Assembly (NCBI GenBank): GCA_964538065.1
Contig: CAZIDG010000011.1
Location: forward strand, 4,930 to 68,929
Direction: 5' to 3'
Length of the DNA: 64,000 nucleotides
Origin: an uncultured Verrucomicrobiota bacterium
Lineage (GTDB): Bacteria > Verrucomicrobiota > Verrucomicrobiia > Limisphaerales > UBA1319
Part shown: positions 1-64,000 of the stretch, in pieces
How positions within the stretch are numbered: the stretch's first letter is position 1
Layout of the letters: every line of letters begins with the position of its first letter
Notes under the pieces: model-generated
What the model was told of the DNA's origin: nothing
Seen by the model: only the letters and a program-made list of their open reading frames with translations
The model's database searches: none
Program-made: the position numbers and the translations under genes

Positions 1-991
1 TGGCGGGGATTTTATCATAGCCCAGCATCACCCCGAGAACACCAGCCGCACTGGAGGGATTGCAGTCCGAGTCCTGCCCGCATCGTGTGGAGATTTCCAT
101 GGTCTTTTCAAAGTCTCGTCCCCCAAATAACAATCCAAAAGCAATGTAAGCACCATTGAGTTTGGCATCGATATTGAAGGGCGATTGAACACCATCAGGG
201 CACGCATCGTCCTTGTTCCACTTGTCTTCAACCAGGTGCCACACCTTTTTCCAGTCATTCGGATATGCTGCCGACCAGTCGAGCAAATCCCTGATCAACA
301 AGGCATATTGACTCTGGGCGGGAATGCAGGCCAGCCCCCCCTCCACCACCTTGCGTGGGTCATTTTCAAAATAGGCTGTTGAATACATGCCGCAGACGAA
401 CATCCCACCATACAAACCGTCGCCATAATTCATCACCCGCCCGACGCGGTCACAGTATTTGTTGGATTCCTTGGGCAGGCCAGGACACATCAGACCAATG
501 AAGTCCGCCTCAATTTGGAAATCGATGTCATTGGCATGGAAATTATATCTGGGTTGGCCGGAACCAGGCGCCTTGATGCCCTGGTTCAAGGCTCGTCGTG
601 CACCAGCATTGGCGTGCCACAGGAGGAATTTTGAGTTTTTAAAGGCCTCGCCGTATTGCTCACACGTTGCATTGAGCCCCAAATCGTCCATGACCTTGGC
701 AAAGGTCATCTCCACATAAAGATCATCCTGGTGAATGGTGTTTTCCAACATGCCATTCTTCCAAACCATTTCCCATTCTCCAATTTGCCCGTTGGATTTG
801 AATTCTGTCGGTGCCCCATAGGCCACACCAATCATTTGTCCTGCCCACCCGCCCTTGATTTTGTCCAGCAGGTCGGTGCGGGAAATGGTTTGTGTCTGAG
901 CCGCCAGCATTTGACAGGCACATGCCAGGAGAATGGCCAGCGGTGCGAGCCAACGCCCGCGGCGCATCTTTGAAGTAAACAAGGGGGTCAT
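1..991 (-). CDS. ADP-ribosylglycohydrolase family protein, secreted or lipoprotein; C-terminal end runs off the left window edge
   Basis: Absent from the supplied ORF track because there is no stop inside the window. Manual minus-strand translation from ATG 991 (alt ATG 967) stays open to base 1: MTPLFTSKMRRGRWLAPLAILLACACQMLAAQ..LLDKIKGGWAGQMIGVAYGAPTEF..YGDGLYGGMFVCGMY..STRCGQDSDCNPSSAAGVLGVMLGYDKIP. It has a signal peptide/lipobox-like LLAC. The N-terminal G-rich motif and C-terminal 'GQDSDCN' motif resemble the metal-site motifs of the DraG/ARH fold. Confidence 0.7.
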   Translation of the reverse strand, partial: MTPLFTSKMRRGRWLAPLAILLACACQMLAAQTQTISRTDLLDKIKGGWAGQMIGVAYGAPTEFKSNGQIGEWEMVWKNGMLENTIHQDDLYVEMTFAKVMDDLGLNATCEQYGEAFKNSKFLLWHANAGARRALNQGIKAPGSGQPRYNFHANDIDFQIEADFIGLMCPGLPKESNKYCDRVGRVMNYGDGLYGGMFVCGMYSTAYFENDPRKVVEGGLACIPAQSQYALLIRDLLDWSAAYPNDWKKVWHLVEDKWNKDDACPDGVQSPFNIDAKLNGAYIAFGLLFGGRDFEKTMEISTRCGQDSDCNPSSAAGVLGVMLGYDKIPA

Positions 992-1046
992 GGTTTTGGG
1001 TCTTTCTTGTTTTGGTGTTTATGATTCATCAAGTGATTGCGTGCCA

Positions 1047-2093
1047 TCATTTAAATTGCTCAGGTTTTTCCGTCGTATCACCAGGCTTGCGTTTCACTGT
1101 CGCGCCGCAGGATGCCCGGATGATCAATTGCGTGGGTAAAACAACCTGACGGATCATCCGTCCAGGGTCTTGAATGCGATCCAGCAGCAGACGGCCTGCA
1201 GTGCGCCCTAATTCCTCTGCGGGTTGCGCCACTGCCGTCAATGGAGGCAATAGCGTGGCAGCCCAGGGCATGTCGTCAAAACCGATCACCGCCACATCGC
1301 CTGGAATGCGCAAACCGGCCGCATGGATGGCCTGCAAGGCCCCCAAGGTCATCAGGTTGTTGGCGATCAACACGGCCCGGGGATGCGGTGTTTGCTTCAA
1401 CAGGCCGTTCATGGCCGCATAGCCACCGGCCTGCCGGAAATCTCCAAAGGCCACAAAGGATTTACGTTCCGTTAATCCTGCAGCTTGAAGGGCATCGCGA
1501 AAGCCAGCCAACCGCTCCTGGGATACATCCAGATTTCTGGGCCCGTTGATCAGGGCAATCCCGGTATGTCCCAGCCGTAATAGATGCTCCACAGCCATTC
1601 GAGCCCCCTCCCGATTGGTGACACATACCAAATCCGTCTCAAGCCCACGCGGAGATCGATCCACCGCCACAACCGGTACTTTCCACAAGCGAAGAACGTC
1701 ATACCGCGCCTCAGACTCGTTGCCCGGAATCAATACCAATCCCGCTATCCCCTCCCCGCGCAACACGCCAAAATGCACCTCTTCTCGTTCAGCCAAGCCA
1801 TCCGAATGGCACAGCAACAGGGTGTAACCAGCCGAACACAGCACGCTTTCCAGGCCAGCAACAACTCCGGTAAAAAACGGATTCTGAAGGTCAGGAATGA
1901 TCAATCCAACCACCTTGCGCTGACGCGCCCGCAAACCCGCCGCCAACCGATTGGGTTGAAAATCCAAGTCGCGCACTGCCTGCTCAACTCTTGCGCGCAC
2001 CGTGGGACCTGCACCTTTCCGCCCCGCCAGAACCCGGGATACCGTGGCAGTGGACACACCCGCCCGCTCGGCAACCTCCTTCATGGTTGCCAT
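1047..2093 (-). CDS. LacI family transcriptional regulator
   Basis: N-terminal HTH 'MATMKEVAERAGVSTATVSRVLAG', followed by a periplasmic-binding-protein-like sugar-sensing domain (..VGLIIPDLQNPFF.., ..IGFDD..). The ORF track extends to 2135; ATG 2093 gives the canonical LacI N-terminus. Confidence 0.9.
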   Translation of the reverse strand: MATMKEVAERAGVSTATVSRVLAGRKGAGPTVRARVEQAVRDLDFQPNRLAAGLRARQRKVVGLIIPDLQNPFFTGVVAGLESVLCSAGYTLLLCHSDGLAEREEVHFGVLRGEGIAGLVLIPGNESEARYDVLRLWKVPVVAVDRSPRGLETDLVCVTNREGARMAVEHLLRLGHTGIALINGPRNLDVSQERLAGFRDALQAAGLTERKSFVAFGDFRQAGGYAAMNGLLKQTPHPRAVLIANNLMTLGALQAIHAAGLRIPGDVAVIGFDDMPWAATLLPPLTAVAQPAEELGRTAGRLLLDRIQDPGRMIRQVVLPTQLIIRASCGATVKRKPGDTTEKPEQFK

Positions 2094-2277
2094 CGGTTTT
2101 CCGCCGCTGAATGCCTTGCGGATGGGGTGTTGCATCGTTGTTGGGTCTTTACGTAATCGTTTACATGCGCCGTGTCAAACAGGAAATCCATTCATTATGT
2201 TTTATGCTGATTTGCTCGTTTTTAAATGAGCAATCGATTTCTTTTTCGGGATCCCAATATGCGCTTTGCGCCCCCTG

Positions 2278-4248
2278 TTACCTGCTTGATTCCTTCTCTA
2301 AGTGCACACGGATTAAACCAAAGAAGGTATACGGATCCACCACCTCTATCTGCGCCTCAGGATGCCTCTCTCTCAGGATCTCGGACACGCGGGCATACCA
2401 TCCGGGCGATTTCAGAATGCTCCTTGCCCACAGAAATGCAGGGCCTGTACGCGGCGCCAGCGCACGTTGCGCAATGATGTTGGCAGCCGCCTCTGCCTGG
2501 TCGGGTAAATCCACTTCGGGACATGTGGGCATTCCACCCAGCATTTTGGGGCCATCTTCAAAATGTGTTCCTGCTCCATCGGGTGAAAAATGCTGGTATG
2601 CTTCGTATTCCGTGGTCGTGGAGCTCCCCCCGGATCCGTCCAGAATAAAACCGGTGATCGATATATCCCATTGTCGATAATAACGCTCACAATGCCGCCT
2701 CCATGCATCCAATCCCGGTGGAAGTTTGGATTCCGGTCGCACAGTCAGGGCGCGCGCATTGAGATAACCCGCCCCGGAATCGCCTGCAATGAACCAATCA
2801 TTTGTGGTGGCCATCCTTCGGGCAAAGACCATCGCCTGCGGTGCACGATCAGCCAGGTTGGGGTTGAACGCCCACCCCACCGGCACTTTTCCCAGGGATG
2901 GATCCCGCATGAAGGCAGGCACTGCTTTGTATAGCCATGCTGCCGAATCATAATCCCCCCCATAGTGTCCCACATAGAGGATCGGCTTGACCTTTTGTTC
3001 AGATGTCACAAAACCCCTTCGCTCCCAGTCCTTTATGGTGGACTTTGAGGCATGTTGAGGATATTTGCCCGCCAGCGGGTAGTGCTGGAAAAACGATGCA
3101 TTTGCCATGGCGGAGAGTCCTGCGGCATCCGCCTCCATGTATCCATTGTATTGGGATATGAGACGTCCGAATTCCCATTCCGTGGGAACGCCGCCATGTT
3201 TGCCGCCAACCCCGCCATGGTCTGTATATTTGTATGGCCAGGGTGGGAAACCGCCCACTTTGATAATCCCTCCGTGACGCGCCCTTGAGATGGCCCCCAT
3301 CACCTCCAGAAACACCGTGCGGTCCAATCCCATCGGTTGGTCAGGATCGTCATTTGGCTTTTCGTCCCCCCAGGGTGAAAGGTCAAAAAAGAAGGCCTTA
3401 TGCGCCATAAAATAGTCCTGGTTGCACAGCGTGTGCAAATCCACTCCCCCATTGGTGGCGTTTCGGAGCCAGTGACTATCGATGTAATAGCCTGCATAGG
3501 CAGGATTGCACTTGGGCAGGTATCGTGCCAACGCCCATCGGTAAACATCCGCTTTGGCACTTCCGCTGGAGGGCAGATCAACATCCGGTATCCGGCCTTT
3601 ACCCGTAAATTTGGATGTCCCATCAGGCTGGACCAGCCACACCTTGACCGGGATGCCTTTGCTTTGCGTAAGCCGTTGAAACAGCGAATGGGGCGATGAA
3701 TCGAACCTCACCGGCAACAATTTGTCACACCCGGCAATCGTCGAAGCCGCATTGGCAGTCGCCGGCACGGCAGAATCATACACCACTAATCCATGGTATT
3801 GTCCCCTGAATGTGTCCAGAATCGCATCCAGGGAAGGCAAGGGTTCGATCGGTGCATTTTTAAGCCATCCGTCTTCGTTTTTGAGCCAGTCGAACCAAAA
3901 TTGATCGGTATCAACACCAAATTCCGTGCAATAGAAGACATACAAACGGGCACGATCGCCATTGGCCAGTCCTTGAAGAGCCGCCAATACATGCCAATCA
4001 TCCCAGGCCTTCGTAAGTGCCAGCCGGTCGTTCAGGTTCACCTTCCTCCATGGCCGGGCATCAAAAGTGTAAACGGTCGAAGAAACGGAGCCTGCCCCTC
4101 TTTCAGCGCTCGCCCATGTCTTCTCCCCAGGCGATCCAATTCCAAACAGGAGGCACAGCAATAAACAAAGAGAATGGCCACCACTCCTTGTGAAGAGGCT
4201 CAAGCTCCAAAACTTGAAGCCCGCAATATGCTTTTGTTTTTCAGTCAT
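2278..4248 (-). CDS. Secreted hypothetical protein, GxGYxYP-like putative glycoside hydrolase (function uncertain)
   Basis: Long ORF (track 2278..4482). The preferred start is ATG 4248 (MTEKQKH..HSLCLLLCLLFGIGSP, signal-like), because the upstream extension would overlap the divergent exosortase gene. The internal 'FIAGDSGAGYLNARAL' resembles the GxGYxYP family signature. Assignment is by motif only. Confidence 0.55.
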   Translation of the reverse strand: MTEKQKHIAGFKFWSLSLFTRSGGHSLCLLLCLLFGIGSPGEKTWASAERGAGSVSSTVYTFDARPWRKVNLNDRLALTKAWDDWHVLAALQGLANGDRARLYVFYCTEFGVDTDQFWFDWLKNEDGWLKNAPIEPLPSLDAILDTFRGQYHGLVVYDSAVPATANAASTIAGCDKLLPVRFDSSPHSLFQRLTQSKGIPVKVWLVQPDGTSKFTGKGRIPDVDLPSSGSAKADVYRWALARYLPKCNPAYAGYYIDSHWLRNATNGGVDLHTLCNQDYFMAHKAFFFDLSPWGDEKPNDDPDQPMGLDRTVFLEVMGAISRARHGGIIKVGGFPPWPYKYTDHGGVGGKHGGVPTEWEFGRLISQYNGYMEADAAGLSAMANASFFQHYPLAGKYPQHASKSTIKDWERRGFVTSEQKVKPILYVGHYGGDYDSAAWLYKAVPAFMRDPSLGKVPVGWAFNPNLADRAPQAMVFARRMATTNDWFIAGDSGAGYLNARALTVRPESKLPPGLDAWRRHCERYYRQWDISITGFILDGSGGSSTTTEYEAYQHFSPDGAGTHFEDGPKMLGGMPTCPEVDLPDQAEAAANIIAQRALAPRTGPAFLWARSILKSPGWYARVSEILRERHPEAQIEVVDPYTFFGLIRVHLEKESSR

Positions 4249-4429
4249 TTTGACACTCTTGGAACCCATGAAGGGCAGCATGAAAACTGGCCGTGACTTT
4301 GGCAAAGAAAAATCCACGCCCGTGCAAAATTGTTTCGTAGAAACCGTTTGCAGGCCAAGGGGTAATCTGGTACCAGTTTGATTTGTATTATTCATTGGTG
4401 ATGAGTTCGTCTCATTTGCCGGATCAGGT

Positions 4430-6154
4430 ATGCCAGACACGTTTAACGACAAGACCAGGAACATAGCGTCCACCACGACCACGCCCCCACAAGGAAGTCA
4501 GTCTGCGGGAGCATCAAATGCATTGGGTGGGCGCCCTGCTTTGCCCGTCTGGATTTACCTTGGAGGTGGCTTGTTGTTGTTGGGGCATGTGCCAGTATTG
4601 CTGGCCTTTTTTGCCAACCTGTGGGGTAAACCTCATTACCAATTCTTCCCGCTGGCCATGTTGGCGTCCGCCTTTCTTGGATATACCGCCTTGAAGCGCA
4701 TGCCCAATCCCTTTGAAGCCAGCAATTCCTGGGCATCGGGCTGTCTCCTGGGCGTGGCTTTGGCGCTATTGGGCCTCAATATTGTCATGTGGTCACCATG
4801 GTTGGGAGCCATCGCCACCTTGTTCAGCTTGCTGGGGTGCATTTTATGGCTGGGAGGCTGGCCGCTCCTTTGGGCGTTGTTCCCGGCCATTCTCATGCTG
4901 CTTACCATGATCCCGCCCCCCCTCAGTTACGACATGCGGTTGACGCTCGGATTGCAGCGGCTTGGGGTGCGTTGGAGCAGCACTTTCATGGATTTGCTCA
5001 ACATCCCGCACACCATTCTGGGCAACACCATTGAAATTCCGGGACACCGCCTGCTGGTCGACGAAGCCTGCAGCGGCATTAATTCCGTGCTTTCCGTTTC
5101 GGCGTTCGCTCTCTTTTTCGGCATGTGGCGCAAACGAGCGGTTTGGAAAATCATCATCGCCATGGTAACGGGCCTGGCGTTTGTGTTGATGGGCAACCTG
5201 GTGCGCATCATGTCGGGTGCCTATCTCAAATATTTTGAGAACATCGATATTTTGAGCAGCTGGAAGCATGATCTGAGCGGTTTGATTCTTTTTGCCATTT
5301 ATCTGGGATTGGTCGTCAGCTTTTACCGTCTTCTCGATTTCTTCGGATGGTTTGTGAATCAATGGTGGAAACGACGACGACGCTCCCTGGGTGTAAGTGA
5401 CGATTCCGATGAGGTTGAGGATGCATCCCCCTCCATCTCCGCCCCCAGCGTGGGACATCGTGTTTTTTCACCCGTGGTCGTTTTTGGCGCCGCCATCCTA
5501 TTTGCAGCAGTGGGCGTCATCCATGGCTATCAAACCTGGACCCAGCGAGCACGCCTGATGCAGATGGCCAAGATCGACATACTCCCTGCCGCCTTGAAGG
5601 GCGGTGGCCAATTCGATTTGCCGGTTGATGTCGGCCCCTGGCACCGCATCGAAATGAAGGAGAAAAAGGCTCAGCGCCTGGAAACCATCGCCCAGTACTC
5701 CCATTATTGGGCCTATCAAAATGGCCCCATGGTCGTCTACGTAGCCTTGGATTTCCCATACCAGGAGGCCCACGATTTGACCGTGTGCTATGTCAATTCA
5801 GGATGGATCGTCAGCGACCGTAAACGTCTGGCAACCCCTCCTCAAAAGATGACGGGGCAGACGCAACAGGTCGAAGCGGAGCAACCTTTCATGCAGCTGC
5901 GCATGGAAAAACCGCCGCTGGTCTTTGGATCGCTCTGGTTTTCACATCTCAATACGGTGGGCCAGTGGGTTGATCTGCCGGATCGCTTTGCCAAGCCTGA
6001 TCCACACCCCACTTTCCAGGTGCAGCTCCTTGCCTATAACTATTCGGCCATCGACGACAGCCAGATGCAGGCCCTGACAGACTTGTTCCTGCAAGTCCGC
6101 CAGACCCTGGGACAACAGATCATGGCAAAACTCAATGGGAGCAACAAACCATGA
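4430..6154 (+). CDS. Exosortase family protein fused to a C-terminal EpsI-like periplasmic domain
   Basis: Polytopic membrane N-terminal half carrying the exosortase active-site context 'LLVDEACSGINSVLSV' (~5054-5100). An R-rich linker and one further TM (VVVFGAAILFAAVGVIHGY) follow, then a ~190-aa soluble domain, as in EpsI-type partners. Confidence 0.8.
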   Translation: MPDTFNDKTRNIASTTTTPPQGSQSAGASNALGGRPALPVWIYLGGGLLLLGHVPVLLAFFANLWGKPHYQFFPLAMLASAFLGYTALKRMPNPFEASNSWASGCLLGVALALLGLNIVMWSPWLGAIATLFSLLGCILWLGGWPLLWALFPAILMLLTMIPPPLSYDMRLTLGLQRLGVRWSSTFMDLLNIPHTILGNTIEIPGHRLLVDEACSGINSVLSVSAFALFFGMWRKRAVWKIIIAMVTGLAFVLMGNLVRIMSGAYLKYFENIDILSSWKHDLSGLILFAIYLGLVVSFYRLLDFFGWFVNQWWKRRRRSLGVSDDSDEVEDASPSISAPSVGHRVFSPVVVFGAAILFAAVGVIHGYQTWTQRARLMQMAKIDILPAALKGGGQFDLPVDVGPWHRIEMKEKKAQRLETIAQYSHYWAYQNGPMVVYVALDFPYQEAHDLTVCYVNSGWIVSDRKRLATPPQKMTGQTQQVEAEQPFMQLRMEKPPLVFGSLWFSHLNTVGQWVDLPDRFAKPDPHPTFQVQLLAYNYSAIDDSQMQALTDLFLQVRQTLGQQIMAKLNGSNKP

Positions 6155-7593
6155 TTTCTTTTTTTAAATGGATTTTTCAAAGTTGGTGGGCAAGCGGCGT
6201 GCTCCAACGTCTGGCTCCCGGCCTGCCAGCCGCCATCGTGTGTCTCGCATGGCTGCCTTTCGCCTATCTGATCCTGGGTTGGACACCGGTTCACATGAAA
6301 GGTCATTATATCGAGGTGGCTAACGCCGCCCTGAATGGGACCAATTACGAGACCGCACGCGTCGCTTACGAACGACTCATTCAGCTCAGTCCCAAAGACC
6401 GGGATGCGTACACCTTTGGTCTTGCCCGCAGCATTATGGGGTTGGGCCGCACCAATGAAGCCCTTGCATTGTTTGATCGTTTGATGCCTCAGGATGCCCC
6501 CGGCTATCTTCCTGCCCGCATGTATGTGGCGCGTCAATTGACCTCCATTTCCAACCCTCCCCCCGAAGCGCTGAGCATGGCCTTGACTCACCTTCGCATG
6601 ATCAAGGCCTTTGAACCTAAAAACACGGAGGCCATTGACCAGCTTGCCCAACTCTACCTGCGCATCAATAAGTATGAGGATGCCAAGCGCGAGTTGCTCG
6701 AGTTGGTGGGCAGCCGGCCGGATTTGTCCCTTTCCCTGTCTGCAGTCTGCGCTGCCTTGAATGACGATGACGGTTCACGCAAATGGGCCGAACGCGCCGC
6801 AAGTCATTTTCAAACCCAGGTTGAAGTGCGTCCTGGCAGTGTCGAGATGCGCCTCAAGCTGTGCGATTCCATGCTCCTGCTCAAACGATATGCCGATGCC
6901 TTGTCCATCGCCCAGGAAGGATTGAAACGTTTCGGCGGACCAGGCTGGAGGCTCATGGTGTCACGCGTCTGTTCGACCTGGCTGGCCGCGCTGCCCGACA
7001 ACAAAGACACCATGGCGAACCGCTTGGAGCTGGTGCAAATTGGCCTGCTCAACAACCCGATGAACGAGCCCCTCCTGCGGGAGCTGATCCGGATCTCGCA
7101 CATGGAGGGCGCTCAAGGAGACACGGCCCGAAGCACCCTGACAGGTTTTCTCGCCGAAGGCAAAGGCACCGCATTGCTGCATGTCTGTCTGGGCCTGGAT
7201 GCCTGGGAGCGCCAAAAAACCGACTTGGCTCGCGAGCATTTCTCCGTCGCTTTCTCGCTTACACCCCAGATGCCCACGGTCGCCAATAACATGGCCATGA
7301 TCCTGATCATGAGCACCCCTCCCGATCCCGATCGTGCCCTGAACATCATCAATGCCGTGCTGGATAAGTATCCTAATGCCGCCATCTTTCACGAAACACG
7401 GGGACAAATCCTGGTCAAATTGGGACGATGGCGCGAGGCGCTCCTGGATCTTGAATTCGCTCTTTCGAGTTCCAAGGGTGGCGCGGGCCTGCATCGAGCC
7501 ATGGCCGAAGCCTGTGATAATCTGGGCATGAAGGAGCTTGCGGCCAAACACCGCGAGTTGGCGTCAGCCCCTGCCACAACCACGGCCCAATAA
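6151..7593 (+). CDS. TPR repeat protein with N-terminal membrane anchor
   Basis: The start overlaps the exosortase stop (ATGA at 6151-6154), so the two are translationally coupled. It has an N-terminal TM (LPAAIVCLAWLPFAYLILGW). Helical repeats are rich in A/L/Y/N, e.g. 'YETARVAYERLIQLSPKDRDAY' and 'REALLDLEFAL'. Confidence 0.8.
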   Translation: MISFFKWIFQSWWASGVLQRLAPGLPAAIVCLAWLPFAYLILGWTPVHMKGHYIEVANAALNGTNYETARVAYERLIQLSPKDRDAYTFGLARSIMGLGRTNEALALFDRLMPQDAPGYLPARMYVARQLTSISNPPPEALSMALTHLRMIKAFEPKNTEAIDQLAQLYLRINKYEDAKRELLELVGSRPDLSLSLSAVCAALNDDDGSRKWAERAASHFQTQVEVRPGSVEMRLKLCDSMLLLKRYADALSIAQEGLKRFGGPGWRLMVSRVCSTWLAALPDNKDTMANRLELVQIGLLNNPMNEPLLRELIRISHMEGAQGDTARSTLTGFLAEGKGTALLHVCLGLDAWERQKTDLAREHFSVAFSLTPQMPTVANNMAMILIMSTPPDPDRALNIINAVLDKYPNAAIFHETRGQILVKLGRWREALLDLEFALSSSKGGAGLHRAMAEACDNLGMKELAAKHRELASAPATTTAQ

Positions 7594-7632
7594 TCCAAAT
7601 CCAGGTTGCCCCAGCCCCATAATGCTGCGGCG

Positions 7633-8379
7633 TCATTGATCCAGCATGCGCCTCACCAGGGCAACGGCCTTTTCGTCCGTTGCCCCAAACCGGTCCTCGG
7701 GCGGCGTAAGCGATCCGCCAAAGGATACTTGGGGACGACCGCGCGTGGATCCATCAACCGCCGATGTCGAAAGTGATGCATGTACTTGACTGCATCCACT
7801 GCGTTCAACGACGTCCTTCAGGGTAAAACGATTGATTCCTCCAGCCGGCAAAATCTCAATCCGTCCCGCAGCCTGTTCAATAAACTCGCGAATGCGAACT
7901 GCCCCATTGTAAGCGCTTGCCTCCTGACCCGACGTCATGACCCGGCGCACCCCCAACTCAATGAGTTGTTCCAGGGCTTTCTGGGGATCGGCCACGACAT
8001 CGAAGGCTCTGTGAAACACCACTGTCCGTCCCTGGGCGAGCGAGACGATTTGCCGACAGCGCGGAAGATCAAGGGTCCCCTCGGATGTCAGAATGCCAAA
8101 AGCAATCCCATCGGCCCCTTGTTCCAGGGCCATCTCAACATCCCTTTGCATGACGCAAAACTCCGTGGCGCTATAGCAAAATCCACTCGCACGCGGACGG
8201 ATCATCGATAGGATCGGTATCTGCACACGCTGACGTGCTTCCTTCAAGGTTCCAGCGCTCGGAGTCAGCCCTCCCAACATCAAGGCACTATTCAGCTCAA
8301 CACGATCCGCTCCAGCAGCTTGAGCCGTCATGCAATCCTCCACCGAGGCCGCACAGATTTCCAGGATGATCCTTGCCAT
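7633..8379 (-). CDS. cutC: Copper homeostasis protein CutC family
   Basis: 'ILEICAASVEDCMTAQAAGADRVELNSALMLGGLTPSAG..IRPR..FCYS..VFHRAFD..MTSGQ' aligns along its whole length with E. coli CutC. Confidence 0.85.
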   Translation of the reverse strand: MARIILEICAASVEDCMTAQAAGADRVELNSALMLGGLTPSAGTLKEARQRVQIPILSMIRPRASGFCYSATEFCVMQRDVEMALEQGADGIAFGILTSEGTLDLPRCRQIVSLAQGRTVVFHRAFDVVADPQKALEQLIELGVRRVMTSGQEASAYNGAVRIREFIEQAAGRIEILPAGGINRFTLKDVVERSGCSQVHASLSTSAVDGSTRGRPQVSFGGSLTPPEDRFGATDEKAVALVRRMLDQ

Positions 8380-8446
8380 GTCTTTATATCGCCTTGAACG
8401 TTAACCAAGTCTGATACCCTATGACACCACCCCAATGACAAATGCA

Positions 8447-8471
8447 TAACACACTATTATTCAGTGTGTTA
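8447..8471. repeat. Perfect 9-bp inverted repeat TAACACACT-N7-AGTGTGTTA
   Basis: Read directly. It lies between the AraC-family gene stop (8531) and the cutC start (8379). Confidence 0.9.
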
Positions 8472-8530
8472 CACTTATTTCATCTCATGCTACCCGAAGT
8501 GAACTCAATAAGCCCACCCTGCCTAGCCCC

Positions 8531-9484
8531 TCACAGGGCTCGCAGTCGAAATTGCCGTGGGGACAATCCCATGACTTTCCGGAATTGTCGGGTGAAATAA
8601 TTGCTGTCGCTAAATCCCACCTTGAAAGCGATATCCGTAATGCTGTCTTTTTCCGATGCCAGCAGTTTTGCTGCTCGATTGATCCGCAGTTGTATGAGAT
8701 AGGCGATGGGCGTTTTGTCGGTGGCAGCCTTGAAGGTCCTTAAAAAACTGCGTTTGGACATACCCGCCTGATTGGCCATATCGTCCAGATTTATCTCCTG
8801 ATCGTATTTGGTTTCCAATTGGCTGATGGTTTCGCCAATCCGCAGCAAGGCACGCGAGTCCGGATTGCGGCTTTGGGCATAGCACCTCGAGAGATTCCCC
8901 ATGAGCAGCATGAACATGGCGGTGGCCATAAAGGCAAAACCAGGCGCACGCGCCTTGAGTTCCTTATCCAGATGATCAATGAGCCCGACCACCACCCCCA
9001 ACTCGGCTGGCGCAAGGTGAAGACGACTCTTGAATTTATGACGCCGACGCCAGGCTGGTTCAAGCGTGTACAGGGCGTGGTAACCCGGCAAGGCGGCCAG
9101 GTCCTTCAAGTCCATTTGCAGCTTCTGCGGCTGAAACAACAAATTGATCAGCGATAAATTATCAAGCCCCTCGTAGTGGTGCGGACGGTGTCCGCTTATG
9201 ATGAACACATCCCCTGCCGCCAAAGGCCATGATTCCGAACCAGTAACATGCATCCCTTTGCCGCCAAGGATCACGACCAGTTCGGAAAACTCGTGTGTGT
9301 GCGGTCCAAAAGGTTCTTGAGGATTGCGTCTTTCAACAGCGATTGGAAATCCATCGCTATGAAACCATTCCTCTGTTTTCAGCATCCGATGCATATGACG
9401 TACGTCACTCACAGTATGTCCATCCCCAAGTTGCCCGTATGTTGGCACCATTGTGCTTGTCTGTGGCATTATCGTCAAGGACAA
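8531..9484 (-). CDS. AraC family transcriptional regulator (cupin sensor + HTH), RhaR/RhaS-like by context
   Basis: N-terminal cupin domain (HTHEFSELVVILGGKGMHV) and C-terminal AraC double HTH (..ITDIAFKVGFSDSNYFTRQFRKVMGLSPRQFR). Divergent from rhaA. Confidence 0.9.
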   Translation of the reverse strand: MSLTIMPQTSTMVPTYGQLGDGHTVSDVRHMHRMLKTEEWFHSDGFPIAVERRNPQEPFGPHTHEFSELVVILGGKGMHVTGSESWPLAAGDVFIISGHRPHHYEGLDNLSLINLLFQPQKLQMDLKDLAALPGYHALYTLEPAWRRRHKFKSRLHLAPAELGVVVGLIDHLDKELKARAPGFAFMATAMFMLLMGNLSRCYAQSRNPDSRALLRIGETISQLETKYDQEINLDDMANQAGMSKRSFLRTFKAATDKTPIAYLIQLRINRAAKLLASEKDSITDIAFKVGFSDSNYFTRQFRKVMGLSPRQFRLRAL

Positions 9485-9538
9485 CCCCCCTTTTGTTGCC
9501 TAAACTGACCAGACTAAGAAAATTCCAATATACAAGAT

Positions 9539-10807
9539 ATGCCGACACCGCAACAGATTGAGAATGCATACCAACTGGCCCGCGAACGTTTCGCCGAGTG
9601 GGGAGTCAACACCGACGCCGCCATGGCACAGTTGAAAAAGGTCTCCATTTCCCTCCATTGCTGGCAGGGGGATGATGTGGGCGGTTTTGAAAACATGGGC
9701 AGCGATCTCGGTGGCGGCTTGGCGGTGACCGGCAATTATCCCGGCAAGGCTCGCACCCCGGAAGAACTGCGTGGCGATTTTCTCAAGGCCACATCCATGA
9801 TCCCCGGCAAACATCGCCTAAACCTGCATGCCTGCTATGCGGAAACCGGTGGCATCAAGGTTGATCGCAATGAAATTGGCCCTGACCAGTTCAAGAATTG
9901 GATGTCTTGGGCCAAAACCAACAAGATCGGTTTGGATTTCAATCCAACCTATTTTGCCCATCCCAATGCCTCTGAAGGCCTTACACTCTCGCACCCCAAC
10001 AAAGCCATCCGCAAATTCTGGATTGAGCACGGTATCCGTTGCCGCGAAATCGGTGCTGCCTTCGGTAAAACCCTCGGCAAGAGTTGCTTAACCAATTTGT
10101 GGATCCCGGATGGTTACAAGGATATCCCGGCAGACCGCAAAGCTCCTCGCGAACGTCTTCTGGAGTCCCTGGATGCCATTTTTGAGAAAAAGATCGATCC
10201 CAAGTTGAACGTGGATTCCGTTGAGGGCAAACTCTTTGGCATCGGTTCCGAGAGTTATGTCACCGGATCTCATGAGTTCTATCTTGGCTACGCCATTACC
10301 CGCAACAAATTGGTCACCATCGATACCGGTCACTATCATCCTACGGAATCGCCAGCCGACAAGATTTCCTCCGTCCTGACGTACCTGCCGGAGATTGCCT
10401 TGCACGTAAGCCGTGGCGTGCGCTGGGACAGCGATCACGTTGTCGTGTTGAACGATGATTTGCAAGCTCTTGCATTGGAATTGGTTCGTGGCAACTATCT
10501 CAATCGGGCACGCATTGGACTCGATTATTTCGACGCCAGCATTAACCGTGTGGCTGCCTGGGTCATTGGCACACGCTGCATGTTGAAGGCCCTGATGAAT
10601 GCCCTCTTGGAACCCGCCTCCACCTTGAAGAAAGCCGAGGCCACGGGCGACTTTACTTCGCGGTTGGCACTCATGGAAGAACTCAAGACTTTGCCCATGG
10701 GCGCCGTCTGGGATTATTATTGCCAACAGTCAGGGGTGCCGGTTGGCGAAGCCTGGCTTGCTGAAGTGAAGCAATACGAAAGTGAAGTATTGTCAAAACG
10801 CCAATAA
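9539..10807 (+). CDS. rhaA: L-rhamnose isomerase
   Basis: Full-length similarity to E. coli RhaA: '[14 protein letters not shown]', '[10 protein letters not shown]', 'LNLHA', '[14 protein letters not shown]', '[18 protein letters not shown]'. Confidence 0.92.
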
Positions 10808-10830
10808 AAATGTAGTCAATCCCCCATACT

Positions 10831-11997
10831 ATGACCCCGAATCCATTTCTTGGCGTTTTCTTTCACTGGCTGGGCGGCCTGGCCTCTGGCAGCTTTTACG
10901 TTCCCTACCGTTTTGTAAAAAAATGGGCGTGGGAAACCTATTGGCTTGCTGGTGGCTTCTTTAGCTGGATCATTGCTCCCTGGGTGTTGGCGTCGATTAT
11001 GACGCCGGACGTGGTGGGCGTGCTCCGCGAAGCTCCCGCCTCTTCTCTGTTTTGGTCCTATTTCTTCGGAGCCATGTGGGGTATGGGTGGCCTGACCTTT
11101 GGGTTGACCATGCGCTATCTGGGCATGTCTCTGGGTATGGCGGTGGCCCTGGGCTATTGTGCCGCGTTCGGCACGTTGATGCCGCCCCTCTTCAAGGGAA
11201 CCTTCGCTCAGGATGTTCTGGGTAAACCCTCGGGCATTGTCATTCTTATTGGCGTTGCCGTCTGTTTGCTGGGTATTGCTGTGGCCGGCATGGCGGGCAC
11301 TTCCAAGGAACGGGAAATGTCCGAAGAGGAAAAGAAGAGTGCCATTAAGGAGTTCAACTTCAAAAAGGGCATTCTGGTGGCCACGTTCTCCGGTATCATG
11401 AGTGCTGCCATGTCATATGGCCTCACCGCAGGTGAACCCATTAAACAGATCGCTCTAAAACATGGTTCCCCCGTTCTCTGGCAGGGATTGCCAGTGCTCA
11501 TTGTCGTGTTGTTCGGTGGTTTCACCACGAATTTCATCTGGTGCGTCATCCTGAACATCCGCAACAAGACTGGGTACCAATATCTGAGCTCCACTCTTCG
11601 AGTGGCTCCTCCCAAGCGCAAGGATGAAACGATCATTGAGACTGCGATTGACGCCCCCTCGGAAGAGGTGGTGGAAAACATGCCCAATCCAAAGGGCAAC
11701 GGTGAAAAAGTCCCCATGCTCACCAACTATATCTTCTGCGCCATGGCGGGAACAACCTGGTACCTCCAGTTCTTCTTCTACAGCATGGGAGAAACCCAAA
11801 TGGGTGATTACAAATTCAGCAGTTGGACACTGCACATGGCCAGCATCATCATCTTCAGCTCTTTGTGGGGCATTGCCTTGAAGGAGTGGAAGGGTTCCAG
11901 TGGCTTCACCAAATCGCTGTTGACCCTTGGTTTGGCCATCCTCGTATTCTCCACGGTTATCGTGGGTTACGGCAATTACATGGGAACCATGAAATAA
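10831..11997 (+). CDS. rhaT: L-rhamnose/proton symporter
   Basis: 'GVFFHWLGGLASGSFYVPYRFVKKWAWETYWLAGGFFSWIIAPW' closely mirrors the E. coli RhaT N-terminus. The protein is polytopic. Confidence 0.88.
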   Translation: MTPNPFLGVFFHWLGGLASGSFYVPYRFVKKWAWETYWLAGGFFSWIIAPWVLASIMTPDVVGVLREAPASSLFWSYFFGAMWGMGGLTFGLTMRYLGMSLGMAVALGYCAAFGTLMPPLFKGTFAQDVLGKPSGIVILIGVAVCLLGIAVAGMAGTSKEREMSEEEKKSAIKEFNFKKGILVATFSGIMSAAMSYGLTAGEPIKQIALKHGSPVLWQGLPVLIVVLFGGFTTNFIWCVILNIRNKTGYQYLSSTLRVAPPKRKDETIIETAIDAPSEEVVENMPNPKGNGEKVPMLTNYIFCAMAGTTWYLQFFFYSMGETQMGDYKFSSWTLHMASIIIFSSLWGIALKEWKGSSGFTKSLLTLGLAILVFSTVIVGYGNYMGTMK

Positions 11998-12045
11998 CCC
12001 GCATATCGGCGGGGCGCATTGTTTAGGGCTCTTGCCCAAACGAAT

Positions 12046-12762
12046 ATGAAGGTCTCATTGTTTATTCCATGCTTTATTGACCTTTGCTTTCCAAAGGTCG
12101 GCATCAGCATGGTCCACATTCTGGAGCGTCTGGGCCATCAGGTTGAGTGCCCGGAGGCTCCGGCTTGTTGTGGTCAACCGGCGTTCAACACTGGTTATTG
12201 GGACGAAAGTCGTGACACCGCGGTCAGAGTCATCGAACAGTACAAACACGCGGAGGTCGTCGTCATCGCCTCGGGCTCCTGTGGCACCATGCTCAAGGTC
12301 ATGTACCCTGAGTTGTTTGCCCAAACCCGGCATTATGAGGACGCCAAAGCCATGGCGGCCAAGTGCTTCGAGTTTTCGAGCTTCCTGGTTAATCGTCTGG
12401 GTGTCACCGATGTGGGAGCTCGTTTTGATGCCCGCGTCACCTTCCACGACGGCTGTCACGGCCTGCGCGAACTGGGCTGCAAACTTCCTCCTCGCGCCCT
12501 CATGGCCAAGGTCAAGGGCCTTCAGTTGGTGGAAATGGGCGCCGCCGAGACTTGTTGCGGCTTTGGCGGCACTTTCTCGGCAAAGTTCCCCATGATTTCC
12601 ACCGCCATGGGCGAGGTCAAATGCGCCTCCGCCGCAGAAACCAAGGCGGAATATATTGTTTCCAACGATTCCAGTTGCTTGATGCATCTTCAAGGTCTTC
12701 TGGATCGCCGGGGCAGCTCCCTCAAAACCATTCACCTGGCCGAAGTGCTTGCCCAATCATGA
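12046..12762 (+). CDS. lutA: L-lactate utilization protein LutA ((Fe-S)-binding, CCG-domain oxidoreductase)
   Basis: 'MKVSLFIPCFID' start and two CCG-type cysteine motifs ('PACCGQPAFN', 'ETCCGFGGTF'). The track ORF starts at 12019; ATG 12046 gives the canonical N-terminus. Confidence 0.85.
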   Translation: MKVSLFIPCFIDLCFPKVGISMVHILERLGHQVECPEAPACCGQPAFNTGYWDESRDTAVRVIEQYKHAEVVVIASGSCGTMLKVMYPELFAQTRHYEDAKAMAAKCFEFSSFLVNRLGVTDVGARFDARVTFHDGCHGLRELGCKLPPRALMAKVKGLQLVEMGAAETCCGFGGTFSAKFPMISTAMGEVKCASAAETKAEYIVSNDSSCLMHLQGLLDRRGSSLKTIHLAEVLAQS

Positions 12763-14150
12763 ACGCCGCTCAACAATTTAAAAAACAGGCCACGGTCATT
12801 ACCGCCGATTTACGTCACCGCCAGTTGGTCCAGACCGCTCTCGGTAAATACGAGGTCAAACGGGACGAAAACAAGGGTCTCTTTAAGGACTGGCAGGGTG
12901 CTCGCAAGCTGGCTGCAGAAACCAAGTGGAACGCCATCAATCACCTCGATAAACATCTTGAGGAGTTCGCTCAGAAGCTCGAGGCTCGAGGCGCCAAAGT
13001 CCATTGGGCAAGTAACGGTGAGCATGCACGCCAGATCATCATCAAGATCATCAAGGATCGTCAGGCTCACTCGGTCATCAAGTCCAAGTCCATGACCTCC
13101 GAGGAAATTCACCTCAATGATGCCCTCGAAAGAGAAGGCTTCGAGGTGGTCGAATCGGATTTGGGCGAGTTCATCGTCCAACTGCGTCAGGAGCCGCCTT
13201 ATCATATCGTCTTCCCGGCCATGCACTTAACCCGGGATGAGATCAGCCGGTTGTTTTCGGATAAGCTGCACAGCGCACCGACCAATAGCCCTGAAGAGCT
13301 GACGATGATCGCCCGGCGTGTTTTGCGTCAAAAATACATCAAGGCCGATATCGGCATTACGGGGGCCAATTTTGGCGTGGCTGAAACGGGCATGGTATCC
13401 GTGACGGAAAATGAAGGCAATTCGCGACTTACAGCGGCTTTGCCCAAAACCATGATTACCCTGATGGGTATTGAGAAGGTGATTCCTCGTCTCGAAGACC
13501 TGGCCCTCTTCCTGCCCATGCTGGCAACCGTCGGGGCTGGACAGCTTATCACCGGTTACAACACCATGTACGGTGGTCCACGTCAGAAAGACGAAGTGGA
13601 TGGACCGGAGGAATTCCATGTTGTTCTACTGGATAACCGGCGCACCACTTTGCTTGCCGACGCTGAACAGCGTGACTCCTTGCATTGCATCCGCTGCGGT
13701 GGCTGCTTGAACGTCTGCCCCATTTACCGAAATATCGGTGGTCATACCTATAATACCACCTATTGTGGTCCGATTGGGGCGGTTCTGACCCCCCACTTCA
13801 AGGATCTGCAGGAATGGAAGCATCTCGCCTACAGCAGCTCCCTCTGCGGTGCCTGTAGTGAAACATGTCCCGTTAAGATCAACTTGCACCACAATCTGTT
13901 GCGCACCCGTCGCAATAGTTCGGTCCAGAAACCCATCTGGTGGCAAAAGATCGCATTCAAGCTGTTTGCACCTGTTGCCAACAGCAAGTTCCTTTGGTCC
14001 ATGGTCACCATATTCGGACGGATCGGCCAAAAATTCCATCCCCTGGTCAAAGGCACCAAACTTGATCCTGCCTATGCCTGGACCAAGACACGCGAAACAC
14101 CCCCCATCGCGTCACAGTCATTCAAAGAATGGTGGAGGGCACGCAAATGA
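12759..14150 (+). CDS. lutB: L-lactate utilization protein LutB (4Fe-4S, LUD domain)
   Basis: ATG 12759 overlaps the lutA stop (ATGA). It has 'CIRCGGCLNVCPIY' and 'LCGACSETCPVKI' ferredoxin-type motifs. The track extension back to 12552 lies in another frame over lutA and was rejected. Confidence 0.9.
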   Translation: MNAAQQFKKQATVITADLRHRQLVQTALGKYEVKRDENKGLFKDWQGARKLAAETKWNAINHLDKHLEEFAQKLEARGAKVHWASNGEHARQIIIKIIKDRQAHSVIKSKSMTSEEIHLNDALEREGFEVVESDLGEFIVQLRQEPPYHIVFPAMHLTRDEISRLFSDKLHSAPTNSPEELTMIARRVLRQKYIKADIGITGANFGVAETGMVSVTENEGNSRLTAALPKTMITLMGIEKVIPRLEDLALFLPMLATVGAGQLITGYNTMYGGPRQKDEVDGPEEFHVVLLDNRRTTLLADAEQRDSLHCIRCGGCLNVCPIYRNIGGHTYNTTYCGPIGAVLTPHFKDLQEWKHLAYSSSLCGACSETCPVKINLHHNLLRTRRNSSVQKPIWWQKIAFKLFAPVANSKFLWSMVTIFGRIGQKFHPLVKGTKLDPAYAWTKTRETPPIASQSFKEWWRARK

Positions 14151-14815
14151 GTGATCAACAAAACATCCTTGGTCTTATCCGCGAAGCCCTTGCTGTTCCC
14201 GCTCCAAAACCGGGAGCGCATGGGACTCCTGATTCACATCCTCAATCCATAGCCGACGTGCTGCCCCCGGCCGCTGTTGACTTGGATGCCCGGATCAAAC
14301 AGTTCCAGGCCAATGCCACCGGGCTTAAGGCGGATTTCGTTTTTGCGGAAAGTGAAGCTGCCGCAGTCCTTAAACTAAAGGAAATCGCTCAAAAGGAAGG
14401 GTGGAAAAAGGTCGCCACCCATCACAGCGCCCTGTGCGAGTCCGCCGCCAATGCCTTGGGCCTTCCAGTATTCGTCACCGCTCCGAATTACACGGTTGGC
14501 GATCTGGAAACCTGCGATGCGGGTTTGACCGAGTGCGATGCCTTGGTGGCCCAAACCGGCAGCGTGCTGGTAACCAGCCGCAGCACGGGAGGACGCGCCC
14601 TTACGGTCCTGCCGCCACACCATGTTGTGCTGGCTCGTAAGGAGCAGATCATCAGCAGTTTACCTGATGCCTTTAAGCTGGTTAAGGATAAATATGGCTC
14701 CGATTACCCCAGCATGATTTCCTTTATTACCGGTCCCAGTCGGACGGGGGATATTGAACGCATCCTGGTCCTGGGCGCCCATGGCCCCAAGAAACTGACC
14801 ATCATCTGTTTCTAA
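14147..14815 (+). CDS. lutC: L-lactate utilization protein LutC (LUD domain)
   Basis: ATG 14147 overlaps the lutB stop (ATGA). The size, the position after lutAB and the C-terminal 'GPSRTGDIE' are typical of the LutC/YkgG family. Confidence 0.8.
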   Translation: MSDQQNILGLIREALAVPAPKPGAHGTPDSHPQSIADVLPPAAVDLDARIKQFQANATGLKADFVFAESEAAAVLKLKEIAQKEGWKKVATHHSALCESAANALGLPVFVTAPNYTVGDLETCDAGLTECDALVAQTGSVLVTSRSTGGRALTVLPPHHVVLARKEQIISSLPDAFKLVKDKYGSDYPSMISFITGPSRTGDIERILVLGAHGPKKLTIICF

Positions 14816-14839
14816 AACGGCCGGATTTTTACCGTGATT

Positions 14840-14877
14840 GCGTGTGGCGGGCTCATCCCGCCGCACGCATTTTCTTG
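14840..14877 (+). terminator. Rho-independent terminator after lutC
   Basis: 12-bp GC-rich stem GCGTGTGGCGGG / CCCGCCGCACGC (one G-U pair) with loop CTCAT, followed by ATTTTCTTG. Confidence 0.7.
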
Positions 14878-14918
14878 TCGCTTTGGCTTGCCTGTAAACG
14901 CCAGACCGTTTTAATGCT

Positions 14919-17174
14919 TTGAATCGTGTTATGGAATCACAAGCTGACACAAAACTGACTCAACCGTTGCGCACCCTGCCTGGGGACGATGTCCGGCAGA
15001 TCATGTGGCGTTTTGCGGACCGTTATGATCTGGCCATGCTCGTCCAATCCGTGCGAGCGGTGGCCCGTGGCCCCGTGGCTCAATTGGTGGCCCATGGCGC
15101 CCGAAATTCCCATGATTGGACCTCTGAAAAGAACAGCTTGCTTTCAGTCTATGATGAATCAGGCATCAGCGCCGTGTTTCTTGATCCCAGCCAGGGCGGC
15201 TTCATTGAAGGCCCCAAGAACCTGGCCTTGGCGCTGGTAGCCTTTGAATTAGCCTGGGTGGATGCCGGCGCTGCCACAGGCAGCCTCGCTGGCAACCTGG
15301 GCCTGGCCCCCATCCACGAGCGGGGCACCCCAGAGCAGCGCAACACCTACTTGTCCCGTTGCGCCCCGGTCAAACCGGGCGAAGACCGCAAAGCCGAACG
15401 TGCTGCGTTTGCGCTGACCGAACCCCTCCCCTTTGTGGGTGTGGAAACCGGCCTTCTGAGCGGCAAGGTCCGCGTTGCTGAGTGGCCTGAAGGCGGCGAA
15501 CCCATTCTCCAGGTCGATAAACGCGGACGTTTTATCACCAACATGGGCTTTGCCAACATCGTGACCGTGGCCGTGGAATCCAACGACCCTCGCATCAAGG
15601 GCAGTTGCATGATCATTCTTGAAGAAAATGATCCCGGCTTGTTCGATCGCGGTGCCGCCACCAAGAAACTGGTGCATCAGCTTTCTTCGACATGTGATCC
15701 CGTTTTCAGCCAGCGGGTGCCCGCCAGCCGCATCATTGGGGGCTACACGGTCAAGGACGGTGTCATTATCCCCAAGTATGACCACAGCGACGTCATCGAA
15801 GCCGTCTTCCGTCATACACGGGTGACCGTGGGTCTCATGACCTCAGCCAAATTGCTATCGGCTGTGGAACCGGTCATCCGCTATCAGCGCAGCCGTTTCC
15901 GTGGCGGCGAAAGCGGTGATCATGGCTCGCCTCGATATGAATTGGGGCTTCAAACCAAGCAGGATGTCCTGCATCGATTGGTCGATGTTTGGTCCACCGG
16001 TGAGGCCAGTGCATCCCTGGGTTTTGCAGCCGCACGCATCTTCGACGAACTGGAACCTTTGGATAAATACAAGGAACAGTACTTTACAGAGCAGAAGATT
16101 GAAGGCGGCAGGGCTCAGTTTAAAGCCCTGGGCAAATTGCAGAAGGAGGCCATCGAGCTGCTCGCCCTTGAAAACAAGCCTGTCACAGAACGTGATCAGC
16201 AGCATTACGAGGCGCTCAAGCAGAACAAGATGCTTCAGTATGTCATGCTCGATTCCCAAGCCAGCGTTCTCTGTCCGGCGTGCAAGCTTTGGAATACCGG
16301 CTACGGTGCGACCATGATGCGCGAAGCTGTCAGCCTCATGGGTGGCTATGGCATTACCGAAGATTGTCCAGGATTCCTGGGACACAAATGGATGGACGCC
16401 CAACTCGAAGCGACTTACGAAGGGCCCGAAGCCGTCCAGCGCCGCCAGTTAAGCGTCACCATGGTGAATGAGCTGTTCCTGGCTCAATTCCAGCAATGGA
16501 TTGCTGACATGCGTGAGATCGCTTCAAAGAAGCCTGGCACAGGTGCTTGCACACTTGCCACCGCCATGCAGCTTTGGTTGTGGACCTTGAACCACTTGCA
16601 AAAAACAACGGATGCCAACGGAGCCAAGCTCTATCATGGCAACCGCCAGGGTGTCACCTTCCCGCTTGCAGACGCTCTGTGCTGGCTGCTCGCAGCCCGC
16701 TCCTTGGTTTTGGACATCCTTGAATTGGAAACCAAGGGTGCGTCCAATCCCGTTGTGGCCGAAAACCTTGAAGGCGTGGTCGGCTTTATGAGCGATCTCA
16801 GCCACGTGCATGCTGCCAGGGCAGCAGGTGAGGTTGGACGTATTTGCGCTGAATTAGTCCACGGTTACAATCGCCATCCCGCTTGGGATCAAGCGAGTTG
16901 CGGGGCATGCTACAACGCCGAATCGCTGGATGTGCTTGAAGGCATCATTCCAGGCATTGCCAGTTCGGCGCGGACCAGTTCCGATGTCTCGGAATCGGGT
17001 CAGGCACATCCTGCCAAAGCCGGTCCCTGTGTCCAATTTTCAGGACTGGAGGCATTTGCGCGTTTGCGTTTGAAACTGGATGGCTGTCTCACGGGCTCAC
17101 GCCTGGCCAAGGATCGCGCGGCCGATGGGCTGACCAAGGTCATGATTCCAGAAGCCCTGGATTACCCCGTTTAA
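14919..17174 (+). CDS. Large acyl-CoA dehydrogenase family protein (751 aa, with insertions and a C-terminal extension)
   Basis: ACAD-like N-terminal, beta and C-terminal domains: 'FALTEP..G..', 'MREAVSLMGGYGITEDCP..', and 'QLEATYEGPEAVQRRQLS', which matches the YEGTxEIQR catalytic-base region. About 240 aa of extra C-terminal helices. Alt start ATG 14931. Confidence 0.75.
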   Translation: MNRVMESQADTKLTQPLRTLPGDDVRQIMWRFADRYDLAMLVQSVRAVARGPVAQLVAHGARNSHDWTSEKNSLLSVYDESGISAVFLDPSQGGFIEGPKNLALALVAFELAWVDAGAATGSLAGNLGLAPIHERGTPEQRNTYLSRCAPVKPGEDRKAERAAFALTEPLPFVGVETGLLSGKVRVAEWPEGGEPILQVDKRGRFITNMGFANIVTVAVESNDPRIKGSCMIILEENDPGLFDRGAATKKLVHQLSSTCDPVFSQRVPASRIIGGYTVKDGVIIPKYDHSDVIEAVFRHTRVTVGLMTSAKLLSAVEPVIRYQRSRFRGGESGDHGSPRYELGLQTKQDVLHRLVDVWSTGEASASLGFAAARIFDELEPLDKYKEQYFTEQKIEGGRAQFKALGKLQKEAIELLALENKPVTERDQQHYEALKQNKMLQYVMLDSQASVLCPACKLWNTGYGATMMREAVSLMGGYGITEDCPGFLGHKWMDAQLEATYEGPEAVQRRQLSVTMVNELFLAQFQQWIADMREIASKKPGTGACTLATAMQLWLWTLNHLQKTTDANGAKLYHGNRQGVTFPLADALCWLLAARSLVLDILELETKGASNPVVAENLEGVVGFMSDLSHVHAARAAGEVGRICAELVHGYNRHPAWDQASCGACYNAESLDVLEGIIPGIASSARTSSDVSESGQAHPAKAGPCVQFSGLEAFARLRLKLDGCLTGSRLAKDRAADGLTKVMIPEALDYPV

Positions 17175-17175
17175 C

Positions 17176-19053
17176 ATGTCGTCATCCAATTCCGATTTGA
17201 ACTCGGCGGATATCAACCGTCAGAGAATGGACGTGGACATCGTGTGCGTGGGTTTCGGCCCAGCCACAGGTGGTTTCCTCACCACCCTGTCCCGCAACAT
17301 GATGAAGGAAGATGGCACCCCGGCGCTGGAAAGCCCAGCGAACCCGGGTCAGCCATTACAAGTCCTTTGTTATGAACGAGCGGACGACCTGGGCTTCGGG
17401 GTGTCTGGCGTCGTCACAAAAGGTCGCAGCATCAAGGAAAGCTTTTCAGAAGCTGACTTGGCCCAAATCCCCATGTCGGCCCCTGTCAGCCAGGAAAAAG
17501 TGGTTTACCTGCTCGATCCAGTCGGGGCCAGTCGGCGAACGGCCATGCTGAAGCTGGGCGACAGCCTGATCAAGGGGTTCAAATGGGCTTTGCCCTATGA
17601 ATTGGATGCCTTGGAATTGCCTCTGACACCCGCATTCCTTCACAAAACCGGGGGAATGGTGATGTCGATGGGCCAATTCAACCAATGGGTTGGCACGCAA
17701 TTGATGGGCACTGGTTTGGTCCAACTGTGGCCGGGCACACCTGTCAAACAAGCGTTGATTGAAGGCAATGCAGTGAAAGGCGTTCGCCTTTCGGATCAGG
17801 GAACCGACAAGCAAGGGCATCCAGGCGATGGGTTCATGGCTGGGATGGACGTCGGTGCCGCACTCACCGTGGTTGGGGATGGTCCTGTTGGAGCGATTGG
17901 CCAGCAATTGGATGAACATTTTGGGCTGCCCGAAGGCCACCATATGCATGAGTGGGCCGTGGGCATGAAAATGGTCATCGATCTGCCTTCAGACACTTCT
18001 TTGAAACCAGGCACGGTGTTCCACACCTTTGGCTTCCCTGAGCCAGAAATCTTCGGTTTCTTTTACGTCCATCCCGGAAATGTGGTGTCAGTCGGTATTT
18101 TCGTACCTTCCTGGTTCGATAATCCTGTGCGCACATCGTATCGCTACCTGCAGCACTGGATGCTTCACCCCTACTTGTGGCGTTACCTTAAAGGCGGTCG
18201 ACTTCGTTCCTGGGGCGCCAAAACCCTTCAGGAATCGGGACGTCGGGGTGAACCCCACCTGGTGGGCGATGGCTTTGCCCGTATCGGCGAAGGATCCGGC
18301 AGCACCAATGTGCTCACGGGGTCCGGCGTGGATGAAGCCTGGGCTACTGGAGCGCAATTAGCCCAGGGTGTCATCGAACTCCTCAAGGAAAAGAAACCGT
18401 TTACTCGCGAAAACCTCGAAAACGCCTATATTCGTCGCCGTCGCGCCAGCTGGGTTGAAAGTGAAGGACGTGTGGCCGAGAAGTCGCGTGATGGTTTCCA
18501 GCGTGGTGTATTGACCGGCATGATTGGCATGGCCCTCACCGGCCTTTCCAAGGGATTGATATCCATCAGCGGCAAACCGATGCCTCCCTACAAACGAATT
18601 CCCTCCCTGGAAGATTATTACCGGGGCAGAATATCCGCCGACGAAATTCGCGAAATCCGGAAAAAATGCGACGCACAAGGAATATCTGCGCATGCGGCGC
18701 TGATGGAACGTGTTGGGTGGCCGGCAATACCCTACGATGGCCAACTGCTGGTTTCACAGCAGGATGCCTTGCTGATGGGTGGCAAGGTGCAAGCCCCTCC
18801 GGGCTATGCCGACCACGTTCTTTTCCTTAATCCCTCTCTCTGTGAGCGTTGCGGAGCGCGCACCTGCATCGAGGTATGCTCAGGACAAGCCATTACACCA
18901 GGACCAAACGGATTGCCTGCGTTCGATCGTGAAAAATGTGTCCACTGTGGCGCCTGTCTCTGGAATTGCGCCCAACCGATCAAGGAAGGGTCCGAACACG
19001 CGAATATTTCCTTCCAATCCGGAGCGGGCGGTCTTCATTCCGCCGAAAACTAA
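17176..19053 (+). CDS. Electron-transfer flavoprotein:quinone oxidoreductase-like (FixC-type flavoprotein with C-terminal Fe-S domain)
   Basis: Starts 1 nt after the ACAD stop. It has the FAD dinucleotide fold 'DIVCVGFGPATGGFL'. The C-terminal 'CERCGARTCIEVC' plus 'EKCVHCGACLWNCAQP..SGAGGLHSAEN' resembles the ETF-QO C-terminus. Confidence 0.8.
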   Translation: MSSSNSDLNSADINRQRMDVDIVCVGFGPATGGFLTTLSRNMMKEDGTPALESPANPGQPLQVLCYERADDLGFGVSGVVTKGRSIKESFSEADLAQIPMSAPVSQEKVVYLLDPVGASRRTAMLKLGDSLIKGFKWALPYELDALELPLTPAFLHKTGGMVMSMGQFNQWVGTQLMGTGLVQLWPGTPVKQALIEGNAVKGVRLSDQGTDKQGHPGDGFMAGMDVGAALTVVGDGPVGAIGQQLDEHFGLPEGHHMHEWAVGMKMVIDLPSDTSLKPGTVFHTFGFPEPEIFGFFYVHPGNVVSVGIFVPSWFDNPVRTSYRYLQHWMLHPYLWRYLKGGRLRSWGAKTLQESGRRGEPHLVGDGFARIGEGSGSTNVLTGSGVDEAWATGAQLAQGVIELLKEKKPFTRENLENAYIRRRRASWVESEGRVAEKSRDGFQRGVLTGMIGMALTGLSKGLISISGKPMPPYKRIPSLEDYYRGRISADEIREIRKKCDAQGISAHAALMERVGWPAIPYDGQLLVSQQDALLMGGKVQAPPGYADHVLFLNPSLCERCGARTCIEVCSGQAITPGPNGLPAFDREKCVHCGACLWNCAQPIKEGSEHANISFQSGAGGLHSAEN

Positions 19054-19087
19054 CCGGCAGATTCAAGTCGTTCTTTGAATGATTTCC

Positions 19088-19121
19088 ATGCGCGTTGGCG
19101 AGGCCAACGCGCATTGTTTTT
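19088..19121 (+). terminator. Rho-independent terminator after the ETF-QO gene
   Basis: Perfect 12-bp stem ATGCGCGTTGGC / GCCAACGCGCAT with a 3-nt loop, followed by TGTTTTT. Confidence 0.85.
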
Positions 19122-19174
19122 ATCCTGCTGGAACCATTCGCTCCCTGTTTTCAGGGGATCCCATTAAATTCAAA

Positions 19175-19205
19175 AGCGCCTGAAGGCCAAAGCCATTCAG
19201 GCGCT
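19175..19205 (-). terminator. Terminator hairpin downstream of the DUF1559 gene (minus strand)
   Basis: 10-bp stem AGCGCCTGAA / TTCAGGCGCT. On the minus strand it is followed by TTTGAATTT, about 30 nt after the stop at 19237. Confidence 0.65.
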
Positions 19206-19236
19206 CTCATATGCTATTTGGTTTTAGGAGGGCAAA

Positions 19237-20019
19237 TTAATACCGCCATCCAACGGCATCGCGCAAGCGCTTCAAATCCCTGTCATTGGCGGTTGTAGGA
19301 TAGTCCAATTTATCAATTCTAAGTGTATTTGCCTCCAGCCACTTCCAAAACTCGGAATGGCCGTCAGCAAAGGAAAGCACCGTGCCGTTGTTATGGCGGA
19401 ACGCGGGCGAATTCTGCCAGATATTCTGCTCAATGCGCACGGCAAAATACCCATCATCAATGGTCACTGGATTTTCCTCAATAAACACAAACGCCTTCAC
19501 CGGCGGTGGGCGCTTGATATCAGAGAACTTACGGAAATCCGGATAGCGGTTAACATCATTGACACTGGTCACATCACTGTTCATGCGACCGTTCATGGAA
19601 TAAGAGCGAACACGATTATAGGGCTTGCCATTAATCTTGTACGGGGGCTCGCTGGGACACTTGTAGATCTTAATCTGCGTATTGTACTTGAAGAGCTTGC
19701 CATTCTTGATGTCCGCCTCGTTGGTGGCTCCCGGCAGATATGCAATATTGTTTTGAATCCACGACTTGGTGGTATCGCTGATATAATTCTGCACCAAGGT
19801 ATCGTTGTTATCTTCCTTGTACAGATACCAGGCGAGCATTAATTGCTTGTTGTTATTCAAGCAGGTGATGCCTTGGCCTTTGGCCTTGGCCTTGGCAAGG
19901 GAGGGCAACAACATTCCCGCCAGAATGGCAATGATTGCAATCACCACCAGCAATTCAATTAATGTAAATCCAGTGCGCCAGGCACCAGGACTATCGGACT
20001 CTCGACTATATCTTAACAT
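19237..20019 (-). CDS. DUF1559 / H-X9-DG protein with prepilin-type N-terminal cleavage/methylation domain
   Basis: 'GFTLIELLVVIAIIAILAGMLLPSLAKAKAKGQ' pseudopilin N-terminus and the C-terminal 'HNNGTVLSFADGH' (exact H-X9-DG). This family is hugely expanded in Planctomycetota/Verrucomicrobiota. Confidence 0.9.
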   Translation of the reverse strand: MLRYSRESDSPGAWRTGFTLIELLVVIAIIAILAGMLLPSLAKAKAKGQGITCLNNNKQLMLAWYLYKEDNNDTLVQNYISDTTKSWIQNNIAYLPGATNEADIKNGKLFKYNTQIKIYKCPSEPPYKINGKPYNRVRSYSMNGRMNSDVTSVNDVNRYPDFRKFSDIKRPPPVKAFVFIEENPVTIDDGYFAVRIEQNIWQNSPAFRHNNGTVLSFADGHSEFWKWLEANTLRIDKLDYPTTANDRDLKRLRDAVGWRY

Positions 20020-20454
20020 AACCTTTTGGAAATCGTTTGCCTCATGCTACTCTTTTGAAGGGCATATGCCTTAACGATACTGCCATATTTTAGCATGATA
20101 TTGCCACTCGACAACCATAATCTGGCAAAGAGGATTATGAGCCATGCGACACGCTGCATCAGCGTGGGAATACACCTTATCCTCAAGTGGATACGTCCAT
20201 GTCCAGACACCTGTTCCCAGGACGGAATTGTCAGATGCGGTCCTCAGCACACACACCATCCAATCCCATTGCAAGCATGGTATTTACATTACCATCCATC
20301 TCATTCGATTGGGTAAAATACTCCCCGGCAGAAAGTTGCAGCGTTTCGGCAGGTCGTGCCCGCCCCTGCTATTTGGCCGTCATCAAACCCCTCCAGTGCG
20401 TTTCCAAAGCCCATACTTGCCTTTTGGAGGATTGTTTTTTATATACTGGGTAGC

Positions 20455-21267
20455 ATGAGTACTGGTTATCACATCGTGGTTTGCGGCAGCATCGTGCCGG
20501 ACCCGCTACAGACATTTGAGCCCATCTCGACACCGGCAGGGCCGGCACTAAAGAACGAGATGATGCTTCCGGCCGTGCTGGACCCCTGGGCCAGCCACGC
20601 CTTGTATGAGGCGGCCCATCTGGCCAAGAACGTCCCCGGGAGCAAGGTGTGGCTTGTCAGCATCGGTCCCAAGGCAAAACTGCAGCAGGTGATGATGACT
20701 GTGGCTCAAAAGGTTCCGTTTGAACTGGTGGCCCTGGATGGGTCTGCCAGCGGTTTTTCGGATGCCTGGCAAACCGCTGCCGCCCTGGCCGAAGCCATTC
20801 AAGGCATTGCGGGTTTGGATCGTAATCGCCTCATGGTGTTTGGCGGTTGGGAATCCGCATCTCGCGGTGCTGGAGCAACGCTTCAATTGATTGGTGAACG
20901 TCTGGGCATTGTGGATCAATTCCTTGGCGTGGACCAACTTACAGTCAATCCCGACAATACCCTGCGCATCCTGGAGCGTATTGAAGGCGGCAAACACCAG
21001 GTATCCGTGTGCGCCGCGCCACCGGTCCTTCTGGGTTGGGCCACAGGAAATCTCCCTGAACCCCGAAACAATCCCCAGGTAGGCATGGCCAACATGCGTA
21101 CTGTCATGCCCGCTCTGCAGCGCGCCAAACCAGTCAAAACCATTGCCGAAGATGCTTCCTTCGTCTCTGTCTCCATGCCCAAACAATTACGCGAAACCCG
21201 TATTGTGAAGGACATGACGCCCGATGACATTGCCAAGGAAATCGCAGCGTGGATTCAACAAAGCTAA
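20455..21267 (+). CDS. etfB: Electron transfer flavoprotein beta subunit-like
   Basis: 'YHIVVCGSIVPDP' N-terminus (cf. ETF-beta 'KILVCVKQVPD'). Size is ~270 aa and it is followed directly by an ETF-alpha-like gene. The track ORF begins at 20356; ATG 20455 is preferred. Confidence 0.72.
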   Translation: MSTGYHIVVCGSIVPDPLQTFEPISTPAGPALKNEMMLPAVLDPWASHALYEAAHLAKNVPGSKVWLVSIGPKAKLQQVMMTVAQKVPFELVALDGSASGFSDAWQTAAALAEAIQGIAGLDRNRLMVFGGWESASRGAGATLQLIGERLGIVDQFLGVDQLTVNPDNTLRILERIEGGKHQVSVCAAPPVLLGWATGNLPEPRNNPQVGMANMRTVMPALQRAKPVKTIAEDASFVSVSMPKQLRETRIVKDMTPDDIAKEIAAWIQQS

Positions 21268-21290
21268 ACAAGGTTAACCTCTTACAACAC

Positions 21291-22319
21291 ATGGATACGA
21301 TATTGTTTTTGGCCCACACGGAATCGGATGGAACCTTGTGTCCTGCCGCCTTGGAAAGCCTGGCCGCAGCTCAAAAGCTTCAAAAAAGCCTGTCGGGATC
21401 AGCTCTTATTGCTGGTTTAATCGGCGCTAAAAACCAGGCCGCAGCCGATTCGCTGGCCCAGTCGGGATGCAGCCGTTTTCTCAGCGTTGAGGGTGAAGCA
21501 TTTGCACAGTCTCGCTATGCATCGGACGCTGCAGCCGCAGAGGCCCTCTGCAAGGCTGCCCAGGCCAGCATTATGATCGCCCCTCATACCGCGCGTTTCG
21601 CACGTTGTCTGCCCGGTGTGGCTCATCGTCTGAATGGACGCGCTGACACCCATGCCACCGGTGTGGATTGCAAAGATGGAGGCTTGGTGGTCAACCGCTG
21701 GTGTTACCGCCAACGTCTCGAATCTGTCATTAAACGCACCACCCGCCCCTGGATCATTCTGATGGATCCGGGTTGTGCCAATGCCTGGAAGGGCACGGCT
21801 TCCCCAGTCACTCTGGAACAGATCCCTGTCGCCCTGAGTGCCGCCCTCGAACGGACCCGCGTGACGGGCATACAGGCTCCCCCGGCCGACCAGCAGACCA
21901 TCCGGCCTGATGCCAAAGTTCTGTTTGTGGCCGGAGCGGGCTGGACAAAGAAACAAGCCGATGGGCAACCGCACGTCAAAGACGCCGAAGTGCTCATCCG
22001 GACGTTTCTGGACAAGGCACGGGCCTCCCTGGGCAGCAGCAAATCGTTGGTGGATTTGAGCGGTGAAGGCCAGGCCGTCCTTTCCTTTCTGACGCATCTC
22101 AACCAAATCGGACAGACTGGTTCCACGCCCAGACATCCCAAAGGCCTCGCCACCTGCTGTCATGGTGAAGAACCTCACACGGTGGGCTGGCGATTCATCA
22201 ACGAACGTCGCGCCATCAATCTCGATCCAAACTGTGGATGGGCAAGAGGCAAGGCGGATGTTTTATACGTGGCGGATGCTTTTGCCGTCATGAAACGCCT
22301 GAACGCATTGCTATCCTGA
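21291..22319 (+). CDS. etfA: Electron transfer flavoprotein alpha subunit-like (divergent FAD signature)
   Basis: 'ILFLAHTE..' N-terminus and C-terminal '..[25 protein letters not shown]', collinear with the ETF-alpha FAD-binding domain but with substitutions in the 'GISGAIQH' block (here 'CCHGEEPH'). The track start 21249 overlaps etfB. Confidence 0.68.
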
Positions 22320-22342
22320 CCTTTTCCACGAAAGGAGGCTCC

Positions 22343-22636
22343 ATGTTTACCGTCATGGTTCATATCAAGGTCAAACCTGAGTGCATCGAGGCATTCAAGG
22401 CGGCTTCGCTGGACAATGCCCACCATAGCCGTCAGGAGCCTGGCATCGCCCGTTTTGACTGTTTTCAGCAGACCGATGATCCTGCACGTTTTGTCTTGGT
22501 GGAAGCCTATCGCTCAGCCGAAGACCCCGCCCGACACAAGGAGACTGCTCATTACCAGCGCTGGCGCGATGCCGTAGCCAGCATGATGGCGGAGCCGCGC
22601 TCCAGCGTGAAATATGTCTGGCAGAATCCCCAATAA
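22343..22636 (+). CDS. Antibiotic-biosynthesis-monooxygenase (ABM) domain protein
   Basis: ~97 aa: '[74 protein letters not shown]', the classic ABM ferredoxin-like pattern. The track ORF 22238 is longer; ATG 22343 is preferred. Confidence 0.7.
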
Positions 22637-22662
22637 CGACAAACATTCCTGGAAATGATGAT

Positions 22663-23832
22663 GTGAGTGCAGGAATCGCCAGTTTTGAGTTTGCCACCGC
22701 CCCCAAAGTCATTTTTGGAAGCGGATCGCTCAAACAGACTGGTCCTGCCTCACGACATCTGGGAACACGTGGATTCATTGTTTGTGGCCACCGGCAAAAG
22801 CTCGCGCAGGAACTGAAAAGCAGCCTGGCACCAGAGGGTTTTTCGCTGGATGTCATTTCCATCTCAGGCGAGCCGACCACAGACCAAATCGAATCGGTGG
22901 TTGAAAGGGTCCGATCCGCGAAAGCCGAAGTTCTTTTTGCTGTGGGAGGGGGCGGCGCCATGGACTCGGCCAAGGCCATTGCGGCCATGGCAGGCAATAC
23001 GGGCACGCTCCTTGATTATCTTGAGGTTGTTGGGTTGGGCAAGCCCCTCCCCTGTCCTGCCCTGCCTGTTGTCGCGATTCCCACCACGGCAGGCACCGGT
23101 GCCGAGGTGACCCGGAATGCGGTTTTGCATTCTCCAAGTCATCATGTGAAAGCCAGCCTGCGTCATGCCAGCATGATGCCCCGTCTGGCGATAGTGGATC
23201 CCCTGCTCACGCTGGATCTGCCACCGGCAATCACAGCGGCCACAGGCATGGATGCGTTGACCCAGCTCATCGAGCCCTATGTGTCGATCAAAGCCAATCC
23301 CATGTCCGATGCGCTCGCACGCGAAGGCCTGGCACATGCCGCCAGTTCCCTCGCCAAGGCATTCCAGAAGCCAGACGACGTCGCAGCACGGGAGCACATG
23401 AGCGTGGCCAGTCTTTTCAGCGGCATGGCCCTTGCGAATTCGGGATTGGGAGCCGTGCACGGAATAGCCGCCCCCCTGGGCGGGGCTTTCGGCGCACCCC
23501 ATGGCGCCATTTGCGCCGCTTTGCTGCCCCATGCCATGACCGTCAATATTGCCGCCATGCGGTCACGACAACCCCAGCATGAGGCGCTGCGACGTTATGA
23601 TGAAATTGCCAGAATCCTTACAGGCCGCACGTCAGCCAAGGCTGACGATGGGGTTCAGTGGATTCTGGAACTGGTTCGATCCATGAGCATCCCATCCCTG
23701 GCTCATTACGGGATCGCGGCCAACCACGTCGCCGACCTTGCAGCCAAAGCCGCTTCTGCCAGCAGCATGCGTGGCAATCCCATCCAGCTTCAACCGGGAG
23801 AAATCGAAGACATTTTGAACCGGGCACTCTAA
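22663..23832 (+). CDS. Iron-containing (group III) alcohol dehydrogenase, FucO/lactaldehyde-reductase-like by context
   Basis: GTG start. 'AVGGGGAMDSAKAIA', 'IPTTAGTGAEVT' and 'HG..C..LLPH' are typical Fe-ADH motifs. Confidence 0.85.
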   Translation: MSAGIASFEFATAPKVIFGSGSLKQTGPASRHLGTRGFIVCGHRQKLAQELKSSLAPEGFSLDVISISGEPTTDQIESVVERVRSAKAEVLFAVGGGGAMDSAKAIAAMAGNTGTLLDYLEVVGLGKPLPCPALPVVAIPTTAGTGAEVTRNAVLHSPSHHVKASLRHASMMPRLAIVDPLLTLDLPPAITAATGMDALTQLIEPYVSIKANPMSDALAREGLAHAASSLAKAFQKPDDVAAREHMSVASLFSGMALANSGLGAVHGIAAPLGGAFGAPHGAICAALLPHAMTVNIAAMRSRQPQHEALRRYDEIARILTGRTSAKADDGVQWILELVRSMSIPSLAHYGIAANHVADLAAKAASASSMRGNPIQLQPGEIEDILNRAL

Positions 23833-23872
23833 AGCGCCCGGCCCGAAATATTCGTTGCGTCAAAGCCTGTCG

Positions 23873-26209
23873 TTACGGGGTGCTCAACCGATAATACCGC
23901 GCCGCAGCGGTTGGCGCGGTGTCCGTGACTTCAATCGTCTGCGATGCGCTGACTGCTGAAATGTTGGTCAACACCTGCCATGTGGAATTCAACGCATTAT
24001 CGCAATACCACACGGAATAACTGCGGCCCGCCATCACCGAAACGGCAATGCCCATGCTTTTGCCCTTCGGAACCACTGAACCGATGGTCAACTTGCTGGC
24101 AGCATCAGCGGGATCTGTGCCACAAAGATATTCGCTCTGATTCGACAGGCCATCCGCATCCATGTCCAGGGCTGCATCCAATGGCGAAGACGGATTCAAA
24201 CCATGGGACAGCTCCCATTCGTCAGGCATGCCATCGCCATCCAAGTCCGTGGCCGCTCCCGTATTATGCCATCCGGGGGTTGGGGCGCCTGTTTTCCAGC
24301 ACACCGGATCATTGCCATAAACGAATGCATTTGTTTTCTGCAGGGAATATCCTGTTCCGGCAGCACCGGCCGGCCAGGGATAGATGCTGGAGTAATCCAC
24401 CTTCTCAACCGTCACGTAGGGCACAATCCCCTCGTTAATGTGCGTAATGCCCTGGATGTAATCAGGCTCCAGCAACGAAATCGGCTCCGAGGAGTTGCTC
24501 AATTTGCCATCATATGGCCCATACAGCTTCACCCCATCAGGAACGCCATAGCGGCTGATAAATTCAGCCCGAGCAACGGTATTGGTCTCAGGATCGAAGC
24601 TAACCACAAGGATATATCCTCCCGCGGGGATCACTGCATTCTGCGGGAAATCAAAGTCCACCCCACCGCGCAGGCGCCAGGTGTTGGTCGTCTCCACCAC
24701 ATGATGCAATGGCACGGGAACAGCCGTCATGTTGAACAATTCGATGTACTCATCCTGGACATTGTCGTTGGTGGTTCCTGCAGGCGACGGCGGCTGGAAC
24801 ATGATCTCAGAAATGACGACAGGTCCCACAGCAGGGCCGGAATTGGCCGAGCCAATGGTATTTGTGATCTGCATGGGATACTGCACCACTCCGACACTGT
24901 TGGTATAGCGTCCCAACGTGGTCGCATTGAAGGTGGGCCCAAAGGAAATGGTGGCGCGATATCCGGTAAGGTTGCCTGCGGCGTCGGCGGCCGACACGAA
25001 AACGGAATCTCCTTCTGAAGAGTTCAGATTGAACGCCACAAGGCCGTTTGTAAAATCGTGCTCGTAATACACCATGTATCCCAAGCCAGGCAACTGCGTG
25101 CCCGAGGGAATGCGGAATTTCTTCAGGTTCGACAGACTATCACTGAGGTACCACCCTCCAATATCCACCATGCTGCCCGTGGGGTTCAACAACTCAATCG
25201 CATCCTCCAGTGGCGGATCCGTATGGGTCAACACCTCGTTGATCACCACCGTGCTCAATGGCAAATAGTTGCTCTCGGCGGGTGAAGGGGTGGTGTAAAA
25301 TTTGACCACCGTGGTGGCATTGCCGTCGGGCAGGCGTCCCTCCGACACTCCATTGAGTTGGGCCAGGAAGATCACACTATCAATGGCGGCCCCAATCTCG
25401 GGGAAGATGCCCAATTCATCCCCATCCTTTGAGAGTTTGAAATTCACATGCTTTGGGCCATTGGCCACCTTGTCATCCGCAATGAATTTCTGGAATGCCT
25501 GAGCTCCTGTGCCAATGAAAGAGAGACTGGGTATGCGAAACTTGCGGGGTGTTTTCTTCAGGCTGTTCGTGAGGTACAGGCCGCCAAGAGCCACCGGCTT
25601 GGTATCGGGGTTATAAATTTCAAACCAATCGTCACCCCCATCGGGATCGGCCATCCACTCATTAATCTTCAAGGCGGAGGGATTGCCCATGCTCACGAGC
25701 ACGTTGGCACTTCCTTTGGAAGGTTCCGTTAAAGTAAAGGCCGAGGCGTTTGACTGCTGACGTCCAATCGAAAAATCAGGAATCTGAATGCCAAAGACGA
25801 CGGAATCGACCAACTGGCTGTTGGCATCGTACAAATACACAGCATCGCCATCAGCATTCAACCCATACCCGGTGTTATAGGGTGAAGCCGGCGTTGTGTT
25901 GTCAAAATACACGACCAAGTAACGTCCCCCGCGGATGACAGATCCGTTCGGGAACACCCATTTGCGAGGATTTAATGGATCACTCGTCAGGCTCATCCCC
26001 TCCAGATCAACATCGTTCGTGGAAGCATTATAGAACTCCACCCAATCCGGAGTTGAGCCGCTGGATTCCACATAGGTGGCATTGTTAGCCAGCACCTCAT
26101 TGATAAAAACGTCACTGGCCTGGACATTAATAGACCACACCAACCCCGCACCCATCAGGGCTGTAACAAATAGGTTACGCATTTTGTATTTAATATGAGC
26201 AACATTCAT
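23873..26209 (-). CDS. Secreted protein 'A': 4x lamin-tail domain (LTD) + TSP3-like acidic repeats + C-terminal [FY][FY]R[LVA] module
   Basis: Signal peptide MRNLFVTALMGAGLVWSINVQA. Four repeats of the LTD pattern 'INE..(x)..DW[VFI]E[FIL][YF]N....V.L.G..L[ST]': 'FINEVLANN..DWVEFYNASTNDVDLEGMSLTSD', 'INEWMADP..DWFEIYNPDTKPVALGGLYLTN', 'VINEVLTHTDPPLEDAIELLNPTGSMVDIGGWYLSD', 'ISEIMFQP..EYIELFNMTA'. Then 'DLDGDGMPDEWE..DMDADGLSNQSEYLCGTDP'. The track ORF runs to 26293; plausible starts are 26209 or 26182. Confidence 0.8.
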   Translation of the reverse strand: MNVAHIKYKMRNLFVTALMGAGLVWSINVQASDVFINEVLANNATYVESSGSTPDWVEFYNASTNDVDLEGMSLTSDPLNPRKWVFPNGSVIRGGRYLVVYFDNTTPASPYNTGYGLNADGDAVYLYDANSQLVDSVVFGIQIPDFSIGRQQSNASAFTLTEPSKGSANVLVSMGNPSALKINEWMADPDGGDDWFEIYNPDTKPVALGGLYLTNSLKKTPRKFRIPSLSFIGTGAQAFQKFIADDKVANGPKHVNFKLSKDGDELGIFPEIGAAIDSVIFLAQLNGVSEGRLPDGNATTVVKFYTTPSPAESNYLPLSTVVINEVLTHTDPPLEDAIELLNPTGSMVDIGGWYLSDSLSNLKKFRIPSGTQLPGLGYMVYYEHDFTNGLVAFNLNSSEGDSVFVSAADAAGNLTGYRATISFGPTFNATTLGRYTNSVGVVQYPMQITNTIGSANSGPAVGPVVISEIMFQPPSPAGTTNDNVQDEYIELFNMTAVPVPLHHVVETTNTWRLRGGVDFDFPQNAVIPAGGYILVVSFDPETNTVARAEFISRYGVPDGVKLYGPYDGKLSNSSEPISLLEPDYIQGITHINEGIVPYVTVEKVDYSSIYPWPAGAAGTGYSLQKTNAFVYGNDPVCWKTGAPTPGWHNTGAATDLDGDGMPDEWELSHGLNPSSPLDAALDMDADGLSNQSEYLCGTDPADAASKLTIGSVVPKGKSMGIAVSVMAGRSYSVWYCDNALNSTWQVLTNISAVSASQTIEVTDTAPTAAARYYRLSTP

Positions 26210-26527
26210 TCCACTCCCAACACTCATGACATGTTGCAATTTACTGCCAACGAATGACTTACACATACCCACCACCCAACCCGCACTCGTCACACGTTGT
26301 GAATCCGCTTCTCATACTGGTTTGCCCCCACCCATGACAAGCCTTTCCAATCACTCTTTCCATGTTACTGGCGGGGTTTGAGATCCTGAACAACGACCTC
26401 TGGAATCCAGAATGGGCACCATCTGCACCAGAATTCCTGGTTAAAGGGCTCAAGGCAGGCACATGCACCTTATTTGCATAAACCGGCAGGAAGCGACTGT
26501 TTGAGACGCATCGTTCGGTAATGCATC

Positions 26528-26562
26528 AAGGATGGCTGGGGATTGTGTCCTCAGCCATCCTT
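26528..26562 (-). terminator. Hairpin immediately downstream of gene B (possible terminator)
   Basis: Perfect 11-bp stem AAGGATGGCTG / CAGCCATCCTT with a 13-nt loop, ~45 nt after the stop at 26605. No clear U-tract on the minus strand. Confidence 0.45.
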
Positions 26563-26604
26563 TGAAGTTATCAGGGATAAGGGGAAAATCAGCACCACCT
26601 GCGC

Positions 26605-29600
26605 TCAAGGCAACGCCGGTGTGACAAGCCGGTAAAAACGCACGGGAGTAGTATGCGGGAGCGGATCTTCCACCTCGATGATGCGGGATGTTGAATCGGC
26701 GGCAACATCAGTCAGTTTTTGCCATCCTCCCGTGGCCAGACTGTCGCGGTACATTATTGAATAGGAATGCCCGGCAACAAACGCGAAACTGAGTTTGGGG
26801 CCGCCAACCGATCCATTCTTCAAATTCAACTTCAAGAAACTCTTGCTGTTGCGCGGATCGGTGCCCGCACCATATTCCTGCAAGTTGCTGGCGCCATCCT
26901 GGTCAGGATCGGCATTGTCACCCCCGATGGCGGGGTTGGCTATTTCTGCCTCGGTGAAATAGCGTTGTTTCCACACCAGAGCCGAATCCATCACAACGTT
27001 GATGGAGACCTCATGATAAACAGAGTGCTCGCCATCCTCAGCCGTCAAACGCAACACATACGGGCCAGGCTCCGTAATGGTCACCTTTGTTGCCAGCTCT
27101 GTGGTGGTCGAAAATTCAACCAGGGCAGGACCGGCCGACTGGCCCCAGTAAGTGTACAACGTCCCGGGAGGAACAGGCATGCCATCATCCACGGCCGTGC
27201 CGGTTAACTGCAGTACGATGGGCAACGCGGTGACGAGCAGATTGGCATCCTGTCCTGCGTACACATAGGGTTTGCGGTTGCTCTCCACCCCCGGGGATGG
27301 AGCGGGATCACTATCGCGCCAATTCAAGGCATCATTGCCAAAGCCAGAAGCAATCAGGCGTTCCAGCGAGGCTCCGCCCCCATCGGCATTGGTGGGCCAT
27401 GGATATTTGTCATTATAGCGAACTTCGTCCACAGTCACATAGGGCACGTACACAGTGCCATTGGTGTCCAATTCAGGAGCCTCAGGCTGCTGCAATTGCA
27501 GCAGTTCACCGCTATCCTGCAGCACCCCACTCATCGGCCCGAAAACCGGCACACTCGATGGCACCTTGTACTGGGTGCGGAAGGAATTGGTATCCCCAGC
27601 CACAACAAGGAATAGGCCATTTGCGGGGATCTCCACGTTGGGAGGGAAGGCATAGCCGCCGCCCTTCAACCGCCACGTGTTGGTGGAAAATCTTGCATCA
27701 TAGAGTTTCACCACGTTGGTGCTTATGTTCTTGAACTCAACGAACTCGGTTTGCCCCGTCGCAGGATGATAATAGATTTCGTTGATGACGATGGGCCCCA
27801 CGCGCGGACCACTGTTGACCCGGCCCAGGGTATTGGTCCTTTGGGCAGGGAAGAAAACCTCGCCCAGGCTGTTGGTATAGCGTCCAAATGTGACACCCGT
27901 TGCAGCGGCATCGAACTCCACCCCGTCACAATAACCGGTAAGCTCACCCGCCGCATTCGCAGCGAACAAATACACCTGTTCGCCATGTGAACTCAGGGTG
28001 AAGCTTGGATCAATCCCGGGGGTTGGATTAAAGTCGCTTTCGGTCAAGACCACATAACCTCCCGCCTGAACGGTCCTGCCTGCTGGTATGCGGTATTTTT
28101 TGGGTGTTTTCTTGTCATCCGTCAAATACCAGTAACCAATGTTAATGTTAAAATCAGTTGGATTATGCAGCTCGATGGCGTCGACCTCAGGAGGCTCGGA
28201 GTTGCTCAAGAACTCATTGATCAGAACCGTGCCCGTCAGAGGCTCGGGATCATCCGCTCCCGGAGATCCGCCCCGGAATGCGCTGGCCCGCCAGTGGGCC
28301 GCATTGTCAGGATCGGAATTCGCATTGGGATTCATGGGGACAATGGAGAAACCCATGCCGTCAGCCGTTGCCGGCCAGGGCGCCCGCGAATCATATTTTA
28401 CCGAAAACAATGGCGTGCCAATGGCATGGACCAGGGTCAGTTCATCGCCATTGTTGGCCAACTGGCCGGCATACACTCCATCCACTTTGATGGAGGGATA
28501 ATTACTCTGGAAGGAAGCTGGATCGTGCACGAGAACGGCGAACTGACCGGGGGCCAGCACCGTGCCATTGGTAAAGGTGAAATCAATGCCTGAGGTGAAG
28601 TGAACCCCGCTCAAATCCAGAATGTCAGTTCCAATATTCTTGAGTTCGAGGAACTCAAACCGATCCCCGTCGGCCTGTCCCTGATCCTGCGGATGATACA
28701 TGATTTCTGTGATGACCAATTCCTTGAAGGTTTGAATCACAAGGAAATCAGCCTCGGTCAAGGGGCTCCATTCCAGTCCATTCCATGTGCGAGCCATGAC
28801 ATGCTGATTTCGCCCGATGGTAATTGGACCGCGGTAAACCTGGGCCTGGGCAGAAATGGCACCTCCAAGAACGCGGGGATCCGTGCCATTCGTCGTATAG
28901 TAAATGGTCCCACCAAAAGCTTCCATGCTCAGATTGAAGCCCTTCTCCACATGACCTCCATGCTGTCCAAAGGAAGGGGCCTGCAAATTGGGGAAGAGAT
29001 TCTTATCCCTCAACTGCTGCAACACGACCCCCGTTCGGTAGGGCAGAATGTTGGTCAGCACATTGTTTATGGCTGCAATCCATTCGACATCGCGGGTCAG
29101 AGGTGTCGTTCGTTTGGAATCCCCCCAGCGCGCTGACTCGCCGACCACCGCACGGTCAATCTCGGTTTTGCGCCTCAGGAATCGTTCGATGCACTTGTCA
29201 GGAGTCAACACACCATCGTTGAACATGTGTTTCTGAATCCGGTCCGCAATCGTAAGACGAAACTCCGGACTATTCCACAACTGCTGCCATACCCATTGGG
29301 GACTGCTGTAGTAAACATCGTTGGTCCCGGCAGGGAATGGGCCCGTGCGGTCTTCATTCAAATCCAGAAGGGTGTGCTCGGCATCGTGAATGATGAAACG
29401 GAAACCATCCGCGCCGGTGCGATCACGAAGGCCATACCAATTGTTGGGCCTTTCGTTGTTCAGGAACCAGGAGATTGGCGCATCCAGATTGCCACCGTAC
29501 AGGATGATCAACATATAATCCACCAGGTTGGTGACATCGACCAGGTTTTCATACGCCGGATTACGGCTGCCATCCACGTTGCGCCCCTGGATCTTCATGT

Positions 29601-32259
29601 AATTGGCCAGATTCGTGAATACAATCCCATTGGTGCAGGCATTGTACAAGCGCACCCAGGCATCCATGGTGCCATCGGTCGCATTGTTACGATAAACGCC
29701 CGCCTCGACCTTGATCACGTCGTAGTTTTCCTTCTGTCCACCCAGATACGTCTCTGCATAGGAGGCCTCAGGACGCTCACAGGTGTTATACAATCCCCAA
29801 TAGAGGCCATTGATGTACAGGTGATAGAAATATCCCCTCTCCCCAGCCTGCCCCATTTCAAGCTGTGTATCCCGGTTCCACTGGTCGCGGATGAAGATGC
29901 CCCGGCTGTCCCCGCCATAGCTCCAGGAGTAGTTCTGCATCGTACGCAGATCGATGCAATCAAACGTATCGGTTCCTTCCTTTCCAAATAGCGGAAACAC
30001 CAATTTCCCAGCCCCATATTCCTGACGGAAGAAGAGTCGAAAGGCATGCTTGGGATTGTCCGCCGAACGGCTGTATCCGCCGCGGATTCGGACGCCTGCG
30101 TTGATCTGGAACCCCTCACTGCCATCGGGATTGATCAGTTCCACCGAGCAGGGTCGCTCCCAATCGGACCCATCCTGGCCCGCGTTGGCATAAATACCCT
30201 TGCCCGGGTCAAAAAGATCAGCCTGATCCATCACGATCGAGAATGTCGGAATGGATTTTAAGTCGTTTTTGATCGTTCCTGAATAGCGGGGATTGTTTAC
30301 CACCTCTGGATCCATGCCATAATCGACCGTATTGGCGCCCCAACTTGACGGCCATCCCGATGGGGCTTGTCCAGTGGGGCACTGCCGTATGACATCGCTC
30401 ACAAACACATAGGTGTGCGTGTCAACCTTTGAGGGCTCATAGCCTTCCTGATAGGCCGCTGCCCGGAGGGTTGTGGTACTGGCAATCCGCAGTGGACTCT
30501 TGTAGGTAAATCCATTGGACAACGTCGGCACAGAGCCATTGGTCGTGTAACGAATGGTGGCATTTGTGGTGGCACAGGTTATCTCCACCATGACTGGCGC
30601 ATCATAGAAACCGCGATCCACACTGAACTTCGTATCTGCTGCAAACGCAAAGAACCCAGCTGAATTCGGCTTTCCGGGCGATGCCACTCCGAAATAATGA
30701 TTGGTAGTGCCCAGCACCCTGTACTCAACCAACTCGGCTGACAGGTAAAACGTGGGATCATTGGAGCTGATGTTCAAACCCTGAATGGCCATCATGTTGG
30801 TGCCGTTGCGCAACACGCTGAGTTTGGAGGTCAGATCAATTTCCTCGAAGGAAAGCGATCCGGGCAAGCCATGCGTGTTGGTTGCGGTGGATTTCCATTG
30901 CGGACTGGTGGGGGCGTTCCGCCGAGCCACCTCCTGACCATTGATATACACAATAAACCCATCATCATACGCCATGCGAAGCGTTGCCCCCCCCAGGCTG
31001 GAGGTGTTGGTCATGACAAACGGCGAGCGCATGTAAAGTGTCGCATTCTTTCCCGCCATGATCTTTTGTACATCCGTCTTGATCCTGGGTTTGTAGCCAG
31101 TCGTGCTTCCAGTTCCCAATATGGGCGCCGTCACAGCCAAACCACCGTTGGCAATGTCGCCCACCAGATGGAAATTGGTTGAATTCCATGCGGTAAAGGC
31201 TCCTTTGGCTGCAAAAAACTCCACCTCCGATCCTCCCCACATCTCAAATGCCACCAAACGAAGTGAGACATTCGTGGCATAGGGGAACGTCACCGTCCCC
31301 AACGAATCCGTCGGTCCACGACCCGACGGATAGGACATGGAAAACCCTCCTATCGTCAGTAAAAATCCGTCATCACTGTTCACTCCGAACGTGTACGTCC
31401 CCGCCTCGGGAATCGACAGAGTTGCGATTGCCTCAATGACGAAGGAATCGATGTCAGCCCCCATCACAAAGCCGGGGTACGTGTAATCGTTGCCATAGTG
31501 GGCACCCCATTCCGTGTTCCGGTAATTGATGACATTGCGGTTCTCCTCGTACACAATGGTCTGCAAACCCGGACTGGCAATCACGGCCTCCGCATCGGTG
31601 AGGTTATAGATCTGGTTATTGGCCTTGAAGTTTTTCACGGCGAAACCGGGGGTCATGGTTTCATAGCCCACCGGGGTGTTCGCTGAGGTCCACTTCGAAT
31701 CATCATAGACAGGCTGGATCCAATTAAAACCCAGGTTTTGATTTGTTGGCACAACCACCCTGGCCGACGCGCCGTTGGTCAGAAACCGGTTCGTCATGAC
31801 CACCTGGCCCACCCCATAGGAAACATCCCTCTGTTGCTTGGGGTAGTTAATGAAGGCCGACGCAATGGTTTTCCCGTCGGGTTTCACGAGAACGACATCT
31901 CCTCCCGATGCAGAGAGTCGAAAATTGGTGTGCAATTCGGCGCCGGCTACCGCCCTATCCTTGCCGGAGGCAAACACAATGAGATAGGTATTGGGCTGCA
32001 TGGTCACAGCCGGGAATTTCCATTGAGCGAGAACGTTCGTGCTGTCGGTCAGATAATACCCCGCCAGGCTGCCCGCAAGAGGGCCGGGGTTATATATTTC
32101 AATCCAATCGGAATAATCCCCGTCCGAATCAGCCAGCACCTGCCCGTTACTAGCCAGAAATTCCGTTATCTGAAAGTCCTGGGCTCTGCCATTTTGAGCC
32201 CATAAACTCATCATCAACAAAAAGATAGCGCCGACTGTCACCAAACGTCTCATATTCAT
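26605..32259 (-). CDS. Giant secreted protein 'B' (1884 aa): LTD + PA14-like + CHB_HEX_C-like + CotH kinase-like + CHB_HEX_C-like + LTD-LTD + acidic repeat + C-terminal [FY][FY]R[LVA] module
   Basis: Signal peptide MNMRRLVTVGAIFLLMMSLWAQNGRAQ. LTD 'ITEFLASN..DWIEIYNPGPLAGSLAGYYLTD'. PA14-like 'IPEAGTYTFGVNSDDGFLLTIGG'. 'FSVDRGFYDAPVMVEITCATTNATIRYTTNGSVP'. CotH core 'AGVRIRGGYSRSADNPKHAFRLFF..YFYHLYINGLYWGLY..NNWYGLRDR..FRFIIHDAEHTL' (~29200-30260). Terminal LTDs 'INEFLSNSEPPEVDAIELHNP..' and 'INEIYYHP..EFVEFKN..'. Confidence 0.85.
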   Translation of the reverse strand: MNMRRLVTVGAIFLLMMSLWAQNGRAQDFQITEFLASNGQVLADSDGDYSDWIEIYNPGPLAGSLAGYYLTDSTNVLAQWKFPAVTMQPNTYLIVFASGKDRAVAGAELHTNFRLSASGGDVVLVKPDGKTIASAFINYPKQQRDVSYGVGQVVMTNRFLTNGASARVVVPTNQNLGFNWIQPVYDDSKWTSANTPVGYETMTPGFAVKNFKANNQIYNLTDAEAVIASPGLQTIVYEENRNVINYRNTEWGAHYGNDYTYPGFVMGADIDSFVIEAIATLSIPEAGTYTFGVNSDDGFLLTIGGFSMSYPSGRGPTDSLGTVTFPYATNVSLRLVAFEMWGGSEVEFFAAKGAFTAWNSTNFHLVGDIANGGLAVTAPILGTGSTTGYKPRIKTDVQKIMAGKNATLYMRSPFVMTNTSSLGGATLRMAYDDGFIVYINGQEVARRNAPTSPQWKSTATNTHGLPGSLSFEEIDLTSKLSVLRNGTNMMAIQGLNISSNDPTFYLSAELVEYRVLGTTNHYFGVASPGKPNSAGFFAFAADTKFSVDRGFYDAPVMVEITCATTNATIRYTTNGSVPTLSNGFTYKSPLRIASTTTLRAAAYQEGYEPSKVDTHTYVFVSDVIRQCPTGQAPSGWPSSWGANTVDYGMDPEVVNNPRYSGTIKNDLKSIPTFSIVMDQADLFDPGKGIYANAGQDGSDWERPCSVELINPDGSEGFQINAGVRIRGGYSRSADNPKHAFRLFFRQEYGAGKLVFPLFGKEGTDTFDCIDLRTMQNYSWSYGGDSRGIFIRDQWNRDTQLEMGQAGERGYFYHLYINGLYWGLYNTCERPEASYAETYLGGQKENYDVIKVEAGVYRNNATDGTMDAWVRLYNACTNGIVFTNLANYMKIQGRNVDGSRNPAYENLVDVTNLVDYMLIILYGGNLDAPISWFLNNERPNNWYGLRDRTGADGFRFIIHDAEHTLLDLNEDRTGPFPAGTNDVYYSSPQWVWQQLWNSPEFRLTIADRIQKHMFNDGVLTPDKCIERFLRRKTEIDRAVVGESARWGDSKRTTPLTRDVEWIAAINNVLTNILPYRTGVVLQQLRDKNLFPNLQAPSFGQHGGHVEKGFNLSMEAFGGTIYYTTNGTDPRVLGGAISAQAQVYRGPITIGRNQHVMARTWNGLEWSPLTEADFLVIQTFKELVITEIMYHPQDQGQADGDRFEFLELKNIGTDILDLSGVHFTSGIDFTFTNGTVLAPGQFAVLVHDPASFQSNYPSIKVDGVYAGQLANNGDELTLVHAIGTPLFSVKYDSRAPWPATADGMGFSIVPMNPNANSDPDNAAHWRASAFRGGSPGADDPEPLTGTVLINEFLSNSEPPEVDAIELHNPTDFNINIGYWYLTDDKKTPKKYRIPAGRTVQAGGYVVLTESDFNPTPGIDPSFTLSSHGEQVYLFAANAAGELTGYCDGVEFDAAATGVTFGRYTNSLGEVFFPAQRTNTLGRVNSGPRVGPIVINEIYYHPATGQTEFVEFKNISTNVVKLYDARFSTNTWRLKGGGYAFPPNVEIPANGLFLVVAGDTNSFRTQYKVPSSVPVFGPMSGVLQDSGELLQLQQPEAPELDTNGTVYVPYVTVDEVRYNDKYPWPTNADGGGASLERLIASGFGNDALNWRDSDPAPSPGVESNRKPYVYAGQDANLLVTALPIVLQLTGTAVDDGMPVPPGTLYTYWGQSAGPALVEFSTTTELATKVTITEPGPYVLRLTAEDGEHSVYHEVSINVVMDSALVWKQRYFTEAEIANPAIGGDNADPDQDGASNLQEYGAGTDPRNSKSFLKLNLKNGSVGGPKLSFAFVAGHSYSIMYRDSLATGGWQKLTDVAADSTSRIIEVEDPLPHTTPVRFYRLVTPALP

Positions 32260-32295
32260 TTTATCTCCGAACGTTTAATTAACCAGCGATTCGTT

Positions 32296-32325
32296 GCACG
32301 CACCTGAGTGTGGAAAGGTGCGTGC
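32296..32325 (-). other. Stable hairpin in the C-B intergenic region / 5' leader of gene B
   Basis: Perfect 10-bp stem GCACGCACCT / AGGTGCGTGC with a 10-nt loop, 37-66 nt upstream of the gene B ATG (32259) and ~150 nt downstream of the gene C stop. No U-tract. Confidence 0.5.
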
Positions 32326-32474
32326 GTCACGGGAACAATGACCAAAATACTCCGCGTACCACGCTTACTTTTCAAGCTCTTTCGTGATGGAAAAGCTCCC
32401 GTCCCTACACACAGTCAACGAGGGTGCGACGCGGCTTTGCGCCACGGGGGGTTCCCTCCTTTAGAAAAACAAAC

Positions 32475-34883
32475 TCAAGGCTTGAGAAGCCTGAAAAACT
32501 GGCTTCCACCATTTGCCCCCAGGGGGTTGGTGATCTCCACGGTGTGGTTTGAATCCGTCGCCGGGATATTGGTCAACACCTGCCAGGCAGCACCTCGCAA
32601 GGATACCGCCGACTCGATGCGGTAGCTTTTACCCGCCAAGGCTTTAAATCGAATGATCACCATCCCGGCGCTCCGACTGATGGAGGCTATCTTCAAAACA
32701 CTTTTGGAATCGCGCGGATCCGTGCCGCACCAATACTCAGCCCGATTCGTTTGACCATCCCCGTCCGCATCCATCTCGGCGTCAGCCGGATCGGTTGGCA
32801 GCAAACCATTGGCAATCTCCCATGCGTCCGGCATTCCATCCATGTCAGTATCGATTTGGGGATCCGCATTGGGACTTAGGGGGGTTGGTGCTGCTGCCCC
32901 CCAATTGACAGGATCATTGCCGTACACGACAGGACTCCTTCGCTGCAGACTGCTTCCCCCCCCATCGGCTTCTGCTGGCCAGGGAAAGGCATCGCTATAT
33001 TTGACTTTATCCACCAGGACATAGGGCACAAACCCGGCATCCGGATGCGGCGGAAGCTGCGGATTATCGGGCTGATACAGTTCCACCTTCCCGCTGGCAT
33101 TGCTCAACTTGCCACTCCATGGGCCTTGAATCATGACCGTATTGCCCAATCCGTATCGTTGTTTGAATCCCGCCAGGATCTCCAAATCGCTTGATGGATT
33201 GAAGCCCACCAAAATCATCATCCCACCTGCGGGCAGAACGCTATAGGGAGCGAAGGTATAAGAAATATCGCCTCCAACCTTCCATCGGTTGGTAAGCGCA
33301 TTGGGATCGTAGAGGGGAATGGGTATCGCACTGAAATTATGGATCTCGACATATTCATCGACGAGGTTATCGGTGCCATTGGTATCCAACGACCGGGGGT
33401 GGTACATGATTTCATTGATCACCACAGGCCCCACCCTGGGCGCGCTATTGGTCATACCCTTCCCTGTCCGGAAGACATCCAGAGAAGTTGGGGAGTCCTG
33501 CCCAAAAGTCCGGGATTTCATGGCCACAAAATCCACTCCATCGCTCGTAATATGCCGTCCAAATGACACGCCGTTAAAGGCCGCGCCAAACGATTGTTTG
33601 ACGCGATACCCCGTCAGATTCCCAACGGCATCACCAGACGATAGATACACGGAATCCCCGTGAGCCGAATTGAATGTAAACCGATCTATCCCAATGAATT
33701 GATACTCATAGAGCACCAGGTAGCCATTCGCCACAACCTTCGTGCCATCAGGAATTCGATATCTCTTTAGGTTGTTGCCGCTATTGCTTAGAAACCACCC
33801 TCCAACATCCACATCCAGGGCATTTGGGTTATATAATTCAACCGCGTCCTCCAGGGGGGGATCCGTGTGCGTCAACACTTCGTTGATCACGATCTGGGTC
33901 AATGGCAGGTAATTGTCTTCACCGGGCGTCGCAGTGGTGGGGAATTTGACAATATTGGTCGTCCCATCCGGCAAACGCCCCTCGGATATCCCGCTGGTCT
34001 GAGCGCCAAAATCCACACGATCAAGCAGAACGAGATTGGATGACCACAGCACAATGCTTCCCCCCTTGGCGCTTAAGCCAAAACTCACATGATCCGGTCC
34101 TGCATTTGTATCCTTGTCAGCGTTATACAGCACCCACCCTTGAGCGGGTATGTAGCTCAAGGGCCGGATGGAGAATTTGTTTGTGCTCGCCGGGTCGGTC
34201 TCGTTGGAAAGGTGGCACCCCGCCAACGCCACGGGCTTTGCATCACCATTAAACAACTCGAACCAGTCACCGCCACTGCTGGGATTGGCAAGCCATTCGT
34301 TGATGCGCAACCGTACTGGATCGCCCAACGACATGAGGGCTGCATTCGCCGCACCGGGGGTGGGATGATCCAGGAGTCCAACAGCACCGTTCACCCGCCC
34401 AATGGACAAGTCGGCAATCTGCATCCCATAAACCACCGAATCCACCTGCGTCCCTGCGGCGTTTTTAAGAAGGATCTGCCCCCCTGCAGCAGACAAGGAC
34501 TGCCCCATGTTCAGCGCCTCTTCTTGGACCGTGGAAGCAGGCCGGTTGCCGTTGCACCATATGACCAGGTAACCATTGGCAGGGATTCGGATTCCTGTTG
34601 GAATCGTCCATGAACTCGCAGATGAGCCACTGAGTCCCAGCTGCCACCCCCCCATATCGGCGTCGACAGTGCCCGGATTATACAATTCCAGCCAGTCGCT
34701 GGCATCACCGTAGGGGTCCACTGCAGCCAGATCGTTCCGCGCCATGATCTCATTGATCACAGGCGTCGTTTGGGCCTTTGCCTCCAGAGGCGCAACGCCC
34801 ATGAGCACCAGACACACTGCACCACCACACCATCGTAGTGCCTTGGATCGACTGCAGAGTTTCTCCCACATCCTGAACATCAC
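32475..34883 (-). CDS. Secreted protein 'C' (802 aa): paralog of A, 4x LTD + TSP3-like repeats + C-terminal [FY][FY]R[LVA] module
   Basis: Signal-like 'GGAVCLVLMGVAPLEAKAQ'. LTDs 'INEIMARN..DWLELYNPGTVDADMGGWQL', 'INEWLANPSSGGDWFELFNGDAKPVALAGCHLSN', 'VINEVLTHTDPPLEDAVELYNPNALDVDVGGWFLSN', 'INEIMYHP..EYVEIHNFSA'. Then 'DTDMDGMPDAWE..EMDADGDGQTNRAEYWCGTDP'. Collinear with A. Confidence 0.8.
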   Translation of the reverse strand: MMFRMWEKLCSRSKALRWCGGAVCLVLMGVAPLEAKAQTTPVINEIMARNDLAAVDPYGDASDWLELYNPGTVDADMGGWQLGLSGSSASSWTIPTGIRIPANGYLVIWCNGNRPASTVQEEALNMGQSLSAAGGQILLKNAAGTQVDSVVYGMQIADLSIGRVNGAVGLLDHPTPGAANAALMSLGDPVRLRINEWLANPSSGGDWFELFNGDAKPVALAGCHLSNETDPASTNKFSIRPLSYIPAQGWVLYNADKDTNAGPDHVSFGLSAKGGSIVLWSSNLVLLDRVDFGAQTSGISEGRLPDGTTNIVKFPTTATPGEDNYLPLTQIVINEVLTHTDPPLEDAVELYNPNALDVDVGGWFLSNSGNNLKRYRIPDGTKVVANGYLVLYEYQFIGIDRFTFNSAHGDSVYLSSGDAVGNLTGYRVKQSFGAAFNGVSFGRHITSDGVDFVAMKSRTFGQDSPTSLDVFRTGKGMTNSAPRVGPVVINEIMYHPRSLDTNGTDNLVDEYVEIHNFSAIPIPLYDPNALTNRWKVGGDISYTFAPYSVLPAGGMMILVGFNPSSDLEILAGFKQRYGLGNTVMIQGPWSGKLSNASGKVELYQPDNPQLPPHPDAGFVPYVLVDKVKYSDAFPWPAEADGGGSSLQRRSPVVYGNDPVNWGAAAPTPLSPNADPQIDTDMDGMPDAWEIANGLLPTDPADAEMDADGDGQTNRAEYWCGTDPRDSKSVLKIASISRSAGMVIIRFKALAGKSYRIESAVSLRGAAWQVLTNIPATDSNHTVEITNPLGANGGSQFFRLLKP

Positions 34884-34966
34884 TTGATTCCGGTCGTTGT
34901 TCTCAACTTCTTCTCATCCCCATGCATCTACAAGATAAACCAGGAATTGAGACCTGCTCAGCTCGT

Positions 34967-37900
34967 TCAGGGACGCCGTGCCCGATAGAACAGTGCGTTA
35001 TTCTGCAGGCTGTTCGTATCCATCACCTCGACTCCGCCGCTTGGAAGGTTGGTTTTGAGAACCTCACTCCAATCCACCAAATTGGTGGAACAATCCAAAA
35101 TGACCTGACTGCCACTCGGGCCGTTCAACCTGATGACGAAAGGTGCACCGGGGGCTTGTCGGGGAGCCGCCAGGACCAGGGGCGCATCCATTTCCACCTT
35201 GCCTGGGGTCGGGGTGGCTGCCTTCCAATTGTCCGCCAGGTTTCCAGAGCTGGTCAGGCGAATCCGTCGCAGTGCCGCCCCCAAACCATCTGCATCGCCA
35301 TCCCACGGGGCACTATCCGAGTAAATCACCTCGTCTTGTATGATCCACGAAACAGCGTCGCCTGGCACATCAGGGGCTTCGGGCTTTTCAATGGCAATGC
35401 GCCCGCTGTCATTGGCCAGTTTTCCGCCATAGGGTCCCAGAAACAGATTGTCCCCGTTCGTCAGCGCATACCGCTCCTTGAATGCATTGAGCAGGATGGC
35501 ATCTGAAGGATCGAAATTGACCAACAACACCACTCCTCCTGGAGGAAGCACGAGATTGGTGGGGAATGAGAAACTGATGCAGCCATCCACCCGCCACGCT
35601 CCAACGTCATTGACCAATGCCACATTCGTCCCTGTGGGATTGTATATCTCCACATATTCATCAACGGTGTTGTCCGTCTGGTTCGTGTCGGTCATCGGCG
35701 GGTGATACATGAATTCACTAATCACCAAATGGATGGCGACCGGCCCGTTGCTGCCGCCCAGGGAAGGCAAGAGCGAAACCCAGGCAGCGCCACCGTCCGG
35801 ATACCGCCCAATGGATTCCAACCGATCCTGCCCCTTGAAGCTGATGGCATCCACAACACGATCCTGCCCATTCCCGGGAAGGTAGGACAAAAACACCTGG
35901 TCCCCTGCTTTCGACAGTCCAAAACCATTGGTCAGGTACTGATGAAAACCAGACACCTCGTCAAAAACAACATGCCCATGGGAAGGCACGACCTGGCTGG
36001 GAATGGCCCATTTGTTCAACACCGAGGCATCATCGCTCAGATAATAATGGTCGAGCGAAACGGCCTCGGAGGAAGGGTTAAACAGTTCGACCCAGTCATT
36101 CGAATCAAATCCGGGATTGGCTGGATCCACATAATCGGTATGCGCCATGACTTCATTTAATACCACACCCGATGGCGTTGGCGGCTCACTGGCCCCTGGT
36201 GATCCTTTGATCAGCACGCTGCTTCGCCAGGCACCGGGATAATCGGGATTTCCCGACAAATCCGCCACCAGGGAATGCCCTGTGCCATCCGCAGCAACTG
36301 GCCATCCGCGCCCATCTCCATAGGTAAAGGAGGTTATGACAGTGCCATTGCCAGAGGTTTTGAGTGTGATGGTTTCACCTTTGTTGTCCAGGAAGCCGGC
36401 ATACGGTCCCTGAATCAATGTATCAGTGCCCAGTCCGTAGAATGATCGGAACGATGCAAACTGGTTGTCCACTGGTGCGCGAACCACAAGCAGGTGTCCT
36501 CCCGGTGGCAGCGACACACCCGAAGCGAACGTGTAATCAACCCCCTGAGTAAACCGGACGCCGCTCAGATCCAAAGTCACCGCATCGCTGGTGTTCACGA
36601 GCTCGATATACTCATAATCCGTCCCTGCCGGTGGATTGTACATGAGTTCAGAAATGCGCAAATGGGCCTGCAACTCCGCCACCATATCCGTCTCTCCCGC
36701 CACAAACTCCACCGGGGCCGACCAATGGCTCCAACGGCCTGCCGAGTCCTTCATGCGTGCCCGCACCCGGTAGGTATGGCCCACCTTTACTTCCTCTGCA
36801 GGAATGGTCATGGTTTGGGAAAAGATCGCCAGCTCCTGGCTCTCCCAGTCTGTTTCAATCTCGTACTTGCGCGGATTCTCCGGATCCCGCACGGGCGCAC
36901 TGGCGGGAGTGATCTCCGCCAACCGCCATTTCATCCCTCCAAATGATCCTCCGCTGCTGGAAAAGGCAGAAGTCCTGAATGCCAGTCGGTTTACAGGATG
37001 GTTGGTGGGGCCTTCATAAGTGATGACCGGCGTCCCTGGAATGGCCGCATCGCTGGCCAGATTGTCCAACAATGTCGAGCGGGTCTTCACATAATTCTTC
37101 ATCAACTGAATCGTTCCCAGGAATGTCTTCGACACCGTCGGCTCATAGGGAAATTGGTAAAACCGCCCCTGCCCCGCCTTGCTCGAGTTTACATAGGAGG
37201 AGACCATGACGGGGTTGTAATCCCACTGGGCGCGATCGGCATCCACGAAGGAAAGGCCTCCCGCGGGGGTGTAGATGGTCGCGGCGTATTCATCAATGAG
37301 TTGGCCGGCTTGTTCGTCATTGAATAGCAGGTCGCGCAGTTCCCGCACCCGGTTTTTGTACTCCAAATTAAACACCGTCCGCGTCAATAGCCGGTTCTTA
37401 AAAGGATCCGCTCCCTGGCCGCCTGCGTCATACATGGTATCCGCCCATGTCAGGTCCAGATCCCAGGGATGTTCGGACCAGATGCCATTGGTGGGGTTCA
37501 GGTAATAAAAGTAATTCTTGCCGCCTCCAATGTCATAGTGGTGAATGCCCTGAACGATCGCCTGGTAATTGTAGTAGCGATTCACGTCCAGGTTGGTCCG
37601 CCACCAGGCATCGCCAGGCGCCGGTGAGGTTTGCGAATACTGCGTCACAAAGGCTGCCAGATCAGACTTGTCAGTCGCCGCAGTCGGCCCTTGATTGTTC
37701 AAATCTCCGTAAGGCCATCCATAGGCACCACTATCCATCTTGTACAAATTCCCATCGGGCAGGCCATGTTCATCCAGGAATTTTCCGTCCTCCTGCTCAA
37801 TCGCCAGATACAACCCCCAAAAGTCGCCTGTGTATTGACTGGTCGAACTGGCCTCATCCGCCTCATCAATAATCCGGTAGTGAATCCAGTGGGTATAGGG

Positions 37901-39946
37901 CGCTTCAACACCAGCCAGATTGAACAGCTTGAGCCCCACCGATTCGAACATCCCTTGTTCACCCCGATGGCCGTAATCGCCCTGTTGAATGCAGGCCCCC
38001 AAATTGATCTTCGACCACTTCGTCTTGTAGGCCTTTCCAAAATTGTCGTGTGGCTGGAAGTAATGCCCCCTGTTCATATCCAGTTTCCACATGTTCTTCC
38101 CCATCGAGTAACGCCACACGCCCCCACGCATCCGGTAACGAACATGATCATACACCTCCCCGTCATACACCAGCGTCCCCCACCACAAGTAATCGTCCCC
38201 GCCGTATTGTTGAATCCACGTGGCATTCTCCACGGAGGTCTTTTTGGAAATCAAATGATACACGGGAAGGCTGTTCATGATGTTGGTGTCGAATGTTTGG
38301 ACCGAGGTGATGCCGGGACGGGCTGCCCCCTTCCAGGCAGGCACGCCATCATACACCATATAAGCGAAGTTCGGCTGCGGATCATCCTGATAGGGTACAC
38401 GCACCGAGGTGCCCTGCTTGTCCTTGGCCGTGATTCTGTATCGGATTAGCCGCCGATGTTGCTGCACATCAGCAGGTATCGTCACCGTATAGACATCATC
38501 CCCCGCCACTTCATCCCCACCTGTGCCATCATCCGTCATGGCCAGTTTGATCCAATTGCTGTTGTAGGCAGCATCATTCAATTCGATATACGCACCTGGA
38601 CTGACAATCTGGTACTCCAGAACCACTTCCTGAACCCCCTCAGGATCAGTCACTTTTGCAGTGATCGGAACCGCCTGGCCTGATTGGGGTTGTTTGGGAT
38701 GATGCGCCACCTGGCGAATCTGAGGTGGAATCAACGTGGAATAGGATCCGTTGCGTTTCCCCGGCGTGGGCCCATGCACCAGCGTGTTGGTGACCACGAC
38801 ATAATTCGTATAGGAATCAATCTGAATGAGTTGGAGCGCCGCCAAACGCATGCCAAACACGACGTCGCTGCTCTGGTTGTTGCTTTGATGCACCTCAACC
38901 GACAAAAGATTGGAGCCCTGCACAAGATTATGTTCAGGCTTCAGCTCGAATGTAACCACCTCAGCCTCAGTTGCATTGCCCACATTGCGGCTGGCCGGTG
39001 TCTGGTAATTCACCACATCGTTCGTCTGCATGCCCAACCGTCCCAATTCCACCCCATTGATATAGAAGACAGCGCCGTCGTCGAGGAGGGTGGTGATTTC
39101 GAGGGCGCCTACGGAATCAGTCGTCACATCAAACCAGGTCCGGAAATAGAACGTCATCTGTTGCGGGCTGGTGTAGGTGAGCGGCGTTGTCTTGGCCCAA
39201 GGCAGGGTGGACTCTTCGCGATAGAAAAGCCCTGCTCCCTCCGGCCATGCCTGGTCCACATACGCAGGCTCTCTCCACGCGGTTCCCAGATCGTCTCCAC
39301 TCTGGTTGTACCGCCATGTCTTGGTTTCGGTAAACAACGGCACCTGGTTGGTCTGATATTCATTAACCACCACCTCATTGGTCACCACGCTCGAGGCCGA
39401 CCATGACCTCCAGCTCCCGCCTAAATTGTTGTCCAGGTTTGGATTAAGCAACTCGATGGAATAACCTGGCGCATCCCCCACGATCGGCCACGGGAAAGAC
39501 GCTCCGTATTCCACTTCATCCTCAATGACACCCTGGGCATTTCTCAAGACCACACGCTCCCCTTCGTTGGACAGATTTCCCTGATAGGGCCCCAAGGCAG
39601 AGGCTTGGAACTTCGTAGCGAGAAAAGTGGGGTTTTGCGCAACCACAAGGTATCGATCTGGCTGCAAAAGGGTTCCTGAGGCAAACGTATATTGGATGCC
39701 CGACGTAAAAGCCCATCCACTCATGTCCACCACATTGGTGCCATTATTGTATAACTCAACGAATCCGGCGGGCTCGGTCTTAACATCCGGGTGGTAGTGG
39801 ATTTCATTGATCACTATGTCCGCATGCACCAACGACATGGACCATAGAAAAAGCAAACATGCCACCTTCTCAGGGCAGTGTTTCATCGACATGGATCCTA
39901 AATTAAATCCAGCAAATAGGCTCGTGAGCATAGTGTTGAACTCCAT
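34967..39946 (-). CDS. Giant secreted protein 'D' (1659 aa): LTD + beta-rich modules + CotH kinase-like + LTD x3 + C-terminal [FY][FY]R[LVA] module
   Basis: Probable start ATG 39886 (MKHCPEKVACLLFLWSMSLVHA signal). LTD 'INEIHYHPD..FVELYNNGTNVVDMSGWAF'. CotH core 'VRYRMRGGVWRYSMGKNMWKLDM..GDFWGLYLAIEQ..KNYFYYLNP..HPWDLDLTWAD' (~37300-38300). Later LTDs 'ISELMYNP..EYIELVN', 'LNEVMAHTD..DWVELFNPSSEAVSLDHYYLSD', 'ISEFMYHP..EYVEIYNPTG'. Confidence 0.85.
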   Translation of the reverse strand: MEFNTMLTSLFAGFNLGSMSMKHCPEKVACLLFLWSMSLVHADIVINEIHYHPDVKTEPAGFVELYNNGTNVVDMSGWAFTSGIQYTFASGTLLQPDRYLVVAQNPTFLATKFQASALGPYQGNLSNEGERVVLRNAQGVIEDEVEYGASFPWPIVGDAPGYSIELLNPNLDNNLGGSWRSWSASSVVTNEVVVNEYQTNQVPLFTETKTWRYNQSGDDLGTAWREPAYVDQAWPEGAGLFYREESTLPWAKTTPLTYTSPQQMTFYFRTWFDVTTDSVGALEITTLLDDGAVFYINGVELGRLGMQTNDVVNYQTPASRNVGNATEAEVVTFELKPEHNLVQGSNLLSVEVHQSNNQSSDVVFGMRLAALQLIQIDSYTNYVVVTNTLVHGPTPGKRNGSYSTLIPPQIRQVAHHPKQPQSGQAVPITAKVTDPEGVQEVVLEYQIVSPGAYIELNDAAYNSNWIKLAMTDDGTGGDEVAGDDVYTVTIPADVQQHRRLIRYRITAKDKQGTSVRVPYQDDPQPNFAYMVYDGVPAWKGAARPGITSVQTFDTNIMNSLPVYHLISKKTSVENATWIQQYGGDDYLWWGTLVYDGEVYDHVRYRMRGGVWRYSMGKNMWKLDMNRGHYFQPHDNFGKAYKTKWSKINLGACIQQGDYGHRGEQGMFESVGLKLFNLAGVEAPYTHWIHYRIIDEADEASSTSQYTGDFWGLYLAIEQEDGKFLDEHGLPDGNLYKMDSGAYGWPYGDLNNQGPTAATDKSDLAAFVTQYSQTSPAPGDAWWRTNLDVNRYYNYQAIVQGIHHYDIGGGKNYFYYLNPTNGIWSEHPWDLDLTWADTMYDAGGQGADPFKNRLLTRTVFNLEYKNRVRELRDLLFNDEQAGQLIDEYAATIYTPAGGLSFVDADRAQWDYNPVMVSSYVNSSKAGQGRFYQFPYEPTVSKTFLGTIQLMKNYVKTRSTLLDNLASDAAIPGTPVITYEGPTNHPVNRLAFRTSAFSSSGGSFGGMKWRLAEITPASAPVRDPENPRKYEIETDWESQELAIFSQTMTIPAEEVKVGHTYRVRARMKDSAGRWSHWSAPVEFVAGETDMVAELQAHLRISELMYNPPAGTDYEYIELVNTSDAVTLDLSGVRFTQGVDYTFASGVSLPPGGHLLVVRAPVDNQFASFRSFYGLGTDTLIQGPYAGFLDNKGETITLKTSGNGTVITSFTYGDGRGWPVAADGTGHSLVADLSGNPDYPGAWRSSVLIKGSPGASEPPTPSGVVLNEVMAHTDYVDPANPGFDSNDWVELFNPSSEAVSLDHYYLSDDASVLNKWAIPSQVVPSHGHVVFDEVSGFHQYLTNGFGLSKAGDQVFLSYLPGNGQDRVVDAISFKGQDRLESIGRYPDGGAAWVSLLPSLGGSNGPVAIHLVISEFMYHPPMTDTNQTDNTVDEYVEIYNPTGTNVALVNDVGAWRVDGCISFSFPTNLVLPPGGVVLLVNFDPSDAILLNAFKERYALTNGDNLFLGPYGGKLANDSGRIAIEKPEAPDVPGDAVSWIIQDEVIYSDSAPWDGDADGLGAALRRIRLTSSGNLADNWKAATPTPGKVEMDAPLVLAAPRQAPGAPFVIRLNGPSGSQVILDCSTNLVDWSEVLKTNLPSGGVEVMDTNSLQNNALFYRARRP

Positions 39947-40025
39947 TTCTAAGCATTTCTTATTCCATGGTCAAACGCCTTTATGGAGCGACAAACTCTT
40001 TGTTTCGAATCATTTGACGGCAACT

Positions 40026-40048
40026 CCCCCCCCACCCCTCGTTTTTTT
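40026..40048. repeat. Homopolymer-rich tract C8-A-C4-TCG-T7 upstream of gene D
   Basis: CCCCCCCCACCCCTCGTTTTTTT read directly at 40026-40048, ~80-140 nt upstream of the candidate gene D starts. Confidence 0.9.
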
Positions 40049-40100
40049 AGGGCTTGCCCAGTTCGTGACCAACCCCCTCAGGCATGATCGGACCATGCAT

Positions 40101-40259
40101 TTATTGAAAAAAGTGTTTCGTTGGGGGGCCAAAGACCAGTTGGTGGCCTCGTTCGGTCAGGCAAGCCTCCTGCGGCTTGTGGATGGACAACTCTGCCTCC
40201 GTGGCGGCAACGTCGATGATCATGCCGCCGCCAAGGAATGGATCGCCCTTTTTTGCCAT
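40101..40259 (-). CDS. Candidate small ORF (52 aa), unannotated
   Basis: Below the ORF-track size cut-off. Sequence: ATG 40259..TAA 40101, MAKKGDPFLGGGMIIDVAATEAELSIHKPQEACLTERGHQLVFGPPTKHFFQ. It is preceded on the minus strand by GAGGA 8 nt upstream of the ATG. It lies in an otherwise empty 683-bp gap. I recognise no family. Confidence 0.25.
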   Translation of the reverse strand: MAKKGDPFLGGGMIIDVAATEAELSIHKPQEACLTERGHQLVFGPPTKHFFQ

Positions 40260-40382
40260 GAAGCCGTTCCTCGATGGGAAAAATCAAATACCTCCCCCAT
40301 GCAATGACAATGGGTTCAGGTCAAAGCCACCTGCTGAAGGACAACCCGTTCGGCATCACCGTTTTTCAGGCTACAGACGCGG

Positions 40383-40410
40383 CGGCGTCCGACTCTCATC
40401 GGCGTCCGAC
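40383..40410. repeat. 11-bp perfect direct repeat CGGCGTCCGAC x2 (6-bp spacer)
   Basis: CGGCGTCCGAC at 40383-40393 and 40400-40410, in the long intergenic region between the lipoprotein gene and gene D. Confidence 0.9.
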
Positions 40411-40629
40411 ATGTCCCTTTTGATTCCCTGTGTTTTAGGATGAATCCCCGGGGGGCGTCCCATGCGATATTACACTAAACGGATGAGGTTTCTGGAAAGA
40501 CCCATGGCCCATGCCCTGGGTGCCAGGATGGGCCGCTTGACTCATTTCGAGCCCCGTCCGATCCATCCCCCCATCCCTTCCGGATTTCAGCTTCTGCCTG
40601 AAGGACTTATTCAGAATTACCGGATGAAA

Positions 40630-40995
40630 TTACTGCACCTTGACGATCTTCAGGACACCGGTTTTGGGATTATAATCAAAACGCGATCCCGGAGGAAGCG
40701 GAGGGAGGCTGGGCAGGTACTTCTTGGTGACCAATTCATTCAAGTCCTTGGGGAATCGCTCCTCCTGGGCATTGAACATGTCGATGGCTTTAGTGATCGA
40801 GGCCAGATCCACGACCTTGTTGGCCGATTGCTGCGCCTTGAGCATGGTCCCCACATAATCCGACGGTGCATTGAGGGGATTTTCGCCCACCTTGGATACA
40901 TTGGTCGCGGCTGGTTTATTTTGCGTATCCTGCTTTTCTCCGCAGCCCATAATCAACGCTGACAAAACCAGCGAAGTAATATAGATCGCTTTCAT
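40630..40995 (-). CDS. Small lipoprotein with pseudopilin (GspG)-like C-terminal region
   Basis: Lipobox 'LSALIMGC'. The C-terminal 'ITKAIDMFNAQEERFPKDLNELVTKKYLPSLPPLPPGSRFDYNPKTG' follows the pattern of the type II secretion pseudopilin globular domain, but it lacks the prepilin N-terminus. Confidence 0.55.
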   Translation of the reverse strand: MKAIYITSLVLSALIMGCGEKQDTQNKPAATNVSKVGENPLNAPSDYVGTMLKAQQSANKVVDLASITKAIDMFNAQEERFPKDLNELVTKKYLPSLPPLPPGSRFDYNPKTGVLKIVKVQ

Positions 40996-41069
40996 AAAAT
41001 CAAATTACACCCCGTTTAAATAACAGCCAACTGTCCCGAGCCCATGATGTTCCCGGAACCCGTTTCCCA

Positions 41070-41861
41070 TCAATGAACCCACACGCGGTAGTAGGTCGCG
41101 GGCAGGGTCGCGGGATAAAAAGTGTCAACGCGATTCCCCGTACCCTGGATCGGCGATCCCACATCCTCCCAAACGGTATTATTGGTCGATTTCTGAATGG
41201 TATACATGCTGCCCAGAGTGGTATCGAACCAGACATTCACGGCCCGTTCCATATTAAGCACTACTGGTTCAGGCTCGACAGCATAGACCCGGAAATTCCG
41301 CAACACCCGTGGGGAATCCACGCTGCCAATGCCGTTGATCGATATCTGCACGGGCGTATGAACACCCACGTTGGTGGCTGCCGTACTGATCACCTGTCCA
41401 TCCGCACACACATAGGACAGCATCATATAGCCCTTCCGATACAGGAGGGAAAGCCGTCCCTGGTTGGTTGAGGCTGCCGGCAAACTGACCCAGTTGTTCG
41501 TTCCACCGATGGTACCGATGGAGATGCCGTCCATGCTCTCGGAGTCAAAACGCAAAATGGCACGCGGAGTTATGGAAGTAAGGGTGAAGTATACATCGTA
41601 CCAGGGTATGTTGAGGGTGCCGCTTTTTTCGACATCCACCTCCACCCGGATGTCCCCGCTAAAACTCTGGGTGGTCTGAAGCATGCACCGTCCAGTCATG
41701 ACAAGAGAACTGGATGTAAAGACCATGTTGGTCGAACCCGAAAAGACGAAGTTGGTGTCTGCCAATCCTGAGGAAAAATCGTCAGACAACAACAGCGTGT
41801 CCGCCTTGACTGACGGTACCACCAACAACGCTGCGACCACCGCCGCAAACAATGCTTTCAT
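41070..41861 (-). CDS. Secreted beta-rich protein (lectin/jelly-roll-like?) with the same C-terminal [FY][FY]R[LVA] module
   Basis: Signal peptide MKALFAAVVAALLVVPSVKA. The body is beta-strand-rich. The last ~57 aa, 'AVNVWFDTTLGSMYTIQKSTNNTVWEDVGSPIQGTGNRVDTFYPATLPATYYRVWVH', match the tails of A-D. Confidence 0.6.
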   Translation of the reverse strand: MKALFAAVVAALLVVPSVKADTLLLSDDFSSGLADTNFVFSGSTNMVFTSSSLVMTGRCMLQTTQSFSGDIRVEVDVEKSGTLNIPWYDVYFTLTSITPRAILRFDSESMDGISIGTIGGTNNWVSLPAASTNQGRLSLLYRKGYMMLSYVCADGQVISTAATNVGVHTPVQISINGIGSVDSPRVLRNFRVYAVEPEPVVLNMERAVNVWFDTTLGSMYTIQKSTNNTVWEDVGSPIQGTGNRVDTFYPATLPATYYRVWVH

Positions 41862-41906
41862 AGTATAAGAATGTCCACCGTATTGACGAGCGTGACCGAC
41901 CTGGCA

Positions 41907-44033
41907 TCAAGACCGCCGCCCACCTGTCAATTCATCGGCAAGCGAGTCAGCCTGATACACTTTGCGCAGAGCCTCGATAATGGCCTGGCAATTCACCGAA
42001 ACCGCCCGAGCCTGTGCTTCTGTATAAATAAAATCAAGCACAAGAGATTGTATGTTCCCGTCGAAAATGATGCCCACAAACTCCCCCCTGGCATTCACCA
42101 CGGGGCTCCCTGAATTTCCGCCGATGATGTCCGCCGTGGATACAAAGTTGAACGGAGTCTTCAGGTTGAGTGAACCTTTGCGCTCGATCCAGCTTTGGGG
42201 AAGATCAAAGGGCGGCTTCTGGCCATGTTCCCCGGCGCGTTGGTACAATCCCTCCAAGGTGGTTTGGTAGGGAATCTGCCCACCGTTCTCCTCATAGCCT
42301 TTAACGATCCCGTACGCCAGCCGAAGTGTGAACGTGGCATCGGGATAGGTCTGGGCCCCTTCAAGGGCAAACTTGGCCTTGGCGATCTGCGCATATGCCT
42401 GGCGCTTCAGTTCATCCTGGTTTTCCATGACCTTTCGAACAGCGCGTGCCGGAGCGTCGACCAGCCGAGCCAGCTCAATCATCGGATCCTTCGCCTCATC
42501 GATCGCCTGCTTGCCGCCTTCGTATAGAGCACGCCGTACCGATACCTGCTTCAGTTTGGTGCCCAGCACCAGTTCCTCAGCACGCGCCCGTGGCGACTTA
42601 CCCGCCAGAACTTTGCGCACCCATTCATGATCACCTCCGAGCTGTTCAGCCAGATAACTCAGGCTGTCAGCCAGCTTCAACATCTCGAAATCGTCGTAAA
42701 GAGGCTCTTCAGAAAACAACTCAAATTCGAGGGATTCCCGGGCAGAGTCCCGATACTCGCGCAGCCTCTCGCCATTCGGCTTGGACTTTTCATCGGCGGC
42801 CCTCAACAGGGTGCGTGCAATGCCAAATAAGGTGGAATTAAAACCATGCGCCGACTCAAACAAATTGTACTCCAATGCCCTGGGTCGAATCGCTTCCTGC
42901 ACGGACGCAATGCGATCCCAGGCCCCAGCGGCATCCTTCAATGCATCGTGACTCTCCACTGCCTTCCGGAGGGTCTCCTCTGTTTTTTGCTTTTGAACCA
43001 GCAATTGAGGATCCAGCAAACCAGCCAGAGTGCCTGTCCTCGCCTTGCGACTATTCTGAACCCCGAACAAGAGATCCTTGGCTCGTCGAGCATTCTCCTC
43101 GCTGCGGGCGCTATAGGCGCTTAACAGAACCTCCAGGCGATGCAGATACCTCAAGGCATAGGGAAACCGGACATCACGCTGGTACATCAGTTCCGCCATG
43201 GTCAGGGAACGGTCCGTATGGCCGGGATGACCGGATACGAAAATCAGTTCGTTTTCTGCAACCCCTTCCTTGCTCCACTTCAAATAGTGCTCAATTTTGG
43301 CGGGCTTGCCGTTTTCATAGGCACGGAACAGGCAGATATCGAGGTTGAAACGGGGATATTCGAAATTATCCGGATCACCACCAAAAAAGGCGGCCTGTTG
43401 TTCCGGGGCAAATACCAACCTCACATCCGTGTATTTCTTGAATCGATATAGATGGTATTGACCGCCCTGGTAGAGGGTCACCACATCACTGCGCAGGCCA
43501 GTCTTGTCGAGGGAATCCTTCTCGATTTCGGCCATCACAGCGCGTCGCGCGGCAAAGGCTTCCTCGGCGCTCATGCCCGGCTTGACCACGCCGTTGACCC
43601 TGGCGGTGACATCCTCAATGCTCATCAGCACATTGAGTTCGAGATCCAGACACCTTTTCTCCTCGGCCAATGTCCGGGCATAAAAGCCATCGCGCAGATA
43701 ATTATGCTGCTCATCGCCAAATTTCTGGAGACTGTCCGCCCCTACATGGTGATTGGATATGATCAAACCATCCTCGGAAACGAACGATCCCGATCCTCCG
43801 CTATTGAAGCGGACCGAGGCTTTCTGCAAATGCTCATACCAGGCATCAGGGGCTTCGAACTGATGCTGTTCCTTAAGCGATTTTCTGGGAGGATTGTTAT
43901 ACAGCCACATCCCCTCGTCCGCGTTAACCTGATTACTTATTACTGCCATGTTCATTGCACAGACCATTATCATCAACCACGTTGGGATTGCCATCCACTT
44001 CATTCCATGGGAGGCCTTGCCATTATTCTTCAT
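41907..44033 (-). CDS. S46 family serine peptidase (dipeptidyl-peptidase 7/11-like)
   Basis: 'ADEGMWLYNNPP', 'GGSGSFVSEDGLIISNHHV' (catalytic His region) and 'IIGGNSGSPVVNARGEFVGIIFDGN' (catalytic Ser region), with a long helical insertion typical of S46. Confidence 0.85.
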   Translation of the reverse strand: MKNNGKASHGMKWMAIPTWLMIMVCAMNMAVISNQVNADEGMWLYNNPPRKSLKEQHQFEAPDAWYEHLQKASVRFNSGGSGSFVSEDGLIISNHHVGADSLQKFGDEQHNYLRDGFYARTLAEEKRCLDLELNVLMSIEDVTARVNGVVKPGMSAEEAFAARRAVMAEIEKDSLDKTGLRSDVVTLYQGGQYHLYRFKKYTDVRLVFAPEQQAAFFGGDPDNFEYPRFNLDICLFRAYENGKPAKIEHYLKWSKEGVAENELIFVSGHPGHTDRSLTMAELMYQRDVRFPYALRYLHRLEVLLSAYSARSEENARRAKDLLFGVQNSRKARTGTLAGLLDPQLLVQKQKTEETLRKAVESHDALKDAAGAWDRIASVQEAIRPRALEYNLFESAHGFNSTLFGIARTLLRAADEKSKPNGERLREYRDSARESLEFELFSEEPLYDDFEMLKLADSLSYLAEQLGGDHEWVRKVLAGKSPRARAEELVLGTKLKQVSVRRALYEGGKQAIDEAKDPMIELARLVDAPARAVRKVMENQDELKRQAYAQIAKAKFALEGAQTYPDATFTLRLAYGIVKGYEENGGQIPYQTTLEGLYQRAGEHGQKPPFDLPQSWIERKGSLNLKTPFNFVSTADIIGGNSGSPVVNARGEFVGIIFDGNIQSLVLDFIYTEAQARAVSVNCQAIIEALRKVYQADSLADELTGGRRS

Positions 44034-44275
44034 CGTGCTTCCTGTCTGTTGAACTGCATTGCTTTATTTCCACACCATGAGTCCTCATTGCATGATTTAC
44101 CAGAATCGGGCACTCACTGTGGAACGTTAACCAAGCCAAATCCTTCACGTGGCGCCATGCTATGTATTTGCCCCACCGATGCAACCTCAATCCGGCATTT
44201 GTCCCAGGACATGGTCGTGCCTCTCGGCATGGCACCTGACATGGATCCACGCCTTGCCGGGTTCCCGAACCATGC

Positions 44276-44304
44276 TTGACACCCTTTTCTGGAAAAACCA
44301 TAAA
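44276..44304 (+). promoter_or_regulatory. Sigma70-like promoter candidate for the Gfo/Idh/MocA gene (possibly near-leaderless)
   Basis: TTGACA (44276-44281), a 17-nt spacer, then CATAAA (44299-44304). The ATG is at 44313, only 9 nt after the -10 element. Confidence 0.35.
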
Positions 44305-44312
44305 AACAGACA

Positions 44313-45614
44313 ATGGACACCTCAAAGCATATGCCGCGGAGGGACTTTCTCCGCACGTCTCGCAATCTTGCGGTGGGCACAGGCGCATTACTCGCCATGC
44401 CCAGCATTTTCCTCAACAAGGTAAAAGCGGCCACCGGTGAATCGCCTAATGAATTGATCCGTTTGGGAGTCATAGGTGCTGGTGGCCAGGGCCGCTCCCA
44501 TATCTTCCGTCCTACCATCATGCGCAATATTTACGCGCTATGCGATGTGGATCAAAAGCACCTTGGCGACACGAAGACGGAGCTTGAGAAAAAGGTCAAC
44601 CGCACAGTCGAGACTTATACGGATTACCGAAAGTTGCTCGAAAGCAAGAACATCGACGCAGTCCTCATCGCCACCCCCGACCACTGGCATGCACTCCAGG
44701 CCATCCATGCCTGCGAAGCCGGTTTCGATGTCTACGTGGAAAAGCCGATGACCCTCACGATTGAAGAGGGACTCGCCATGGTGAAGGCCGCAAAGCGTTA
44801 CAATCGCATCATCCAAAACGGCAGCCAACAGCGCTCGGACAACAAGTTTCGAACAGCTTGTGAGGTGATACGATCTGGACGGTTGGGCGATCTCCAAACC
44901 GTTCGCGTGGGTCTTCCGGGAGTTAACTATGCCCTCCCCAATGTGCCCGACAGTGAACCGCCACCGGAACTTGACTACAACATGTGGTTGGGACCTGCCC
45001 CATTCCGTCCCTACAACAAAAACCATGTGCACTACAATTTTCGTTTCTTCTGGGACTATTCGGGTGGGCAAATGACCAATTGGGGTGCACACCATTTGGA
45101 TATCACCCAGTGGGCTCTTGGCATGGACGAAAGTGGCCCCATCGAGATTGAAGCTCGCGCAGAATATGATTCTCAAAAGAGATACGAGGTCCCCTCGTGG
45201 TTTGAAATTACCTACACCTACGCCAACAAGGTCAAGGTCATCTGCGGGCAAAGCCATCGAATGGGCGTCACCTTTGAGTGCCAGGATGGGATTGTCTATG
45301 CCAACCGAGGCATTTTGGAATCGACCGTGCCCTCAGCCATTAAAGATCCACTCAAAGCAGACGAGGTGCACCTTTACGAGAGTAAGGACCACCACATGAA
45401 CTGGTTCGAATGCATCAAGAGTCGCAAGAAGCCGATTTGTGATGTTGAAATTGGGCATCGTTCAGCAACGGTGTGCCACCTGGGCAACATGGCCGTTCGA
45501 ACCGGGAAAAAAATTAAGTGGGATCCCAAAAACCAGCAAATCATCGACAACCCCGAGCTTTCGAAGATGATGGGTTACAAATACCGCAGTCCGTGGAAGT
45601 TACCAGAGCTCTAA
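44313..45614 (+). CDS. Gfo/Idh/MocA family oxidoreductase with Tat signal
   Basis: Twin-arginine leader 'MPRRDFLRTSRNLAVGTGALLAMP'. Rossmann motif 'IRLGVIGAGGQG..'. 'DAVLIATPDHWH', 'DVYVEKP'. Confidence 0.85.
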   Translation: MDTSKHMPRRDFLRTSRNLAVGTGALLAMPSIFLNKVKAATGESPNELIRLGVIGAGGQGRSHIFRPTIMRNIYALCDVDQKHLGDTKTELEKKVNRTVETYTDYRKLLESKNIDAVLIATPDHWHALQAIHACEAGFDVYVEKPMTLTIEEGLAMVKAAKRYNRIIQNGSQQRSDNKFRTACEVIRSGRLGDLQTVRVGLPGVNYALPNVPDSEPPPELDYNMWLGPAPFRPYNKNHVHYNFRFFWDYSGGQMTNWGAHHLDITQWALGMDESGPIEIEARAEYDSQKRYEVPSWFEITYTYANKVKVICGQSHRMGVTFECQDGIVYANRGILESTVPSAIKDPLKADEVHLYESKDHHMNWFECIKSRKKPICDVEIGHRSATVCHLGNMAVRTGKKIKWDPKNQQIIDNPELSKMMGYKYRSPWKLPEL

Positions 45615-45631
45615 CCGATTCTTGCCATCTC

Positions 45632-45661
45632 AGGCGCCGGCAAAACCGGCGCCTTTTTTTA
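45632..45661 (+). terminator. Rho-independent terminator after the Gfo/Idh/MocA gene
   Basis: AGGCGCCGG-CAAAA-CCGGCGCCT followed by a T7 run. Confidence 0.88.
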
Positions 45662-45782
45662 TGGATGGCCTCCTCCACCCCAGCCGTCATTCAATAGCGA
45701 AAAAGCCACCTGGATTTCACCTGTTCGCCACATAATCGTAACATCCGTATGGGATGTTAAGGGTGTTGAAATTGTACTGGTT

Positions 45783-46286
45783 ATGACAACAACACCTGAA
45801 ATTAAAACGGTCAAGGATCGGAGCCAAGATTTGTCGGTCAACCTGCTCACCCTTGTGGTTGGTCATGAACTTATCCGAAAAGTCCTGGAAGCCCAGCAGT
45901 ATTATCAGCCTGCCGAATGGTCCCGAATCGTGTTACCCGATGATGGCACCACCATTCGCCCCCAGACCATGCTGACATTGCTTACCTATTGCTACGCAAC
46001 AGGTACCTGTTCATCCGAGGATGTAGTAAATCAAACAACGAATGACCCAATCTTGCGTTACCTGTGCGGCAAACGGCAACCCACAGAGGCCATGATCCGT
46101 CAATTCAGGCGCGCCAACCGCACCATACTTGAGCACACGCTTGCACGGGTATTCCGTTCGGTTTGGGGTGCCCATGTGCATTTTGTATCAAGCTCAACAG
46201 ATAACGATAACAACCGGTTTGTTCAGGAAGCTGAGAAACGTGTCCTGAATGCCATCCAACTCGATAGCATGGCCCTGGATGTTTAG
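45783..46286 (+). CDS. Hypothetical protein resembling the N-terminal (DUF772-type) domain of IS5/IS4-family transposases; no catalytic domain
   Basis: 'RPQTMLTLLTYCYATGTCSSEDVVNQTTNDPILRYLCGKRQPTEAMIRQFRRANRTILEHTLARV' parallels the '..LLLY.Y..G..S.R.LE......D.AFR.L.G...PDHSTI.RFR..' pattern. Only 167 aa, with no DDE region and no flanking terminal repeats seen. Confidence 0.4.
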   Translation: MTTTPEIKTVKDRSQDLSVNLLTLVVGHELIRKVLEAQQYYQPAEWSRIVLPDDGTTIRPQTMLTLLTYCYATGTCSSEDVVNQTTNDPILRYLCGKRQPTEAMIRQFRRANRTILEHTLARVFRSVWGAHVHFVSSSTDNDNNRFVQEAEKRVLNAIQLDSMALDV

Positions 46287-46422
46287 CAATCTGCTCTGGA
46301 TCAAGGACTCTCACGCCCTGTGCGCATTGAGTCCATTGTCCCGCTGGGCCCATGCCATTATGATATAAGAACCTCTTTAAGAAGGATTGCCAACCTCAGC
46401 GGGAACGCTTTAATTAGGCTTC

Positions 46423-47364
46423 ATGAGCCAACGCGCTTTGATTATTGCAAGTATCTTGTCGGCGATCGTCGTGATCGGTTTGGCCGGAATTAGTTTCTGG
46501 CAGGTTAAGAAGGATTATGTCCAAACCAAAGCAGGTCTGGAAGCGGCCCAGCGATCCGCTGAACATAATCTCGCCCAAGCAGAAAACCTTAAAAGTGAAC
46601 TTGCTGCTCAAAAAGAGCTGATTGAGGCCCTTCAAAAGGAAAAGGAGGCCGCAACTCAGGCTCAAAAGGACATCGAATCCCAGATGCGATCCGCGCTTGA
46701 ATCGCGCGATATCACCATCTCCGAACTGCAGGGCAAACTTACCGTAAACATCCTGGATCGCATTCTGTTCGACTCTGGAGAGGCTCAACTCAAACCTGAA
46801 GGCGAACAGGTATTGGCCAAGATTGCGAGCGTGCTGGCCCAATATCCCAAACGCCAGATTCATGTTATTGGCCACACGGATAATATTCCCATTCGTGCTT
46901 CCGCTCATGATCGTTATCCCAGCAACTGGGAACTTTCCACCGCCCGTGCCAATGCTGCGGTGCGTTACCTGTCTGAAAAGGGAGGTGTCGATCCAAGGCG
47001 TTTGGGTGCAGTAGGTTATGGTGAATTCAGGCCTGTCGCCGACAACGCCACAGCCGAAGGCCGCGCTGCGAATCGTCGCATCGCCATCGTTATCCTTTCC
47101 GAAGAATTGGTGGGCTCGGACATCACCCACCACACAAGCACCAACCTTCCCCCCGCAACCGCCACATCTGCAGGCGCCACCAACAACACTCCAAGCACCG
47201 ACCCCACGCCGGTGCAGACAAACAATGCAACTGTTGTGCCCGATACGGCCGATGGCACCACACGCACCAACCCCGCACCAACGGTTATCCTGACGAATAA
47301 GGTCATCAAGCGGCTCGTATCGCAGGGAGATGCAGGATCAGTATCAACCAATAATCCGAAGTAA
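46423..47364 (+). CDS. OmpA/MotB-domain protein with N-terminal TM, coiled coil and T/P/N-rich tail
   Basis: TM 'LIIASILSAIVVIGLAGISFW', a coiled coil, and an OmpA-like peptidoglycan-binding domain 'ILFDSGEAQL..HVIGHTDNIPI..SNWELSTARANAAVRYL..GYGEFRPVADN..NRRIAIVI'. Confidence 0.85.
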   Translation: MSQRALIIASILSAIVVIGLAGISFWQVKKDYVQTKAGLEAAQRSAEHNLAQAENLKSELAAQKELIEALQKEKEAATQAQKDIESQMRSALESRDITISELQGKLTVNILDRILFDSGEAQLKPEGEQVLAKIASVLAQYPKRQIHVIGHTDNIPIRASAHDRYPSNWELSTARANAAVRYLSEKGGVDPRRLGAVGYGEFRPVADNATAEGRAANRRIAIVILSEELVGSDITHHTSTNLPPATATSAGATNNTPSTDPTPVQTNNATVVPDTADGTTRTNPAPTVILTNKVIKRLVSQGDAGSVSTNNPK

Positions 47365-47454
47365 GGCTCGGCCACCAGCCATATCCCCCATGATTCCTTG
47401 ATGTGACATGGGTGTCGCCCCAATGACTCACCTTGTGAGCTCAATCCGTACCCC

Positions 47455-48405
47455 ATGCCCCGTGGGCCATGGCTTGCCGGGACATCTGCAAAAACTTGCC
47501 AGTCTCTCTTCTTACCCTACATTGTGGATGTGGAACGCGGACAGGCCATTAACAACCAACTCGCGGCTGTGAGAGATCACACCCGGAATTTCAAAGAGTT
47601 CTTATATGTGTACCCGGTGATCTCGCGCCGATCACGTGGGTTATCCATAGGTATAAACCTGAACCCGGATAAGATCTGTAACTTCAATTGCATTTATTGC
47701 GAAGTGGATCGCATATCCCCTCCCCGCATTAAACATGTCGACACCTCACGCATTCGCCAGGAGTTGAATGAGATGGTCGCCACCATCAAGGCAGGTGGTT
47801 TGCTTTCCATGCCCCGTTTTCAAGCAGCATCGGATCTGACGCACGAAATCAAGGACTTCGCCTTCAGCGGTGACGGTGAACCCACCATGGTGCGCGATTT
47901 CGACGCCTGCGTCCAAGTGGTCGCCGATGTGAAGCGAGAGAACAGGCTCATCGACACGAAAATCGTGTTGATCACGGATGCAGCCGGCCTGGACAAGGAA
48001 TCTGTCCAACGCGGTTTGAAAATAATGGATGCCAACCAAGGCGAGATCTGGGCCAAACTCGATGCGGGCACTGAGTCCTATTACAAACTGGTCAATCGCT
48101 CGAACATCCAATTCGAGCGCATCCTTGGCAATTTACTCCAGACGGCCTTGATCCGCCCCATCACCATCCAGACCATGTTTCTAAAGGTGCAGGGAGCATC
48201 CATGCCCCAGGACGAGTTCCAGGCTTATTGCCAGCGCCTGCGCCACTTGCTCTCACAGGGAGCCAAAATCCGCGAGGTTCAGGCCTATACGGTGGCGCGC
48301 CCCACCCCAGAGGCGTATGCCACCCGATTAACACCCGAGGAATTGGAAGCATTTGCTGATGGAGTGCGCAGGGAAACTGGACTTTTGGTTTCGGTATTCC
48401 CGTAG
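47455..48405 (+). CDS. Radical SAM protein
   Basis: 'CNFNCIYCEV' CxxxCxxC cluster motif and 'FAFSGDGEPTM' (GGE-like SAM motif). Confidence 0.8.
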   Translation: MPRGPWLAGTSAKTCQSLFLPYIVDVERGQAINNQLAAVRDHTRNFKEFLYVYPVISRRSRGLSIGINLNPDKICNFNCIYCEVDRISPPRIKHVDTSRIRQELNEMVATIKAGGLLSMPRFQAASDLTHEIKDFAFSGDGEPTMVRDFDACVQVVADVKRENRLIDTKIVLITDAAGLDKESVQRGLKIMDANQGEIWAKLDAGTESYYKLVNRSNIQFERILGNLLQTALIRPITIQTMFLKVQGASMPQDEFQAYCQRLRHLLSQGAKIREVQAYTVARPTPEAYATRLTPEELEAFADGVRRETGLLVSVFP

Positions 48406-48467
48406 GATGAAGCCTGAAGTCACTTCATCTGTAACATCCTTTGAAGTGCCGGAGTCTATAAAATCAG

Positions 48468-49754
48468 GTGAACTCATCCGGCACTGCATACAACTTAAGC
48501 CCGTCCTCTGATCGCATTCAACTTGCGGATGCCTTGCGTGGCTTCGCCCTGGCTGGCATATGCCTGGTTCATTTCATGGAGCAATACCTGGGTGACATGC
48601 CGCCGCCAGGGATGGAAGCGTATGCACGTCATTCCGCCCTGGATGGTTTGATCGATGTTCTTGGTTTCGCCCTGATACGCGGCAAGGGGTTCGCCCTATT
48701 CTCCTTCATGTTCGGTTTGAGTTTCGCCCTGCAAATGATTCGCGCGGCGAAGCGGGATCCAGAGGCTGATTTCCGCCCCCGTTTTGCGTGGAGGCTGATT
48801 GTGCTCCTGCTTATCGCTCTGCCACATGCGATGATCTACCAGGGTGACATCCTGAGTGTCTATGCCTTGCTGGGGCTTCCGTTGGTGCTGTTTTACCGGG
48901 TTCCGGACCGTTGGGTGGTCATCATTGCCTTCATCCTTGTCCTGGGAACCCCCAGGATCATGCTGCAGCTTGCTGCGCCGCGTGTGCCCGAGCGGTCAGC
49001 CATCGAGCAAAAAACGCAGGAACAACGCGCTACTCACCACTATCAAGCCTTGAAAAACGGTCCGGTGAGTGAGGTCATTCGTGTCCACACCCTCGAAGGA
49101 CTCTGGCTCAAAATGAGTTTTCAATTTGGAACGTTTGCACGCGGTTATCAAACGTTTGCCTATTTCCTCTTGGGCCTGTGGGTGGGACGTCGGCGCATCT
49201 TTGAAAACACCGATGAACACCTATATTTGATTCGCAAGGTATATAAACGTTGCGGTTGGTTGACCCTGGGCATTCCCGTTGCAGTCGTGGTTCTGGCGAT
49301 AGCGGGCAGTTTGTTGGCAGGCAATGCCAAAGGCAGCCCGGCGTCCCCTATCGATCGCGGCTGGGGTACGGTGATTGGACTCTCCCTCTATGATAGTTGG
49401 AATTTTATCATGACGCTCTTCATCATCGCGGCTTTCATCATGCTCTGGCGCAAGCCGAAATGGCAGTCACGGCTGATGTTTTTCGCTCCAGCCGGCCGCA
49501 TGGCCTTAACCAACTACGTTCTTCAATCGATCATGGGGGGATTGTTTTTTCATTGCTACGGTCTGGCCTTGTTGGGCGATGTGGGCAATTCATTCTCGCT
49601 TCCTCTCGGGATTGCAGTCTTTGCCCTTCAGGGCTGGGGCAGTAAAGCGTGGCTGGCCCGTTTTCATTATGGTCCGCTGGAATGGATATGGCGATGGATG
49701 ACATGGCTGAAACGGCCACCTTTTGTCAAACTTGTAAAACCCATGGCGGCTTGA
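48468..49754 (+). CDS. DUF418 domain-containing membrane protein (YeiB-like)
   Basis: GTG start. Polytopic, with the C-terminal 'GRMALTNYVLQSIMGGLFF..' and 'GPLEWIWRWMTW' signatures of DUF418. Confidence 0.78.
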   Translation: MNSSGTAYNLSPSSDRIQLADALRGFALAGICLVHFMEQYLGDMPPPGMEAYARHSALDGLIDVLGFALIRGKGFALFSFMFGLSFALQMIRAAKRDPEADFRPRFAWRLIVLLLIALPHAMIYQGDILSVYALLGLPLVLFYRVPDRWVVIIAFILVLGTPRIMLQLAAPRVPERSAIEQKTQEQRATHHYQALKNGPVSEVIRVHTLEGLWLKMSFQFGTFARGYQTFAYFLLGLWVGRRRIFENTDEHLYLIRKVYKRCGWLTLGIPVAVVVLAIAGSLLAGNAKGSPASPIDRGWGTVIGLSLYDSWNFIMTLFIIAAFIMLWRKPKWQSRLMFFAPAGRMALTNYVLQSIMGGLFFHCYGLALLGDVGNSFSLPLGIAVFALQGWGSKAWLARFHYGPLEWIWRWMTWLKRPPFVKLVKPMAA

Positions 49755-49956
49755 TGTGAAGACCAACTCCCATCAGTCACAGTACATCCACAACCACTAT
49801 TGCCAGGCCCATATCGCTTGGAAACGTGGTCCGCGGCAGGCACAACATCTCGAACTTGTTCTCGGATGGATAGACATGACGAACCCACGACCCATATGGG
49901 AATTGATCCAGGGGATCACAATTAAATTGACGATTCGATTAGAATGGCAATTTTAG

Positions 49957-51264
49957 ATGAGTTCGAACAAATCGCTTTTACGACTTATGCACATAGTAAG
50001 GTCACAAAAAACAAACCTGATTACACTCTCCATCCTTTCCGCCCTGGCCCTCCAAGTGGCTGCGGCAGATTGGCCCCAGTATCGTGGACCCAATCACGAT
50101 GGAATTTCCGCTGAAAAAATTGCCACCACCTGGCCTGCAGACGGACTCAAGGCCGTCTGGAAAACCCCGATGACCGACGGTTTCAGTACCCTGACCATCG
50201 GAAACGGCATGGCGTTCACCCTGGTTAAACGCACCGTGGACAATGAAGACCAGGAAGTGTGCGTCGGCTTCAACGCGGACACGGGCAAGGAACTCTGGGC
50301 AGCCCCATTGGGTATTGCCAAATATGATGGTGGAGGCGAATCAGGCGCCCCTGATAATCGAGGCGGAGACGGCCCCCGCTCGACCCCTTCTTTTGATGAG
50401 GGGAAGGTCTACGTATTATCAGCCCAGCTCAGACTCTTTTGTTTTGAGGCATCCACAGGCAAGTCCTTATGGACAAAGGACATACTTAAGGAATATGGCG
50501 GCAAGATGATTACCTGGCAAAGTGCTGCCTCCCCTCTCGTTCTCGATCAATGGGTCTTTGTCAACAGTGTTGCCCCAGGCAAAAGCCTGATGGCCTTTAA
50601 CAAAAAAGACGGATCCCTGGCATGGGCGGCACAGGATGACAAAATGACTCATGCCACTCCCATCTCGGCCACCATTTTAGGGGCGCGTCAGGTCATCTTC
50701 TTCACCCAATCCGGCTTGGTGTCAGTGGCACCCGAAAACGGGAATGTCCTCTGGCGGTATAAATTCCCCTACAATGTATCGACAGCCGCCTCCCCTGTCG
50801 TCGCCGGCGATATCGTCTATTGCTCAGCGGGTTATAATGTGGGTGGTGGCGCGGCCAAAATCTCCAAGACAGACACTGGATTCACAGCCACTGAAATCTG
50901 GCGCACACCCAATAAAAACATCAACCATTGGAGCACCCCCGTTTATCAGGACGGATATTTGTACGGGCCATTCAGCTTCAAAGAATTTGGCAAAGGGGCC
51001 GTCAAATGCATTGAAGTGGCGACAGGCAAGGAAATGTGGTCCAAAGATGGTTTTGGTCCAGGGGGCGTTCTGCTTGTGAATGGCAACCTGTTGATATTGA
51101 GTGACAAAGGTGAACTGGTATTAGCCAAGGCCTCCCCCAAGGAATATCAAGAAACCGCCCGGTTCCAGGCCATCGCAGGAAAATGCTGGAATGTTCCTGC
51201 CATCGCAAATGGCCGGATCTACGCCCGCAGCACAAAGGAAGGTGGCTGTTTTGAAGTGAAGTAA
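49957..51264 (+). CDS. PQQ-like beta-propeller repeat protein (BamB-like fold), secreted
   Basis: Signal peptide followed by 'ADWPQYRGPNHDGIS' and repeated 'W.....G....P......V(Y/F)' blades. Confidence 0.75.
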   Translation: MSSNKSLLRLMHIVRSQKTNLITLSILSALALQVAAADWPQYRGPNHDGISAEKIATTWPADGLKAVWKTPMTDGFSTLTIGNGMAFTLVKRTVDNEDQEVCVGFNADTGKELWAAPLGIAKYDGGGESGAPDNRGGDGPRSTPSFDEGKVYVLSAQLRLFCFEASTGKSLWTKDILKEYGGKMITWQSAASPLVLDQWVFVNSVAPGKSLMAFNKKDGSLAWAAQDDKMTHATPISATILGARQVIFFTQSGLVSVAPENGNVLWRYKFPYNVSTAASPVVAGDIVYCSAGYNVGGGAAKISKTDTGFTATEIWRTPNKNINHWSTPVYQDGYLYGPFSFKEFGKGAVKCIEVATGKEMWSKDGFGPGGVLLVNGNLLILSDKGELVLAKASPKEYQETARFQAIAGKCWNVPAIANGRIYARSTKEGGCFEVK

Positions 51265-51285
51265 GCCAATCCGATTTTAACGCAC

Positions 51286-51320
51286 AAAGGGACAGGCACA
51301 CACCTGTCCCTTTGTGTTTC
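51286..51320 (+). terminator. Rho-independent terminator after the beta-propeller gene
   Basis: AAAGGGACAGG-CACACA-CCTGTCCCTTT followed by GTGTTTC. Confidence 0.8.
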
Positions 51321-51463
51321 GTAAAAACATGCTTTACCTGGAAGGCAAATCTCGCCCAAATAACACTGTTACGGACGAATGACACGAGCGTGAATGCTGC
51401 TTTGCCCGCAGGATCTGCCATCTGCGAACAGATCGTATTGCGCTAAAACAGGATACATTTATT

Positions 51464-52597
51464 ATGACATTGAAACGGACGGCCCTTTATGAGGCCCATC
51501 TTGCCCTGAATGCCCGCATGGTGGATTTCGGAGGGTGGGACATGCCTGTACAGTACACAGGCATTATCGAAGAACACCTGACGGTCAGAAATGCCGTGGG
51601 TTTGTTCGACATCTCGCACATGGGACAGGTGCGTATCAGCGGGGCCAAGGCGTCCGAGTTTCTCAACCACCTGTTATCGAACAATACTGCCAAAGTCCAT
51701 CTGGGCCACGGCCAGTACTCCCTGATGTGCAATCCCCAGGGTGGAGTCATGGACGATTTGATCTTTTATCAAATCGGTCCGGATGTGTTCTGGATGATCA
51801 TCAATGCCTCTCGCATTGATTCGGATCTGGCATGGATCAAGGCCCGGTTAAATGAATTCGCAGGCAAATCGGAGGTTAAGATCGATTTTCAGGGTCAAAA
51901 GCAGGCCGCAATCGCCATTCAAGGGCCCAAATCTCGTGAACTGGCAATGCAGGTGTTCACCCCCAAAAAAGGCAGCCTGCCTGCCGTTGAAATCAACCTG
52001 CTGAAAAAGAACCAGATAGCCGAGTTCGAAGCATGCGGTCGGAGCGTGCTCCTGGCCTGTACGGGGTACACGGGGGAAGACGGTTTCGAAGTATTTCTGC
52101 CTGCGGATATTGCATCTTCAGTCTGGCAAAAGCTCCTGGCTGCCGGTCAATCATTGGGAGTCAAACCAGCCGGTTTGGGGGCACGGGACACCCTGCGCAC
52201 TGAGGCCGGTTATCCCCTTTATGGCCACGAGTTAGACGAGCAAACCACTCCGATTGAAGCAGGATTACAACGGTTCATTGACCTGACAAAACCGTTTATA
52301 GGATGCGAAGCCCTTCAAAAACAGGCGGCCAAGGGAGCTGAGAAGAAGTCCATCGCCTTCAAGATGCCACCCAAATCGGCCCCGCCACGCCCGCATTACC
52401 TTATCAAAAACTTGAACAATCCCACGGAAACGATTGGCATCGTGTCCAGCGGCACCCAGAGTCCTTCCTTGAGCGTGGGCATTGGCATGGGATTCGTTAA
52501 AATCCCCTTTGCGGCTGTGGGTGGCTCGGTAGGGATTGAAGTGCGCGGCAACATCGTTCCCGCCCAGATCGTCAAAAAGCCCATTTATTCGAAGTAA
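51464..52597 (+). CDS. gcvT: Glycine cleavage system aminomethyltransferase T
   Basis: 'LKRTALYEAHLALNARMVDFGGWDMPVQY..EEHLTVRNAVGLFDISHMG', the canonical GcvT N-terminus. Followed by gcvH. Confidence 0.92.
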   Translation: MTLKRTALYEAHLALNARMVDFGGWDMPVQYTGIIEEHLTVRNAVGLFDISHMGQVRISGAKASEFLNHLLSNNTAKVHLGHGQYSLMCNPQGGVMDDLIFYQIGPDVFWMIINASRIDSDLAWIKARLNEFAGKSEVKIDFQGQKQAAIAIQGPKSRELAMQVFTPKKGSLPAVEINLLKKNQIAEFEACGRSVLLACTGYTGEDGFEVFLPADIASSVWQKLLAAGQSLGVKPAGLGARDTLRTEAGYPLYGHELDEQTTPIEAGLQRFIDLTKPFIGCEALQKQAAKGAEKKSIAFKMPPKSAPPRPHYLIKNLNNPTETIGIVSSGTQSPSLSVGIGMGFVKIPFAAVGGSVGIEVRGNIVPAQIVKKPIYSK

Positions 52598-52624
52598 TAG
52601 TTAAATCCTATTGATCAAATACTT

Positions 52625-53011
52625 ATGTCCAACAATATTCCTAACAATCTGCTCTACACCAAGTCACACGAGTGGATCCGCATCGAAGGTGAGACCGCGT
52701 TTGTCGGCATCACAGATCATGCCCAGCACGAATTAACCGATGTGGTTTTTGTGGAAGTTCCCGCAGTGGGCCGAAAGCTTAAGAGCGGGGAAACCTGTGC
52801 TGTCGTTGAATCCGTCAAGACCGCCAGTGACATCTATTCACCCGTCAGTGGAGAAGTGGTCCAGTCCAACGAAACGCTCGCGAGCAATCCCGGTTTGGTG
52901 AACACCGATCCCTACGGTGAAGGATGGTTTTTTAAGATGAAAATTAGCTCTCCTGATGAATTAAAAGGGTTGATGAAGCCCGCCGATTACGCTGGGCACA
53001 TCAAAGGCTGA
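52625..53011 (+). CDS. gcvH: Glycine cleavage system H protein
   Basis: 'LLYTKSHEWIRIEG..GITDHAQHELTDVVFVE..VESVKTASDIYSPVSGEV', with the lipoyl-lysine in 'VESVKTAS'. Confidence 0.95.
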   Translation: MSNNIPNNLLYTKSHEWIRIEGETAFVGITDHAQHELTDVVFVEVPAVGRKLKSGETCAVVESVKTASDIYSPVSGEVVQSNETLASNPGLVNTDPYGEGWFFKMKISSPDELKGLMKPADYAGHIKG

Positions 53012-53136
53012 TGGTCGGGACAGCAGGGTTGATCCGGGCGTCAGGACTGTTTCAAAACCATCTTTGCCGCCAAGTGTCATTACGTGCTTGACTCCGAATG
53101 GTTTAGCTGGTAAAGCTAGGGTAAGTTACAGCGTAA

Positions 53137-53493
53137 ATGGCAACCTTTAATCCAGACAGCCCTATGACAAAACGTGACTTGGTGGTTCGTATCAGCAATG
53201 AGACCGGTTTGGTCCAACAAACGGTTCTCGACGTGATACAAAAGACCTTTGATTACATTTCCGAGGCATTGGCCAACGGAAAGAAAGTGGAGTTGCGCAA
53301 TTTTGGCGTATTTGAAGTCAAAGTGCGCAAAGCGCGTGTGGGACGCAATCCCAACGCACCGGAAAACGATGTTCGTATTCCCCCCCGCTCTGTTGTAAAG
53401 TTCAAGGCGGGCAAGGAAATGCGTGAAGCGGTGATCAAGTTGACGCCCGACAAGATCGAGACATCGACGTCAACAGAAGAGCAGCAACAATAA
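53137..53493 (+). CDS. HU/IHF family DNA-binding protein
   Basis: 'MTKRDLVVRISNETGLVQQTVLDVIQKTFDYISEAL..VELRNFGVFEVKVRKARVGRNPNAPENDVRIPPRSVVKFKAGKEM'. Alt start ATG 53164 gives the canonical 'MTK' N-terminus. Confidence 0.88.
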   Translation: MATFNPDSPMTKRDLVVRISNETGLVQQTVLDVIQKTFDYISEALANGKKVELRNFGVFEVKVRKARVGRNPNAPENDVRIPPRSVVKFKAGKEMREAVIKLTPDKIETSTSTEEQQQ

Positions 53494-53533
53494 TCGGGAC
53501 CTACAAGACCGATTGGTTTCTGTACGGTTTTCG

Positions 53534-53583
53534 CAAGGCGCTTAGTGGTTTTTTATTGTCACACTGAGCGCCTTGTTGTTTTC
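53534..53583 (+). terminator. Rho-independent terminator after the HU/IHF gene
   Basis: 14-bp stem CAAGGCGCTTAGTG / CACTGAGCGCCTTG (one G-U pair), followed by TTGTTTTC. Confidence 0.7.
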
Positions 53584-53599
53584 ATAAACACCGGTCAAA

Positions 53600-54856
53600 A
53601 TGGAAAGATTACCTGGATTTCGTGATTTCTATCCCGAGCCACTGCCCAACACAAGCATGTGGAGCGCGGATGTGCGCACCTATATTTTCGATACCTGGCG
53701 CAAGGTCGCCCGCAACTACGGCTTCAGGGAATACGATGGTCCTCCCCTGGAACCACTTGAACTATTCACCACCAAGAGTGGTGAGGAAATTGTGGGCCAA
53801 CTCTATAATTTTACGGATAAAGGGAACCGGGAAATCTCCCTGCGCCCTGAAATGACACCCACCCTCGCCCGCATGGTGGGCGCCCATGAGCGCAACTATA
53901 AGAAGCCCATCAAGTGGTTCGCCATTCCCCAACTCTTTCGATACGAGAGGCAACAGAAAGGCCGCCTGCGCGAGCATTTCCAATTCAATGCGGACTTGCT
54001 GGGGGAAACTGATCCCGCCGCTGATGCCGAACTGATAAGCCTTTTGATCGATGTCCTGAGGGCCCTGGGCCTCACAGAGCAGGATTTTATCGTCCGCCTC
54101 AGCAGCCGCCAGGCCTGGCACCAGTTTTATACCAGTCGCTGCCAGGATGCTGCGAAGGAATACGAGTTTTACCAGATCATCGACAAACTGGAACGAGAAG
54201 ACCCTGCCGTCAGTGATGAGAAGCTCAAGGCGCTGGGTCTATCCCTGGCCGAGATCAAGGACTTCATCAATGCCGCCCAACCCACGCCGGAACTGCAGGC
54301 GATCCTTAATCATCTTGCAGCCTGTGGATTGCGCAGCTTTGTGAAGGTGGACTACAACGTCATACGCGGTCTTGCCTACTATACGGGCACTGTTTTTGAA
54401 GCATTTGACCAAAAAGGCGAATTCCGGGCCATTGCCGGTGGAGGCCGATATGATCACCTGGTTGAACTCATCACGGGTGGCAAGGTTAAATTATCCGCCA
54501 TCGGTTTTGGCATGGGTGACGTGGTGTTGACCGAATTGTTGAAATCGCGCGGATTACTGCCCAAGACCAAGCAACGCATTGACGCCTTCTGCCTGATCGA
54601 AGATGAAACGTTGCGACAGGAATCCCTGGGCCTGATTCACCAACTGCGCTCGCAGGGCATCGCCGTGGAATACTCACTGACTGTTGCCAAGTCTGATAAA
54701 CAATACAAGAAGGCCCTTGATTGTCAGTCCGGCTTTACCATTAAAGTGGAAAAGAACGAATCTGGCACCCTTCAGGTGCGGTGCAAGAACATTGGCACAC
54801 GGGCGGAACAGGTCGTTCCCATGGATCAGGTAGCCCTGGCGTTAGACACCAAGTAA
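53600..54856 (+). CDS. hisS: Histidine--tRNA ligase
   Basis: 'PGFRDFYPE', 'LRPEMTPTLARMV', 'FRYERQQKGRLREHFQFN' and 'GGGRYDHL' class II aaRS/HisRS motifs, plus a C-terminal anticodon-binding domain. Confidence 0.9.
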   Translation: MERLPGFRDFYPEPLPNTSMWSADVRTYIFDTWRKVARNYGFREYDGPPLEPLELFTTKSGEEIVGQLYNFTDKGNREISLRPEMTPTLARMVGAHERNYKKPIKWFAIPQLFRYERQQKGRLREHFQFNADLLGETDPAADAELISLLIDVLRALGLTEQDFIVRLSSRQAWHQFYTSRCQDAAKEYEFYQIIDKLEREDPAVSDEKLKALGLSLAEIKDFINAAQPTPELQAILNHLAACGLRSFVKVDYNVIRGLAYYTGTVFEAFDQKGEFRAIAGGGRYDHLVELITGGKVKLSAIGFGMGDVVLTELLKSRGLLPKTKQRIDAFCLIEDETLRQESLGLIHQLRSQGIAVEYSLTVAKSDKQYKKALDCQSGFTIKVEKNESGTLQVRCKNIGTRAEQVVPMDQVALALDTK

Positions 54857-55957
54857 TTCGCGCTGCCAATTCATCAAGGTGGACATGGCATGGTCTTCCT
54901 CGCAGGCCAGGAGCACCAATGCGGCGCGACTGGCAATGAAGGAGGCTTCCAAGCCCAGTTGCCCAGCCACCTCGTCACGACGCTTTCGCAGGGCTTCCAG
55001 CCTGTGTTTTTCGGCCTCTGTCATGCGCCGGCCATTGGTTCGAATGCGTGTCGGAAGACTTTGAGACGAAAGGGCCCATCCCGCATGGAATGCATTCAGC
55101 AATCCCTCGCGTCGGCGGGCGGTCAGGAAAGGAGGGATGCTGGACTTGACATCATCGAGCGTCGCAGCCTGCGCCATTTTCAACAACAAGTCATGGCTCA
55201 GGATGAAGAATGGCGGCTTATTCGAGTGGATGGCCTCCTTCTCGCGCCAGAGCCACAATTCCTTAAGCACACCCAAATGCCGCCGGGACAGCCGTTCTGA
55301 ACCGGCCAGGCGCCAATCATTCTCTTCGTTGCGGTTACGGACAGCGGCACAGGTTTCCACCAGGCGCGCACATGTTTCCCGATGCCATGAGGCGCGATTC
55401 TTCTCGTTGAGCTGGCCGCGCAGAATGTCCGAAAGAGGTTTTAAATAACGCGTATCGTTCGAAGCATATACCAGCATCCGCGGTGTAAGCGGGCGGCGGC
55501 TCCAATCCGCCTTCTGGGGGCCTTTCTCGAGAGCAACTCCCAGGTACTGGCTCACCAGGTCCATCAAACTAAACCTCTGAATGCCCAGGAAACGGGCTGC
55601 GAGCATGGTGTCAAAAATGGCGCGTGGACGGAAACCGTATGTTTTCGTCAGCAATCGCAGGTCATAATCGGCGCCGTGCAGGATGATTTCATGGGACCCA
55701 AGGATTTCCATCAAAGGTGTCATGTCCACACTGGTGAGGGGGTCGAACAACAAATCGCCCCCGTCATGACTCACCTGCATCAAACACAGTTTCTCGGGAT
55801 AGGAATGCAAGCTGTCGGCTTCTGTATCCACAGAAACCCACTCTGCCTGGCGCAAGGAAGGCAAGGCATCATTCAGCTTAGATTGCGCATCAATCACCAG
55901 TCCAATTAGCGGCATAGGACATAAAAACGAAAGCCAATTCTGCTTGGAACTTGCCAT
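54842..55957 (-). CDS. rnd: Ribonuclease D (DEDD 3'-5' exonuclease + HRDC)
   Basis: 'VSVDTEADSLHSYPEKLCLMQVS', 'HGADYDLRLL' and 'YASNDTRYL' are the ExoI-III motifs. It has an HRDC-like C-terminus. Alt start ATG 55915. The 3' end overlaps hisS by 15 nt. Confidence 0.85.
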   Translation of the reverse strand: MASSKQNWLSFLCPMPLIGLVIDAQSKLNDALPSLRQAEWVSVDTEADSLHSYPEKLCLMQVSHDGGDLLFDPLTSVDMTPLMEILGSHEIILHGADYDLRLLTKTYGFRPRAIFDTMLAARFLGIQRFSLMDLVSQYLGVALEKGPQKADWSRRPLTPRMLVYASNDTRYLKPLSDILRGQLNEKNRASWHRETCARLVETCAAVRNRNEENDWRLAGSERLSRRHLGVLKELWLWREKEAIHSNKPPFFILSHDLLLKMAQAATLDDVKSSIPPFLTARRREGLLNAFHAGWALSSQSLPTRIRTNGRRMTEAEKHRLEALRKRRDEVAGQLGLEASFIASRAALVLLACEEDHAMSTLMNWQRELLGV

Positions 55958-55989
55958 TTAACGTGGAACCCTCACTCTTCATGGGAGTT

Positions 55990-57510
55990 ATGTCCACGCC
56001 TGTTCGAATCGATTTGTTACCGATGGGCACCTGCGTTGAGGTCACCCGAGGCACATCATTGAAGGAGGCGTTGTTCGCTCAGGGAGTCGAGTTTCCCTGC
56101 GGAGGGCATGGACGTTGCAGGGGGTGCAAGGTCAAGGTGGTTCACGGCCAGGCTCCCATCTCCACGGAACAAGCCGATTTGCTCTCGCCCGATGAAATAG
56201 CCGCCGGGTGGCGTCTGGCCTGTCAACTCGTTGCTGACCAGGACATGACGCTGGAGATTGCCCAGTGGGAAGCCGCCATTCTGGCAGACGACACCCCCTT
56301 GACCGCCATGCCACGTGAGGGTTTGGGGATTGCTGTGGATTTGGGCACCACCACCCTTGCCGCTCAACTCGTTGATCTGGCCACGAGCCACGTTCTTGCC
56401 ATCGCAACCGCTTTGAACCCCCAGGCATGCCATGGGGCGGATATTATGACGCGAGTTCAGCATGCACTTGCGGAACAAGGCCGGCTCCAGCTCTTAACGT
56501 TAATTAGAAAGCAAATCGGTTCCATGATCGCCGATTTGCTGCAAAAGGCCGGCCAACCGGCCGATAAGCTCAAAGAGGTGGTGATTGTTGGCAACACCGT
56601 CATGCATCACCTGTTCTGCGATTGTTCCATTGCGCCGCTATCGGCCTATCCTTTTGAGACTCAGGAAGGAGGCTTAAAAACCTATACACCGGCCTCCCTT
56701 GGCTGGCCGTTGCCTGAGGCTGTAGCCATTCATTTTCTACCCTGCCTGGGGGGATTTGTTGGCAGTGATGTGTTGGCCGGCATTCTGGCCACGGGATTGC
56801 ATCAAAGCCATGATATCCAGTGTCTCGTTGATTTGGGCACGAACGGGGAGATTGTTGTGGGTAATCGCACGCGGATGCTGTGTGCCTCCACCGCCGCCGG
56901 GCCAGCCTTTGAGGGGGCACGCATCAGCATGGGAATGAGGGCAGTCACAGGCGCCATATCCGAAGTGAGGCTGGTTGACGGCTCGATGCAATGCACCGTG
57001 TTGGGCGGCGGGACCCCGCGTGGTCTGTGTGGCAGCGGTTTGGTGGACGCGGCACATGCGGGACTTCAAACTGGCGCCATCCAATCCAGCGGACGAATGC
57101 GCGACAAGACGACGCCCTTTATCGTACGCGCCCCGGTCCACGTCACCCAAGCGGATATCCGGGAACTTCAATTGGCCAAAGGCGCCATTGCCGCCGGGAT
57201 CCGGATCCTGCTGGAGCAATTGGGCATGCGTGCTGAAGATGTCCAAAAAGTGTTCCTGGCAGGAGCGTTCGGCAATTACATCAACCGGGAAAGTGCCCGT
57301 CGCATTGGCTTGCTGCCATTTCCAATCGATAGAGTGCTGCCGGCAGGCAACACCGCGCTGCTGGGGGCAAAAATAGCACTTTTATCCGGGGCCAGAGGCA
57401 ACCATGATTTCAGGTGGCTTGACCGAATCAGGCATGTATCCCTAAGCGCTCACGAGCACTTCCAGGAATTATTCGCCGATTCGATGAAATTTGGCGAAGC
57501 AGATGCATGA
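55990..57510 (+). CDS. 2Fe-2S ferredoxin-domain / ASKHA (DUF4445, RACo-like) protein
   Basis: N-terminal 'PCGGHGRCRGCKV' plant-type 2Fe-2S motif, then actin-like ATPase phosphate motifs 'VDLGTTTLAAQLVD' and 'VDLGTNGEIVVG'. The track start is 55951. Confidence 0.72.
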   Translation: MSTPVRIDLLPMGTCVEVTRGTSLKEALFAQGVEFPCGGHGRCRGCKVKVVHGQAPISTEQADLLSPDEIAAGWRLACQLVADQDMTLEIAQWEAAILADDTPLTAMPREGLGIAVDLGTTTLAAQLVDLATSHVLAIATALNPQACHGADIMTRVQHALAEQGRLQLLTLIRKQIGSMIADLLQKAGQPADKLKEVVIVGNTVMHHLFCDCSIAPLSAYPFETQEGGLKTYTPASLGWPLPEAVAIHFLPCLGGFVGSDVLAGILATGLHQSHDIQCLVDLGTNGEIVVGNRTRMLCASTAAGPAFEGARISMGMRAVTGAISEVRLVDGSMQCTVLGGGTPRGLCGSGLVDAAHAGLQTGAIQSSGRMRDKTTPFIVRAPVHVTQADIRELQLAKGAIAAGIRILLEQLGMRAEDVQKVFLAGAFGNYINRESARRIGLLPFPIDRVLPAGNTALLGAKIALLSGARGNHDFRWLDRIRHVSLSAHEHFQELFADSMKFGEADA

Positions 57511-57512
57511 CG

Positions 57513-58382
57513 TCACAGGGCCGGATCCACCCGTTGGAGCAGCACAGCCATCACAAACAAGATTGGAAAGAGGATGCTGGCCATCTCCCCCGCCCCCAAC
57601 GCCAGCCAATCCACCAGGATAATCCCGGCGACCAAACCTGCGCGAGCCAGACGGATGCTGGGTTGTGGACGGGTGAAAAAAAAGTATAAGCACCACGAAA
57701 TCCAGGCGATCAAGGCCACAGAGAGCGACAAGGCGGCCCACCGGTAACCAGCGCCGTTGGCAAATCCTGCCAGAACGATGGGGGCACACATCAAAATGAC
57801 CGGAAACGGCTCACGCTGGACATGGACGACGCCCGCACGTCCGAAACAACCGACGCCAGCCATGTACATAGCGACTGCAATCGCGGACCATACAGCCAAG
57901 CCACTGATTCCCCCCGGAGCAGCCGCCCCGGCAATGAGGTAAATGAAAAAGCGGGTTGTTGCCAACAATACAGGCGCAAGCGCAAGCAAATTATGGGTGA
58001 GATAATACAGGATGATGCTTGCCATCAATAAAATGGATAAAATGGCCAGCGACACGCCAAAGGCAGCCATAATTATCGCCCCGACCATGAACCATCCCAC
58101 TGCCATGAGCAACACGGTCTGCACCGCGATGGCTCCCGATGGAATGGGGCGCTGGCGGCGGCGTTGGGCATCCACCGAGGCGTCACAGGCATGGTTGAGG
58201 CACATGCCACCGACATGGAAGCATGAAACGCCCGCGCATACAGCCACCAAATACTCCAGGGGCCCCCCACCACTCAAGAACCATGCCGCGAGGCAATTGG
58301 ACCACACTGTGGGCAGAGTGGAGACGCGCGCCAATTGGAACAGCGTGCGCAACCATGTGAGAATGTTGAAGCCACCGGTCAT
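57513..58382 (-). CDS. UbiA family prenyltransferase
   Basis: Polytopic membrane protein with 'LNHACDASVDAQRRRQRPIPSGAI' (the NxxxDxxxD..RP..SG motif). The track ORF extends to 58487; ATG 58382 is preferred. Confidence 0.75.
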   Translation of the reverse strand: MTGGFNILTWLRTLFQLARVSTLPTVWSNCLAAWFLSGGGPLEYLVAVCAGVSCFHVGGMCLNHACDASVDAQRRRQRPIPSGAIAVQTVLLMAVGWFMVGAIIMAAFGVSLAILSILLMASIILYYLTHNLLALAPVLLATTRFFIYLIAGAAAPGGISGLAVWSAIAVAMYMAGVGCFGRAGVVHVQREPFPVILMCAPIVLAGFANGAGYRWAALSLSVALIAWISWCLYFFFTRPQPSIRLARAGLVAGIILVDWLALGAGEMASILFPILFVMAVLLQRVDPAL

Positions 58383-58478
58383 ACCGTGCCTTGACCCATG
58401 ATCATCCGGGCACCTTTCAAAAGTGCAAGTCATTTTGAACGATTGATATCTGCAACCTGTTTTTGTTATCCTGCTGAC

Positions 58479-58961
58479 ATGCGGCATAAAATCAGCTCCG
58501 GTCTATTAATGTATCGAGTGAAACATCACCAACTGGAGGTGTTTATTGCCCATCCTGGCGGACCCTTTTTTCAATTCCGCAATGAGGATTGCTGGAGCAT
58601 TCCCAAGGGTGAGGTGGAAGCCGGGGAAAGCTTGATTGAAGCGGCGCAGCGGGAATTTCAGGAGGAAGTGGGCATTCCACCCCATGGGCCATACATGGAA
58701 CTGGGCAATATTCGCCAAAAGAGCGGCAAAATGGTGTTCGCCTGGGCCTTTGAAGGGGACTATCCTGACAATCAACCCATTCATAGCATCGATTTTGAGC
58801 TGGAATGGCCTCCGCTCTCCGGTCGTAAGCAGCGGTTTCCCGAAATCGACCGGGCAGGCTTTTTCACCATGGATGAAGCCCTTCTGAAGCTTAAAATCGC
58901 CCAACACCCCTTCCTGACGCGGCTGGCGGAGCGTGTAAAAGACCAACTGGTGACGCCCTAG
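58479..58961 (+). CDS. NUDIX hydrolase
   Basis: Nudix box 'GEVEAGESLIEAAQREFQEEVGI', with upstream 'FIAHPGGPFF..WSIPKG'. Confidence 0.87.
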   Translation: MRHKISSGLLMYRVKHHQLEVFIAHPGGPFFQFRNEDCWSIPKGEVEAGESLIEAAQREFQEEVGIPPHGPYMELGNIRQKSGKMVFAWAFEGDYPDNQPIHSIDFELEWPPLSGRKQRFPEIDRAGFFTMDEALLKLKIAQHPFLTRLAERVKDQLVTP

Positions 58962-59066
58962 CCCATCCAATCCGCAGCGTGTTCGGGACCACGATGCAAA
59001 ACCATGTCAAAATCATGTGGCATTGGTCCGGACTTCATGCTAAAGGGATTCGCAGTATATTGAGTT

Positions 59067-59924
59067 ATGGGCCTTTTTGGTGGTTCATCTTCTGACGAGA
59101 GTTCCCGCCCCACGGCGGGAGGCTCCTTTGGCCCTTTTCGCCTGCATGAGTTGATCAACAGTGGCGGAATGGCCGATTTGTGGCTGGCTAGCAACCAGAA
59201 GGAGGAGCCCTGTGCCTTGCGTTTAATGCATCGGCATCTGCGCTTTAATTTCACCGCGAAGCGGCGCTTTGTCCGCGGCTGTGAGATTTTGTCCAAGATA
59301 CACAGCCATGAGCAGGTCATAAACTACTATAGCCATGGCAAAATCAATGGAACCCCTTATCTTCAAATGGAGTACGTTGAGGGGGCCAACATGCGCGAAT
59401 TATTCAACCGGAATGATCCGATCCTCGTGGATAAGGTCTGGAGCATACTGGAGGACATGGCCCTGGCGCTTGAACATGTGCATGACAGCGGATTCATGCA
59501 CCTGGATTACAAGCCAGAAAACCTGCTGCTGACCCGAAATGGCCAATTGAAGCTGGTTGATTTCGACCTGGCCATGGAAAGACCAGCCAAGCCGAAGAAA
59601 CTGTGGAAATATGCCGGCACTCCGGCCTACATGGCCCCCGAACAGCTCCTTCACATTGAAGTTGATCATCGAGCTGATATTTTCGCATGGGGCGTTGCGG
59701 CCTACGAACTGCTGACCCGCCGCCGTCCTTTTGTGGGTGATACAACAGAGGATGTTGTGCGCAAGCAGACGGATCGCAGTCACGAATTTACGCCGCCTCG
59801 AGAACACAATCCCGACCTTTCGGTCGGCATGGAAAAAGTCATCGTCCGTTGTCTGGAGCACGATCCTGACAAACGATATCAGGACATGAGCTTTTTATTG
59901 CATGATTTGAAAATGGCGCCCTAG
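59067..59924 (+). CDS. Serine/threonine protein kinase (kinase domain only)
   Basis: 'GGMADLW..ALRLM' (G-loop/VAIK-like), 'HLDYKPENLLL' (HRD-like catalytic loop), 'DFDLA' (DFG-like) and 'GTPAYMAPE' (APE). Confidence 0.85.
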   Translation: MGLFGGSSSDESSRPTAGGSFGPFRLHELINSGGMADLWLASNQKEEPCALRLMHRHLRFNFTAKRRFVRGCEILSKIHSHEQVINYYSHGKINGTPYLQMEYVEGANMRELFNRNDPILVDKVWSILEDMALALEHVHDSGFMHLDYKPENLLLTRNGQLKLVDFDLAMERPAKPKKLWKYAGTPAYMAPEQLLHIEVDHRADIFAWGVAAYELLTRRRPFVGDTTEDVVRKQTDRSHEFTPPREHNPDLSVGMEKVIVRCLEHDPDKRYQDMSFLLHDLKMAP

Positions 59925-60067
59925 CCATCCTGCCCTGAACCAGGGCTGGGTGAAGCATCCTATTCCCCTGCGCCCCTGCGCCCCGGCGCCCGCTTGAGAG
60001 CACCAGCAGGTGGAGATCAGTCACCAGGCCGCGCCATTGCGTTTACTGGCTCACTGACCTGCAAAAG

Positions 60068-61000
60068 ATGAACGACATGGAAGCCCTGTTTCGCGCATGT
60101 CCCGTATGCGGCCAGAATGGCAGCCGACCCCGGCTGCAAAAAGGCGCATTGGAGCTGGTGGTTTGCACCACATGCGGGATGGTCTATGCAAATCCGGTTC
60201 GCGCGGATCTGGCCAGCGGACAATACTATGACCGCATCGGACGACCCTTTTACCTATCCCCGGAGAAACTGGCAGGCGATTATGCCCCCGTGCGGTTTGA
60301 ACGCGAATTGCGCCTTCTGAAGCGTTTCTGTTCCGGCGGCAGGATGCTGGATGTGGGGTGTTCCACCGGCGCCTTTTTATACCAACTGAATCAACAAGAG
60401 CCTGCTCGCTGGCAGGTCCAGGGAATCGACGTAGCCACGGCAGCACTTGATTACGCGGCCAGCCGTGGCGTGGCCGTCATTCGCGACTCGTTCCTGGAAC
60501 ACGATTTCAAGGATCTGCATTTTGATGCCATCACCTTCTGGGCGGTCATGGAGCACCTGTCCTCACCCAAGGCATTTCTTGAGAAGGCAGTCGAAATTAC
60601 TGCTGAAGGGGGGTATATCATCATCCTGGTTCCCAACATACGCTCGCTTGTTGTGCGATGTGTCGGGCGTCGATATCGTTACATCTACGAGGATCACGTC
60701 AACTATTTCGCCCCGGACACCCTAAAACGTTTCATCAGCCAATATGATGGCCTGAGGGTTGTGGAACAGGGTTCCATGCATTTCAACCCCATCGTTCTTG
60801 CACAGGATTTCAGAAGCACGGCAGACCGTGTGCCGGACGAAGACAGGGCGAGGCTGCTGAAAAAAACAACGGGGTACAAGCAGAGCACCTGGGCCAAACC
60901 CCTCCGTCCCCTATACCGCTGTCTGGAACAGATCCTGGGCCGGTTCAACCTGGCCGACAACATTTACATCGTGGCCCAAAAAAGAGGCAAACAGGCTTAA
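60068..61000 (+). CDS. Class I SAM-dependent methyltransferase with N-terminal Zn-ribbon-like CxxC pairs
   Basis: 'CPVCGQ..CTTCGM' followed by 'MLDVGCSTGAFL' (motif I) and 'FDAITFWAVMEHL'. Confidence 0.8.
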   Translation: MNDMEALFRACPVCGQNGSRPRLQKGALELVVCTTCGMVYANPVRADLASGQYYDRIGRPFYLSPEKLAGDYAPVRFERELRLLKRFCSGGRMLDVGCSTGAFLYQLNQQEPARWQVQGIDVATAALDYAASRGVAVIRDSFLEHDFKDLHFDAITFWAVMEHLSSPKAFLEKAVEITAEGGYIIILVPNIRSLVVRCVGRRYRYIYEDHVNYFAPDTLKRFISQYDGLRVVEQGSMHFNPIVLAQDFRSTADRVPDEDRARLLKKTTGYKQSTWAKPLRPLYRCLEQILGRFNLADNIYIVAQKRGKQA

Positions 61001-62136
61001 TCGAGCGTTTTCTGGTAACGTTTCAGGCCAATCGTCAGCACAATGACGAGGAAGACAACAATGGGCCATAGATGAGGCCACGATTCCGTCCAGCCATTGC
61101 CCTTCAGCAAAACACCCCGCACAATTCTCAGAAAGTGTGTCAACGGCAATGCGGAACCGACCATCTGGGCCCACTCCGGCATGCCACGGAATGGAAACAT
61201 AAAACCGGATAGCAGGATGGAGGGCAGGAAGAAAAAGAACGACATCTGCATCGCCTGCAACTGGTTTTTTGCTATGGTCGAAAAAGTGATTCCCACCGCA
61301 AGATTGGCAGCAATGAACACCAGGGCCATCACCATCAACAGGAGCGGATCCCCCATCAACGGCACACCGAAAAGATACCGAGCCAGGAGCAGGATCATGG
61401 TGACCTGGATATACCCCACCATGATGTAGGGCACGATCTTGCCGGCCATGACTTCAAAAGGGCGAACCGGCGTGGCCAGCAGGTTTTCCATGGTCCCACG
61501 CTCGCGTTCCCGGGTGACCGCGAGGGCGGTGATGATCACCAGCGTCATCGTCAACACCACGCCCATGAGACCCGGCACAATGTTGTATTGCGTAATGATC
61601 TCCGGGTTATATTTGCGGTGAATGCGCAAATCCACAGGTCCTGGCGCCATCCTTAATTTTTGCAAAGGACCTGTGAGATCCCGCTGCAGCACATTATTTA
61701 CCAGCGTATTCATGGCTGCGATGGCATTTCCCGTTGCCGCAGGATCGGTTGCATCCGCCTCCAGAAGGATGCGCGGCTGTTCCCCCCTCATCAATTTACG
61801 CGAAAAATCCTCGGGAATGTTGAACACAAACTGGACCTCACCACGATCCAGCAACGCTTGAACCTGGGCTTGATGAGTGGCTTGAATCAGCACATCGAAA
61901 TAACCGCTGTTCTTCAACCCTGCGACCAGCGTTCGGGAAAATGGGCTGTTGTCTGCACAAATGATCGCAGTCGGGAGGTGTTTGGGATCGGAGTTGATGG
62001 CGTATCCGAAGAGAATCAGCTGCATGATTGGAATGCCAATCATCATCCCAAACGTCAGGCGGTCCCGGCGCATCTGGATGAATTCCTTGATGACCATGGC
62101 CCAGAAACGGCGGAAAGAAAAGGCAAAGCGCTTCAT
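60997..62136 (-). CDS. ABC-2 type transporter permease
   Basis: 'FWAMVIKEFIQMRRDRLTF' N-terminus, a large periplasmic loop, then 5 C-terminal TMs. The start overlaps the ATPase stop (ATGA). Confidence 0.85.
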   Translation of the reverse strand: MKRFAFSFRRFWAMVIKEFIQMRRDRLTFGMMIGIPIMQLILFGYAINSDPKHLPTAIICADNSPFSRTLVAGLKNSGYFDVLIQATHQAQVQALLDRGEVQFVFNIPEDFSRKLMRGEQPRILLEADATDPAATGNAIAAMNTLVNNVLQRDLTGPLQKLRMAPGPVDLRIHRKYNPEIITQYNIVPGLMGVVLTMTLVIITALAVTRERERGTMENLLATPVRPFEVMAGKIVPYIMVGYIQVTMILLLARYLFGVPLMGDPLLLMVMALVFIAANLAVGITFSTIAKNQLQAMQMSFFFFLPSILLSGFMFPFRGMPEWAQMVGSALPLTHFLRIVRGVLLKGNGWTESWPHLWPIVVFLVIVLTIGLKRYQKTLD

Positions 62137-63062
62137 GAGAAGTTGTCCCTGGCAGTTTCCATGAGGCTGATGAAAACGTCCTCCAACCCCGAATTGATAA
62201 GTTCCCAGCGATGCGCGCCCTTTTGGAATGGCTGGATGCTGGCATTGAGCAGGTCACGGTCACGTCCGGACACATGAAGGGTATTGCCAAAAGCCACCAC
62301 TTCATCGACCCCAGGCAGCACCCGCAACTGTTCTGCGAGTGGAAACAGGTTCTCCCCTGTGACGGACCATGTCGTCAAACCCGCGGCTGCGATGACCTCA
62401 CGCACCGTGCCGCGGGTCAACAGATTGCCGTATGCGATATAGGCGAGGCGATGACAGCGCTCCGCCTCATCCATATAATGAGTGGTGATCATCACGGTCA
62501 GTCCGCCGGCGGCCAGACGATGTATCTCCTCCCAAAAATCGCGACGGGCCTTGGGATCGACTCCCGCGGTGGGTTCATCCAGGAGCAGCAGTTGGGGCCC
62601 ATGGATGAGGCTGGCTGCCAGTGCCAGGCGCTGTTTCCAGCCCCCGGAAAGCACGCCGGCCAACTGACGCCGCCGCGCCGACAATCCCAATTGCTCCAGA
62701 CTTCTTGCCACCGCCTTTGGGCGATCCTGCACTCCATAGATGCGCGCCACGAAGTCGAGATTCTCCTCAATGCTCAGGTCTTCATAGAAACTAAACTTCT
62801 GGGTCATGTACCCCACATGTTTTTTAATTTCGTATGACTGGGTCAGAATGTCGTAATTGAGGCATCGGCCGCGGCCTGCGTCCGGGATCAACAGGCCGCA
62901 GAGCATCCGCAAAAAGGTTGTTTTGCCGCTGCCATTGGGCCCCAGAAAGCCATAGATTTCACCCTGCCGCACCTGCATGGCAATATTGTTGACCACGTTG
63001 CGGTGGCCATACCGTTTGGTGATGCCTTCCACATCAATAACCAGATCGCCATTCATAACCAC
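62133..63062 (-). CDS. ABC transporter ATP-binding protein
   Basis: Walker A 'GPNGSGKTT', signature 'LSGGWKQRL', Walker B 'LLLLDEPT'. Confidence 0.92.
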   Translation of the reverse strand: MVMNGDLVIDVEGITKRYGHRNVVNNIAMQVRQGEIYGFLGPNGSGKTTFLRMLCGLLIPDAGRGRCLNYDILTQSYEIKKHVGYMTQKFSFYEDLSIEENLDFVARIYGVQDRPKAVARSLEQLGLSARRRQLAGVLSGGWKQRLALAASLIHGPQLLLLDEPTAGVDPKARRDFWEEIHRLAAGGLTVMITTHYMDEAERCHRLAYIAYGNLLTRGTVREVIAAAGLTTWSVTGENLFPLAEQLRVLPGVDEVVAFGNTLHVSGRDRDLLNASIQPFQKGAHRWELINSGLEDVFISLMETARDNFS

Positions 63063-63075
63063 GTCTCCTGCGGAG

Positions 63076-64000
63076 TCACAGAGTCACATCAACAGGCTGA
63101 CCAGGGTGCAGGACAACTGGATCAGGCTGGTCAAAAAAGGCCTCGACCATGAACACCAATTTGGCCCGATTCTGACTCGTATATAACACAGGCGGGGTAT
63201 ATTCAGCCTGGGGTGAGATATATCGGATGGTGGCCGCATACGCTTGTGCGGCACCATCAGGACGCACCCTGATCGACTGCCCTGTCTTGATTTCCCCAAG
63301 GCGCGTTTGAGATATGAAGAAACGCACCTTCACATGAGAGGGAGGCAGGAGGGCAACCACTGGAACTCCAGCGGGAACAAATTCACCGGGCCGGTAGAGG
63401 GTATCGAACACCAATCCGTTGGTCAGCGATGTCTGCTGTTTCTGGTCCACGCTCCACTGAGCCTTCGCCAGAGTGGCACTCACCGCGGCCACATCCGCCT
63501 CGGCGGCAACCACCTCATCCTGTCGTCCCCCCAGCCGGGCGGTCGCCAGATCGGACGTCCCCTGCTCCACCAGACGCTGGTCACGTTCATAAGCTGACCG
63601 CATGCGATCGAATTCGGACTTGGAAAGGACGCCTTGAACGATCAGTTGTTCCCCCCGATGGAACTCGGCCTCGCTCAGTTTCAGGCTGGCCCTGGCCTGG
63701 TCCAGCCTGGCTTCCAAGGACGCGACCTCGGTGGGGCGCTGGCCCTTCTTGAGATTGGCCAGACGTGCCTGGGCTTGCGCGAGACGGTTGGAGGCCTCGT
63801 CACGCACCGCCAGATCGGCCTTATGCTCCAAAACGAACAAGGGCTGCCCTGCGGCTACCACATCCCCCTTCTTCACGGGCAGGGACTGCAACTGGCCCGC
63901 CAAGGGCGCTGCAACATAAACAAATTCACCTTCGATATACCCCTGCAACTCCGGGGTCACTTTCCGCTGACAGCCCGACCATGCCAGCACCATGGCCAGG
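63076..64000 (-). CDS. HlyD/membrane-fusion family protein; N-terminus runs off the right window edge
   Basis: 'GYIEGEFVYVAAPLAGQLQSLPVKKGDVVAAGQPLFVLE', a coiled coil, and beta-barrel 'VRVRPDG..YISPQAEYTPP'. The frame is still open at base 64000. '..LAMVLAWSGC' looks like the end of a lipoprotein signal, so the true start lies outside the window. Confidence 0.85.
   Translation of the reverse strand, partial: LAMVLAWSGCQRKVTPELQGYIEGEFVYVAAPLAGQLQSLPVKKGDVVAAGQPLFVLEHKADLAVRDEASNRLAQAQARLANLKKGQRPTEVASLEARLDQARASLKLSEAEFHRGEQLIVQGVLSKSEFDRMRSAYERDQRLVEQGTSDLATARLGGRQDEVVAAEADVAAVSATLAKAQWSVDQKQQTSLTNGLVFDTLYRPGEFVPAGVPVVALLPPSHVKVRFFISQTRLGEIKTGQSIRVRPDGAAQAYAATIRYISPQAEYTPPVLYTSQNRAKLVFMVEAFFDQPDPVVLHPGQPVDVTL

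Follow-up and report, generated by a model that had tools for sequence, protein, structure and literature searches.

An uncurated C-terminal beta-sandwich domain family on predicted exported proteins of Verrucomicrobiota

The T9SS C-terminal domain (CTD; type A, TIGR04183/PF18962) is a small seven-stranded beta-sandwich without a transmembrane (TM) helix, found in a single and strictly terminal copy in surface proteins of one lineage, the Bacteroidota; these proteins are exported by Sec, are often very large and otherwise unrelated, and carry it at their extreme C-terminus. Secreted bacterial enzymes, proteases among them, may carry one or two C-terminal copies of the pre-peptidase C-terminal (PPC) domain or of a similar beta-sandwich, which is thought to assist in secretion or retention and is frequently removed. 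The PEP-CTERM feature, associated with exosortases, is likewise C-terminal on exported proteins and is abundant in Verrucomicrobiota. Members of this phylum are abundant in the gut, in soil and in fresh water, and to our knowledge next to nothing is known of how they display or release their very large extracellular proteins. A preprint on Akkermansia Amuc_0953 has proposed a terminal domain resembling the T9SS CTD, together with 'a comparable system' (10.1101/2025.09.11.675649, 2025). Here we describe a C-terminal domain, the tail, which shares with the CTD a small predicted beta-sandwich, a place at the extreme C-terminus, the absence of a TM helix, otherwise unrelated, often very large passengers with putative Sec export, and an apparent restriction to a single lineage.

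Five neighbouring, co-directional genes (A to E) in a 64 kb stretch of DNA (the window) encode proteins with a single tail at the extreme C-terminus (Table 1), and their ORFs were confirmed at the coordinates given by an earlier, sequence-only reading. The ATG at 26182 is the likely true start of gene A (MRNLFVTALMGAGLVWSINVQA|SD), while the start codon of gene C is uncertain, its signal peptide being kept with either M2 or M5. The tail of D is attached directly, with no TSP3 linker. For the passenger domain of E, sequence searches of Pfam, NCBIfam and the PDB gave nothing. Each of the five proteins has a plausible Sec signal peptide, and we call them secreted on the basis of N-termini judged by eye and by a crude hydrophobicity rule.

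Table 1. Genes A to E and their tail domains (HMM scores are from the model built without window sequences)
Feature	Coordinates	Strand	Organisation or chain end	Score
Gene A	23873..26293	-	LTD x4, Asp-rich TSP3-like linker, tail	
Tail domain of A	23876..24115	-	..ARYYRLSTP; stop codon 23873-23875	HMM 69 bits
Gene B	26605..32259	-	1884 aa; LTD, PA14, Fn3_assoc/CHB_HEX_C, CotH, LTD x3, PKD-like, TSP3-like linker, tail	
Tail domain of B	26608..26859	-	..VRFYRLVTPALP; AlphaFold2 six strands	pLDDT 86.8; HMM 69 bits
Gene C	32475..34883	-	LTD x4, TSP3-like linker, tail	
Tail domain of C	32478..32720	-	..SQFFRLLKP	HMM 75 bits
Gene D	34967..39946	-	1659 aa; LTD, CotH, LTD x3, tail	
Tail domain of D	34970..35182	-	..ALFYRARRP; divergent 'STNLxxW' subtype	pLDDT 87.9; HMM 12 bits
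Gene E	41070..41861	-	263 aa; signal peptide, ~190-aa domain, tail	
Tail domain of E	41073..41270	-	..ATYYRVWVH	HMM 25 bits, E = 6e-7

The five modules are 65-80 aa long, starting upstream of the boundaries assigned before (by about 7 codons for A, 8 for both B and C, 13 for D and 9 for E), and their last strand reads [FY][FY]R[LVA]. The stop had been placed 3-6 residues past this motif; counted from its Arg, the chain in fact continues for 4 residues in A, C, D and E and for 7 in B, and all but one of the five proteins end in Pro. Searching the last 15 residues of the 501 stop-to-stop ORFs of the window (at least 60 aa) with the regular expression [FYW][FYW]R[LVAIM] gave six matches, five of them the tail proteins; the sixth (12429-14150, '..EWWRARK') lacks HMM support and is a chance match. 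When all window ORFs of 50 aa or more were ranked with an HMM built from 46 domain copies of other organisms, with no window sequence included, the five tails took the first five places and the next ORF had an E-value of 0.48; the HMM thereby singled out the very proteins in which a common C-terminal pattern had been noticed. The tail of D, the weakest member by HMM score, is confirmed in the family by profile-profile alignment of D-type and B-type tails (hhalign probability 97.7%, E = 2e-12), and the two share a strand order in AlphaFold2 predictions. One could suppose that the common ending is a chance or low-complexity likeness, or reflects paralogy of A to D, rather than a separable module, given that the LTD family takes in all four of A to D, and also 74 of the 88 tail ORFs from the genome loci described below. 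This is hardly credible: E has an unrelated passenger, the domain is found across dozens of unrelated Pfam architectures, and this diversity, together with the exact selection of the five tails by an independent HMM, refutes it.

A profile of the five tails, a search proposed in the sequence-only reading, revealed a large family, with 4,684 matches at E <= 1e-3, of which 252 reach E <= 1e-10, among 1.84e9 cluster representatives; word-indexed searches with tail profiles returned 1 and 4 proteins and were uninformative. Isolated tails had no Pfam or NCBIfam match even at E <= 10, and we found no description of the domain in the literature. The tails belong to a single domain family that is rich in members, uncurated and typical of Verrucomicrobiota. 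Cluster look-ups carried almost no taxonomy (one cluster was labelled Verrucomicrobiota). A single-sequence scan of genomes with the tail of B gave 78 loci, with close relatives almost solely from Verrucomicrobiota plus one record labelled Lentisphaerae, so that the family appears to be lineage-restricted, as had been suggested; because these loci mainly hold whole-protein homologues of A to D, they tell us little about how diverse the passengers are or how far the family extends taxonomically. A partial Bacteroidota protein matched a half-domain repeat alone and is no true member.

Structure prediction with AlphaFold2 gave a confident six-stranded beta-sandwich for both the B and D subtypes, in keeping with the discrete C-terminal sandwich that had been proposed for these otherwise unrelated, presumably exported proteins. 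Conserved residues are G-x-x-Y in strand three, a W just before strand four and R-F-Y-R-[LV] in the last strand. These residues determine the fold and do not form a motif for cleavage or recognition of the LPXTG or PEP-CTERM kind. Copies of the domain at internal positions retain RFYR[LV] as well, from which it follows that the motif is structural, the last strand of the domain, and not the terminal signal for which it had been taken. Its relatives are weak and generically FN3/Ig-like alone. Among the 50 PDB matches listed by Foldseek, the best were FN3/Ig-like (probability 0.98, E 0.06-0.1, TM ~0.5) and all had E > 0.05, while hmmsearch against the PDB found FN3con at E = 5e-5 for the whole sequence, each stretch being weak, and the Fn3-like 3mpc at 0.012. 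FN3 (PF00041) is the top class among the Foldseek matches; the first four strands of the tail align to the FN3 consensus and to 3mpc, its FYR aligns to a Y-rich stretch that we read as the FN3 F strand, and the tail too forms beads-on-a-string arrays with Pro-rich linkers. In contrast to FN3, with its ABE/C'CFG topology, both tail models lack a G strand, the tail follows a strong terminal-position rule with a Pro-COOH ending, and the Pfam fn3 model misses tails, matching a separate N-terminal domain alone in array proteins. The FN3 scores are marginal, and comparable partial matches were obtained to F5/8 type C (discoidin)/CBM32 models; these were sub-threshold, covered about 40 of 91-127 model positions around a 'Y.v..S.D...W' hairpin, and none was full-length.

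How strictly the tail is terminal depends on whether proteins or domain copies are counted. Per protein, the strict C-terminal placement claimed earlier nearly always holds: a copy is flush with the C-terminus in about 93% (139/150) of the best 150 of the 4,684 hits, a sample biased to query-like sequences and hence to terminal copies, in 85 of the 87 tail ORFs of the 78 genome loci, and in 15 of 17 further tail ORFs found in ~1 Mb of flanking DNA. Per copy it does not, as internal copies outnumber terminal ones (188 versus 140) and proteins commonly carry several copies in tandem. A region around a D orthologue (L083), picked irrespective of its other genes, gave two C-terminal and two N-proximal copies, the domain lying near the N-terminus in two FGE-sulfatase proteins, which makes the terminal rule strong but not absolute. 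The sequence-only reading had named internal hits as frequent as terminal ones, or a motif that is simply a generic Ig/FN3 terminal strand, as grounds against a tag: on the first the count by copy goes against the tag and the count by protein does not, and on the second the motif proved to be such a strand. A passive FN3/Ig-kind folding cap, spacer or stability module with no specific partner, whose C-terminal place merely reflects 3'-end duplication and accretion, would fit these other positions, as well as the frequent recent tandem duplication within proteins, the generic FN3/Ig likeness and the core-strand nature of the motif. We consider it somewhat doubtful nonetheless, since it leaves unexplained the frequent stop 4 or 7 residues past the Arg (90/133 terminal cases) with Pro as the last residue (also 90/133, 68%), and since a spacer at a free C-terminus, lacking any anchor further on, would have nothing to space. 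The usual chain ends are FYR-h-x-[ST]-P-COOH and FYRLVTPxxP-COOH, and Pro at position +4 is present in 63% of terminal versus 13% of internal copies.

Passenger domains of the family include fn3, TSP3, DUF11, P_proprotein, LTD, Ig, F5/8C, CotH, Peptidase_S8, Calx-beta and LamG. Like the PPC domain, the tail is therefore found on subtilases and P-domain proteins; unlike it, it forms much longer arrays, and the two have no sequence-model match. As for the anticipated co-occurrence with signal peptides, a crude rule was positive for 50 of 65 complete tail ORFs and 140 of 499 controls. The tail is also retained in orthologues of D (48-89% identity), all 117 complete ones of which end in it with varying subtype: 15 have a D-type tail with no TSP3-like linker and 91 have the linker with a B-, C- or A-type tail. 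Such retention, which accretion of a passive domain alone would leave unexplained, suggests that the tail is kept under selection. LTD-family ORFs without a tail are frameshift fragments or are cut at locus ends and do not represent tail loss.

That the terminal copy might be an export or sorting signal for a putative outer-membrane translocation or attachment machinery of Verrucomicrobiota, a functional analogue of the T9SS CTD with possible cleavage or modification at the conserved x-[ST]-P-COOH end, is argued for by its near-obligate flush position on unrelated, apparently exported passengers, by its terminus-specific ending with Pro and fixed 4- or 7-residue spacing, and by its staying terminal in D orthologues despite upstream insertion of linkers or Ig arrays. 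The Akkermansia preprint points the same way. Terminal copies also resemble terminal copies of other proteins modestly more than chance predicts (nearest neighbours in other proteins: terminal to terminal 54, terminal to internal 40, internal to terminal 52, internal to internal 141), which could be a sign of a terminus-specific function. However, among the 94 terminal copies that multi-copy proteins carry, 30 are closest to an internal copy of their own protein, known beta-sandwich export signals are single-copy whereas tail arrays are common, and N-proximal copies exist. As to the formal analogy with the CTD that was first drawn, PF18962, TIGR04183 and TIGR04131 matched neither full proteins (E <= 0.01) nor isolated tails (E <= 10), no solved T9SS CTD was among the 50 Foldseek PDB matches listed, the tail has six predicted strands to the CTD's seven, and no machinery, T9SS or other, is linked to it. 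Neither T9SS core genes (PorK/L/M/N, SprA, PorU/V) among the ORFs scanned in the window and in 8-10 kb flanks elsewhere, nor any gene family recurring beside tail genes on clustering of flanking ORFs from the 78 loci, could be found. We regard an export signal as distinctly unlikely; the evidence decides neither for nor against a sorting tag. A related, improbable reading takes the terminal copy (FYR-h-x-[ST]-P-COOH) as an address tag for surface display or outer-membrane export specific to Verrucomicrobiota, equivalent in function to the T9SS CTD and built on an FN3-like fold that lacks the G strand. An outer-membrane receptor might then supply a strand to complete the open edge at strand F, and internal copies would be duplicated spacers.

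As the sequence-only reading had stated, tails have no PEP-CTERM or TM feature: they are folded domains ending 4-7 residues past FYR, without PEP motif, TM helix or basic cluster, and the PEP-CTERM motif expression had no match in the window. An XrtU-type exosortase is encoded in the window at 4430-6154. It was considered as tail machinery and rejected because of the missing PEP-CTERM features and because no exosortase recurs in the other loci.

We take the tail for a new terminal module of the FN3/Ig-like kind. Our preferred explanation of its role, held tentatively and at less than even odds, is binding or retention at the surface. Family membership, the class of the fold, the positional statistics, the diversity of passengers and the conservation in orthologues are results of the analysis, whereas export, binding and retention are inferred. 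Its occurrence in internal tandem copies makes it look more like such a module than a proven sorting signal, and arrays at a free C-terminus with no other anchor would fit binding by avidity. In this picture multidomain extracellular proteins, presumably exported by Sec, bear the tail as an addition at their C-terminal end, either as one copy or as a tandem array with linkers that are Pro-rich or TSP3-like and Ca-binding, and the chain stops right after the last strand. The tail would then act as a putative non-covalent binding or retention module for a cell-envelope or matrix ligand, holding LTD/CotH, protease, lectin-like or adhesin-like passengers. Avidity would rise with the number of tandem copies, and a Pro at the terminus would shield the exposed end from carboxypeptidases. 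On this view the tail does not serve as a signal for outer-membrane export that is then cleaved off. Most of these statistics would also be expected if its role were purely structural.

For the Verrucomicrobiota, a domain family that runs to thousands of members, lacks a curated model and is almost always terminal offers a concrete handle on the display or release of their very large extracellular proteins. It permits a genome-wide listing of candidate surface-proteome members and phylogenetic profiling for partner genes, and, even if its role should be merely one of binding or structure, a tail model would annotate the ends of many giant proteins now called 'hypothetical'.

All five neighbouring minus-strand genes A-E encode proteins that end in the same C-terminal module (the tail, 65-80 aa), confirming the common pattern that the sequence-only reading had picked out, and no other ORF of the window carries it. 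An HMM built without the window sequences places the five tails on top at 75, 69, 69, 25 and 12 bits; the best of the remaining ORFs has E = 0.48. hhalign links the weakest-scoring tail, that of D, to the rest (97.7%, E = 2e-12), as does an identical predicted strand order. In A, C, D and E the stop codon comes four residues after the Arg of the terminal [FY][FY]R[LVA] (FYR) motif, and in B seven residues after it; Pro is the last residue in four of the five.

The window is part of a metagenome contig, and its tail genes lie in a co-directional cluster, transcribed in the order S46/Dpp7-like peptidase, E, 121-aa ORF, D, C, B, A. Each of A-D contains four LTD (lamin-tail-domain) stretches, accompanied in B and D by the further domains listed in the table. 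An Asp-rich, TSP3-like linker directly precedes the tail in A and C (residues about 680-735) and in B (about 1780-1810). This linker gives sub-threshold matches to the NCBIfam 'Amuc_1099 family pilus-like system protein' and to the thrombospondin-type-3 protein MtsD, and other family members show the junction of Ca-binding repeat and beta-sandwich again, among them P0002, P0003 and P0006, in which linker and tail form a repeating unit. For protein E, neither Pfam nor NCBIfam nor the PDB sequences gave a match. The N-termini of A-E, read by eye and with a crude rule, look like Sec signal peptides. For A and C, the mechanically assigned GTG is probably not the true start: canonical signal peptides are obtained from the ATG at 26182 in A and from M2 or M5 in the ORF of C as listed. 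In a related contig, C is called as a 775-aa protein, which would cut off the signal peptide. The S46/Dpp7-like peptidase is without a tail, so the module is not on every exported protein of the region, and the 121-aa ORF is conserved in two related contigs, L001 and L003, where it has been called as a gene.

Features of the tail-gene cluster and of other loci in the window
Feature	Position	Strand	Remarks
Exosortase, XrtU type	4430-6154	+	Exosortase_EpsH 9e-39; C-terminal domain NCBIfam exosortase U, 106 bits against a cut-off of 40
TPR protein after exosortase	6151-7593	+	Weak PrsT-like similarity
Pseudopilin-like protein	19237-20019	-	260 aa; prepilin-type N-terminal cleavage/methylation motif; 4 kb from cluster
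A	23873-26293	-	LTD protein
B	26605-32259	-	LTD protein with CotH, PA14, Fn3_assoc/CHB_HEX_C and PKD-like domain
C	32475-34883	-	LTD protein
D	34967-39946	-	LTD protein with CotH
121-aa ORF between E and D	40630-40995	-	No Pfam or NCBIfam match
E	41070-41861	-	
S46/Dpp7-like dipeptidyl peptidase	41907-44033	-	Signal peptide; 45 bp upstream of E

No model in Pfam-A or NCBIfam matches the tail, even at E <= 10 and with the T9SS sorting-domain models included. A profile of the five tails, searched against 1.84 billion cluster representatives, matches 4,684 proteins when the cut-off is E <= 1e-3 and 252 when it is E <= 1e-10. AlphaFold2, run on a 52-sequence alignment, gave a confident model of six strands (pLDDT 86.8), the last of which is FYRLV, and a second model for the D-subtype tail agrees with it (pLDDT 87.9). 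Foldseek against the PDB found no match to the tail model below E = 0.05; the top matches were FN3 domains, designed minimal Ig domains and the RsgI4 sensor domain (TM about 0.5), and no T9SS CTD was among the 50 matches listed. In a profile search of PDB sequences the matches were marginal: a consensus FN3 reached 5e-5 (summed), the CBM32 domain of a glucanase/chitosanase 0.003 and the Fn3-like protein 3mpc 0.012. Strands one to four align with the region that we read as FN3 strands A, B, C and C', and FYR aligns with a Y-rich stretch that we read as the F strand. The Pfam fn3 model misses the tail, matching only separate N-terminal FN3 domains in array proteins, where tail copies give partial, sub-threshold discoidin matches. 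Taken together, the tail is a small FN3/Ig-like sandwich, seemingly without a G strand, and any kinship with FN3 is very remote.

We scanned the GTDB species, each represented by one genome, with the tail of B; the scan, which samples only its close relatives, returned 78 loci. Of these, 72 are under Verrucomicrobiota names (Limisphaerales, Pedosphaera, subdivision 3, Chthoniobacter and others); the rest are one labelled Lentisphaerae, one unclassified and four TPA MAGs labelled Bifidobacteriaceae. The latter records (L019, L021, L036, L044; Bifidobacterium/Bifidobacteriaceae titles) encode typical verrucomicrobial LTD/CotH tail proteins, and as the N-terminus of the L019 protein is identical to that of L026, labelled Verrucomicrobia, the four labels are probably wrong. 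Across 55 family members we counted 60 different Pfam families, almost all of a kind usual in extracellular proteins, including fn3, TSP3, DUF11, P_proprotein, LTD, Ig, F5/8C, CotH, Peptidase_S8, Calx-beta and LamG. A crude signal-peptide rule gave a positive call for 50 of the 65 complete tail ORFs and for 140 of 499 control ORFs.

The sequence-only reading had proposed a test for strict placement at the C-terminus. Local re-scanning of the best 150 matches showed a copy within 12 residues of the C-terminus in 139 proteins, and about four more end in FYR below the detection threshold, but internal copies outnumber terminal ones (188 versus 140 of 328), and proteins often hold several copies in arrays. 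The rule is thus strong, not absolute, and less biased samples concur. Terminal tails account for 85 of 87 tail ORFs in the 78 loci and for 15 of 17 additional ones from the flanks. A 25 kb stretch around a D orthologue (L083) holds two terminal tails and two FGE-sulfatase proteins with the domain just after the signal peptide. These two are adjacent (16117-17292 and 17296-18561, +), with the tail-like domain at residues about 55-125 ('..KRFYQVV'); a Temptin_C and Ig-array protein of the same stretch (4295-5908) ends ..NNRFYRLFHP.

The FYR motif itself did not hold up as a terminal signal: RFYR[LV] is also kept in internal copies, marking it as a feature of the fold. Terminal copies are distinct at the extreme end, with the stop four residues after the Arg in 51 of 133 and seven in 39 of 133, Pro as last residue in 90 of 133, and Pro at position +4 in 63% versus 13% of internal copies. 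With the last five columns left out and neighbours taken from other proteins, the nearest neighbour is a terminal copy for 54 of 94 terminal versus 52 of 193 internal copies, while 30 of the 94, compared with every copy, match best an internal copy from the same protein. Terminal copies are therefore a mixture of a conserved positional subtype and of recent duplicates. The tandem and internal copies of the same kind, the occasional N-proximal copies and the structural nature of the motif all speak against a T9SS-like export signal as a general role, and we rank an export or sorting signal third, as improbable. The closest idea in the literature comes from a 2025 preprint, which remarks on the likeness of the last domain of Akkermansia Amuc_0953 to a T9SS CTD and on the possible existence of a comparable system (10.1101/2025.09.11.675649).

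When the ORFs of the 78 loci that are 150 aa or longer were clustered, no family proved recurrent beside tail genes, the LTD/CotH family itself excepted. In the window, the exosortase and the following TPR protein lie 18 kb from the tail cluster; PEP-CTERM features are absent from the five tails, and looking for a PEP-CTERM substrate among the ORFs of the window gave none. The cluster flanks (9539-23832) hold ordinary metabolism genes, none related to secretion: RhaA and RhaT (rhamnose), a LutB-like LUD/Fe-S protein, an acyl-CoA dehydrogenase-like protein, ETF-QO, ETF alpha and beta, and an Fe-alcohol dehydrogenase.

Among the 120 best homologues of D (48-89% identity), all 117 complete proteins end in a tail. 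A D-type tail is joined directly in 15, a TSP3-like linker with a B-, C- or A-type tail is present in 91, and Ig arrays are inserted upstream of the tail in some. Through these changes of subtype and linker, therefore, the domain keeps its place at the protein end while its surroundings are remodelled. A purely passive structural domain, which we rank second and consider unlikely, fits poorly with this retention across differing subtypes, with the flush terminal position and Pro-COOH ending, or with carriers that have no other anchor and ordinary type-I signal peptides.

The fold class and the general concept of C-terminal beta-sandwich modules are already known; in the libraries searched, no entry covers the family, its positional rule or its terminal signature. 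That the tail is a new, Verrucomicrobiota-typical, FN3/Ig-like terminal domain family is well supported. Given the points against both a T9SS-like export signal and a purely passive domain, we tentatively favour, at somewhat under an even chance, a role in which the tail would act as a non-covalent binding or retention module, with arrays supplying avidity.
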